From positions 48,524,788 through 48,588,787 of the forward strand of contig CM120640.1 in the NCBI GenBank assembly GCA_051362555.1: DNA of 64,000 nt, written 5' to 3'. The notes under the pieces were generated by a model that did not search any database, was not told where the DNA came from, and was given only the letters and a program-made list of their open reading frames with translations. Shown here piece by piece: positions 1 to 64,000 of this stretch (the stretch's first letter is position 1; the number at the start of each line of letters is the position of its first letter). Position numbers and translations under genes: made by a program. Origin of the DNA: Lingula anatina. Lineage: Eukaryota > Animalia > Brachiopoda.

Positions 1-838
1 ATCTGCCTATGAAATATAACACAGGTGTTAAGCTTACTTATGCCCCAATTCAGACGATTTTTTGTGTGCTTTGTCAGGATCACCAAATCAGTGCATAAGC
101 AAGCTCAGCACCTGTGACATATTTTTGGGCACATTTGGGGAAGAAAGCCAAGATATGTAGTTAATTGGTTACTCGGTTAATATATTATTTCAAGTGAACT
201 GTGTGTAAAAAGAGACAAAAATTCCAAAATAATCAACCAACTCAACGTAACTCCTTGGGAGTTCAATCCCCCCTGATGAAACCATACTAAACTAGAGATG
301 CTCAGTCAAACAATAACTTTCTTGTGAACATATCCCCTAAAGACTTTAATCAGAGAAGAATTAAAATAATATTTCAAAATATTCATCCACCAACTGCATT
401 TTATGAGTATAAAAAGCTTTTATATGTGACTGACTAGGACTTAACTCACCAGGACTCTGAAATATATACACTCCCTATATACAAATAAACTTTAACCTTA
501 ACTATTTCTTTAAAAGTAGTCCTCAGCAAAACACTTCCATATTCAGCTTTGCATGACAAAGGTATATCCGTTCAGGACCAGAAGCAATAATATAAAATTA
601 CTAAAACAATCAGCATCTCATTTTGAAAACACCTGTTATCGATTAATCCCATTATGTTGACACTGGTATAGCTTCAAACAATGTTGTCTACAGATTGCAA
701 CAAATGTTCACTCCAAATCTATTACATACATCTTAAAAGAAAATACAAGCTAGTTCTCAAATTTCATAACATCAAGTTTGGTCCTGTTTTGTTCTTTACT
801 ACTTATAACCCTTTTTCTTAAACAAGTCTCAGTTTCAC

Positions 839-3800
839 CTATATTCTGAAGCTTTCACACTTCCCATCAATATGGCTGAGACGCAGGTAGACATCTGTTC
901 CTATTCCCTGCATGCTTTCAATGGACAATTTTCCCCCAAGGTATTCAGCATAGGCCTTGGAAGCAGGTAATCCAAACCCAAACCTGAAAAAAACCAAACA
1001 CATACTCCTTACATTTAAGGTAGTCAGATTTACTATAATATTATAAATTGACAGAGAACATCAAATACTTCATATAGCTGATTAGTTCATCTTAACTTGA
1101 AATATAAAAAAAACATCAAAATTTCAGTCAGTTGTGCAAGCTGTCAATACCTCACTGTTTTTTTTTTTTTTGTTTTGTTTTGTTTTTTTTGTTTTCTTTT
1201 AATTGCACAAGACAAAAACTTGCAAATTTTGAGAAAATAATATGTAGGTGTTGGCATTTACCCTACCCTTACCCATGCATTGGTCCTGCTGCAGGTCCTT
1301 TAGAGCTCGGGTTCATGACTTCTCCAAACAGTCCACCATCCACCCTTTCATCCACCACACTGCCACTGGTGGTGAAGTGATACTCAAATACCTTGGAGGA
1401 GTGTTCATGAGGTATCCCTCCACCCCGGTCAGAGATCCTACATTATACAAGTTGAACAACGCATGGTTTGAATTCCTTCAAGTTCTTGTACTTCTTTGTC
1501 ATTAAATTGCTTTATATAGATTCAACAAAATTATTCCAATGTTATGTTTGGTTATAATCATTTAACCAAATGAGTTTGAACAACATTTATTTTGAAAAAA
1601 TAAATAAATTCACATAAATGTCTTAATGTTTGTGGGGGGTCTGATGAGTACTCACTTAAAAGTATCAAGAAAACTCACAAAATTACATGAAATCTGAAAA
1701 AAGGTTGAGCAGACTTGTTACCTTATGATAAAATCCACATCATTATTGGCTATGGTAACTACTATGTCTGGAAGACTGTTTGGGTTATCCAGATGGCTTT
1801 CAACAGTAGCCCTGCAAGAAGTGATGAAAAAATAACAATGAGTAATACCGACCTGTACTAAAACCACAAGAGGAGTGGAAAGGAGGAAGTACCGGTCCAA
1901 AAGGCCTGGATGTCATAGAACACAAGAAATAGAAATAGAGCAAGAGGCAAACTGGAAAGGAAACAATTGACAGTACAGAGCAATGGAGATGAAGCCTTTG
2001 AAAAAAAATAAATGTTATAGTGCAATCCATATAAACGCAAGTGTCTCATCTTGTACGAGTGCCATCTTTTCCCTTAGTCATTATTGGCATCTTTTACTGT
2101 CATGTGTCACTGTAAACTAATCATTTACTATGCCACTCCTACCTTTCCCTGATGTAAATACAACCACATACTTAGTTGTCATTTGTCACATTTAATGCTG
2201 TTTGTCTCTTTAAAACTGTCAAATAGTGACAGCCATGCTACTGCTGGACATGTAATTAAGATGTTTGTAGTTTGTGCTGATTAAAACCATAATAAATAAA
2301 ATGTACACATTACCATTTGAAAAACAATCTTTCAATCAATCACTTAGAAATTTTTACAGTTTACTCAAATTAGCTTGTTACCACCACTTCAACACACCTC
2401 ATTCCATTCTTAAGCAGCTCTCCTAGTATATAATCTATAGGTTGTGCAATATATGGAAAGGTTGCATTTAGATGTCCGTTCACTTTCACGTTGGGTGCTT
2501 TGCCATACTTATATTCACATAGACCTCTGGAAAAAAAAGAAAATTCAGTAAATACACAAAACAACTTTTTCATTTTTACAAGGCACAAATCCTAACACTG
2601 TTGCTTGTCAAAAAAACTCATATCTCAATAAAAATTCCATTTAGGTTTTCTAAACAGTACACATATCCTAATTTATATTCATATAGGAAATGTGTGCTGG
2701 ATTTCAAGTGAAAAACAGTTGGGTTTTTTTTTTTTTTTTTTTTAGCAATCTTGGTGAGCTCCTCTCAATACTTATTTGAAATGAAATCTTATGTGATCAT
2801 CACAGTAAGTGTGAAAAGAAATCATAAAAATAACTTTAGGTCACCTTTTAAACTACATGTATGTTGAAGTTCACAACATATGATTCACTGATAAAACCGT
2901 GTTCAGCTACACATGTGAGTACACATATTAATGCTTTTTTAAACAACGTTATGCTTGTTCACTGCATGAAATAGAATCTGTGTCATTGTAATAAAGCTCA
3001 AGGTGAAATCCTCACAAACACATCTTATGAGTCCAATAAGGTGAACTCTTTTTCAAATTAGGTGGTTCAAGGTCACGGTCTTTTTTCAATCCATCATGTT
3101 CACAGGCTAGAGACAGACTGGCAACTGACAGAGACATCTGTCACAGTTCCTTACATTTAACTAAATACCCAGGTATTTTGAGGTCTTCAAAAAGCACATG
3201 AACCTTCAAATATAATAGGTTTCATTGACATAAAATGAAAACTGTAGGGGATGACCAGATAATTCAACCACATTTTTAAGTACTTTTACATTTTATAATT
3301 GACTTTTCAGTCAATTTGTAATAAATTGATCTAAGGGGGGATATTCAAGTACACAAAGACCTGATGTAGTCTGTGTGTGTACAAAGTTTCCTTGAAGCTA
3401 ATAAAAACTGCAGAAAATGGCCAGACATGAATGCACCCATTGGGATGGACATACAAGCCAATTCCAGAGGAGGTAGGGAATACAAGAAGTCAACTGTGAA
3501 TGTTTTTAGAAACCATGGGTCTACAACCTGTTTCAATGAACACAGACAATGCCAACACTCCCACACCAGACTGGGCTGGTTACATGGCCGAAAATGAATT
3601 GACCAATTTGAATCAAAAGGTACCAAATAAATACTGTAGTCTGTGCTCATTTTGAATCACATTATATCATCAATGCCAGCTAGTGACCTGAATGTAAAGT
3701 ATATTAAGCCTTTGCCATTAATGAATAGAACAATGTTTGTTTGGTAAGTTATTTGACAAACTCAACCTTATTCTCTATTCAGGTAAATTATGCATGACTT

Positions 3801-6800
3801 AACAGTAACTTTGTGTTATAAATCCTTGCACTACACTAAAAAGGAGCCCACAAACTACATGTATAATGAAAATGAAATTGTATCTGCAAGTTAACATTTC
3901 AGGCACAATATTTCTTTTTTTTTTCATTAGAAAAAGGGTGTTCTAGATTTAGATTCACCTCGCAAAATCTGCTCTTCTTTCAATAAGTTTCCTTGGTTGA
4001 AAGTTAACACAGATGATGCCTTTGAAACCTGGCTGTAAAGGAAAAAAGGTTTAAGTATTTGGCATGCACATAAAATTATTGACAGCAATGAAACATTTAA
4101 CCAAAATTGCCAAACCATTAAACATATATGTTATTTGCTACATTCTAATCTGGATATACAGTTTTAAATCTACATAAACAATTCACCTTATCTTTCTTGT
4201 CAACTCACCTTAATCAGTATAATCTGTGTGAAGGTGTACCATAAGTAAAACTATTACACCTTGTAGACATTGTTAGTTATTTTAAAGGGAGTGTAGCCAA
4301 ATGTCATCAGCTTAATCTTTATTTTTTATCTCCTGCTCAAAGGTTTCAAGGCATATAAAATCTTTTTTTAAATAATGAAATCACTAACTGTATTCAAAAT
4401 TACATTATTGTGGAACATGGTAATGTCAGTGATGCATGTAAACATTCACTGGGCTTGAGCTAAATGAAACTAGAGGATCAGAGAGGCAATACCGCCTCCG
4501 GATATTGTACCACCAGCTGGAGTAAGCGCATTCTTATGGAACCCCCCCCCCCAAAAAAAGGGCTTGACAAGCTCTATAAAATGCAATCAACAAGAGTTCT
4601 CAAAATATGCCAAAAAATATGAATCAAAATGGTACAATCAAGCAGATTTTCGAACTGACCTGCATTTTCCTACCATTGATCACTCCTGTGATTCTCTAGA
4701 CAAAAGGCCTATTGGTTTTCCTTAAAATGTGTTGTCAGTGGTGCATATATGCTGACAAAAGAGAAAACTTAGGGGCAACACCAGGCACATCTCTGCTAAT
4801 TTTAAAGATATGAGGAGCAAGAAAATATGCAAAGCTCAGTTCATGGTGAAAAAGTAGGTCAAAGTCAATTTCAACATCATAGTATATGAATTTCTATTCA
4901 AGTTCAATAGTAACCATGGGCATTTCTTTTCAAGTTTTGCAGATTTAAAGGCCAGAAAACATGCAAAAAGCAGTTCATCATAAAAATTAGGTCAAAGGTC
5001 AATTTCAAGGTCACAGTTAGATTGCCAGTGTATTACTTCCTATTCAAGTTCAATAGTAACTATGGACCTTTCTCTGCCAGTTTTGGAGATAAAAGGGAAT
5101 GGAAATTTGCAAAGTTCAGTTCATGGTAAAAAGTAGGTCGAAGGTTAATTTTAAGGTCACAGTAAATTGCCAGTATATGACTTCCTATTCAAGTTCAATA
5201 GTAACTATGGGCATATCTTTTCCAGTTTTGAAAGTATAAGCATTAAAAAAGTTGCAAAGTTCAGTTCATGGTAAAAAGTAGGTCAAAGGTCAATTTCAAG
5301 GTCACAGATAAATTGCCAGTATGTGACTTCCTATTCAACTTCAATAGTAACTATAGACCTATCTCTGCCAGTTTTGGAAATAAAAGGGAACCAAAATTTG
5401 CAAAGTTCAATTCATGATGAAAATTAGGTCAAAGGTCAATTTAAAGGTCACTCCTAGATTGCCAGTATATGACTTCCTATTCAAGTTCAATAGTAACTAT
5501 GGACCTATCTCTGCCAGTTTTGGAGATAAAAGGGAACAAAATTTTGCAAAGTTCAGTTCATGGTAAAAAGTAGGTCAAAGGTCAATTTTAAGGTCACAGT
5601 AAATTGCCAGTATGTGACTTCCTATTCAAGTTCAATAGTAACTATGGACATATGTCTGCAAGTTTTAGAGAGAAAAGGGAACCAAAATTTGCAAAGTTCA
5701 GTTCATGGTGTAAAGTAGGTCAGAGGTCAATTTCAAGGTCACAGTTTGATTGCCAGTATATGACTTCCTACTCAAGTTCAACAGTAGCTATGGGCGTATC
5801 TTTGCCAGTTTAAGAGATATAAGGGCTAGAAAATTTGCAAAGTTCAGTTCATGGTGAAAATTAGGTCAGAGGTCAATTTCAGGATCACAGTTAGATTACA
5901 AGTATATGACTTCCTATTCAAGTTCAATAGTAACTATGGGCATATCTTTGCCAGTTTTGGAGATATAAAAATCAGAAAACTTGCAAAGTGCAGTTCATCA
6001 TGAAAAGTAGGTCAAAGGTCAATTTCAAGGTCAGTTAGATTACAAGTATATGACTTCCTATTCAAGTTCAATAGTAACTATGGGCGTATCTCTGCTAATT
6101 TTGTAGTATTTCACATTTTATTTTCACCACTAAATATTGGATGTTGAAATGTCGATATAGTACAATGCCTAAGCCGTATCGAAAACAAAAAACGGACACC
6201 ACCTTCAGTGTTGCGCTTGACAAGCTCTACAAAATGCAAAAAACAACAGGTCTCTGGCATTAACAGTTCCAGAATTTGAGAGAGTTTTCAGTTTTGGCAT
6301 CTAATGGCCGCTACTCCCGTGAAAATGCACCGATTGACCCCAAACTCACGAAGATGAAAGAAGACCCTAAGGGTAACACCTGTCCATAATATTATAAGTA
6401 AGATCTGTGAAGTTTCTGAAAATCGGCATAAAATAATAATTTTTTTGCAAAAAATTCCCATTTCTAGAAAATTTTGGCCCGTTTGACCTTGAAATAAAGG
6501 TCAAAGGTCAAATCCAAGGGCATATTTGAAATCTCCACATATGACTTTCGGTCAGCCATCTGTAGAAATTTTTCACATAATTCCTTCGGTATGGGAGATA
6601 TTTAGCATTGAATTTTCAAAAATTTTGACAAGGGTGCATTATAACGAGTGCCACGCCCAGGCCAATGCACCGACTGAGACAAAAAGACCAGGGGGCTCAA
6701 GTTGAGATTATATGTGACCAAAATCCAAGAGATGGGGACACAGGTCCTTGCGGTCTAGGAGGAGAAGCGGTAACGGTGACTTGTATCCCACGCCATCCTG

Positions 6801-9800
6801 CGGAGCTGCAGGAGCCGGCGGAGCCGCAGGAGCCGCAGGAGCCGGCGGAGCTGTACGAGACGGGTCGGGACTAAAACCATGAGTACCGCCAGCGTACACG
6901 CTGGTGGTACTAATAAAACTGGTCTTAAAAAACATTTCTTTTTATGTTTAAATTTTGGAGGGTATTTTGAAGTTTGTAACTCAATAAATCAATGATTGGT
7001 TAGTGTTAGGTATTGTTCAGGACTACAGGTAATATATAACTATTTCGAAATAAAAAAATCTAGTTTACAGCTAGTTTATTTTAGCATTATCTCACCTTAT
7101 CATCGTGTATGGCTAGGTGATGTTCTGCTAACATCCTAATTCCTAAACGGGATGTTAAGGTCCTATCAATGAATGTCTTGATCATTGCTTTATCCTTGAA
7201 AATAATTATTTGCATTTCGTAGTACAATACATACGTAAACAACAGATAATTTTTAAAAATTAACAACTGCATTTTGTTTATATTACAAACTAGAGGATCA
7301 GAGAGGCGATACCGCCTCCGGATATTGTACCACCAGCTGGAGTAAGCGCATTCGAATGGAACCACCCCTCCCCCCCCCCAAAAAAAAAGAACACCACTAC
7401 CAGTCTTGTCCTTGACAAGCTCTATGCAGTTAACAAGAATTTCCAAAATATGCAGAAAAAAAAAAGAAAAAACATAACATAAAAATGGTCCAATCAAGCG
7501 GATTTTCCAATTGGCCTGTATTTTCATAAACATTGATCACCCCTGTGATTTTCTAGACAATAGGCCTATTGGTTTTCCTTGAAATATGTTATCAGTGTTG
7601 CATATATGCTGACAAAAGAGAAAACATAAGGGCAACACTGAGCATATCTCTGCTAGTTTTGAAGATATGAGGGGCAAGAAAATATGCAAAGGTCAGTTCA
7701 TGGTATATGATTTCCTATTCAAGTTAATAGTAACTATGGTTATCTCCTTACTAATTTTGGAGATAAAGAGGCCAGAAAACATGCAAAGTACAGTTCATCA
7801 TAAAAAGTAGGTCAAAGGTCAATTTCAAGGTCACAGATTGCCAGTATTTGATTTCCTGTTCAGGTTCAATAGTAACTATGGGTGTATCTCTGCCAGTTTT
7901 TGAGATATAAGGGAGAAAATTTTTGCAAAGTTCAGTTCATGGTGAAAAGTAGGTCAAAGGTCAATTTAAAGGTCACAGTTAGATTGCCAACAGTAACTAT
8001 GGACATATATCTGCCAGTTTTAGAGATGTGCGGGCCAGAAAACATGCACAGTTTATAATAAAAAATAGGTCAAAGGTCAATTTCAAGGTCACAGTTAGAT
8101 TGCCAGTATATGACTTCCAATTCAAGTTCAATAGTAACTATGGACATATCTTTGCCAGTTTTGGAGATATAAAGATCAGCAAACTTGCAAAGTGCAGTAC
8201 ATCATGAAAAGTAGGTCAAAGGTCATTTTCAAGGTCACAGTTAGATTTTCAGTATATGACTTCCTATTCAAGTTCAATAGTAACTAAGGGCTTATCTCTG
8301 CTAATTTTTGAGTAATTCACATTTTATTTTTACCACTGAATTTTGATGCTGAACTTTTTGATATAGTGCAATCAAAAACAAATAAATGGACACCACCCCC
8401 AGTGTTGCCCGTGACAAGTTCTACAAAATACAAAAAACAAGAGGTCTCTAGCATTAATGGTTCCAGAATTAGAGAGAATTTTCAGTTTCGGCATCTAATG
8501 GCTGCTATTACCATGAAAATGCACCGATTGACCTCAAACTCACGAAAATGAAAGATGACCCTAAGGGTAACACCTGCCAATAATATTATAGGTAAGATCT
8601 GTTTCGTTTCTTAATATCGGCTGAAATAAAAGTTTTCTCGCAAAAAATTACCATTTTTAGAAATTTTTGGCCAGTTTGACCTTGAAATAAAGGTCAAAGG
8701 TCAAATCCAAGGGCATATTTGAAATCCTCACATATGACTTTCGGTCAGCCATCTGTAGTAATTTTTCCCATAATTCCATTGGTTTGGGAGATATTTAGCA
8801 TTGAATTTTCAAAATTTTTGACAAGGGTCCATTTCAACAAGCGTCATGCCCAGGTCAATGCACCAACTGAGACAAAAAAACCTGGGGGTTCAAGTTGAGA
8901 TTATATGTGACCTAAATCCAAGAGATGGGGACACAGGTCCTTGTGGTCTAGGAGGAGAAGCGGTAACGGTGACTCGTATCCCACGTCATCCTGCGGAGCC
9001 GCAGGAGCCGCAGGAGCCGCAGGAGCCGGCGGAGCCGGCGGAGCTGTACGAGACGGGTCGGGACTAAAACCATGAGTACCGCCAGCGTACACGCTGGTGG
9101 TACTAATTATTAATTTAAAATAGGTATAGTACAAGTAGCCAATTTGATGGGATTCCTATCATAAAAGAAAAGGCAGGAAATTAAAGTAATGCAAATCCAA
9201 CAGCAATTTTCTTTTACTGAAAAGACAATCAAAAATAATAAAAATCTTCTTCAAAGTTACCTCAATGTGTTTACTGCTTTCCTTGAATCCCTCAGCTAAC
9301 ATTGTGACAACATCCCTATAGTCATCTAACAGTTTCCTAAGCAATCTGCAATATCTGGCTTCATCCTCGAAATTTTTGATCTGAAAAAAAATCAAATATT
9401 AAAGACCTCTTCATTTCACTTTATGCAACCAGCAGTTACCCAATTAAGCTACTAAGAGGAGTTCATTATTTTAGGATTTTTTCCTTATCCTTTTAGATAA
9501 TGCAGAAAAAAGCATTGTCATGTTGTAAAATGATCCTGTCACATCAAAAATGCACCAGGTAAACTTGCTCTTTTTAGCTGATGACAAAAGACTGCTTTCA
9601 AGTTGAACAGTTTTAATGCCAATTTAATCACAAAAGTGTAACAAGTCGGTGCCAGATTTTCTTGAAGGCTTACTTCTAATTTTCATCAATAAAAAGCAAA
9701 ATTAATGCATTTATTTAAGATGTATTTGAAGTCAAATTATTGCAAAAAAATTTTTTTTTCATTCTTTGTTAAGTTTAACTTAATTTTTCTCTGAAAAATT

Positions 9801-12800
9801 ACCTTTGGTTGAGGGTATATAATAAAGTAAGTGTTGTTAATGTCCTCTGGTCAGTAATAAATAGATTAAACCATGAAATATGTATATCCAAGTCAAAAAA
9901 CCAACCAGCCACTGACCCTGAACTCCCTCAACTAGTAATGATCCAAGGCCATGGTTTTAATAAAGCCAACTCCACTAAATATGTTGAAAAAACAAACTAG
10001 GTTGATGGATACCAAAACAAATTTTTTTTTTGTTTTCAATCATGCCAACAATAAATTATGCTTCTTTTTTCCTATCCCATACAATCAATTTTAAATGAAA
10101 TATGTTCAATTGCTTCTTACTTTAACCTAATCAATTGAAATCAGACAAATTTATTGATTAAGGCTAACATTTTCTCAAATTTTCTCTTTTTCTTTAATCA
10201 GCATGTTATTTTGAGTCAAAGAAAAACATTTTAGTATTTAACCAACCTCTTTGTACATGCATTGTTATGATTCACTATGACAAAAAAGTTATATAACATC
10301 CATAATAAATTTATGGCAATGTGGTAACAGCATACAACCTTGAGAGAACAACTCACCTCAGGAAATTCTGTTAGCATCTGAAAAGCTTTGATGTACATTT
10401 CATGCTGGAAAGAAATAATTGGCAATAATATCATGACGAACGAAATGAAACTGTACAAGATAACATGACGAAAACAAATTCACTATTAATATTAAACTCA
10501 TCAATATTTTTTTCCTTTCATATATTTCTTATATTACAAACATAACATTAGTATATTCACATGAAATATGGTGTACAGTACCTTCATGAAGTGCCTTAAT
10601 ATATGATTACTATTTCAATTATTAAAGTGAATTCTTGAAAAAAATTTACATGGCATAAAACATCTAGTACAGACCATACTGCTCTGATAGGTAAAATCAA
10701 AATGACTTACTACTGAAATAATTGTAGGGTTACAGCCCACAATGAATGGTAGGTTTCTGAAGGCTACAACACGATGAGCAATGCGGACTGGAAGTTCTTT
10801 ATGGAGATACTGGGCACTGCGCTGAAATAATGGTTAATTTTATGACACATCAGAAAAGAAAATTATTGCATTACTGCATATAACACTTAGTTTTCTTTTC
10901 AGTTATAACAGATTTTGTACCTGGGGAGGGGACTTTATTTACAGATCATTTATACATCCTGAATTTGACAAAAAGAACTAATTTACTAACAGTGAAAGCA
11001 TTTTTCAAGGAAACATTATATAAAAAAAAAAAAAAAAAAATGTCCCTAGAAGGTAAGACTTTTTTTCAGTATGCCATGACAACATTCAAACTTCAATAAT
11101 ATATTTGTTTGCAAAGCACTTCACTTCATTCCTACCATGTTTTGGTCTCTCAAACTTTTGCAATTTAAAGAATCTTTTTATTAAAAACCAATTCTGGGGT
11201 GGCAGGGATATTGTGATAAAGATTAAGAGATAAAAAAACTTAGATATGAAAAAAACATGAAAAATTCTAATGCTATTTTAAATGATGGGTAATGGCACTT
11301 CAAAAGTTTAGTGTTTACAACTACCCTGCTAAATACTTGTACAGGAACTCTTTGCACATATCTCCTGTTCTGTAAGTGTGCACTGTGAAACTTAAACCCC
11401 TTAGTTTAGACAATAAAACAAGCACTGGTTTAAAATCATTTGTCACATTCCCTATGGTACACATAGCAGACCACTTTAATTCTAAATATCTAGCTCACAT
11501 ATTCATCTATCACATAGTATCACTATGAGCTAGTTTTAAATGCTCACTCTTCTTAATTTTGGTTATACTTTCTTTTTGAAAATTAACTTTGACATTTTTT
11601 ATACCAATTATTTAAATATTCTAAAATGGTTTCCTGTCTAGACAGATTTTCTCTACATATCTTATTTAAATGACTTGCTACAATGACACAATACAATATT
11701 TCACTTCTGATAGCACACATCATTTCCTTTTAAATACTGTCTAATCATAGAATCACAAATTTTGATAGCAATCTCAGTTTCTTGATGTCCTCAGATCCTC
11801 CTTAAGGCCAGAAAAATAATTACAGGTCTAACTACATCATCAAAGTTGGTTTACATAATATTACATAAAAGGCAGTCTTTAGTCCAGGTAGAGCCAAGTA
11901 ATTAAGTCACAGACTGTGGTCAACCACATGGCTTTCAAAGGGACCAACCCAATGACAGCCTGTCATATATATATTGGTCAGCTGATAACAAAATCACAAA
12001 AGACCAGTCTTTGCACTTCTATACTGACTAACCTACAGCAATAAACTGTGTCTAGGAACCTACTAGTATACAGGCAATGTCCAATTTATATCCAAGGAGA
12101 GATAACTCTATACATCATCAGACCGACTCAGATTGCATTAATTTTTATTCACACTTGATACAAATTTAAATTTAAAAAAAAATCTATACATTAAAGGATT
12201 TTCACCTTAAGGTATTTTAAGTCACTGCCTTAGAAAATTTACCCAAGTGCAATATTTTCAGCATTTTTGTCTTTCAGACACAAATAGTGGAACACAACTA
12301 TCAAAGCAAACATCATGGCAATGACTGTTGCATGCAATGTTGCGGGCTATGTTTACTAATCAAAATCAAACTAGCATACGATATACATGGGTGAAAGTTG
12401 TAAAAACTGAAAAATACTGAGAATGTTACTAGCAAATTCTCATCAAATTTAGGCAAGAAAAAACAATCAAAATGAAGACTGAAAATCTTGAAATACGGCA
12501 TGATCCTAAAAACATTTACCCACGCATATATCAAGCAACTGCTCCTAAGGCTTTGTTTCAAGGCAAATAAAACATCCCTCCCTGATATTGATTACCAAAA
12601 TGCACACATGAATCTTTGTATGTATAATACAGCTTGCAAGTTAAACTAGTCTATATAGTAAGCACATTCACTTCGTACAATACAGATCAAATTCCATGTA
12701 ATGTGAAAGACACTAACATCATTTCGCTAGTCTCAGGATTTGGATGTAAGCCATATAAAACAGTCTTTCTACATTGATTTCCGCTGAGTGCAGGTGACCC

Positions 12801-15251
12801 CATACCATAGGTTAGAAGTTCAAATGAGTCCACAGTGGACTCTTATCCCCTTTCCAAAAACATTTCTTTGTTTTGTTCTCGCTTATGTAGTTCTATGATA
12901 TCTATAATCAGAAATTGATACTAGCAAGTCATAACCATAATCCTTTACAATAACAGACAGTTGAAAAAAGAGTGATCTTGGGAAGCCCACAAAAAATCCA
13001 TTAATTCTTGTCCATACCACACAACCTTGCAGGTAACATGTGGTTTATGTGTGGCTATCAGCCTGAAATACTCCTAATATATGCACAGGCATCAGGCCAT
13101 AGCTAATATTGCGGCAGACAATGAGATATGCAGTTATCTGTTCTTAATAATTAAAAATGTACATAACTGGTGGTTGTAACACAATACCAGTAACTGACCA
13201 GGCTGTACAATAATCTCCATCCATAATAAAAAGTTTTCATTTCACAGTCATAGCCATGTTTAATATTCTATATTACATAAAAAATATAAATAAACAAAGA
13301 CTCTAAATACCAGGATGTGTAAGCCATCTGTGCTTTTGCCAGCATATAGCATTGTGGTGGGGACTAGGCGAACTGATGCCTGAAATGAAAAAATAAACAG
13401 ATTTGAGACAAAAATTAGGGTAATAATAACAAAATGCAGGCAAACAAAATCCCCATTATTCATTTTTAATTCAAGCCATCAATATACAAAATGGATCAAC
13501 AGTGCAATCAAAATCTGAAGATTATCAACTATGAATTTTGCCCAATTTCACAATACATACCATGGGGCTGATATCTAAACAAAAGGATTGCAGGGACCGA
13601 TATAATGAATGAGACGGAGTGAATGCCACGTGCGAAAGATGGGCAGGAAATCAGCCAACTACTCGCAGAAAAACACTGACCCATGTCCCTGTCAATACAC
13701 ACGCAACCACAAACCATTCAAGTAAATGAAAATGATAGGACGGTGACCACAATTAGTCAGTATACGCGGGGAAAGTCCATTCTTTGATATCACCCCATGC
13801 GCGGTGACATCAGCGTGTTCTATTCAAAGTTAGGGGGTTTGGGTGGGGAACACGCACGATTTCCCTTTGTATGTATGACAAATAATGCACTGTTACCTCG
13901 CTCGCTGGTGCTCGGCATGCTATCGTGATATCGGGCTCGTGGACAGTGCATTATTTACTACTTACATCATGCACTGAACACAGTAATGGCATTGGATATC
14001 TGTATGTTCAATGACTGACATAATCTGTTACTGCATAGTTGAAATTGTTGAGGGCAAAATATGTGCAACTGACAAACTGAAGTACAATAAAAAAACAGCA
14101 TCTTTAGCTAATAATGATCTGAAAATCAAAAGGTTCTACTGCTGTATTATTTTTGTTATTGGTCACCATCTGTTAGACCTTTTCTCCATCTCATTCTCCC
14201 TATCTGCTTTGTCAAGTCTGACCTGCTATGACCGGGACGCAATGCGCAATGCACGTGGCGTTATTAATTACCTACCCAAGGCTAGAGCCCTTTCTACAAT
14301 CTAAACCATGTGTACATTTTAATTCCCCCCCCCCCCCCGAGATGTAAAATTAGGAAATCTTATTGAGCCTGTTAAAAAAATAAATGGCCATTGCAACTGC
14401 AGTATACTTCAGAGGTTTACAATAGCCTTTGCAATGCATAAGTATTATATACTTCCTAAACTATGTTCTCAATGAATTTTGTAGACTTATAGCTAATGTG
14501 TGCCAACTCTGTATGTACTCTTGCTGAATGCAATCTGATTAGATTCAGCAAGAGCCCTGTGGATTAAGTAGATCAACAAAATTCATTGTGAAAGGTTCTT
14601 ACTAGTATGTCATTCAATCCTTCCCTGCCATTAGGAACATAAATTTCTGCACTAGACGTACAATGTACATCAAACCAATAAGCCAAACTATGGGGCACAA
14701 AATATATGCAGTTGATCATGTGTGTGAGAGCTGGTATCTGTGTGAAGGTAGGTACATGGGGAAAAAAGCGAGGCGTGTCTTTGATGGAAAAAAGGCGACT
14801 TGTTCTCATTTACCCTTGGTTGGCCATTAGATAAATAAACAGATATTGTCATAAGGTGGTGGGGTGATGGAGAGAGAGGAGGAGGGGAGGCATTTCCCTT
14901 ACTACTGTACTGTATGTCAACTAATTTACTTCAGTATTAACAGTTTGATCAATTTGCTCATCCATATTATTTGCTTTAATTACTTGAAATAATGTGCTAT
15001 CATAAAAATAATACCTTCTGTGAGTTATAAAACAGGTATCTATTAAGAGGACTTTTACTATTATTATTATTATTATTATTATCACAAACCTTTTTTGCAG
15101 CGCTGTCAATGGCACTTTGATTGTAATATGAAGACATTGACTTCGTTCTTTCATTGGTTTTAAGGTGATCAGATTTAGTCCTACTCTGTAGATATATGGC
15201 ATTAGGCACTGTGCTCGTCTGAACTAAAATCCGTGTTAACTTCGAAGTCAT
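839..15251 (-). CDS. BCKDK: Branched-chain alpha-ketoacid dehydrogenase kinase, mitochondrial (11 coding exons, 403 aa)
   Basis: Exons in transcript order: 15090-15251, 13311-13379, 10711-10821, 10357-10404, 9261-9380, 7096-7194, 3959-4032, 2398-2526, 1722-1811, 1273-1437, 839-983. All introns GT-AG with consistent phases; total 1212 nt. The protein has BCKDK hallmarks: [37 protein letters not shown]-box [10 protein letters not shown]1 ISDRGGG, G2 GFGFGLP and C-terminal [15 protein letters not shown]. Confidence 0.96.
4468..6913 (-). mobile_element. Non-autonomous Helentron-associated (HINE/DINE-1-like) element, copy 1, in BCKDK intron 6
   Basis: Subterminal inverted repeat GTACCACCAGC (~4507) / GCTGGTGGTAC (~6900). 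Terminal hairpin AGTACCGCCAGCGT-AC-ACGCTGGTGGTACT at one end; hairpin GAGGC..GCCTC plus CTAG-TTT terminus (minus strand) at the other. Contains a 9-bp GGAGCCGC/GGAGCCGG microsatellite and an internal tandem array. No transposase ORF. Homologous to 7288-9106. Confidence 0.8.
4790..6100. repeat. Tandem array of ~146-bp units (~9 copies) inside HINE copy 1
   Basis: AGGTCAAAGGTCAATTT recurs at ~4856, 4989, 5135, 5280, 5425, 5572, 5718, 5863 and 6009, with a shared TTCCTATTCAAGTTCAATAGTAACTATGG block. Confidence 0.92.
7288..9106 (-). mobile_element. HINE-like element, copy 2 (~5 internal units), in BCKDK intron 5
   Basis: Same termini (AACTAGAGGATCAGAGAGGC... / ...ACGCTGGTGGTACTAA), same orientation and same microsatellite as copy 1. 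Shorter internal array at ~7640-8310. Confidence 0.8.
13880..13956. repeat. Hairpin element with CTCG internal loops
   Basis: 14-bp inverted repeat AAATAATGCACTGT / ACAGTGCATTATTT enclosing repeated CTCG motifs. Same architecture as the hairpins at 18435, 43976 and 60596. Confidence 0.55.
15060..15082. repeat. (ATT)n microsatellite just inside BCKDK intron 1
   Basis: ATTATTATTATTATTATTATTAT read directly. Confidence 0.9.
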
Positions 15252-15962
15252 GATGTTATATCTTCGTTGTTCTTGTCTGACGCAGAGGGATCAGCTGATT
15301 TGAATTGAACGCACACTATATATACTGTAAGCACTCAACTTTCTCCGACTGTTACAAACACATCTGGTGTTTTAGTTTTAACGTCCATAGTCTTCAGAAT
15401 ATCTGTTCTGTTTATATCTCTTTTGTATGAGGTGTAGCACGTCCCCATACTGTCGAGCCCTACTATTACTTCACAAAGAACCAATTTTTTTTCTTCACAC
15501 AGTCAGCCTGAACTCAAACTCGGTCACGCGAAAGAAGCATGTACCGAAGCAACCAATGGCAGATTAGAAAACATAGCAGAGAGCACCACTCCTTTGCCAA
15601 TGAAATTCATTGAAACAATTTGCCAGACTCTTGACCTTTCACGGTAGACCTCACCTAAGTCTTCTCACATACGTGCTGGGCTGAACTTGTTTAACCCGCA
15701 GACCAGTGTCATGTTTTCTGCCTATAAGCCTCTTTTTCGATTACTTTGCTTTATACATTTACTTTATTTTGTGTTACAAACGAGGCACAGTCATTCAACA
15801 CTTGTGTATCATCTTGTTGAAAATCCTCCTTTTGGCAGCCTCGGTTTAAAAAAAAAGATATCAGCGGAAAAACGCTGGTACAGAGGCTGTTTATTTTATG
15901 GACCACATGATCATGGTGGTGGAGTTGATTATTTGTTGTCCGCGGAATCTTTTAATTGCAAT
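15252..15962. promoter_or_regulatory. Putative bidirectional promoter and 5' UTRs shared by BCKDK and SLC8B1
   Basis: The divergent ATGs are only ~710 bp apart. The region is locally CpG-rich relative to both gene bodies and has CCAAT motifs at ~15481, ~15553 and ~15597. Confidence 0.65.
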
Positions 15963-18900
15963 ATGAAGACTCGTGTTGCAGTTAAGGCATGTATTGTCTC
16001 TGCATTTTTCATTCTGGTTGTATTTATTAATACGGCATTGCAGCATTCATTAAAAACTTTTAAGAAGGTGGCAGTAAACGAAGAGCCACAACAGAGTCCA
16101 AACTTGAGAAAACTGCTGCAGCAAAACCAGGAACTAGCCGTGGTGCTAGCAGACGACAAAGATGTTGATGTAAGATTTGACAATATATATGTCGTACATT
16201 TATCAATTTTTTACCGTAATTCGTATGTTGGCATAGTTTGGTAAGTTTTTATTGATTTAACTGACGTTCAATGACAAGTCATTAATATTAACCCCAGTCT
16301 ACAGATTTTGAACATTGAAGTTGATTTTGCAGTTATCTTACACTCAGAAGAGGGATGCGGGTAAACTTCCCTAGACCAATACAGCACTGAAAGTTTTCAG
16401 ATTTGGAGTGATAAAATTTTTTAATGGTTTTTGTAGGGCATAAGTGAGGGAAAGCAATCAAAGTGTTTTCCGTTATTAGTCAATGGATACAACAGAAAAG
16501 GAAGTTTCATTTCTTCAAGGAAGAGAAAATATAGTCTTAATCACAACTTTCATTTTCTAGTTTAGCCTATAAGCTAGCAGTATTTTTGATTGACTTCATG
16601 ACAAGCAGTAGCTAGGCCATGGGCATCATTATAAACCAAATATACCAATTCAAATGACATCTGAACTCTCAACTGTAGTGGCAGTAGTGCCTGCACATAA
16701 CCCCATTCATACTAGCATCTTGGAGAAGGTGTGATGTTATCATAGTGAACCTTTCTAATGTGAATGCACTATTAATCCTTGATAGCAGTCCTAATAATCT
16801 TACCTCAGGACTAGGGTTCTGTGATGGTCAACTTCTTACCAATGTCTCGACCGTTGTTGCATGGTTGGCATTTGAAATGCATGGTGTACATATAACAGAT
16901 GAGTTTTCAAATTTCCTGGGCTTTTGGACCTGCAAAATCCTACAGTATAGTGCATGTGTGAAAAATATTTTAACCTTTTGGCATTTACCTGGTCCAGGCA
17001 TTCTTATTACTTTTTTTAAAGCTTGCTGGAGTCATCCATAGTTTTAAAATGCAGGTCAAGTTTTAGAAAATTTTCAAATTAGATTATTTATTTTACAAGG
17101 CATGTTGTATTTGTAGGTATGATCAACAGGATACTATACATATGTAAATAAACTGCAGCCTCATTCTGTGTTCTTTTCTCCTTGTTACAGGATTGGTTCT
17201 CAGTTTTTCAACTGAAAAAAGGTTGCTGTTTCATATTACGATGAAATGGAAAATGGAAAACGTACACATACTAGTACCAGGTCTGGTTTTAATCTTTGGA
17301 ACCATGTCTTACACCACTGCATCATACACTGTACATCTAATACCAAAAATGTTCACATGGGGATTGTTCTGTTATATTAATGCAGAGATATAATAGCTTT
17401 TGACATTTTTTTTCCGTTTTTTACAGTGTGGTGATGTTCATAAACAGCCAGCAAATGGAACATGTTCCTTTGTACAGAACACTGAAGATTGTGCCATTGA
17501 TGAAGGCTTTGTGAACTACTTGGAAGTAGTTTATTGCAATTTCTCCCCATCATTAGTTCCATTTGGAGTGATCTTGTTTGTAAGTACAAGAATATTATGA
17601 AAAGATAAGACCAGGATTTGGAAATATTCTGTGGTGCAGTGTTTTAAGGAAGACATTTTATAAGCTTAAGTTTCAGAATAGGTATAGGTCAGCTTCTTAA
17701 TTTTCAAATTGCTATGCATGCCCAGTTTTTGTGTCTAAAGCTCTGAACTTAACAACATTTTATAAAAAAAACTACCATGCTAATCACAAATGTAGATAGC
17801 TTTATTGTAGCTGCATCACTGGCCCTTCTACAGAACAAGACCAATAAAATCAAGATGACTGGATGCATATCTGCATGTGCTTTACAGGACTTGCCAGATT
17901 TTTCCAAAAAGCATGCACATTATCACATAATAGGGATTTGAAAATGAAAAAGTTGGGCATATTGAACCTGAAGCATGGGATTTATTTATGAGCATATACT
18001 TATCAACTGTCATAGGTCTCACTCCCAATGAAACTATATCATTCTCAAAGATCAGTCCAACTCCAGGGACTCTCGTTGAATGCAGTTACTAGTAGATTAA
18101 CAGATTAACACACCTCTTCCTGGTGCAGAGTAGAATACAGAAAAGCTGGTTATTATATTACTATGTTGGAAACAAGGGGAACATGTTAATCTGTTAAGTT
18201 GATTGCATTCAATAAGAGTCCCCGCCGAGTTGAAGCAGATATGAGCCCATAAACTTTATAAGCAAATGCACAGAATGAGATGATGCATTACAGTCTAACT
18301 TCAACCAGAAGCCCTTTCCAGGGCTAAACCTGTGCTCATGGCTCACATGACCTGATGGCCTTAATTTGTTATCTGACAAGAACTAGTACTTCAGCTGTAA
18401 CTTTGGAGTACAGTATTTAACTATCTAGAATAAGCTTTAAACCACGGCTAGCGCGTAGAACAAAAGACTCGGCCGTGCTGTATTCGACATACAAGCACGT
18501 CATGTACGAGTGCGTTCCACGGTCTCTTGCACTACTAGTGTAGTAGCCAATCAGAGGCCGTGGTTTAAGCCAGATACAACACTCGTCGCCGAGCTGTACG
18601 TGAAAATTACTCGTGTATTGTCTCGCCTGCGGCTCGCCAATACACTCGTAATATTTCACGTACAGCTCGGCGACTCGTATTGTATCTATCACTTAAGGTC
18701 ACTGTTTCGTTTGTAGCATGTGACAGAGCATGCATAATGGTAACACTATTTCAATAATTATTATAAAGATAATGTTGATAAAGTGACCCTAAAGTGGGGC
18801 ACATGATATTTGGTTCCAATCTGTCACTTATTTGCCAATGATTTACATAATTTTGTCAGCTGTACAAGTAATATTTCGAACACTAGATACTGATAATGCT

Positions 18901-21900
18901 GTTTGTCTCAATGTGATTCAATTTAGATATTCAATAATTGACTCAAATAGATTGAATTATCAGTTTAATTCATTATGAAAAATCCTCATGCTTGACATTG
19001 AGGTTTATTATCAGCTGATAACATTATGGGTGACAAGGATGAAGTCATGTTATATTATGTGACATAATGTAACTTCATAATTGTTTACATTTTGCACCTT
19101 CAGTACAAATTAGTGCTAATGCTAAGCTTACCAAAAGATTCATTTTGGGTGCATTTTGTCTTGATTGCACCTCGACATTACACATAATTTTTATTTAATT
19201 ACATATTACTAATCAAGAATTTCACAGATACTTATATTTTTACTGTTTGTTTGACAATTTCTCCTTTAACATTTCTCACAGTTTTTCTGGTGGTTGTTCC
19301 TGTTTATTGGGCTTGCTGTTACTGCTGATGAATTGTAAGTTGAATAACATTAGCCCTGAAACATTCATATTCTCAAAATATACAAGTTAAAACAAATTGT
19401 GATATGTATAAGCATTCTTGGCAATGCAACTGCACATGTGGTTTGGCAAGTGCTTTAATTGACTAGCCACTCACAATTCTAGGGTATTTTTTTTTTAAAT
19501 CTAGTTTAATTGTTTAACTGTATGTGAACTGAATTTTTGTATCAAAACAAAGTTGGTTTTGTGATTGATTAGCATTTTCAACTAAGCAAGTCATGGTAAA
19601 ATTGGGCATCAGATGGAAAGGACCAAAAACGTTTTCATAATATGCTGTATAGAATAACTCATGCCAGCAATTTCCACTATGCTATCTACCTGTTATATCA
19701 GCTTTGTCTATTTGATAGCTTTTTTTTCTATTTTCTAGCTTCTGTCCATCACTAGCTGTAATAAGCAAGGTGCTAAGACTGAGCCACAACATAGCAATAT
19801 CCTTTATTTTCTATAAGAAAACAGTTAAATGTAGCTTTAGTCCAAAAGATGAAGGTGTGCTTCATAATGGAGATTGCAATAACTAGTCCATTATGCTTTA
19901 TGTATATTAAATTAGATTTTTTATTGAGTAACAATGTATGTTTTCAGTTATTTATGATATTTGTATTCATTCATTTCTTGCTTACTTTATCTTGAAAACT
20001 TCCTATAACATGTTTATTTATGTATGTTTTATACTTTTAAAAGAAGGAGTTATTCCATTTGAATGTCTAATGCTTCCAAGCCAAACAATACGAATTACAT
20101 CTTTTGAACATTGTCATCTATTCAGTATGACAGATATATATTAATGTTAAATCTCACAGGCTATAACACACCTGTGATCTCATCTATGCAAAACTCTAGT
20201 TGGATAAGGTTAATTTATATTGTATTCATTATAATAAGGAGAGCAGCCACAGTCACAACTGATAAAAAAATTGTTAATGGTTCACTTTGCATATCGAGAA
20301 ATTAAATGCTTCGGATTTTTTCAAGACTTGATTTATTGTCTTTTTTAACACATTTAAAAGAAAATGTTTGAACTTAAACTACTTACTGTAACATCAGTAT
20401 AATTCATACCACGTCATCCTTAACACTCAATAAGGTGTGACACTTCTTGCCTTTGGAAATGGTGCCCCGGATGTTTTTTCAGCAATATCTGCCATTGGAA
20501 ATGCCAAAAATGGTAATGCAGGACTGGCCTTTGGAGCCCTGTTAGGTATGTCCAAAATATGTCTTTATATTCAATGTTACTTATGTTACTTTCCAGTTAA
20601 AAATAAAGAGACCCTTTGGTCTGAATGTTATATTATTATTATTATCATTGAATTAATATTAACCTGGGACTGTAAGATGTACTGATTGTATAGAATGTAG
20701 ATAAAATTTTATATCATAACATTTTCTTCTTGCTAGAATGTATCACCTGTTATCAGGTCACCTTGAAAAATTTTAGGGTATTTTTCATAAAATAACCTGT
20801 GTTAAATATTGACTTGCTATAGCATTTATCTCTTCAACTAATAAGAAAATAACTTCTCTTCAAAGGAATTTGTGAGAAACATTGTGACAGGCTTTGACTT
20901 TTCCTACAGGTGCAGGGATGTTTGTGACCACAATAGTCACTGGTGCTGTAGCTTTTGTTGTCTCATTCCATGTGATGGAGAGACCATTCTTGAGGGACAT
21001 AGGCTTTTATATTTTAGCACTGTGGTTCACATTTTATATGCTTTGGGATAGAAAAATAGATTTACTCGAAGCCGTAGGTAAGTTCAATCTGTCAATTGGA
21101 AAATAAAATACGAACCAATGTTTTGTATCTGAAATTATTACACTGAAAATTGTTCAGTTTTAGATGAAAATGTATTGTGATTTTTCAGTGTTAGCAATGA
21201 CTTATTAGACATGTTTTGTAAGAATTTTTATCTTTATATTTATCTTTTGTTTATTATCAGCCTACCTGGTTATATATGCTGTATATGTGGCAGTGGTAGT
21301 TATTGGCCGTTTCATTTATCAAAAACACAGGAAAAGAGAGGGAGACGATATAAGGGGATGTAAGTATTATCAAAAACAATGATTAAAATAATTTAGATAT
21401 ATATTGTAGATAAACCATGTTTGCCTTTGTTTAGAAATAAGGCACAAGTGTGATATCATATTAAATTTTATTCAAAAATATAAACCACTAAGATATCCAT
21501 CTTGCTTTGTTGTTTAAATTGCCCATTAAATTGTAGTTGGTTAGCTGTTCAATACTTCTTAATAAAGTATGCAGATGTCAAAAAACTTATCATTTATTTG
21601 GGTTTAAAAAATTATAAATTGGTTCTTAAAATGGTTTATCCTTCTTGATTTTAATGTTATGGCACAGAGAAAGTGAAATCAAGATTATTTTCATGCTGTC
21701 TGTCCAGAATGATGCCTGCAATATGTTACTTTGTTACATTTAGCCATTCAGGCAAAAGTTGTAAATGAGGAGAATGAAGATGAAGTTAGTTCATTTCCCT
21801 TTGGGCAGTCCTACGAAGCACCTCCAGTCCATGGTCACCACACTAGAGAGGGCTTAGCAGTCAGGTCTGATAAGGCAGTGAAAGGTTAAGAAGTGTTTAC

Positions 21901-24900
21901 AACATCAATATTTTCTTTTTTTATTTTACCACTTGTTTACAGTAGGGGTACCATTGAATTGCTACAAAACAACCCAAGTTGGTGAAAATACACATTTTTT
22001 ATTGTAGTGGATTTGAAGTTACTTCATAATTTGTATAGCAGTGAAAATTGGAGTTTTTACTGATATTACCAAGATATAACTAATAGTGCTCAATGTGCCT
22101 CAGGTTGCTTGCTTCTTTGGTATACAGTCCTATTACACCATAAAACCTTTTTTTACTATACTAGCTTGCACTAAAACCAGTACCCAAAAAATTGTGTCAA
22201 TATTCTGTTTCTCATAAGTCGCCCATATTTCATTATGTCATTTATCTTTCATCAAACCTTGTTTATTCCTTCCCTTCCAGACTTTGCACGAGTTGCTGAA
22301 CACATATCAACTGCTGCTGCCCTAGGGCATCCAGAAAATGGTACTCTAAGGCCTCAAATCAGTACAGTGGACAGTGGTTAGTAATGTTGTCGAATATCTG
22401 TCACTTAAATGTTGATAATGTTATTGGGTCTCAGAAACAGCTTGAATGGGAAAAATGCCCACAGTCCAGTGTACCATGAATATCTGACTCCCCTAAAAGG
22501 TGACTCCCCAGTCATCCCCCATGAAATTTTGACTCCCCCCACAAAACTTATAAATCTTATTTCATTTGAGTAAATAACTTTTATCTTGTAGTATGCATAA
22601 TGGAGGATACATTGGCACTTTTTGTTAGTTTGCAAGTGAACATTTTCATGAGAAAATAAGAAAATTAGAAATATGTATAAAAATATATTGCAATCATCTG
22701 CATCTATTCATGTCGCCACAGCAGGACTAGAGCAGAATTAGTTCACATTATGAAAAAAGTAAAATTTTCTGTTTGTTCATATAACAAAGCTTCATCTCTT
22801 ATGTTACAGAGAGTGAACTGACCCCCATGCATGACATTCGTCAGCCAGCATCATCTCAATTTATGGAATTTTTAACAGCTTTAAATCCAATTAATACGGA
22901 AGAGTGGCCAGAAATGAAGTGGTATGCAAGAGTATATGAGATTTTCAAAGTAAGTACTCATACTCATCTTTCTATTTTGTTTGAAATAAGGAAAAGAGGT
23001 ATACATTAACATAGTATCAATTAAAGATTTTAAGAAAAAAAATCCATTGATTTACACCACTTTTCACATTTCCTTTTTTGTGAGCAAAAGAATTAAGATT
23101 GAAAAATTAACCTCAGGGATGCAATGGCTTTTTTTCCATCCATTTGAATTTATATATTCAGAGCCCTCTTGTACTCATATTGAAGCTGACTATTCCTGTA
23201 GTTGATGAAGAACAAAACAAAGCCAACTGGAACAGACCTCTGAACACACTACACTGTATAACAGCTCCTGTAGCATGTGCTCTTCTTACAAATGGTGTGT
23301 AAAAAATATTAGTAAAAAGAAGAATGCTAATTTGATATATGTGACTTTTTTAACCATTTATATTGCTTTGTTTTGTTAATAATGAGAATCAGACCAAAAA
23401 AGCTCTTTGATAAAATATGTATTCAATTTATTTATTACTTATGATATTTTGTATGTTTTTTTATGTAATCATTTTGTGGAATTTGTTCCATTTTTCTGTC
23501 GTTTTCAAAAACTTTTTATTTTCAGTATAACAGAACATATAAACTTTTATTTCTCTTTTAGGTGCTTTTAAAATGGTTGGCAACATTCCAGCAGGTGTAT
23601 TTGTGCTTATTCTGGGTCTGCTATTAGCACTTGCAGTATCATGTACATCACAGAAGGACGAACCACCAATATACCATCCAGTAAGTTGATATCAAAGTGC
23701 AAGGATAATAAACTTTACTTTAATAGAGTTTATTTTGTATACTTACACAGAATGGGGCTGGGAGTCCAAGACACTGTCAGTTACTTGCAGAGGTAGTCAC
23801 TTACTGGGTGGGGGGATACAGAATGGTATAGGATCCTTAAAAATAATTTGTATTAAGAAAGGCACTGTCCCAATATAGTTCCACATTCAGCACTTCTCAC
23901 CAATACACTTAGGACCAGTTTATTCAATGATGTATTGCATCCCTGCCTTATAGGCCCATCCTGAGTTTTAGAGTAATGGGGGTTGAGGGCGGGGGGTTCA
24001 AGTCATCCCCTTCCTCCTTGATATTCTGAATGCATTATGCAGGACATTATGGGCAGTTGGTTTAGCATTGGAGGGTGGGGATTATTTGTCACCAAACATT
24101 AGTATACCAATTTGAAAAGTTTTTTTTTTTTCTTTTTTTTTTTTCTTTTTTTAGAAATCATGACATGCTCTTATGAAGTACTCTTGTTCATTTTCAGGCT
24201 TTTTCTTTTATGGGATTTGTAGTGTCTGTGATATGGATTTATTCTATAGCTAATGAGATAGTTAATCTCTTACAGGTAATTATAAACACTCATAATTTAG
24301 ACATAACTTTAGATTAACAAAACATGATATGGAAAAGCTATTAAAGTAGGTCAGATTTGTCTCTAAAACATTGTGTCTTTTTAAGGTACCAGTATCCCAT
24401 ATAAACAATTAAAAGTTGATGTCTTTTTCTGATCCAAACCGGTATTAGATTTGATATTATTTTCATTCTTTCAGATGTTTGGTATTGTCTTCGGGATAAG
24501 TAATGCAATTCTAGGACTAACATTATTAGCATGGGGTAACAGTATAGGAGGTAAGCTATTAGAAAAATTACTATTTCTGATATAGTTTTCTCATACTGAG
24601 TACAACATGATGGAGCCTTCAGAAGTTAAAGACCTGTGAGAACATATCAGGTTTGTGAGAATATTCAGTATTAGATTTATTTTGTACTCATTACATATAT
24701 TCTGATTTTAGATTTGATTGCTGACACAGTGATGGCAAGACAGGGGTTTCCTAGGATGGGGATTTCAGCATGCTTTGGAGGACCTCTCTTTAGTATCCTT
24801 TTCCTAAATTTTGCTAGCCTACACAAATTACATTTGTCTTGTTTTCAGTAAATTTTAGTTATTATTCTAGGCTTTGATGTAAAATTTATGATATAGACTA

Positions 24901-25471
24901 AGACACTCCAAGAAAAGGATTGGAGCTGAGCCTATAATATGTACCTTTTCCTTAGCTTTAACTTTAGATTTATTATTGGGTGTTGGTATTCCGTTTACTA
25001 TAGGGACAATAAAACAGGGAGCAAACACAGGGCTATACCAAATGACAGTAAGTACCAAACTGTTTTTAGTTATACTATTAGATAGCATAAAACTTCTTCA
25101 TCTTTCCCATCAAGGTGATGCTTGCTATGAAAATCATGATTTAAGTTATTAAGCCGAGTTTTCACATGACATTATTGATTTAAATTAAATCCAGTGTTTT
25201 CTGTAAATATTTCTAATTATAAAACTTGTTCATTGTTATCATTATAATTATTTTTCCATAGGTGGTGCTATCACTGCAAGAAATTGTACTGGCAGCATCT
25301 CTATGCTTCAGCTTGCTGTCATCATTCATACTCCTTCCGATTCTCCGGTTCCGAATTGGCAAGTGTTATTCCATATATTTGTGGTCTCTCTATGTGGCAT
25401 TCTTGGTAATAGCTTTATTAGTTGAAACTGGGGTATTGACAGCAGATGTGAATGCTTGGGCTAGTCACTAA
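15963..25471 (+). CDS. SLC8B1: Sodium/calcium(lithium) exchanger NCLX, CCX family (17 coding exons, 667 aa)
   Basis: Exons: 15963-16169, 17427-17579, 19282-19334, 19739-19796, 20434-20545, 20910-21077, 21261-21359, 21744-21884, 22281-22376, 22810-22949, 23162-23294, 23562-23680, 24198-24275, 24475-24550, 24712-24792, 24968-25047, 25262-25471 (2004 nt, frame intact). Alpha-1 repeat SHNIAGVTLLAFGNGAPD, alpha-2 repeat GLTLLAWGNSIGD..ACFGGPLFN, ERPFLRDIGFY and WNRPLN are characteristic of NCLX/CCX. Confidence 0.94.
18058..18232. mobile_element. Degenerate MITE-like foldback in NCLX intron 2
   Basis: Imperfect ~40-bp inverted repeats: GGGACTCTCGTTGAATGCAG..TTAACAGATTAACA / TGTTAATCTGTTAA..TTGCATTCAATAAGAGTCCC. 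Confidence 0.55.
18435..18692. mobile_element. 258-bp dispersed double-hairpin element, copy A
   Basis: Near-identical to 43976-44233 with only a couple of substitutions, and CpG-rich inside a CpG-poor intron, so probably recent. Contains the stem TAAACCACGGC/GCCGTGGTTTA and a long hairpin AGATACAA..GTCGCCGAGCTGTACGTGAAA / TTTCACGTACAGCTCGGCGAC..TTGTATCT. Confidence 0.8.
19797..20433 (+). other. U12-type (minor) intron with AT-AA termini, NCLX intron 4
   Basis: 5' splice site ATATCCTTT at 19797 and branch point TCCTTAAC at 20417-20424. Only an AA acceptor at 20432-20433 restores the conserved ...SHNIA|GVTLLAFGNGAPD. Confidence 0.85.
24793..24967 (+). other. U12-type (minor) GT-AG intron, NCLX intron 15
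   Basis: 5' splice site GTATCCTTT; branch-point-like TTCCTTAGC at 24948-24956; AG at 24966-24967. Splicing joins GGPLF-N-LLLGVG in frame. Confidence 0.85.
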
Positions 25472-28400
25472 TGGAGGAGGATGGGTATTTTGATATATTT
25501 TGCTAATTCTATATCAATCTGAAACTGTAAGGGAGATTGATATAAGTGAAATGTTTTTTGTTTGTCTCAATTGAAATGTATGTGAGATATTGAAGCATTC
25601 ATTAACATATCCCTGGTATCAATAAAATGTATTGTGCAATTGGTATTTTTTTTATATGATCAAGTTGATAAATTGTTTGTATTGTAATTATTATTTCATG
25701 CTGATTTAGTGTCACATTTGTTTGATGCAGTTTTTGTAAAAGATGTTAGATATTCATACTGTTGAAATCCATGTTATCACTCATTGCTCCATATGTGACA
25801 TCATGTGGTTAATTTAGATCCCAATCTGTTGATGGTGTAAAACTCCATAGAGTAAGTGGGTTAAGTTTGTTTTTTCCATATTTTACCATAACTTAAAGTA
25901 TAATGAACATTATGGCTGGACCAGTTACGTAATGATTAAAATTTTTCAGATAATTAACCAACAGTTTATTTTAATAACAGTTTAAAAATGTCAGGAATAT
26001 TTAGTAAATCCAGAAGGCTATAACTGTAGTATTATATATTAAGATATAATTATTGTAATATTTTGATAAAAAGATATTTTGTGTACAAGTTAAGATACTC
26101 TGCTGGTCCCTGTTGTACCTGTATGTGTGCCAGTATGTGTTCTGGTCATGTTGACTTATGTATGCTTAAGGGTATAATCTAGTGCTATATTGTACGTTGA
26201 CATATCTTATCATGTACGTTTTTTTTTTTTTTTACAAAATTTTCTTCTGCACTTCTTGAACCAAATTGGTAACAAATGATAAAAAGTATAAAATCCATGT
26301 CAGAAACTGTATGGGCACAGGTAAATAAATTGAATCTATATTACATGGTGGTTAAATGCACAAAGCTTTTGGTTTTGTCATTTAACTCAGTTTAGAAGAC
26401 ACTGGTAGACAGTCCTTGTCAGAGCATCTCCTGCAGAAGAATAGTGCCCAGAATAACAATTCTATTAAAACTAGGGAAATTGACTGAAACTGCAAATGGT
26501 AGGATAAAATTACATTAACTTTTTATTAATGCATTATTTCTAAACTTTGAAAAAGTTGATGCAATGTGAAAAAATACTCAAAAGGAAAACAGCCAGGTGA
26601 ACAACTGCATCACCTGCATCAAGCCTCATTGGAAGTGATTGAAAACTAGCACTTGGATGGACAACGTGTTGATGCATCTTTTTTTTATTTGTAAAATGAT
26701 TGTATCAAAAGGTAACAAAGAAGAAGCACATAAACTACTTATAAAGGTCTGATTGACAACTAGATTTTCTTAATAACATTCTTTCCATAATACGATGCCA
26801 GGGTACCCCCTTACTTTATGAGGGAAGTATGCAAAGAGATATATATACCTCTGAATTGCCTGACATAACCAATAATTCCTTCAGAAATTCAACATTACAA
26901 TAACCTAAATGAAGCCAGTGACATAATGTACAAAAGTTGTGTGAATAGTTTTTTGCTATATCCTTCCGATAAAATAATGATCTTTAAGGGAGCTTATGAT
27001 CAAAAATGTAGTGCTGTGATTACAAACTTTTTTTTTACTTTTGAACATGATATTTCGAATAGTAGGTAGACTTTGATGCAAATTCATAATATTTATGTTA
27101 TAATAAGTTTTTTCCCTTATTTAATTATCTCATGACAAGTTGGGGGTAAAGTATGCAGAATCACGCTATTCTTAACCACATAACTTTGTACACGATTAAA
27201 GATGTACTCTCATAACAAGATTCTGCAATATCAGTTTTTTATGTATATCCTTTCACATTTACCTAGGTATATTTTCTGCTTTGCCATGTTCATATGAATT
27301 GAACCTTACATGTTTATACGCTGGTATAACATACGTAGTCATTTCTTTGTTAACCTATTATAACGACTTGGGGAACAATGGAAATAAACTATTCAGGCAT
27401 GTGACCAGCAATTAGAATTTAGAATTAGGGTTCTTTTTCTGAGAAAGTGAACTTTTTTACCCAAGTAGTTGACCAAACTTGAGGAACGACAAAGGACCTG
27501 GATGAGACAAAATCTGGATTCAGAGTGGACATTTTCCTGCAAAAAGGCAGTTCTTTTGACCCCCCCCCTCCGAAACACCCTGCCTAGCGGTACAGACCTG
27601 CTATCATAATAAGTATAAATCCTGTACAATTTGAATATACACGTACCTGTAAAGATGTTGATAATATTATTCGATTATTATACTTTCATTCAATAAGGAA
27701 CCATATATCACTTCTAAATGCTTATTATTTATTACAGTTTAAAATCCTATGCTATGAAAACTGTAATAATAAGATTGTTATATTTTATCACGGCATTTAT
27801 GCATTGTGAACTTGGCACGTCATTAACAAGTATCACATATATTTACATTATGTTGAAGGCCGTTCCAATATGTGAATTTGTTAAAATTGATTTGAATAAA
27901 AGAAAGCATCAGTTGGGTTGGGTTTCCTTTCAGATTTATTTTACTGTTCGATTTTTTTCAGTTTGTGTTCGTCGTCAAATGAATATCAAATAAAGGATTG
28001 TCATCAGATATAAGCATCATCAATAACTGGTTTAAAAATTAATCGTCAATAAAATTGTGTTTCAAAGCATCATGTACTTAAACGATTCTGTATTTTCTAC
28101 CCTTACCCTACTATTATCGCTCATACAAAGATTTTTCAGTATTGCCTTGCTATGACGCCTGTGTTCTCTACGCCCGTTTTCGTTCTGCCTTGGAATCCGA
28201 AGACTATCGAGTGCAATTTTACAAAAAAAAAAAGTTTTGATTTTGCCTTATACAGTAAGTGATTTATCGATATTAAACAATCAAAATTTGGAAATTCTGT
28301 TCATTTTGTTACTAAATGTGATCACGTGACTTTACAAATTATAAACGTTAAGAATCGGGGAGGGGGGGGGTTTGGTCCTTGGGTATCAAAAGAACAAATA

Positions 28401-28539
28401 GGCCACTTTTCGGAGGGCAGTGTTAATATGAATGATTAATCTTATGAAACCATTTATAAGCGTAAAGCCTTATTCTGCAGACAAAGTAAATGAAATATGG
28501 CATAAAAAAACAATATGGTATCTATGTACAATATGTCAA

Positions 28540-28545
28540 TTTATT
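28540..28545 (-). terminator. Candidate polyadenylation signal of the Hv gene
   Basis: AATAAA on the minus strand ~1.2 kb downstream of the stop at 29731, followed by U/GU-rich sequence. Confidence 0.4.
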
Positions 28546-29377
28546 AATCAATATAAAATTGCATCGCTTTAATTCTCAGAAACAGTAAGTTGTGCATCAT
28601 ATACAAACATCATGTGTACAAATTTATACGTTGGTTATTAAAGTAGTATGAATGCATTAAACTACGCGTGTTTCAATATACAATATGTGTCAATATAAAT
28701 GATTTCATATTTGTGTTCTAATGGATGTAATTCAATATATATATACATGTATGTGGGCGTGTATACGCATTAGTGCTGCGTGCCAGCAATCATTTATCAC
28801 AAAATTTCCCCTTTCCACATACTTTTGTTAGTATTTGACGAAACCGTCATTTTAAAGTTAGTTTGGTGCATTTCAATATGGCATGGTAGCACGAATGCCG
28901 AAGTGATAATGTGAGTGGGAGTGAAGGTGGTGACGATGCATGGATCTGGGCCTGATGGTGTTTTATCCTGAAGGAGGGAGAGTGATATCACTCTACATGG
29001 CAGTGGAATGAGGTGTGGAGTGAGGGGGGTAGGCCTATAGTTGTGCAGTAAATGGAGTGGGAATGAAGATGCCATGTTATCTGGTTGTATGCTTACTATG
29101 ACGATGAAATGATGGTTAACTCTGGAATCGTCAGTTATGTCAGACATGTTAAGTATAAGATACCTTAAACTAAATTTTGTATGTGTTAGATGTGTACTTT
29201 TGACGGCCATATGCACAGCTGTTGATGATTAAGTTTTTAAAATCCAAATCAATAGCTAATGGAGCATCACTGACTGCAGTCTGACAAAATAATGCATTTC
29301 ACATTTTGTACTGAGGTTTGATATCTTAAACCATTTAACGATTAATCAAAAATGATCATGTCATGTTTTTTTCTAAC

Positions 29378-29416
<39 letters not shown>

Positions 29417-29730
29417 GTGTATGGCATGGCAGAGTTAAAATACACATACCCTGAGTTCTCAGAATATTTTGAATTAATGTTCTTTGTATGCTATTTCACT
29501 AAACCCTTGCCACTGCAAAGAGTCCTCACACGGCAGGGTGAATAAAAGACGAGAATGTGAAAAACTCTGAAAAGTATTTGATCACAGAATATCATAAGAA
29601 TCTTGACCGTAAAATCCAATGCAAAGAATTTACGTAAACGTTCGCTTTGCAAATGGAAGACCAATATAGTGAAAAATATTATTTATAAATATATAACTTT
29701 TTCTGCATTGGCATATCACTTTTGCGTCGT

Positions 29731-32700
29731 TCACATCCCATTGCTTATCACATCTCCGTTGGTGAGTATTGTGGCGTTCTTGGCTGCAACGTTGTTCAAC
29801 TTATTACAGTCGCTGGGTGTTTGTGTATCAGATTTTTGCTGCAAGTTCTCACTTCTGTCGACTTCTCCTGGCGGATGTGTCGGGGTTGGTTCTCCAGACG
29901 TCGGAAGCGTTCCCTGGTCGTCACATGAGCTCATATTTTGGTCATCAACGGATGAAGTTCGCTTTAAGGCACCACGTGACCTGGTGGACTGCTGAGATGG
30001 AAGAGTGCCATTTCTTTCATTCAGATCCTGAGTCTTCGATTTCTGTGCCTGAGGGGAAGGTTGAGGTGGAGCAGGCGACGATATTTTATCGTCTGTAGCG
30101 CTACATTCATTTTTACCGTTAGGGTTGGCAACAATATCTGCATCATTTTCTCTGTGATCCTCCATATCTATTTTGACATCATTCAAAGCAGATGCTTCTT
30201 TAGTCTTCCCAGAGGGGCTAGAGATATTGGTATCCACAGGGTCGGGTTTAACTGATCCAGTGACGGTTGTCTCATTCTCTTTACTGTCTTTCGTGTTCAT
30301 CTGAGACGCCTTTCCCTTCAGTGGAGACAGCATAAATGGGTTGATTCTGTTGCTGTTGTCATCTTCGATAACCTCTTCACTTTCAGTGATTTGAGCCATC
30401 TGTTCGTTCTTGGCAACATTTTCTCTGCAAAAAAGTGTGCGATTACTTCACACGTTTGAGACAATGCTTCTATTGGTAAATTTGTAAATTTTCACAGTAA
30501 AACGAAGGTATAAGCCTCCCAACTATATCATATTTATATATTTAACAACATCAAATAGATGAATGTATGGAAAGAAAGAAAAAATTCTGGCTATCAGTAT
30601 AGGAAAAAACGTACATATCTTTATATAAATGGCTCATACATACTTGCTAGCAAAGTGGTGCATCATGGACATCGAGGCACATAACATGGAGGAGATGCCT
30701 TCCTTGGCGGTAACGTTTTTGTGAACCGAAGCTAAGTTGAAAAATACAAAAATAATAATTATCACTTTTTACATTCAAAATTTAAAAAATGGAGAAGTCA
30801 AATAAAGGTTCACACAAAAAACAGAGCATATTACTTAAAAACATCATCAAAAGAACATAAATTTTCTTAGATAATAAACCACAGCACTTTTCATTGTTGG
30901 TTTGTGCAACATGTTTTAAAGCTATTTCTTTCCATTTATAAATCAAGGAGTTACAATCAGATAAAAGAATTACAATTACCTTTAGGTTTACAGTTGAGCA
31001 CTTCGTGATTTTTGGCGCCATATTTGGAGGCAAGTGATCGCAGACTATCTAGTTCTTTCTGCAAGTGTCAAGTGAAGAGTGTTTCAAGGACATCATTCAA
31101 ATTAAGCAACTTTAAATGTGACATACGTCTTACACGAGTGAAGTGGTTAATAATCCAAAACGTCTGGTACATGTACGTGATGAAAAGAATATTATTTAAA
31201 CAATTTAACAAATTTGAGACACACAGAAAAGTCAGCGAGAGACTCAAATTAGATTTTTAAAATAAGAAAAATTTACCTCCATGAAACCAATTCTAACATC
31301 CAAATCAGAAATTTTGGCTTCGGCGCGTTTTCTGGCCCTCATCTGGAGTGTCAGTCTAAACTTGAGTCTCTTCCTCGACGTCACCAAGAAACCTTTAAAT
31401 GATATAAGAACAATATAATAAATTATTTTACCAAACCACTGACTACCACACCTACAAAGAATATAATACCTACAAAGAATATAATATTTCAAACGTGTAG
31501 AGGAGAGTAATTAAATCACAATGGTCAACAGAAACCCTACCAAATTTACTTAAAGAATTCGCTTTATAGGCTTAGTATGCGTTAGACTTTTAAAACATTC
31601 AGAATAAATACCGTTGAATACACGCAGCATTCTCCACATAAGGAAGAAGATAAGGAGAGAGGCAGCGTCCACCCCAGAGCGTCCACCCAGCCCGTCGTAG
31701 AAAATAACATCCACTGTGAAGGATATGATAATGATGATGCCATCTACTAGCTGCAAAAAAAAAGAAATTTGTTGCAATGCTATTGACTTGTTCGTAAAAA
31801 ATGTCTTAAATAGGTACCATAAAAATACCTGTCCACGAAAAGGTAAAATAAATCAATCCTAGAAAATCTAAGGTACTAAGGTTACAAGTGGCATCGTTAT
31901 TCTTATTGCCGAGACCATTTTCTCTTAAATAGTTTCCATGTAGCAACTCACCTCCATTTTCTTCCTGAAGTACGAAAGGCGCAAAGCGTAACACTTCAAA
32001 ATGACCTAAAATCACAATTAATTTCATGTGAAGAGTGTAACAAACGATGTGCTTTAAACTAGGATTACACGTTAAGAACTTTTAGGTCTGATATGGTGTA
32101 GTTGAAAGGGGACATGTGGAATTTTTTCAAAAGTCAAAATATTGAACATGCAGATCCAAAAAAGGGCGCCCCTTCCTTTCCTTCTTCTTACCCAGTCACC
32201 CTCTTTCTCAAAGGACGGGAAGACACATTCTTGGGCAAACAGAACTATGTTCCATAGCTTTAATTACTTTTGGGAAGAATAGTTAGGGACAAAATAGTTA
32301 AACTTTTTTATGCCCCATACAATTCTTGATATCTAGACGCGCCAGCAAATTAACTTAAAGAACTCATTCGTCTATAAAGATCATATTACTTAACAAAATG
32401 GCGCCATACGCAATGTACACAGTACAACCAAATATGCAAATTATCCTTGTTGGAATATCAACCCATCATCAACATATGACGTACCTCCACCAAGAAAATC
32501 CCCAGTATAACAATACTGCTGATATGCAGGGCATGTGCTACGTTTTCTATAAGGCTATGTCCTCCATGTCCGTCTCCGTGTGCATCTTTGGAGTGACTCT
32601 CATTAGCAGCTAATTTATCTGAAGATACATGGACCTCTAATGTACTATCGTTATCACCCTGTGTTTCCTCTTTGTACAGTAGTCTACGTAAAAAGATTCC

Positions 32701-35700
32701 GCCTTCGGCGCTGGACGATCCCATAACAGTTTCTGCGCCCTCTTGGACAGCATCAAGTAGATGGGCGACAGAGCTTAAATCTCGCTTGTGAACGCTATGG
32801 CTGGACGAACCGTGCGAGCTGTTGGTCTCGCCATGAAGAGAGTTGATGATATCGCTCAAGGTGACATCCGCACCGTGCACGTGTGCCAGGGCACCCGGCA
32901 TTCTGGAGTCAATGGCATCAATCAGCTTGCTGATGTCCTCCTGATTGGCATTGCATTTCGCTAAAATCGAAATATTTCAGACTTAAGAGGTTGTCAATGT
33001 TACTTTCTGTTGTTAGAACAATGTAATTTTAATTTCCGTGTTAAAGCACACAATATATTAAATTCAGACAATGCATTCACCGCTCCTTGTATATTTTAAG
33101 TTTTCTTTAAATAGAGAGAGAATGCTTATAAGTATTATTGCACTTCTTTTAATGCGTAAAAATGAGTGTTATCCAACAATTGATGCCACGTAGCCATTTA
33201 ACGTAGTCGGTTTGCATACGCCAATTGACTCTACGTTCAGAGACCATCTCATATGAACAACACGATCATGCCAATATTTCAATATTTTAAATAAGCTCAA
33301 AAATACATGGGCATCAAGCATGAACAGGTAAGACTGGACAAATCTCTGCTATATGCAGTAAGTGTAGAGACACACTCAGTCATCTCACCAATCTACATGG
33401 AGCTTACCTTGCACTATATGGACGTCCAGCATGAGCAATGACACCATGAGAACGGCATCAATCAGGACCAGAATGCAGATTGCGACCTGGATAGGGTTGC
33501 TTTCCAATACCTCAACCAGCTTTTCATGGCATCTGAAATGGAAGGAAATTCCCTGTTGGTTTATTTTTAAAAAAGCGAAAGAACAGTGCAGCGTATTCAA
33601 GCAGTTTGTATATAGTTGAATCAAAACATGCCCTATGCAATAATTGAATTTACAATGTGAGATTTATCAAATGTATTTTCTATTCGTTTAGCGATCTTTG
33701 ATGTATCAATTTCAAATCTAATCAACAATGAAATGAAAAAAAAAAAAAAAGAAACGGCACCGAAACAATAACGTGATATCACAAGAACATGTTCAGTCTG
33801 CAAGTGTGTGCCTTGAGTGGCCAATAAGTCTGGGCTTCGTCTTCTGTAATAGGTTATTAAAAATACACGCGTGTTACATTGGGACTGTTTTATTTCCTGT
33901 CTGACACTAAAAAGACTTCAACAGAACAAAATTGCGCAATTTCTTTTCTCCTGTCGATGAAGTTTGCGTTGCAAAATATCCCACGTATCTGGCAAAACTT
34001 GAGGGGCTCTTCCGATATTAGCAAGTCCAATTACATAGCCGAGATGTATGCGTTAATGGTCTGCCTAGGTGATCTTCGGGGCCAAGTCTACAAGGTCACA
34101 CTATCTGATACACTGATTTATTGATTGCATTATCCTACGTGGGTTTAAGTTATGTGGAAACATATTGATTAAACCGTTCCCCAAATATGCCAGTGTATTT
34201 TGTGGTCCGTTCTGCGGCAATATATCTCCCTTATTTCGTTATTTCAGTGCGAAATAATTGGTGAGGTTCTCTGTTGATATTGTGGATGAATTCTGTAGGA
34301 CTGAGTTCAATTAAGAAACATATGTGAAATGAAGTAGAATAAGTGTCCAATTGAAAAGATAACGACAAGAAAAACGCGCAATGTTCTTAAATGTGTACAA
34401 AATTTAGAGAAAATGACAGACTATCGGAAGCCGCCATGTTTTAGGCTGTCAATTAAATCCATATCAGAATACCAGAGAAAGGTTATTCTAGATATACGAT
34501 TGATTGTCTGTGCATCGAAAATTTTCATGAATAAGCGAAAAACTACAATCGCACATTAAACAAATTATAATGAAAAAAGTAAGCAAACACAAGAGAAAAA
34601 AAAAAGAAACAAAAAGAGTTTCTGAGTGTTTAAAGGCTACTAAAGCATCTATATGAAAAATTCGACATGGAAGGTATACTTGTGAAAATGCTCTCGTCCT
34701 CGAATTATGACTTTAATGTGATCAGTGTCCGCAGTATTTCATAAATGTCTGGTTGGACAAAGAAATTAACTTGCGTACAAAGTGCCCTAGTAACGTCATT
34801 TCCTAAGAGATTCTATATAACCTCATTTGCGTAGAACTAGACAGCAGGCTTTCTGTGCGTCGTTACTGGACACTATAAAATCAGTTTTACTGGCGGTAGG
34901 AGAAGATATACCAATATTAGACAAAATTACGATGTGCATGTATACGTCAGGGTAAGCTTAGTGCTGAGTTAATTACGGCCGGTGGGTATTTTATGCAGAG
35001 TGTACATTTGGTAAAGTTGTCAAATATTACGTTTTTTCTATTTAAAATGACATTCACATCTTGCGAAAGATGAAAATCAAACAAATCTGACAAATTGGCA
35101 AAATACGTCAGTCTTGATTAAACTCTTTTTAGAGGATTTATAACGAAATGCCCTTTAAGGAATATGTCAATGTCGGCTTCCATTAGGGTTACATCAATCT
35201 GAAGTGATCTGCATAACAAATATCTCAATCTTTCATAGGACATGACTTCAGTGAATTTTGCGTACACTTACTTTAACTTCAACATTAACTTACAAGTGCG
35301 ATAACTAAACGTAATAACAACTGTGATTAAATACTACATCAGGATATTCATGGGTGTTGTACTGTTATTCTATGGTCCACTCTACTTGTACCTTTTTGAC
35401 TCTTGTACAAAGTTTGCAGGGTCGTCCAGGCGACTGTAGTCCTTTCCGAGTTCAAACACCTCAAGCAGATCGTCAGTTTCTTCATATTCCGAGCGCGACG
35501 AATAAAGGCTCAAGGATGTGTTACAGGTCATCGTCATAACGTCATTCTCCGAAATAAGCGACTTTCCAAGTTTGAAAAAACATGTATGCAACATTGAAAA
35601 GCCGCGTGAAGTCCCTAAATTAGGATAGTACCTTCTCCTTGCTGCTACACGAACGTGATATTTACAACGGAAATCTTAAATGCGTAGCATTTTTTCAATG

Positions 35701-38009
35701 CTGAGGAATACTTTTTCGTTTCATTATTCCTGTAGCAATTATCCCTGGTAACTTCTCGGTAAGGCTCGGCTTCACTTTTTCATTGATTTTTGCCCACACG
35801 AGAGGTCTGAATCAGGTGAATATGCTACAGATTCTATGAACACGTGCGATGAAGCTGTTGAGCATAATGCTAATCAAACCAATCCGATTTCTGGGGATTT
35901 CGCCGGTCCATGTATTATTTCTCTGACCCAACAGCGATCATGAAGAGCAAGTGACATGAATCAGCGCAATGGCTACTTTTGTTATCCTTAATGATATGTC
36001 TTATCACTTCCAGGGCAACTGAAGTTGCTGTTACTTTGACTTATGTCTCCAATAACTCCTTCAGGGAATTGTCCTGTTGTTAATTGGGACTGTGACGTCA
36101 CTTTGCCATAGTGGATACTGCGTCACGTAAGGTTTTCAAGAGATTTCTCCTCTCATGGCTTGAGTCTGGAACGGCCACTACGCGTTTTCATAAACGGGGG
36201 CATTCCTTTAGATTAAGAAACAGTCAGGCGAATTTATTCCAGGGGGAAAGACCAGAATATATGTCTGTTAACGGAAGTATATCCTTGTATTCCGGGTAAA
36301 AGAGTGGATGAAAGGATTTAAGTCTGCGTCAAACTACTGCAAGGCTGCCTTAACAGTTCCCTCTAACCGAATTATTATTGCTATTTGGCAACTAGAACCT
36401 TGGCTAGACAAGCGGCTGGTACCCTGCTGGTTTTTAGGGTTTAAAAATAGTTGGACAATCCTCTATTTTTTGTTTGCTTGCTGTCATTTCTAGGAAAAAA
36501 AGTTTTATAAGAATAATAGGATAACTGAAAAGGCCTCCTCTTAAAGTATCATGCTGCGTTTAACCTTTTCTGTTGACTAAAAAATAACATGAAAATATGC
36601 ACCGTGGGTTTCGTGTATCTGTCGATTCAGTTGTGGTGTGAACCATCACACCAGCTAGTATATCACGACGGAGAAACTCCGTTATTGCTACTCGTACCAC
36701 TTCCTCAATCTTAGGCTTTTCTTAGAAAGAAAACAGCGTTCGTGTCACTATAAATGCCAACGCTGTAGTCTGGATTAAGTGATGTGCCCGCAAAAGTTCA
36801 CACAGGTAAAATACAAATTTCCATAATTAGCCACGTGCTTCTATTCCAGAAGATGAGGCTAGCAGGGGATTTGAAGGTTACAATAACAAACTTTTGTTAG
36901 AAAACACTTTTCTCTCAGCGAAATCACGTGAAATATAAGCAAGAAAAAAATCTATAGCTCTCGTAATATTGTAAGTGTCGTGTGAATCACTATAACAACA
37001 CAGCATAAATTCAAACCTGTGTGTTTTGTTATCGTCAGATATTTCCACAAAAATGAAAGGAAATCTTAGAACAACTTGGGTTTTTAAAACTTTGAAAACA
37101 AAATGTGCTTTATAAATCTTATATTCCCACCTGTCCTGACGCACCTCACAGTCCAAAATGAAATTAAATTAGTATTTATGACACTTTTTTCAAATAAGAG
37201 CATAGTCGATATCAAAGATTCTTAGCTAAGTTATCTGTAATTCAAACGCCTAGGTGATGATTCTCGTTTGTCGGCCAACTGGTGCCCCACAAGAGCCACA
37301 GGGCAGAATCGCATGGCAGTGCGAGTGGCAATTTTGCTTCCCCATGACTGGCACAGAACAATACTTAATGTTGGTGCGGCTAATTGGTGCTCCTCAACTG
37401 GTACAGTGCAGTATGCATACCACCACATCTTGGTATTGCCACTTCTTGTTCCACAATTGGTACAGTTCAGTACATGTATGTATGCCAACACATGAGGGTA
37501 TGGATAATTTTTTCACCTTAAGCCCACTTGCTGCCCTGATACTGGTACAGAACAATACTGGATGGCGGTACATCTTTCGATCACATAGTACAGCCCACAG
37601 CTTATGTAGCACAGATTGTCATTATCATTAGGCTATCGTTATTTGGTCGTGTATTGCACGGATACTGGTACAGATTAGTACGACATGGCAACATGGGCTT
37701 TTTTTAGGGTGCTGGCTCCCTTAAAGTGGTTAAGTTATGTTAAGTATCCCTGTATTTTTGTGAACTAAATCCTGAATGCCTTGACTTTACCCCCGTATGC
37801 CGTTGTGTTACAGGTCTGCTTTACTCTACAATATAATGTGTTCAACTATACTGCTTTTAAAAGGTATTGAATCTCATAAAAATACTTACGATTTCTCCGC
37901 TTGAGCCTGGGCTTCAATCTCAGTTTGTAGAATGTCATCGTCGATATTGTCATCTTCTAGCTCTTGTTCGAAACTTTTGTGCCGAAGAAAACTGAACTGG
38001 CTGCTCAAA
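29731..38009 (-). CDS. Voltage-gated proton channel (HVCN1 family; molluscan Hv3-like), constant exons; first exon(s) lie upstream
   Basis: Exons: 37890-38009, 33408-33532, 32485-32960, 31952-32005, 31612-31750, 31277-31392, 30980-31058, 30644-30731, 29731-30424; all GT-AG with matching phases. S1 QVAICILVLIDAVL (Asp at the Hv1 D112 position), S2 HISSIVILGIFLVEVILK, S3 ELVDGIIIIISFTVD, S4 LLIFFLMWRMLRVFNG, then a C-terminal coiled coil. No pore domain. Confidence 0.88.
35392..35594 (-). CDS. Candidate internal alternative first exon of the Hv gene (splices to S1 exon 33532)
   Basis: ATG-initiated acidic ORF (..SRSEYEETDDLLEVFELGKDYSRLDDPANFVQESK) ending AG|GTACAA in phase 2, which matches the S1 exon acceptor. 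Confidence 0.5.
37270..37711. repeat. Degenerate interspersed repeat with recurring ACTGGTACAG/GGCACAG motifs
   Basis: Locally GC-richer segment with repeated ACTGG(C/T)ACAG(AACAATAC) motifs, ending TTTTTTAGGGTG. Family not identified. Confidence 0.4.
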
Positions 38010-38507
38010 CTGAAGAAAAAAGAGGAATGCTATATTTAAAACGTTACACATCTACGTTATGTAATTAAAAAGAGAAATTTTCCTTGCCTTTATATCTGCA
38101 AATGACTTAGTAGCATTTTGAAAAAAAAAACCGGTACACAGAAAATGCTCCTGAACAGTATAACTTTTCTTCATTAAAGGTCTAAAACATGAGGAAAAAT
38201 GCCACAATTTACGTAAGATGCACACGTTCTTTTTTCGGGGTAAAATATGCTTCCCAATCGACCGGCCGAAGGGTTCTAATTCTCAAGCAAAAAATCCATA
38301 TTACAAACATTTTCGCATTCTAAGGTAGTTCTGCTACCTGCACCACTGTATCCAAGTGATGTGGCAAAACAGTTCCCAGCTGTTCCGTTTGTACTTCGTT
38401 GACATTATATATCCAAGTAAGTCGCACACACACTGCATCCACTTATAAATCACATTTTCCCTGTATTTTTATGAGTCTGGAGACAAAAATTAACTTTTAA
38501 GCCTTAC

Positions 38508-38546
38508 TTCCGGCCTATATCGAAATACTGGGAAGCGAAAATACGA
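38508..38546 (-). CDS. Candidate 39-nt symmetric cassette exon of Hv (RIFASQYFDIGR)
   Basis: Acceptor CTATTTTCAG| and donor |GTAAGG; phase 2-2 and open in the Hv frame. Confidence 0.4.
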
Positions 38547-38915
38547 CTGAAAATAGAGTGCAATATCAACTGTTTTTACTGGCAATATCTCAAATGGTAC
38601 AACTTGACGCTTTGGACCTGATTCTAATCTCGTTCTCCTGGCGCGAGACGAGACTAGTGCGTGCAAACAGTTTCAAGATACATCATCACGAAATATACTT
38701 AAGTTTTCTTAAGGATCCAATAATCTAATTTTAAATTAGGCCATGCAAGTAGCTTAATTTGATACAGGTAGAGATATCATTTTCTTTTTCTTTTCTTCTT
38801 ATTTGATGTTATGCTGATAGTCTAAATTCTGTTGTTTCTTTTATAAATTTAACATAAATATAACAGGTAGTCATGTTGATACTATGACGGCCAAAACATC
38901 ACAAACAAGTCTTAC

Positions 38916-38950
38916 CTTTTAACACTTTCGAAAATGGTATGACAACGCAT
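38916..38950 (-). CDS. Candidate Hv variable first exon (MRCHTIFESVK)
   Basis: ATG, open frame, AG|GTAAGA donor in phase 2. Confidence 0.45.
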
Positions 38951-41660
38951 ATTTTGTTCTAGGTGAGTTTTGGATACTTGTATATATTATCGATGTATAA
39001 TTAAAAGCTGCCTGGTGATTCGAAGATTGTTTGATATAACTGGTATACCGTTTCTACAGTAACTTAGTGACTCTCAGTATCTTTTTCCTTGAACTGGTAA
39101 GGGTACTACTTTCCAGCTATTTGTATCAATTGACTCCCTTTCCGGCCCTGCTCGAGTAAACACGTAAGATATAATCATAGACTTCCGCGTTGGAAACCTA
39201 ATCTACTGTATGTATATTCTTTATTGCTTGTTGATCCAATATAATTTAATTCCAGATGATTTATGTCCTAACCTCAGCTCGAACCAAGGCAGCAAAACAA
39301 AATATCTCTTTTCAGGGAGTGGATTGCCTGGGGAGCATTTATCAGTTCACCTGAGAGAACCCAAACTGTGTTTTATTTCAAGGAAATGTTTCAAGAGAGG
39401 CATGTTAATTGGTCAATGGCCAATCTACAAAATGATAATTGTTTATACTGAAGACAAACGGAAAACAGAACAAGATGTCAAATTGCGATGTTGGTGTCCT
39501 GAAAACGAAGCCATTTCCCCCAAAGAATATATTAGGAAAACGTGCATCTCCTTATTTGCACAGAAAAACTGCGTAAAACATGTGTTAAATTTGTGAAAAT
39601 CAAACTCTCATGCAGCTATGTTTTTTTCTTTCTTCCTTTTTTTTTTTTTTTTTTTTTTGAGGGGGGGGGGGAGGCTAAGGCCCCTACCTTGCTTTACAAA
39701 TAGATAGTAAAATCCTACAAATATAAAAGGACTGATAATGAGAAAAGGTTGTGTTTAGTAGGACTTCCTCTAGGGTTAATTCACTCAGAGCTTGAGGTCA
39801 AGCTGTTCTATGAAAAAAGTTGCTGGAGATGTGGAAAATGGGAAAAATACCATTCACAACAAATTACATGTCAAACAACAAAATAGGAAGAGAAAACACA
39901 TCGTTAATTTGTACCAAGTGGCGCTACACCACGTGCATAATTTCCCGGACAAAGGTGCTCCTTTAAGAGCGACCTCTGCTAAAAAGAGGTTTTGCGGAGA
40001 AAGGGGTGTTTTAAACTTCTCTCATTGGTGTATTGAGGTGTAAACAGTGTTATATAAAACCGTAAGATTTTGGTGCACAGCAACATAAAAATAATGTACT
40101 GTTTGAATTAGACGAACACCTGCCAAATCACCGTCTCACAGACTATTAGAAACGAGAAAGATGAAAGAAACACCACTAAAATGTATTAAGTGATGTGGCT
40201 TCATTACATGGATATACAACCGCGTTATTCTATGCATGCCTGAAAGGCGAAAGAAGCGGAATAATTCATCATCGAAAAGTTCTTACAAAGACAATGTTTT
40301 TATTCCTAATGGGAACCTATTAGATTTACGATGTCTTATATAAAAGATCAAACTCCATCATTTCGACTTGAACAGGGCTTTCATGGGTTTTTGGGACGCT
40401 TTCGTTACGCAACATGTCTGAACTTTTGTTGGGTTTAGGACGTCATTTCTTTCATTATAAGATATTTCTGTGAAATTACGTTTGCTTACCACTGAAAAGA
40501 GGTTAGTCTCCACCAGACATTAATTAAGGGCATTAAGTCTCTATGAGCAATCTCGCGTGGTTTGTAGTAACATTCCTCCAGTTAATGGACGTCTGTTGCA
40601 ACATGGACTGAACATGAGTAACTGACAAGCCGCGTTTAGGTGGAACACTCATCAGAATACTAACAAGCCGAGGCACTCGGCGTATAGAAATAACACCAAT
40701 CTAAATTACAGACTTGGTCGATCGGGGGGGGGGGGGGGGGGGGGATTAGCTTTGGAAACAGATGTAAAAACAAGCCTTCAGTACACGTTGAAGATAAAAT
40801 ACTAAAGAATGAATCACGAATTTTCACATAATATGTACTGTGAATCTGTAGTAAAGTGTGATTCACCCACTGCATTACTCCAACACATTTGTTTGCTGGC
40901 AGGACACAAAATTGATCGCCCGAGTCACTTTTCGGGTGAATACGGGGATGCACGTGTTCCGTATTCCCTGCAAAGCTACGGGCGCGGCACTCGGCTTTAG
41001 ACAATTCCCCGAACCTCTAACTTAAGCTTAAAGATAAACGTAGGATTGAGTGGAATAATTATCCTTCTGGCTGACAAAGAGGACACGTTCTTGCTTTGAG
41101 CCAATTAATGTACAATGCACCTACCTTTTAAATGAACTAGAAACGATGTGATGTCTACCTATACCTTGCCTTCCGTCTAAGGTATACTTATTTCTCCACC
41201 GCATGTCAACACGGGCGTATTAATATAGAGACACCTCGTAGGGGCTTGCATATGCAGCACCAGCTGTGGCACCAGTATGGAGAGTTGTGACTTACTTTTT
41301 AATTGGTTTTAAATGTCCATTAGTTTCACGGTCGTGCTGACAATGCATACAAGAGTCAACGTACGTTACTAATCTGATATAACTTCATATTTAGCGCAAT
41401 GACGAGGTTTTATTTTAAACCGAGATAAGACAAAGTTCCAATCGCATAAATAAAAGAACTATTGTAATTTCAGTGTAAAGTCACTGCCGTGCAATAACAA
41501 CGTTAACACAGCACGCCAATCTAGTAATAAAATGCTGGGAACCGATATTATTAGTGGTGGACATGCAACAAGACCTCTCCCGAGTAGACACAAATATGAG
41601 AAAAACAATTTTCCGCATATTAAGCAATTGTTTTGGTTTCTAAATTTCACATTTACTTAC

Positions 41661-41731
41661 AAGTTTAGCGACCGAAACTTGCTGTTGTAATGGGTGTCCC
41701 TTTCACTAGAACTGCCGAACATCATCATCAT
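41661..41731 (-). CDS. Candidate Hv variable first exon (MMMMFGSSSERDTHYNSKFRSLN)
   Basis: ATG run, open frame, TT|GTAAGT donor in phase 2. Confidence 0.5.
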
Positions 41732-43473
41732 CTTGCAAAACTTGGTGTCTCTACAGAATTCTGTACGACGCCTTTGAAATCTTTAAACACTGTCCAACGA
41801 CCCACTACATCATATGTGTTAAGTACCGGGTGACACTGTTTCGTAATAACTAGACATCTGATAGCTAAGATATGCTTTAATGACACCCAATAATGATAGC
41901 TTTGACGGTCTATCTTTTGCTATATCAGAGTGATGCAACGCAAAGGACAAGAAAAGATTTTACATTGTCTGATCCTCCGTAGATACTAACATGTAAACGA
42001 TAAAGGTGCTGATTAAAATCTAATTGCACCAAGCCACTGTTTTATTTCTGATGTCGTTCACATTTTACGTGAGACAAAGACGGGTTTGGTATGGGCGTGG
42101 CTTGTGATGCAAGTTAGCTTCATAGTAATGTCGATTTTCTGTCACAAAAATATGAACCTTGAAGGCCATAACAAGCAGGCTGCTTTCCTTTGGCCACAGA
42201 ATAAGTGGATAGGAGCTTGCAATGTTTTATTTAAAATGTTTTTGCCCACCAAGAATTGAGCCCTTATGTACTTTTAGAGGTGTACCTAAAACCCGAATAC
42301 GTTCTGAAATTTATTCGATTTTTTTTTTTACTTTTCCATCAGTAATAAAATACCCAATATTTAAGTGGCCCAATATAAAGATAAAAATACCTGAAGATAT
42401 TTGCGATACCCATAGAATACTATTCGTTACGGGGATATTGTAAAACTTTAGAGCGGCAATGAAGAATTAAACAGTGCGTGAAGCGGTCAGTTGTGAATTT
42501 GGCTTCCAAATAATTATCCTACCAACATTCACCGGAACACTATTTAACATAACTTTGGGTTTGTATGAATAATTAAACACCTTTCTTCTCTTCAAATCCC
42601 TCAAATATAGGAATGTGACATTCGAGAAAAACATCTTTTGAATTTTTTTCTAGCCCAACCGTTTGCTTTGTAGGTGATACAGGACTCAAAAGTGACCATG
42701 CGTAGTTAAAAATATTCTTATGGGGGCGAGATAAATTACACAAAAGCATACGGCTACATTAATTGATAGGCAGGTACCATTTACTACATCGGTCATTTAG
42801 GGGTCATTCAGTCTGAGGGTCTAAGATCCCCATTATCTCCCTATTATGCTACATTTTCTCAATCATTCTTATTTTTGATTTAAATTGTAAATTATACGCC
42901 CGTCAATCAAAATTAATAGTACATTTTTTCCTTAATACAAGTGCTGCACGTTTTAAGGCACGTGCTTCATGAGTTCCGTTTTTATAACAGACGAAACTGC
43001 ACGAAAATGGGAGAAGGAACTAATAGTGGTCAGATAAAAACCACTCATTCGAAAACATCCTTCTCAAATTTCCCGACATAGATGACATGTGATCTGTCAA
43101 ATATTGTAATTCCATTTAGGGCAGCGGAAATCCAAATTCCTAGTCTTAAAGGCCAACTAAGATTATAAATATTTACCATAATTCATAAAACTCGGGCTTT
43201 AGTGCAACTACTACATTTTTCCTTGAATTATTGCAGCAAAGTGGAGGGGGGATCACGTCATAAGGGCTTCCAAAAAATGGGTTTGTTTCAGAAGGTAGGG
43301 ACATGAATTTCCGATATTTTACCTACTCCTGTTCGAGGTGGGAATGCTGTTAACTAGTTAAACAAAAGAAATGGCACTATGATGTTGCTTAAGCTAAAAT
43401 GAGCAAAAACGCCCAAATATTCTAATTATATATGTAACATGTTATTGGCTAGGAACAATAATCTGAAGATCTG

Positions 43474-43620
43474 AATCATCTCACAGGTGCGTGCAGCTGC
43501 TGATATATACTGAGAAAAAATATAAACGCCCCACACAATATATGTATATAATATTGTGTGTGGGGCGTTTATATTTTTGCTGAGTATATATCAGTAGCTG
43601 CACGCACCTGTGAGATGATT
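43474..43620. repeat. Long near-perfect palindrome (~147 bp)
   Basis: AATCATCTCACAGGTGCGTGCAGCT..ATAAACGCCCCACACAATAT / ATATTGTGTGTGGGGCGTTTAT..AGCTGCACGCACCTGTGAGATGATT around a short AT-rich centre. Confidence 0.9.
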
Positions 43621-43975
43621 TCATCGTAGGCCTATTTTCGTGACTTGTGCTAATATGTCACAGGTAACACAGGATATTTGGCGGACCTCATTTAAGAGGT
43701 AATCTATTGACCAACAACAGACCAGTGAGATGTCTGCATGGGTCAGTGGCATTGACCCTAATTTGAACTGTATGGCGACACTAAATGTGCATATCGGCCA
43801 CCATCAAAATTTTTGAAAATCCGAGATTTCTACCTATTACAACAATTTTAAAACATTTTTCTTCCATATTTTGAAGTCGAGATATACTATCAGTCTCTGA
43901 AATGACATATTTGTATAAATTTTCAGTCAATTGTATAGGCTAACACTTAACAGAATAACACATAACAGAATTGAA

Positions 43976-44233
43976 CTTTAAACCACGGCTAGCGCGTAGA
44001 ACAAAAGACTCGGCCGTGCTGTATGCGACATACAAGCACGTCATGTACGAGTGCGTTCCACGGTCTGTTGCACTACTAGTGTAGTAGCCAATCAGAGGCC
44101 GTGGTTTAAGCCAGATACAACACTCGTCGCCGAGCTGTACGTGAAAATTACTCGTGTATTGTCTCGCCTGCGGCTCGCCAATACACTCGTAATATTTCAC
44201 GTACAGCTCGGCGACTCGTATTGTATCTATCAC
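43976..44233. mobile_element. 258-bp dispersed double-hairpin element, copy B
   Basis: Near-identical to 18435-18692, same orientation. Confidence 0.8.
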
Positions 44234-44322
44234 AAATATGTGATAAATAGACCTTTGTTGATATGATCTCAAGTATGCGTCATGCTTAAATAAGAACGTT
44301 ACCAGAATAGGTACGTCTTATA

Positions 44323-44550
44323 CAGTGGCGGATTTAGAAAAATATATCACACCCTCTTGAAATAAGAATTTTGACTAGCTAAATCATAGTTCTAAACCGT
44401 TCCAAAGGGCACTGTTTGCTCTTTAAAACACCAAACGATTTTCGGGGCCCTTGAGCAGCGAACCCCACACTAAGGGGGCGACGGTCGGCTTCGCAACCGA
44501 GGCCTGTTGTTCTGCCCCCCCTCCTTCAAATAATCCTGGATGCGCCCCTT
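44323..44550. mobile_element. Possible hAT-like MITE
   Basis: Imperfect TIRs CAGTGGCGGATTTAG / CTGGATGCGCCCCT with a GC-rich interior. TSD not clean. Confidence 0.4.
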
Positions 44551-45254
44551 TTATACATGTATTTTTCTGATAAATGTCAAATTAAATGACAATTGGTACA
44601 AAGTCAATTTCAAAAGACACAATGTAAAATTTTTCTGAAGTTAAAATACACTCATTTGAGAGATATAATGAGATATGATAAATCTGATGTTTTTAATGTG
44701 GAACCTATTATTACGACCGCACACGTAAGCATTTAAATTCCTATCACTCACCCCTACCGTTTTTACTACCCCCATTACGATTATTTCTAAATTCAATGAT
44801 GTTATCTAAATATATTTTTTTCTTTTCTGAACAAACTCATAATTCGTACCTGTGATACATGGACCTGTCACGGAAATTATTTAACTTTTGGTGTTTCTCT
44901 AAAACATGCAATGAATCTATAAAATGCGTTAGCTGAACTACACACCTTTTGACTACATGTATAACGGGCATGTACAACATCGTCTAATCAAAAAATGGAC
45001 CAACATTTGCAAGTAAAGCATCATCACCTGTGAATACAACTGCAGAAAATGCAAAGGAAGCGTGCCACTATAAATCACTGAATTAAAAAAAAACAATATA
45101 ACAAGATAACTAGTCAAAGGAACAATTTACACAATAGGAAAAGGTTTAAGGAGGGTTCACCATCATGAGTATTAGTTCCAGAACATTATACCAGAGAGAA
45201 AAGCCATGGACCTTTCACACTATTAATTAACATTGATTTAAAATGCTTACCTTA

Positions 45255-45931
45255 TGCCCCTATTTCACACAGACCACGAATCCCACGAATGGCCATGAAT
45301 TGACAAATTTCACGATTCGTGGTTGAATCGTAATCAGTTCGTGAAGTTCTTAACAGATTCGTATATATTCGTAGTCAGTTCTTGCACTTCTTGACCAACA
45401 GGAATGGGTGGCAAAAACGTTGATGCCCCTATTTCACACAGACCACGAACCCACGAATCGCCAGGAATTGAAAATTTGGTTGAATCGTAATCAGTTCGTG
45501 AAGTTCTTAACTGATTCGTATATAATCGTAGTAAGTTCTTGCAATTCTTGATCAATCGGGAATTCGTGGCAAACATTTTGAGCTGTTCATAGTTTTGGCC
45601 ACGAACTCCCGATTCCAAAAAATCGTAGTGAATTTCTGGACAATATTCGTGCGATTCCAGCCGAATCCCACGAATATTCGTAACGCTATCGCACCTGTAT
45701 CGTAACTGAATCGTAGAGCGTGTCGAATTAGACCAGAAAATTGGCAAAATCTCACGATTCCAGCCGAATCCCACGAATATTCGTAACACTATCGTACCTG
45801 TATCGTAACTGAATCGTGAGCGTGTCGAATAAGACCAGAAAATTGGTTAAATCTCACGAATCCTCACGAATCCTAAAATTTGTCAATTCCTGGCGATTCG
45901 TGGGATTCTTGGTCTGTGTGAAATAGGGGCC
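45255..45931. mobile_element. PIF/Harbinger-type MITE (677 bp) with TTA TSD and internal duplications
   Basis: TIR GCCCCTATTTCACACAGACCA / TGGTCTGTGTGAAATAGGGGC, flanked by TTA at 45252-45254 and 45932-45934. The left end is duplicated at 45424, and there is a ~100-bp internal tandem at ~45652/45755. Confidence 0.8.
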
Positions 45932-48900
45932 TTAGGAAACATCATAGAAAAATCTGACTGGACTACAAGAACTGTCCTGACTCACCCTGAATTAACAGTC
46001 CAAAGCTTATGTTTATGGTTTATCTTCCTAGCGCAACCAGACCTCATCATGATCTTCCCAAATTGGAATGTACTAGAAACCAGGGGGTGGTTTGGGAAAA
46101 GCAAACCTATGTCACTGATTCTAAAAGCTCAGAAGACTCTGCTTTACGTGAATCTGAGGCAACTCTTAAATATCGGCAAAATTTAACACACGATACATTT
46201 CACCTTTATCTGACGAGTTGACGTTTATGGTTTTGATGAGGAAATTATATTTATAAAAAACGACGAAAAGATAACTTTTGCCGCTCTTAATTTTCAGGTA
46301 ATAGATATAATTTAGTGGGCGCTACGTTGTCATCAGACACCTTAGACGGCACTTGTTTGTGATTAACTGGTAAAGTACATTAAGTTTTGATCGAAATCTT
46401 TTTGAAAGAGTGACTTTGAGATTGTACAGACAAAAGTCGTCATGGAGCTTAATCGGAGTGACTATTTTCTTAAATGTTGTCAAGTTTCCATTACTCCTTT
46501 TTTTTTCTTGGTCTCCGAAGTCAAACGAAGAATAAGAAGGTGTTATGTAATAGGGTTTACAAACTTTCCTCTTAACTATGACAGTGACTGACAGATCACT
46601 ACACGACGTGGTGATTAGGGGACAGTGCAGAACTTTGGTGCCTCCTCCCCCTCTCCCAGCCACTTTTCACGGGCCATTCTGTTTTATTTTTTTTCTTGTG
46701 ACGTAAGTTTGAGGCGTGATCTTGAAAATAACACAATGCTCGTAAAACGTAAACATACTTCAATCAAGATGCACAATATTAGTACGTAGAACGCCCCGTT
46801 TTCTGGGGTAGTAGACGTTACCGGACAGACGTTGACGTGTCATCTTGCAACTCGAGTCGTATGGCATAAAGTTCCGCCAGTAAATAAAGAAAATTCTAGA
46901 GGACAGATGAATAATCGTCAGTATTATGCTTCGACCCCTTTTAGAAATGAAACGCCTTTTGTGATATTCGAAGCGCCTTTGATGTGTTTACGAGTTAGTT
47001 TAATTTTCTTTTTATACTGCAGAAATATTCTGTTAAATCAACTGTAAGCTGTAGCCTATGTTTCTCTCGAAATTGCATAACTTCTCATTCATTCTCTTTA
47101 ATTCGATTTATATTTCTTGGGTTTTACTAAACAATCAAAGCTAGAATAATAGTTTATTAAAAGAAATAATTTTTCTTTGAAGTATCGGAGTGGAACTGTC
47201 TTTTGAAGAAACTATTACTGAAACTTAAAACGAATTCATGAGACTGTAAACCACACCACCTTTCGCTGATATCTTAAACGGAATATATCTTATTTCTCCT
47301 TAGGCGGAAATGGCATTTTGCTATTTTAATAGAAACAAATCTTTGCCATTTGATGGAAACACCGTTGAGATTATTATCAGCAAATTCAAAAACAGTGGTC
47401 ATACGCTACATGTCAGAATTTTCATTATAATCAGCAAAGTTGAAAGACAAACTGACTCCTTCATTACTCACAGAGTTATGTTTAGCTTATTCACAATTCT
47501 AACATGAAATTTTATTTGAGTCTTTTTAATCATGTGTATGATAAATCATGAAAATGTTTACATCCCGAATAAAGTTTACAGTGCCCAGCATAAGGACAAA
47601 GGTGCATGTTTGCATGTCCGTGTCCACTTAGATCTTATATAATATTCTGATTGTTCGCCGTCGCTTATTATATATTATAATTCCTTCAATTAAAGGGAAT
47701 CGGCACTATCTGCAAAATCTTTGTTTGTTAAGCTTTGCCGGGGGTATATGCTGGGTGAAAAAAACACAATCACTAAAGCTGTCTGATAAATAAAGCGCTA
47801 TCCTGGACAGTCTGCACTTTTCCCCTTTTTATTTTCTTTAAAACCGGACTAAATGAAGTAACCAGCTCCCGACAAACAATGTGAGGAATAACATTACAGT
47901 TGTGCTGGTAATGGAAACCCATGATAACACGAAGGCAAAGATGCACTGAAGCATTCAGCCGCTCAATGACGGTGCGCACCGATGATTGTGTGGCGAGATG
48001 AAGTCGTCCTTTGTGATTTATGCGTCTAAAGTGCATGTCAAACACGTGCAAATTCATATTTAACTATGGTAAATCACAAAACTTATACAACATAAAAACG
48101 TTAACAACATAACTCGAAAAAGACATGCCTTCAAACCTTTTCAAGAAAGTTTTTAGGTCATTAAAAATTGTAAGGGAAGGGGTATCATTTGCATACGTAT
48201 GTAAAGGATATAATTGATCCACTTATAAATCCAAATATTGTGCTAATAAGACTCTGTATACCCAACAATGCTTTAATCAGTGACTTTTTGAATCAACCTG
48301 ACTATGACAGTTTATAGATTTAAAGTTTACGAGGTTCAAGTAAACGTAAACATCTGGTTTTATGATGTAAATTTTTGTAAACATGTCAAAGTAACGGCGA
48401 GCTTTTTGGTGGACGAAGATCACTATGACAGCGTCGGGTGCTGGTGTTACTACACAGGTAAACAACTGGTACATTTATATGGTTAAAATGTCCGGCTTCA
48501 TTCCCTTGTATGCCTAACGCTAGCATCAGAAGTTCACTGAAGCCCTTATTCCTACACTCTGACCACAGGATCTGCTAATTATCCTAAACTTTAACTTTGG
48601 GTACTACTACATGTAGTACATGTATTTCAGAGGCCTCTGATATCAGAGTGAACCATGTTCCTATAATGTACTGTAGGTGAGATGGGACGATTAAAAGACA
48701 AAACTACAAAAAAATCTCGTGCCTAATGTGAACGTACAAAGTTAAACTCTTCACCGTGGCTGGTGTTCTTTATCTAAATCGTGTGACATCGCGATAATCA
48801 ATCAAGTTTACGTATATTGGATCGTAGCAAGGTTGAATTTTAGATTACAGAATACCCGACCGACGTCGGTAATGTTCAGTAAAAACACGCCTCTTGTGTG

Positions 48901-49768
48901 AACGACATCTTACTTTCGAAATAGGCTTTTCTACCCCCAAAACAATGTTTATTTCAAATAGAGACCAATATCCGAGTTAGACGGTCTGCTCTTGGAACGT
49001 TTTATTCGCTCCACACTGAAATAGAGCATCGGATCAAGAAACATTACTTAGGACGACATATTACACATGTAGCATTCTTTGAGCACTGTCAAATGTTAAA
49101 GATTCAGAGTTGGGCTTCTTATTTACGGTGTAAACCTTTCGAATTGATCCACTTTTGTGATTGACTACCTATTCAGAGGAAAATACATGTACCAAGTGGG
49201 AGCATTTTCAAAGATTTCTTTCGCTATAAACATGTGCCATCTGATCTTTATACAGTACTTGCTTTTATTCTCTTGTGTACCTCCCAAATGCTATGATGTA
49301 ATAGAGCTTTTGCATTATACCGTAACAATGCCATTTACGACATTGTACTCCAACACTGAAAGCGCTTACAGTGTACAATTGTGACCACTACGTGTTCAGT
49401 GAGGTGGACGTTATGAAAAACAACTGGGCGAATTTTACATAAGCCTCCCCCTTTTCTTTACCATATTGAAGATTCATCTAAGTTTGTAGAATATAGATTA
49501 TTTATCTTTATTATATTCAGGACGATATATGAAAACAAGAATACACCAATATTCGGTGCATTGCATAATCTGTGCTGTATTGGGTGCAGAAAGACGAAAA
49601 TACTCGTTCCCTAAGTAGGCTATAATGTATTGTTGCCCAGACATCTTAATCACTCTTTTGACCTGTTCATTTTCTTCTGCAGTATTAAAATCGTGAACTT
49701 TCATTTTACTTTATAAATAGTGTCTGTCCATTTTAATCTACTTGATGAAATTACGTAACTCCGCCTAC

Positions 49769-49875
49769 CTTCGGTCCAAATTTTTCTCTGGATGTCTGCG
49801 GGGACAGGACTTGATGTCGCTGACCGCTGAAGTAATACCAAAAATCCCATTAAGGGCAGTTTTTTGGGGAGCCAT
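49769..49875 (-). CDS. Candidate Hv variable first exon (MAPQKTALNGIFGITSAVSDIKSCPRRHPEKNLDR)
   Basis: ATG, 35-codon open frame, AG|GTAGGC donor in phase 2; TATA box ~60 bp upstream. Confidence 0.5.
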
Positions 49876-49935
49876 AAGGTATATGCCAAAGATAGTTTAA
49901 TATCAGAGATAACACTAGCTCACGACCATCCTAGC

Positions 49936-49978
49936 TATTTATAGAGCACCGTCCCTTTAGTTGACGAGACGTCACGTG
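49936..49978 (-). promoter_or_regulatory. TATA box with adjacent CRE-like/E-box motif
   Basis: TATAAATA (minus, 49936-49943). GACGTCA (49968-49974) overlaps CACGTG (49973-49978) ~25-30 bp further upstream. Confidence 0.45.
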
Positions 49979-52900
49979 ATTTAATGTGCCTTCGTTTTGC
50001 AGGTCTTAATGACTAATGGAGGTGGCGTCACTTGTGCTGCCAGCGCGTCATACCTGTGTAACCAAATATACTAGGACCACAGTTGACACCTGTAGCAAAC
50101 ACCTACATGTACTTTATGCTCTTCACAAATGTTATAAAGTTTCGTAACTAAGATTTTCCCTTTAGCGAAAACTTAGTAGTAAAATAATGAATATTAAAGT
50201 TAAATTGGAGCTACTCGTTATTGGACAAAAGAGGGAAATGCATAAAGAATAGGCTGAACCATGACAGGACCACAGCTAAAATGTCTTCATATAAAAATAG
50301 GAATAAATAAAATAACTTATCACTTGCACCTAATGGCAATAAACCGAGAAAGCCTTTGTAGTGCGTGACGTCATACGAGATTAGAAAAACGCGAGATTTC
50401 GCCTGCCGTGGGGCGATTGATTTTACCCTAAGAAGTAAGCCATTCTCATTGCACTTAATTGACCTATCGGTTAAAAACCATCTTTATTGAGAATTAAATG
50501 TTAGTTTAATCTATCTTATGTTTCTTAAACAATATCGACTATTTTTCCTAAGTTAATTGTATTGTACCTTAGATTATTAATTAATCGAAAAAATCTTAAG
50601 TGCTCTGCCGACGGCTATCAAACCCTAATTGATGGGTCTCACTCAAAGTCCAAAATGGCGTGGTAACAACATTTATACTTGATTAGACAAAGCACATTTT
50701 GTTTACATCACAACATGCTTGTTTGCACAATTTGCATGTGTCAGTCACAGAGAGTTCAGAACATCCTGCTATTATTTAGATGAAGGTATGCATTCGCACG
50801 TCTTATCGCCAAAATCATTCGGAGCAACATCTACATGTATTGTCCTTATCACCCCCCTCCCCGGTACATACAAAATGCCCTCTGCCGTGATAACAGATAG
50901 AATTTTTTTTCAAAATAAATCCACATGCATTTCTCTGGCTATTCTGTGCACTTTTCTATACTAAAAAAAAAAAGAAAAAAAGAAAATCACCCAGCTGGCT
51001 GGTTGAGAGAACATGCAGGGCACTCCAAATGAATAGGGAAGAGAACGGAATCGCTGAGGGTGCATTCAGATTCACACATCGTACTAGCTGGATCTGTCCA
51101 ACTTTGCAGGGGATTTTCTATACAAGTTTAATGATTGCCATAGGTCTATCTCTATTGGTTTCAGATATATTTGTTGGCCATAAGTAATATTTCAAGGTGA
51201 TACCTGAATTCCCAATGAAGACAGACCCAGATCAGAACACATTCATTGATTGACGTGTCCTATGATGCGTTGGGAATTTTTCAGCTTTTGTTTGCCATTT
51301 TCCCTTGTTTGCAGCGAAAGCGGTGTACAATTATCGGATTCTGGATCTACTACTTATGTGAAAAAACTTTCTTAAACCCATTGCGTACAACATCTTACTC
51401 GAGTTAGATGCCAAGGTAAAACCAAACTGAAATTAATCATGGACTTAAAACAAACTAAAGATGTTGACGATACTGTCCTAAATGATGGATGTGTTGCTTT
51501 TTACATGTTAATGTGGGTTTGGCACATGTTACACGTCAGCATACATACGCAGTTAGGGGAGTAAACTACGGTGACCTGGTTTAAAGTTTAACTCTCTCAG
51601 CTGGTCATGCTTAATTGTCTGCCTATTAGTCTACTATTTTTTAATTACAAACGGTACATATGGAATAGATGTTCATACCTGAGGTGGTCTGATAAGTAAA
51701 AGTTCGCCAAGCACTTCTTTTTCTACATGTACAGCCATCCATACAAATTACACTTAGAGAGAAAATGATATTGGCATTGTAATATACTATAAAACGCTAC
51801 CTTTTAACCATTCAGTACATTTAAACATATTCTCCATCAAACAATCTTTTTCAAGGCGAGCACTAGTATTTAGATAATGTCACACTTAATCAATTTGGAC
51901 CTGTTAGTCAAAAACGCAGAACTGTAACAGTTTTAGATCTGGGTGGAGGGGGAAGTTGTGACTCAGAAGGAATGTATGCTGATTGATAATGGGATGGCAT
52001 TTCTTGTTCTCGGCTCGGGTGAAACGATTAAAACTCTTGTCGGCTGCCTTGTTTATCTTCAAGAATGGCACTTAGTTGTTATTTCGTTCTTGAACGATAT
52101 GTCGTCATTTACATTTGTGTAGTTGCTTGATAGACCGATATATCGGAAATAACTCCTACGAAAGCCAATAGATAAGGCAATTAGTGCAACAAACATGTGT
52201 AAACGCTGAAATTACATGTATTGGTACAGCACTCTTTGTACAAAAGAGAGCAAGTGTTGGCAAGTGTTAATTGCCTTTTTTATCTTTTAACACTCAGAAA
52301 AATCAAGCACTTTGATGCCTGATAAACAATGACAGTCCAACTGATTTACATTTAAAAAACTCAAGGGTAATGACACACTAACAAATTATATATAAACACC
52401 TTTTGTCCCTATGCATTTTACATACCAGGAAACTATGACTTGATAAAGATCGCATGAAACATGTACCATGGAGCGATGATGTAATGAGATCGGGAACTAA
52501 TAGAACCTAGTGCGGAGATCGTCTCAGTTTGCAACATGTTCTAAAATGAAATCTACGACCTAGAGACCTGCTTGGCTGCACCGCTAGTCACAATTTGTCA
52601 CCGATACACGAGAGTAGTTTTTACAAATGGCAAGTAAATATGCCCTTAGTGGTACACGTTTCTTGTCACAGTCATTGACTGAGCCAAACTGGTGGTCGAT
52701 GGAAGAAGGGCGCCCATGATTCACGAAAACCCAGTTATATTTATACTCAGACCGTCTTCAAAGAATTTAGTTGTAGTTTTGAAGTCATAATGATGGACGC
52801 ACGCAAAAAACTGTGGTGACAATGAATCAGTTTTAGACAAAATTTGATAGTGTTTTAGTTATTATTATTATTATTTGCGCACGACAGTTCCTGCAAAAAT

Positions 52901-53939
52901 GATAACAATAATTTATGAATAAAATTTGAAAAATATCAATGACTACCACGTTTAATGAAGTGTAAAAAAAATAAGCCAACTATCTGTTCTGTAAGATTGT
53001 GGGAAGAGAAAACGGTACCACGATGTGTGAACACTTTTGATGCTTGCTCAGTCAGTTTCATGACCCTCAAAATAGTTATTCATGTATAAAGCACTGCGAA
53101 TTTATGCTGGTTTCACAAAAACGACAAATTTAACCGGATTCATTAATCACAATGCTCAGACTTAATGGAAACCTAATCTCTCTTCTATTTCTCCTCAAAA
53201 TTATTTTACTGACCATATCAAGTATGCCAAATCGGGAAATGGGGAGTTGTGCAGAATATACAAACCTGTCGTTTTAGTTTAACTGAATAAAAAAACACGA
53301 CCTACTTGGACAAAGTATAAAACAATCAAGTTAAAGTTTGCAGTTTGGTAAAAGCCAACTAGAAGGTAATTTCCATCATCGTACCGGTAAGAGCGGTCGG
53401 ATTCAGCTGGCCTAGACCATAGTGAGCTGGTTCAGCCAAGGCAGTAGGCACTCGCCAAGGTCCGTCCTGACTACCGTGTGGCTGCTTATTCATAACACTG
53501 TTCATGATTAAAACTTGAAAATTGTGTGCTTCTCAATATTTTCCAACCAGTTCTTATCATGCCTAATAAACGTATTGTGCGTCTGTTCTTTTGGGAAATT
53601 AATAATCGCACCGGAGGTAACGCGTGAACCGCTTTGAAGATCTCGAAAATAAAGCGAACCGGAACGATTACTAGGCACCCGAGCAGCTGGTGCAAAACAC
53701 AGACAAGATAAGTTTCTATATAAATCCATAACTCTTTATCAATGAAAACAATGTACATAATTGTTTGATACGCGCGGTTTCTCAAAAAAAGTTACTTGAC
53801 CGAGGGGCCGATAGATAAAAACCTCAGCCTGTTCAGAAACTTGTGGAACTCGGTCTGACGGTCAGGGGTCGATTTCAAACTCTGGATCCGGGTATCCAAT
53901 GTTTGCACTCCATGACAATGTTGATAAAAAAATTATTAC

Positions 53940-53977
53940 CTTGCGAACAATTCGGCGTGCCCTTTCCTTACAGACAT
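53940..53977 (-). CDS. Candidate Hv variable first exon (MSVRKGHAELFA)
   Basis: ACC-ATG context, AG|GTAATA phase-2 donor, TATAAAAA at 54062-54069 (minus). Confidence 0.4.
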
Positions 53978-54483
53978 GGTCTTCGGTTGGAGCACCCACG
54001 GCAAATCACACACTTTCTCAGAGACAATCGCACTGTATATGCATCGGCGATTCCTCCCTTATTTTTATACTCTAAGTGATATGCGGGTTGTTTTATGAAG
54101 TCCATTGTCACAAAAATCTTCACCGTGCTAAATTAGGCTTGAAGTCTTAAAATAAGCCCTTATGACTACTATACAGTAAGCATACTTGTCAAGTAATTAT
54201 GATTAAGATGAATGAAAATGACCAGGGTCCGTCACTCTTTAACACGGATGAAGAAACCCTATGAAACCCGTTGAAACCCTATCTCTCCCTAACCACCCCT
54301 CTCCCTTTCTCTCTTTAGCGCAAGATAGAGATTTTAATCATACAGGAGTCGAGCGCTAGCCTGAGTGATGAAAGTAATTATAAGAATTTTAATTAGGCTT
54401 ACACAGGTGCTTACTCTTTTCATATCGACATGGCAAGATTGTCTGTAGATAACTACCAAGGTCTTACCTTCCGAGATACTTAC

Positions 54484-54566
54484 GGCGACACTAACATCAA
54501 TATGCAAATGTAAAGCAATGTCGACATCATGCCAACATCCCGTGTTGTGCGAAACAGAGCTCCCAT
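54484..54566 (-). CDS. Candidate Hv variable first exon (MGALFRTTRDVGMMSTLLYICILMLVS)
   Basis: CC|GTAAGT phase-2 donor; TATAAA at 54695-54700 (minus). An upstream out-of-frame ATG at 54582 weakens the call. Confidence 0.35.
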
Positions 54567-55365
54567 CTAGAAACATCTCCATGTGTGTTTGTAGTAACAG
54601 GCCATGTAGTAGCTAATGCTGAGTCTGCTTATGAACATTAGTCAAAGAACTGCGGCGTGTGATGAGGAAACAGCGTAGAATCAGGGAAAAGCACTTTATA
54701 TTGCTTAAATGGTACAGTGAAATAAACCGAAATCTACGGAACTTATGTCATGGGCTTCTCTTTGCATACATGTGTAAGAAGATCCAAAGGACGAAGAACA
54801 TCAATATGTAGGTCTACTATATATTGTGGATTCAAGGAAAATGAAGAACAGAACTTACTACTTTTGTAACTATAAAACTATTGTTCAACATCATTTAACT
54901 TTTGAGACTGTCTATAGATAACTGTTAAAATGTGATAATCCCTCCACCACGTAAAAGTTATAACGCCATAGTTTTTACGATAGCCATTTTGTACTCAGTG
55001 CAAAGGCAAAGTCAACATACGCATACCGTATTTAGGGTGCTTTACATATTCAATTAGAATAGGGCAACATTTCAGAAGATTTACGTAAAAAGAAACAGTT
55101 TTGTCGGAATCTCACGAAGAATTTTGGTCGGATTTTCAGTATCCTGGGTTAGTTCCGAAAACGATTGAAGTCGAGAGTTTTGTGAAAAAAAATGGTTACG
55201 TTTTTAACTGAGCCCCCAGAGAAAATTTTGACTATCTTGAAAACGTCCTCTACTCTCAGTTAGCATGTCACTGCAGTTGTTTGGGGTCGATCATTCATAT
55301 TTACCAGAACAATATTGCAAAGCTAATTTTACGATCTTCGTAGTCTAAGTTTACCTCCCCCCTCT

Positions 55366-55369
<4 letters not shown>

Positions 55370-55413
<44 letters not shown>

Positions 55414-55428
55414 TGAGAGAGAGAGAGA
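55370..55428. repeat. Compound (TG)n(GA)n microsatellite
   Basis: Read directly. Confidence 0.95.
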
Positions 55429-56099
55429 AAGAAACGAGACCCTTTTTGTAACCATAACATGCATAACATGGTGATTAGGACTTGTATTGCACTTTTTCTG
55501 AGAAAATAGCGGTTAAATACTGTATTTCGACATTACAGTTTGGACTAAGGGTTTCGAATCGGACGCATACAAGAACGTAACGACAGTCACCGAGTCAAAC
55601 AGAGACATTACTACGTAGTATTTAGAGTAGTCATGGAACAAGAGCTGATGGATTGTTTTAGGCTAAAGTTGCGTAATATAATGCAGTTGATGTACATTCT
55701 GTAGCAAGCCACGCATTAAGACAAGCAAAACATGGTGATTGCGACAAAATAGGGGCTTGTAAAGTAGGAATTTCGGATTAATAATTAAAGCTTTGTTATA
55801 TTGTTCTTCAAGCAAACCCTTCTAATTATCTTTTTTTATATGTTCTAAAACCCATTATATCACTTTCGATTTAAACATACAATAGAGCCACAGATTAAAA
55901 ACTCAATTACTAAAACAAAGCTTAACCATTTGACGAAAGGAGCGTTAGGCACTTCCTACTATCTATTATATTTTCCTGGACCCAGCTGGAGCGGTACCTT
56001 CATCAGTGCTGCTCCAATTAGAATTCTATAATTTTGATTAAGTGAAAAAAAGATATTCTCTCGACTGAGAATTACGACCGTCTAGTGTCAATTACTTAC

Positions 56100-56140
56100 C
56101 GGGCAATTAGCTCCGAGCTGATAGCAGTGTTGCGACCCAT
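56100..56140 (-). CDS. Candidate Hv variable first exon (MGRNTAISSELIA)
   Basis: ATG, open frame, CG|GTAAGT phase-2 donor. Confidence 0.4.
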
Positions 56141-57288
56141 ATGGTAACCATACACATGTTGTCTGCAACGTTTTTGTTTTCTTAAACTTATCCTTTTTAA
56201 TACAGCACTGGCCATTTCTTTATTTGATTTATCTTGTAGAAGCCGATGGATCTAGTTCAATGTAAATTTCAACAGGTTATCTCAAACTGTGCTCGATACC
56301 AACAGTTCCAGTTGTTCGACTTTCTGATAAACCATCTTTATCCTAAGAAACAATATTCAGCAATTTCCAGAATATGTGCGATCGTTATTTGAGACAGCTA
56401 TAAAAACGTCATGTAAATTTGGAGGAGAATATAAAATGTTGCCGTCCCATAATGCCGTTGAATGTGTTGATCAGTGCCATAATCAGATTGCAGGAGTGAA
56501 ATTGCCAGTTGAATTGTATCGTTTGCCCTCTAACAACCTATCAATATGTCCCAGGAACATCCACCAGGAACTTCAATATGTCAAGAGTAAATGGCGAAGA
56601 ACTTCAATCCATCTCTATACCTTGCTGATGAATGGTGTTCATTAAGATTGTCTCAAGCAACCTAAGCAATTTGGTTTATTGGTAGAATCAAGGCGATCGA
56701 CTGTCTTCAATCGAGGTAACACTGGCGTTTCTCTCACCCATGCATCCTTAGAATATGCCAACGCTGCCAACACCTATCCCTAACAGAACAATATTTTAAA
56801 AGGCATCCCTGGCCATGCTTGTGTGCAGGCAAAAACAGGCTGGAGATAAGGGTAGTGCAGGATATACAAAATGAAGGAAACCAAACCCTGGTCTATATGT
56901 GCAGTACCTACACTGTATACATTCTCGGCACATTTCGCGTTGCCCCAAATAAACATTCTGAAACAGTGTTACTGTTCTGTGTCACGCTCCCTTTTATCGG
57001 GTTTGATTTGCGTACATTTCGGTTCATACCGTTGAAGGCACACCTTAAATATACGCAAAGATGCTAGAACCCAATAGGCCTTCATTTTTCTAGCAGTTGG
57101 TAACACATACATGCAGAAAACATGGATTTAACTCGACGCGAGTTGAACTGATATACAGTAACATCAATCTTAACAATAGATACTATACCCTATGATCCAA
57201 TTCTAAGTACAAACACTTACAACTATGTAAACATTATATAAACCTGTCATCTCATCAATAAAGCCAATAAAGCAAATAGCTTTCTTAC

Positions 57289-57335
57289 CAGTACGAGTTT
57301 TTAAATACGCCACACATTGAACTTTGAAAAGCCAT
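57289..57335 (-). CDS. Candidate Hv variable first exon (MAFQSSMCGVFKNSY; frame open further upstream)
   Basis: TG|GTAAGA phase-2 donor at the end of ORF 57285-57503. Confidence 0.35.
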
Positions 57336-60300
57336 GTTGTGAAAAAAGAAAGCATCAGTACTTAAGATGACACACTGAGGTTTATCATGGATGGTACAGA
57401 AACTAAAATAAAGATTTGGTCTGAAAGACATACTTAAGTGATAGATGAATGAACCTGATGAACTGACATTAGAAATAGAAAATGCGATCAAAACCCATTT
57501 CACGTAGTATTTCGCACCAAAAATCCGCTACCTGTCTTTTAAAAGTCGTCAGTGTATTGTGCTCTTATCTAATGCTCCCACACTCGGCATTTCGCAAGTT
57601 CGTGGGGTTACAAAACACACGTTATACGCCTTGTGAGTCGCATTTCTCAACTCGTGTTTGGCAGGGATAATTTATGAGGCAATGCGATATCCGATCCTTA
57701 GATTAACCGCCACCACTAGACGGACACTTTAAACCGGTAATTTTTCGACCGCAACAAATATCGCCAATAAAAGGTGAGATTCATGTGTCAGGTAAATATA
57801 TAATTATAGACCTAAGAAAAAGTGGATGCCAATTTAGTTCTACTTGAGATTAACTGGGGCTTAAGAGGCCTTGCCATCAGAGTTTAAAATGCAAAAAGTT
57901 CTCTTCGCAAACCAACATTATCATGTACATGTTCCACAGTGTTTCGTATTCATGTATGGATTAAATGTGTGTCAGGTTTTCATTCTAATTTTTTTCTTGC
58001 TAGATACAAGAAGTGCAAAGCACATCTCTACATTACTGACTGCTCACGGCTGTTTAGATTGCTTCTAAATGCGCTCTTTAAGAAGAGGAGACATCAACTG
58101 AGTAGTAAAAATACTAAAAATTATTCACTTCCTTTAACGCAAAAACATGTTCTTATATTCAAATAAAATATATAGATATTAAATAAAATTTATTTAAAAA
58201 TTCAAATATTCTTTAAAATAAAAAATATAATTGTTAAATATTTAGTCCACCAAAAAGTTTCATTACCATTAATCCCTCATGGTAAACTTGAAAACTAACA
58301 GAGAATATGTCAATAACTCATTTCCCATACAGAAAGCTGTGTCCTTTTTATTTCGTCATTATCCTGTGAGTTATCTCCTAGTGTACGGCTAGCGTACTAA
58401 TTATCATCTCTAACAACGCCGTCTTAGATATTTCATTATTGTTTCGACATCTATTGTCTTAATTACCTTGTAAAATATTACCGACAAGTATTCTTGGCAC
58501 GATGACAAATTCACGCTTTCATTTGTGTATTCTAGATATCCGTATTGAGCGCCATCAATGTTTTATTTGTTGTCGTATATAGTACTGGAAAATTTTCAGT
58601 TCCTGTCCGTATTTGTAAGGAGACAAATTTCTTTTGGTTTAGTTAGTTTAACTAAAACGCCTAAGGCAACGTCCATTGTCGTATTCAGTAAATGCATTCA
58701 ATAAGCGGTGAGATATATCATTTACTATACATCAATAATAAGGAGCAAAACAACAAATTGTCCTATTTGTAACAATATATCTATAGTTCATTGATCGTGA
58801 ATAATTGATCTAATTCAATGACTCAGTGAAAACACACAGGAGACATCCGTTGATTAGCAAACACATTTTCTCTCTCAAAGAGACATTTGTTGAAGAGAGC
58901 AAGAAAATCTTTATTTCACTACCTGTTTTGAATATTCCTGTAAAGTGTTAAGGTCGACTGGTGCACTGTTTTAACTATAATCCAAGCATTGCAAATTGAA
59001 TATAAATGGCTTATAGCCTTCTACGTTCTAAAATTCTTCGAAAATAGGACGAAACGGAGGGGGGGGGGGGTATTTTGTATACTGTCTAAGGTGGGTAGGT
59101 GGGATGTAAGGATGCAGGCAAAACACGTGTTCTATCTTCTCACCATTCTCTTAGAAAATTGAATGCCATCGTGCTGTGAACAGGTATGACATGGATAAAA
59201 CAATGATGTAAGGGTTTATCTACGGTAAACTATTAGAGTTATAAACCCCTTCAAGGAATTCCAATTATAGCTATTATTTTAAACCCATTTCCTATACTGC
59301 TTTGTTATACAATCAATTCAACCAAATATCGTGTAACAAAATGTTCCTTAACAGAAAACTCACTATATCCTTCTTATCAAAAATCTTTAATCAATCTTAA
59401 CAATTCTAAAGTTGAAAAATGAATCGTCAGCATTTTCAAAATGAATACTGCACAGAGCGTTAGTTCAATTGGATTTGTCAATGCTGTAGCAATGATCGAG
59501 ATGCTCCATTTCTTTATAAAAATCGATATAAGATCATACTCAATTACGAGGCTCCCATTATCTGTGACTGAGCGTAAAGATGTTGCGTCATTACCATAGG
59601 CAAGAATCAATTTTAATTTTAAAACGTCACAACTGGACTTTTTAATTACCGTCAGTTGCTCTTTCTGTGGTCATCAGACATGATTTACTATATACTGACA
59701 AATAATTACTGGCAGCTGACTAAAAACAGTTTAATAACCAAGGTTACAGTCAAAGAGCACGTGATTGATTATGTTTCAATGACCATTGGTAACATGCTTG
59801 GAGCAGATTGATTGCCATGGTAACATGCTCGGGTCATATTGTTTCGGATTTTTTGATGCGTTCATATTAAAAAGGTCAAGGCAAGATGGCATCGTATTAA
59901 GTTGAAACTAGCAGAGAAACCCCTGTTCGTTAAAATTATCAATCATGAGCAGTCAAGTCCACGGTTGTCGACCCCTTATTGTATTGAACGTTTCTTGTTT
60001 AGGCACCATCTAAAATGTGCTTTTGGTGAAAGCATCATTGGAACTCGTGACAGGCGTAGCGCAGCATTTTTTTTCTGCGTCTTATTAATATCGCACGTCT
60101 TAACCAGAATATCGGATACTTCTGACTAAAAAAAAAAAAAAAGAAATCCATAGATGAGCTGCAATAACTATTGACATTTAAAAGACAATCTACTGAAAAG
60201 TTTTTCAAACATTTTTCTTCCATCAGCTCTATTGCTAGACCCATGTCTTGTAACAGTAGAGCGCATGTCTTTTCAAAGAATGGCGTAATTAATTAATGGC

Positions 60301-60595
60301 CTCATTCACTGAGCTTTCTTGTCTGCGCGGGGTGTCATTCATTATTCACATTGAAGGGAGTAGTTACATTTTATCGATGTAGACAAAGCAGGCCTTATTC
60401 GACCCTGCCTGTTTTGACCAGTTGGAGCTATTTGATCAGTGACCTGTTCAGGGAAAAGGGAACATTTACTAAGATAGAATTCGTTTGCTTACCATTGATC
60501 GTTTTTTTCAATACCATACCAGATACAGTATATTTTAACATCTTTAAGGTACTTCACCCACGGAACCCATCCAGCTATAACCACCCGTTAATCAA

Positions 60596-60803
60596 ATTTA
60601 GACCACGGTGTAAATGAAGAACAAAAGACTCGGACGTGGTGTAACTCGCATAACCGCACGTCTTGCATGAATGCGTTATAACCCGTTCATGGACCGTGGT
60701 CTAAATAAGATAGACCCCTCGTCAGCGGGGGTTATGTGACATCCACTCGTGCTACGCACTCGTGTATGCCACATAACCCTCGCTGACTCGGGGTCTATCT
60801 ATT
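60596..60803. mobile_element. Diverged relative of the double-hairpin element (copy C)
   Basis: Stem ATTTAGACCACGGT/ACCGTGGTCTAAAT encloses the shared AGAACAAAAGACTCGG core. It is followed by the hairpin AGATAGACCCC..GGTTATGTG / CACATAACC..GGGGTCTATCT with CTCG internal loops. Confidence 0.7.
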
Positions 60804-60945
60804 ACCTATCCAGTTATGTCTGTCCGTAACTTCAGCTACCCACTTATTACCCGGTACTGGCCGTAACTTCACCTACCCACCTATGACTAACCTATCTAGT
60901 TATGACTGTTCGTAACATAACCTGCCCAGCTATGACTGTCCGGTT
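60804..60945. repeat. Degenerate ~31-bp minisatellite
   Basis: ACCTA(T/C)CCA(G/C)(T/C)TATGACTGTCCGTAAC-like unit repeated ~4-5 times. Confidence 0.6.
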
Positions 60946-62632
60946 ACCTACATCTGCGTTTTCATTTCGGGTAACAAATGTTTGTTTGTTAGTTTAATAG
61001 ATGTACATACATTATAAAAGGTTCACATATTATATGTTTCCCCGTATCTTCGGAAATACCAATATCTTCAGACACTTAAAACAAGTTTCAATACAACACA
61101 GGACTCGCAACATAGCCGAAATTCACCGAAGAAAAGTGAAGATCACCCAAAAATGCAATACAACAGGCTTTAGTTTCTTTGAAGAGAGTGGTTTTATCTC
61201 CGTTTTACAAATATGTCATGTTATTCATGGAAAAATTCAATATTGTAAAATACTTTGATTGGATGCTCACTATAAGCTCTCGTATCATGCATAAACTAAT
61301 AGACACCTTGTATCTGATAAGCTTCAGCTTAATCAATAGTCCAAGTGGACAATAAATCAACCTGTCTGTCATTTTCTCCATCACATAATCTGACACATGT
61401 ATTGATTATAACGCCAAACAGGGAACGTCTTCGCTCAGGTGCTGATTCGCTCATCAGACTGACTTCATAATGGCCCGAATGAAGCTGAACTATCCTTTAT
61501 TAATATATGTAGGCAACTCTTTACATTGAGCACAGCTCTCATGATTCCTCTCTTGTACTATCATGTTTGGATATATTAACTTGTTTAAAACAAAACAAAA
61601 AATAAATAAATAAATAAATAAAAATAGAAAAGGGTTCCATTTTTCAGTGGGGAGGTGTGCTGAGATAAGAAAACAGTCGAATAAATTTCATATTATGAAC
61701 CATAGAGTTAAAGGACACATAGTCAGGGGGCAATTTGGAGTAGAGGGTAAAAGCGTTAGATGATGAAAGCTCACTACCGAAGCGACTTTTTCCATACTAT
61801 TCCATAACAGGCTATATCCTACAGAACTAAACTGTCATTTTCAATGATATGTTAGAGCGTGGGGTATTGCTCTAATACGATATCACAACCTGATCATTGT
61901 ACTGGCTTGTTTGAAAGTAAATGGAAAAGCGGCGCAGATGTACATGTAAGTACTTAACGGTCATCAATTCTGGTTATTGTCGTTATTTTGAGATTCTCTC
62001 TGAGTGGCAATGGTGTCTGCTAATGTAACAGCAGCTGTCTTTGATAAGGCCAGTCAATATTAGCTTGGCCACGGTCAACAGTTAGCGTCTGTACGTTTGA
62101 TCGTAATGATTAACAATATACATGTATATATGGTTGGAATTGAGCTGTCAGTAAACACATTTACATGGTCTTTGGAGAGGTAGGCTACAGCCTATCCGAA
62201 CCTATTGCGACCGTCGAAACCACTGCTTTTACCGGCAACAGGTGGTTGCAGATGCTCCAAAGTTGGTTAAAATGTGTGTGCAAATGTTATTAAATGCATT
62301 CTGGTCTTTAAGGATCGAGCTGTCCGTCAGTGAAAACCATGTGATGTATGTGAATACGTGGCATCGCCCTGTGCATTTGTTATTTTGGCAAACGAAAGTC
62401 AACCTTAACCCTTGGCAAACATGAACAGCTAGTAGTTTTTTTCTGTTGGCAGCCCTGTATTGATACCATTTTACTAAATTGGCACTCAATCCACATAGTT
62501 TTTTTTTTCAGATTAGAATGAAATACATACATGCAACTATACTAAGTTGTATGGGACATTTGCTTCGTAATCATTGGATTGCACCCTGGTAGAAACAAGC
62601 TTATAAACGCATTTGATTTCATCGGAACTCAC

Positions 62633-62682
62633 CTGCTTATACGACTCATGTGGTGTTTCTTGTACTTTACGCGTTTCATCAC
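62633..62682 (-). CDS. Candidate most-distal Hv coding exon (MKRVKYKKHHMSRIS)
   Basis: Acceptor GAGCAG|, ATG at 62679, strong CAG|GTGAGT donor in phase 2. Joining it to exon 38009 gives ..MSRISSLSSQFSFLRH... Confidence 0.5.
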
Positions 62683-63299
62683 CTGCTCAGAAAGTAGTGA
62701 TTTTCCTGCCATTTGTCCCACTGATTATTAACGTTGACTTTTGATGTATATTCAAACAAAAAATACAACATAACATCCACTCATTAGATTTGAACTCATA
62801 GTTTACTGTATCTTAATTCCAGACATTGGTATCCGTTCACTGGTTCTTTCAAGTTGTCTGATTCGCATCAATCTGAATATTTATACTAATCCAGTCAAAT
62901 TGCATCCATGATAGTGAAAGTGACGAAAGAGACAAATGTACACTTTTCCCAAAACCATTTCCAAAACAAAACCCTATACTACAACGTCTATGTTCACCCA
63001 GTATGTATTTCTACCACTGGCAAATAACGTATTATCTAGAGTCAACAGAATTAGCTTTAATTTCCTTTTGCACTGCAATTCTGAGTGATTTCATCTAGGA
63101 TCGAGCCTTTATGTAATACCACTCACACGACCCGTCTTCTGCTGGCTAACCGCAAAATATGTTTAAACTGTTTGCAATATAAGTCATTGCACAGCTGCGG
63201 GCTGTCAACTGGGTCTTGGTCAGGAGGAATAGCATCAGCATTCTTTCATCAAGCTCGTTCGCAGGCGTTGGTACAGCGCTCTAATATGTTGTATGTTGT

Positions 63300-63660
63300 C
63301 AGGCATTAGTACCGTACTCCAACATGAAACCCGTCTGCAGGCATTGATACCTCACTCTAACAGCAAGCCAGTCAGCAGGCATACAGTAGGTATCGTACTC
63401 CAACATCAAGCCCGTCTGTAGGCATTGGTACCGTACTCTAACAGCAAGCCCGTCAGCAGGCATACAGTAGGTATCGTACTCCAACATCAAGCCCGTCTGT
63501 AGGCATTGGTACCGTACTCTAACAGCAAGCCCGTCAGCAGGTATAGGTACCGTACTCCAACAGCAATCCCCTCAGCAGGCATTGGTACCGTACTCTAACA
63601 GCAAACTCGTCACCAGGCATAGGTATCGTACTCCAACATCAAGCCCGTCTGCAGGCATTG
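63300..63660. repeat. Minisatellite with 81-bp higher-order unit (38+43-bp related monomers)
   Basis: GGCATTGGTACCGTACTCTAACAGCAAGCCCGTCAGCA alternates with GGCATACAGTAGGTATCGTACTCCAACATCAAGCCCGTCTGTA; units start at 63340, 63421 and 63502. Confidence 0.9.
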
Positions 63661-64000
63661 ACAAAGCACTCTTGTATGTACATCTAGTTTGTTGTTAGTC
63701 ATTGGTACCGTACACTACTGGCTGGTTGTCAGCCGGCATTGGTCTTCATTTCTCTTACGAATCACAAAAGCCTTATCGCCATACAAGCAAAAGCTCTGCC
63801 ATCACAGTATCTCTCAGAGAAAGGAATGTGTTTGATCAATGATTTAAAATTCATTTGAATGGACATTATAACTTTTTAATCCAAAAGGTGTTTCAAGTAT
63901 ATCAATCATTTTGAAATGGGTTTGTTACTAAGGCAGTTTAGTTCTGATACGTATTTTCGCCAGGCTCTTCTTCAACTGGTATTTAAATTTTTCACTTATT

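Follow-up and report, generated by a model that had tools for sequence, protein, structure and literature searches.

How does a single voltage-sensor gene come to possess so many different beginnings? The question is raised by a 64,000-nucleotide stretch of the genome of the brachiopod Lingula anatina (hereafter the window), in which a set of short coding segments lies upstream of one exon on the minus strand. LOC106155662 is the gene behind this array, and RefSeq holds seven isoforms of it (X1-X7; XP_013386052.1 and six others), all of them computed models, which are identical from the first constant residue on and vary solely upstream of exon 38009-37890. The N-termini of six of the seven were located in the window, all on the minus strand; the start exon of isoform X3 was not found in the 64 kb by tblastn or peptide-word searches. 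As set out below, the locus is probably one Hv3-like gene served by mutually unrelated start exons, each likely with its own promoter for a different tissue or stage.

The invariant part of the gene comprises nine exons:

37890..38009, minus strand, first constant exon, with a phase-2 acceptor and without an in-frame ATG
33408..33532, minus strand, constant exon for S1; its Asp (codon 33459-33457) aligns to the human Hv1 selectivity-filter Asp
32485..32960, minus strand, constant exon for the S1-S2 loop, very large and His/Ser-rich, and most of S2
31952..32005, minus strand, constant exon for the S2-S3 linker
31612..31750, minus strand, constant exon for S3 and S4; S4 motif LMWRxxR, with the first Arg replaced by Leu and no Pro
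31277-31392, 30980-31058, 30644-30731 and 29731-30424, minus strand, four constant C-terminal exons spanning 29731..31392

An acidic motif encoded by the first of these is also conserved in relatives among bryozoans, annelids and flatworms, and the last four encode a predicted helix after S4 and a long low-complexity tail. Raw reads join 33532 to 37890 (6 reads, run X5), and loose-end reads join exon 33408 to exon 32485..32960. The complete ten-exon model from the window encodes 641 aa, with 4 substitutions relative to XP_013386105.1.

The first-pass annotation of this DNA had called the product an Hv proton channel, a label that holds for its Hv1-homologous voltage sensor (best solved relative human Hv1, 5oqk, E 5e-12; Pfam Ion_trans) and its S1 Asp, which aligns with the Hv1 Asp and is invariant in 12 aligned sequences, and which fails for classical Hv1. 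The S4 motif reads LMWRxxR instead of the RxWRxxR of conventional Hv1 and the S1-S2 loop extends over ~150 residues instead of being short, while the mollusc Hv3 pattern xPWRxxR is also lacking, a Met standing where Pro would precede the S4 Trp. Large loop and R1-to-Leu are nevertheless features in common with mollusc Hv3, and the predicted product is, by its sequence, an Hv3-like large-loop channel rather than a classical Hv1. The S1 Asp, together with Aplysia Hv3, suggests that it would conduct protons; the enhanced-gating site of Hv1 is not transferable to it by default, given that it is of the Hv3-like large-loop type. Two of the LOC106155662 isoforms bear the RefSeq name TMEM266. With an S1 Asp in place and Hv1 as the best solved relative, this identity was set aside; TMEM266 was not among the sequences in the tree.

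Relatives were gathered by a profile-free HMMER search (the best 150 of 583 hits); word-indexed searches returned the Lingula cluster only. In a quick tree, which omitted two thirds of the conventional-motif sequences and those with no parsable S4, the Lingula channel falls together with sequences of bryozoans, nemerteans and flatworms that likewise lack the proline, at an SH-aLRT of 88 that is not strong.

Eleven segments upstream of the first constant exon can supply a start codon:

38338..38438, minus strand, alternative first coding exon of isoform X2; exact RefSeq N-terminus match, 33 residues with 4 Cys
38916..38950, minus strand, alternative first coding exon of isoform X7; RefSeq match and raw-read junction
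40490..40533, minus strand, candidate first coding exon; phase 2, donor 4.7 bits
41125..41204, minus strand, alternative first coding exon of isoform X4; exact RefSeq match, basic peptide (net +5)
41661..41731, minus strand, alternative first coding exon of isoform X5; RefSeq match with one substitution
49769..49875, minus strand, alternative first coding exon of isoform X1; exact RefSeq match
53940..53977, minus strand, alternative first coding exon of isoform X6; exact RefSeq match, TATA-like box 92 nt upstream
54484..54566, minus strand, candidate first coding exon; weak donor (2.1 bits), second half hydrophobic, TATA-like box 134 nt upstream
56100..56140, minus strand, candidate first coding exon; strong donor (7.5 bits), which a further, earlier in-frame ATG precedes by 116 nt
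57289..57335, minus strand, candidate first coding exon; donor 5.0 bits
62633..62679, minus strand, candidate first coding exon; strongest donor (8.6 bits), basic peptide (net +6)

Ten of these had been proposed from the letters alone, and every one proves to be ATG-initiated and stop-free, with a length of 2 mod 3, a GT at its end and a frame that continues into 38009-37890, an exon whose phase-2 acceptor and missing start codon were likewise confirmed. Five of the ten coincide with RefSeq N-termini, leaving 40490, 54484, 56100, 57289 and 62633 as candidates only; the weak-donor exon of isoform X2 (1.2 bits) had been overlooked. Most of the array is already in RefSeq, and five of the proposed exons are absent there. 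An earlier in-frame ATG exists for 57289 and 62633 as well as for 56100. The peptides are of 11-35 residues each, and the exons are irregularly spaced, at 536-8108 nt. The reading that a number of alternative upstream exons, each with an ATG, share a single constant acceptor is supported.

A sign that the array extends beyond the annotated models lies in the DNA itself. Donors between 38010 and 64000 were scored with a rough generic matrix, which gives 3 of the 6 RefSeq donors less than 4 bits; sites of at least 4 bits were taken as strong, and an ATG-open frame had to reach at least 20 nt. On the minus strand, 13 of 25 strong donors close such a frame in phase 2, against 5/25 in phase 0 and 5/25 in phase 1, and on the plus strand the phase-2 count is 1/18. 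The enrichment that had been predicted for phase 2, over the other phases and over the opposite strand, is thus borne out (binomial p 0.0004 for an expected rate of 0.20; Fisher p 0.006), and the chance rate guessed at one in four or five was close, 0.18-0.20 having been measured on weak GTs. Moving the threshold over 2-6 bits leaves the excess in place (binomial p 0.0004-0.02), as does the masking of repeats. When the RefSeq donors are removed, 10 of 22 still close a phase-2 frame (p 0.006), some of these donors sharing a frame or lying in repeats. A mixture estimate yields 4.9 (1-7) further real exons with repeats masked and 6.9 (3-10) unmasked, suggesting that roughly 5 (1-7) more unannotated exons would be real.

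These counts bear directly on the proposal that 38916 is the one main first exon, the remainder being rare leaky transcripts taken up by the annotation together with chance ATG-donor pairs. In its favor, several annotated donors are weak and 38916 is the sole exon with a junction onto 38009 among the raw-read joints listed. Because the phase-2 bias resides at the DNA level, it is not RNA noise; the excess survives removal of the annotated exons, and five of ten blind predictions coincided with RefSeq models. The reads, moreover, are too shallow to reveal minor or tissue-specific forms, and we consider this proposal improbable.

The reads themselves came from 8 of 9 same-species runs (X1-X8), ~6% or 25% of each being used. 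One survey covered 37801-57800 in runs X1, X4, X7 and X8 and was swamped by repeat-derived reads; the other covered 33001-43400 in runs X2, X3, X5 and X6, and the region 57801-64000, with candidate 62633, lies outside both. Two real joints emerged from the second survey, both in run X5: the constant-exon joint given above and 38009-38916, seen in 3 reads with CT..AC ends. Among the joints listed for the eight runs, all of them shallow, none lands on 38009 from an exon other than 38916. Counting junctions onto 38009, as the first-pass annotation had advised, therefore returns a single donor from the reads, to be set beside the seven N-termini held by RefSeq. Constant-exon depth never exceeds 8 reads and is zero in runs X7 and X8. 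Coverage of exon 38916 reaches at least 39037, with 7 reads at 39004 in run X4. Run X1, unlike X4, has depth on the constant-exon bin and none on the 38916 bin, a difference that, at very low depth, is consistent with sample-specific exon choice. Sense-type reads at a depth of 0.92 in bin 57144-57800 of run X1 are suggestive for candidate 57289 and include no junction. Candidate 54484..54566 has neither a RefSeq isoform nor read support, and 40490..40533 has no RefSeq isoform and no junction among the joints listed.

If the segments are separate first exons, where do their transcripts begin? The 25 kb upstream of the constant exons, earlier described as gene-empty, contains no Rfam match, and of 11 long ORFs from 39-64 kb that were compared with Pfam none passed the cut-off; the stretch does hold transcribed repeats. 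The three TATA boxes previously pointed out do exist, preceding the ATGs at 49875, 53977 and 54566 by 68, 92 and 134 nt, respectively, and the first is accompanied by a CRE-like site 99 nt ahead of its ATG, but 3 of 11 first exons against a background of 17% is not an enrichment. Scans for TATA, CRE, E-box and CCAAT revealed no shared promoter signature, and pairwise alignment of the 300-nt upstream regions revealed no shared sequence. An in-frame stop precedes the ATG in 11 of 11 exons. Absence of TATA enrichment, absence of mapped start sites and moderate acceptor-like sites (4.3-4.6 bits) at a few exons would all suit a model in which the segments are internal, mutually exclusive exons reached by cis- or trans-splicing from one upstream non-coding leader. 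The best acceptor scores upstream of the exons, however, at 0.0-4.6, match the background (median 2.1), by a matrix weak enough to place two true acceptors below zero, and exon 38916 has no upstream joint among those listed for 33001-43400 at a depth of ~8. Such a common leader is very unlikely, and every segment may well be a genuine first exon served by a promoter of its own.

The first-pass annotation had envisaged a multi-promoter array of variable first exons in the manner of clustered protocadherins or UGT1A. Seven RefSeq N-termini, the phase bias and one read junction uphold the alternative first exons; the analogy itself falls, for the exons are unrelated in DNA and in peptide and only 11-35 residues long. 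Across 55 DNA pairs the mean alignment score is 20.3 against a null of 20.3 and the maximum 27 against 28, indicating no homology, and the best of 55 peptide pairs reaches p 0.003, leaving the peptides unrelated. A cluster of tandem duplicates that had a promoter element in common, and whose exons were perhaps chosen stochastically, would explain the tandem order and common phase, but no similarity in DNA, peptide or 300-nt upstream sequence, no linking repeat family, no encoded domain and no regular spacing accompany them. With pairwise scores like those of random DNA, protocadherin-type duplication was rejected, and we regard it as scarcely credible.

Each start exon probably originated on its own, out of intron DNA. 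The shared body of the channel offers no in-frame Met until constant residue 69, four residues past the S1 Asp, with 5 out-of-frame ATGs preceding it; every promoter must therefore supply an ATG itself, a need that by itself accounts for the phase bias with no appeal to peptide function. A non-coding leader would meet the five out-of-frame ATGs and then a Met beyond the selectivity Asp; a new intron promoter would accordingly yield a channel only when it came with a phase-2 ATG, and selection would retain only such exons. The peptides would then serve chiefly as obligatory start adaptors, although some might also affect targeting in a secondary way. The gene illustrates how the lack of a downstream start codon can force a phase bias among first exons.

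Separate promoters would also be compatible with peptides that act as targeting or gating modules, in the form of a Cys cluster, a polybasic run or a hydrophobic anchor, sending one channel to many locations or thresholds. The peptides do vary in character (the Cys of isoform X2, the basic X4 and 62633, the hydrophobic 54484), functional precedents exist in KChIP/DPLP (PMC3973911) and plectin (PMC3695321), and the Hv review mentions localization motifs in molluscan Hv channels (PMC10377628). Among 20 relatives, two clusters have differing N-termini, with 3 annotated in Haliotis and 2 in Ostrea, and three Haliotis species have a short alternative N-terminus in common, a hint that function can preserve peptides of this sort; absence of variants from the other relatives is uninformative because most have one gene model. 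Against this, the phase bias is explained without functional peptides, no motif is shared, and no Lingula start peptide is recognizably conserved in the 10 relatives aligned, a comparison including isoforms X3 and X7 only. Codon use in the six RefSeq exons, at -0.19 bits/codon, is indistinguishable from intron (null -0.50 to -0.14; constant region +0.12), although a test on 134 codons has little power and its value is intermediate between those of intron and coding sequence. Functional modules are therefore rather unlikely as the main account, and unrelated start exons with separate promoters are preferred.

It is enticing to speculate further, if doubtfully, that twelve or so or more intron-born promoters with their own start peptides provide a leaky-type proton channel with a dozen N-termini, sent to different tissues and compartments (e.g. 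the shell-forming mantle, gametes or neurons) and replacing the gene duplication that has given bivalves up to eleven Hv genes. A dozen-promoter array would, if true, be a natural series for how new coding exons arise and gain function. With seven annotated and perhaps ~12 N-termini on one Hv3-like core, the brachiopod gene is a ready panel for probing the role of the Hv N-terminus, and it reveals a second route to lophotrochozoan Hv diversity beside gene duplication. The surprise is limited by a common architecture and by the presence of most of the array in RefSeq; the multi-first-exon layout is common in other genes and unusually rich for the Hv family.

Clustered protocadherins, UGT1A and GCNT2 resemble Lingula in splicing tandem variable first exons to constant exons. 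Their variable exons are described as highly similar duplicates encoding whole domains (PMC1885805), whereas those of Lingula are unrelated, tiny, free of any domain and not duplicated paralogues. The closer models are plectin and KChIP/DPP6, and the Lingula exons fit that pattern, being short, unrelated and ATG-bearing and joining exon 2 in one phase. Plectin (PLEC), with nine coding first exons (PMC3695321), likewise has numerous short first coding exons, each spliced separately to a shared exon 2, and differs as a cytolinker whose N-termini have shown localization roles. In KChIP1-4 and DPP6/DPP10, which belong to an ion-channel complex, a constant core receives varying cytoplasmic N-termini through the use of different promoters and first exons (PMC3973911); these are auxiliary subunits, with 4-5 variants per DPLP gene and measured gating and trafficking effects, whereas the Lingula protein is a predicted conducting subunit with seven or more variants. 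Among the channels themselves, Aplysia AcHv3 and the unconventional lophotrochozoan Hv share a large S1-S2 loop, a long intracellular tail, an S1 Asp and a first S4 Arg changed to Leu (PMC10377628), all seen in Lingula, which differs from AcHv3 in having no S4 proline. The isoform diversity of Hv channels is described as low. Human HVCN1 has two variants only, long and short (PMC10377628). Mollusc N-terminal variants join one exon further in than those of Lingula. No description of alternative first exons of any Hv gene, or of LOC106155662, was found in the literature searched. The short form of human HVCN1 is said, in the title of a cited paper, to be a truncation. Human HVCN1 thus also varies at its N-terminus, and Lingula differs from it in drawing on a set of alternative peptides.

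The first-exon array of the Lingula anatina Hv3-like channel gene is a real feature. A search with one constant exon of this minus-strand gene returned a single cluster, LOC106155662, whose seven members (RefSeq isoforms X1–X7) differ only ahead of the first constant residue. The first-pass annotation had proposed about ten variable first exons on one constant exon; five of its ten candidates coincide with RefSeq isoform starts, and the other five have no RefSeq isoform. The isoforms are computed models, and RefSeq variants of this type would rest on aligned transcripts. The start exons located in the window are:

38338–38438, minus strand: isoform X2 (RefSeq), overlooked by the first-pass annotation
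38916–38950, minus strand: isoform X7 (RefSeq), a first-pass candidate
41125–41204, minus strand: isoform X4 (RefSeq), a first-pass candidate
41661–41731, minus strand: isoform X5 (RefSeq, one substitution), a first-pass candidate
49769–49875, minus strand: isoform X1 (RefSeq), a first-pass candidate
53940–53977, minus strand: isoform X6 (RefSeq), a first-pass candidate

The isoform X3 start was not found within the 64-kb window; its probable place is on a different haplotype or farther upstream. The ten-exon model built from the window encodes 641 residues, four of which differ from isoform X7; the window thus comes from a different haplotype or from a very near relative.

The first constant exon (38009–37890) lacks a start codon and opens at a strong acceptor in phase 2, and all ten segments listed earlier are indeed ATG-started, stop-free, of length 2 mod 3, GT-ended and in frame into it. 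To avoid selection, all GTs on both strands were scored with a generic donor matrix, which is rough and approximately weighted. The enrichment by which the first-pass annotation had proposed to judge the array was found: in 38010–64000, 25 donors on the minus strand reach 4 bits, and 13 of them follow a phase-2 frame that is open from an ATG over 20 nt or more, versus five for each of phases 0 and 1 (binomial p 0.0004 against 0.20; Fisher p 0.006), and 1 of 18 donors passes on the plus strand. On the minus strand of 1–29000 the counts are 5/17 for phase 2 and 4/17 for phase 0, and weak GTs pass at 0.18–0.20 whichever the phase, in keeping with the earlier guess of one in four or five. The excess is stable over thresholds of 2–6 bits, survives the masking of two repeat blocks, and persists without the six annotated donors (10/22 strong donors, p 0.006). 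A simple mixture estimate gives 4.9 additional real exons with repeats masked (95% 1–7) and 6.9 unmasked (3–10), the lower value being safer because some residual donors share a frame or lie within repeats. An array of near 12 first exons, seven of them annotated, is plausible.

Donors that the earlier list lacked, scoring 4 bits or more on the minus strand and preceded by a phase-2 frame open from an ATG, occur at 41296, 52426, 55369 (after a CA repeat) and, in or close to a repeat block, 45986, 44946 and 44850. The segment 45247–45939, with 75-nt inverted repeats at both ends, internal direct repeats and heavy cover by reads that stem from copies elsewhere, resembles a non-autonomous DNA transposon. 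Short palindromic, MITE-like elements lie at 43474–43620, 43998–44266 and 60618–60800; the latter two are similar, and translated ORFs point to a further copy at 18417–18716. At 63246–63717 a 38-nt unit is repeated in tandem about 12 times. On the plus strand, sodium/calcium exchanger-like exons at 20434–25152 (Pfam Na_Ca_ex slightly below cut-off) are convergent with the channel gene, and the second half of a 198-codon frame at 15648–16244, for which a Pfam search gave no match, resembles a type II membrane protein start.

Raw reads were mapped from eight of nine same-species runs (labelled separately from the isoforms), at 6% or about 25% of each, and expression of the channel gene in them was low. 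In run X5, joints with canonical ends connect 38009 with 38916 (three reads) and 33532 with 37890 (six reads), and further reads link 33408 with the next exon. The junction count proposed by the first-pass annotation bore out 38916, with no other donor joined to 38009 among the joints listed for the eight runs. This absence counts weakly against the array, since constant-exon depth was at most eight reads and zero in runs X7 and X8. Run X4 covers the 38916 exon (seven reads at 39004). In run X1 the constant-exon bin is covered, the 38916 bin is empty, and sense-type reads fall in 57144–57800, the bin holding candidate 57289; this pattern is no more than suggestive. No start sites were mapped from these reads. 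Leaky transcription around one main exon is an improbable source of the array.

Eleven exons (six annotated, five candidate) were compared, each with flanks of 300 nt on the upstream and 60 nt on the downstream side. Their 55 pairs score like random (mean 20.3 against 20.3, maximum 27 against 28), the peptides show no kinship (lowest p 0.003 out of 55 pairs), and no repeat family linking them was found in the window. The proposed analogy with clustered protocadherins and UGT1A is therefore set aside, and a duplicated variable-exon cluster is scarcely credible. The TATA boxes reported at three candidates recur as 3 of 11 exons, but the background is already 17%. An in-frame stop precedes the ATG in all 11 exons, and by a weak acceptor matrix their upstream acceptors do not exceed background in any case; internal exons behind a single leader are very improbable.

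In the shared region, the first in-frame methionine is residue 69, four residues beyond the S1 aspartate, and is preceded by five out-of-frame ATGs. A promoter in this intron would consequently yield a whole channel only where its own exon supplied a phase-2 ATG, a need that alone would give the observed phase bias. The six annotated exons score −0.19 bits per codon (only 134 codons), which falls among the values for open frames of introns (−0.50 to −0.14) and short of the constant region (+0.12). From the methionine position, intron-like codon score, upstream stops and background-level acceptors, it appears rather probable that the array consists of independently acquired promoters, likely conferring tissue- or stage-specific channel expression, with the start peptides serving mainly as obligatory start adaptors. 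The main alternative, that the peptides function as modules for targeting or gating, is unlikely; in its favour, they differ in character (Cys-rich, polybasic, hydrophobic), precedent exists, and a short alternative N-terminus recurs in three Haliotis species.

Alternative N-termini recur in Hv3-class genes. Isoforms differ at the N-terminus in 2 of 20 relatives examined, one Haliotis gene (three types among the 15 of 17 members listed) and one Ostrea gene (two types); the Lingula set is the largest among these relatives, and a Lingula paralogue, LOC106156217, has no isoform series. The Haliotis and Ostrea variants, which would likewise be first exons, join at a position aligned with the boundary of the first and second Lingula constant exons. 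Within the intron that follows the first constant exon, a minus-strand, ATG-started, acidic frame of 48 codons (35392–35537) runs in phase 2 up to a GT; it is a possible further first exon bypassing 38009–37890, in frame into exon 33532, and would use the same junction as the Haliotis variants. No sense reads over it were seen in the mapping of 33001–43400. Haliotis LOC124141029 (Hv3-type) has Glu in place of Asp at the S1 selectivity position, and the Owenia fusiformis consecutive accessions CAH1787433.1 and CAH1787434.1, which correspond to the N-terminal and the C-terminal half of the Lingula protein, are probably a single orthologue split in two gene models.

The best solved relative of the LOC106155662 product is human Hv1. 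The S1 aspartate is retained, the S1–S2 loop spans about 150 residues, and S4 reads LMWRxxR, its first arginine replaced by leucine as in Aplysia AcHv3, from which the Lingula protein differs in lacking the proline. The available text of a review describes large-loop channels with and without this proline across Lophotrochozoa, proton conduction by AcHv3 that is weakly voltage-dependent and leaks in the closed state, and two human Hv splice variants, and leaves Lingula unmentioned (PMC10377628). We infer that the Lingula product conducts protons. A quick tree of 96 sequences placed it with non-proline bryozoan, nemertean and flatworm relatives (group support 88), in a group adjoining the proline-bearing clade; the first constant exon encodes an acidic motif that these relatives have too.

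The first-pass annotation knew of no such array in an Hv gene, and none was found in the literature searched, which was mostly open-access with primary mollusc Hv studies outside it; seven N-termini are nonetheless already in RefSeq, and the architecture itself is known and common. The Lingula array fits that of plectin, in which nine short first coding exons feed one shared exon 2 (PMC3695321), and the pattern of KChIP and DPP6/10 (PMC3973911).
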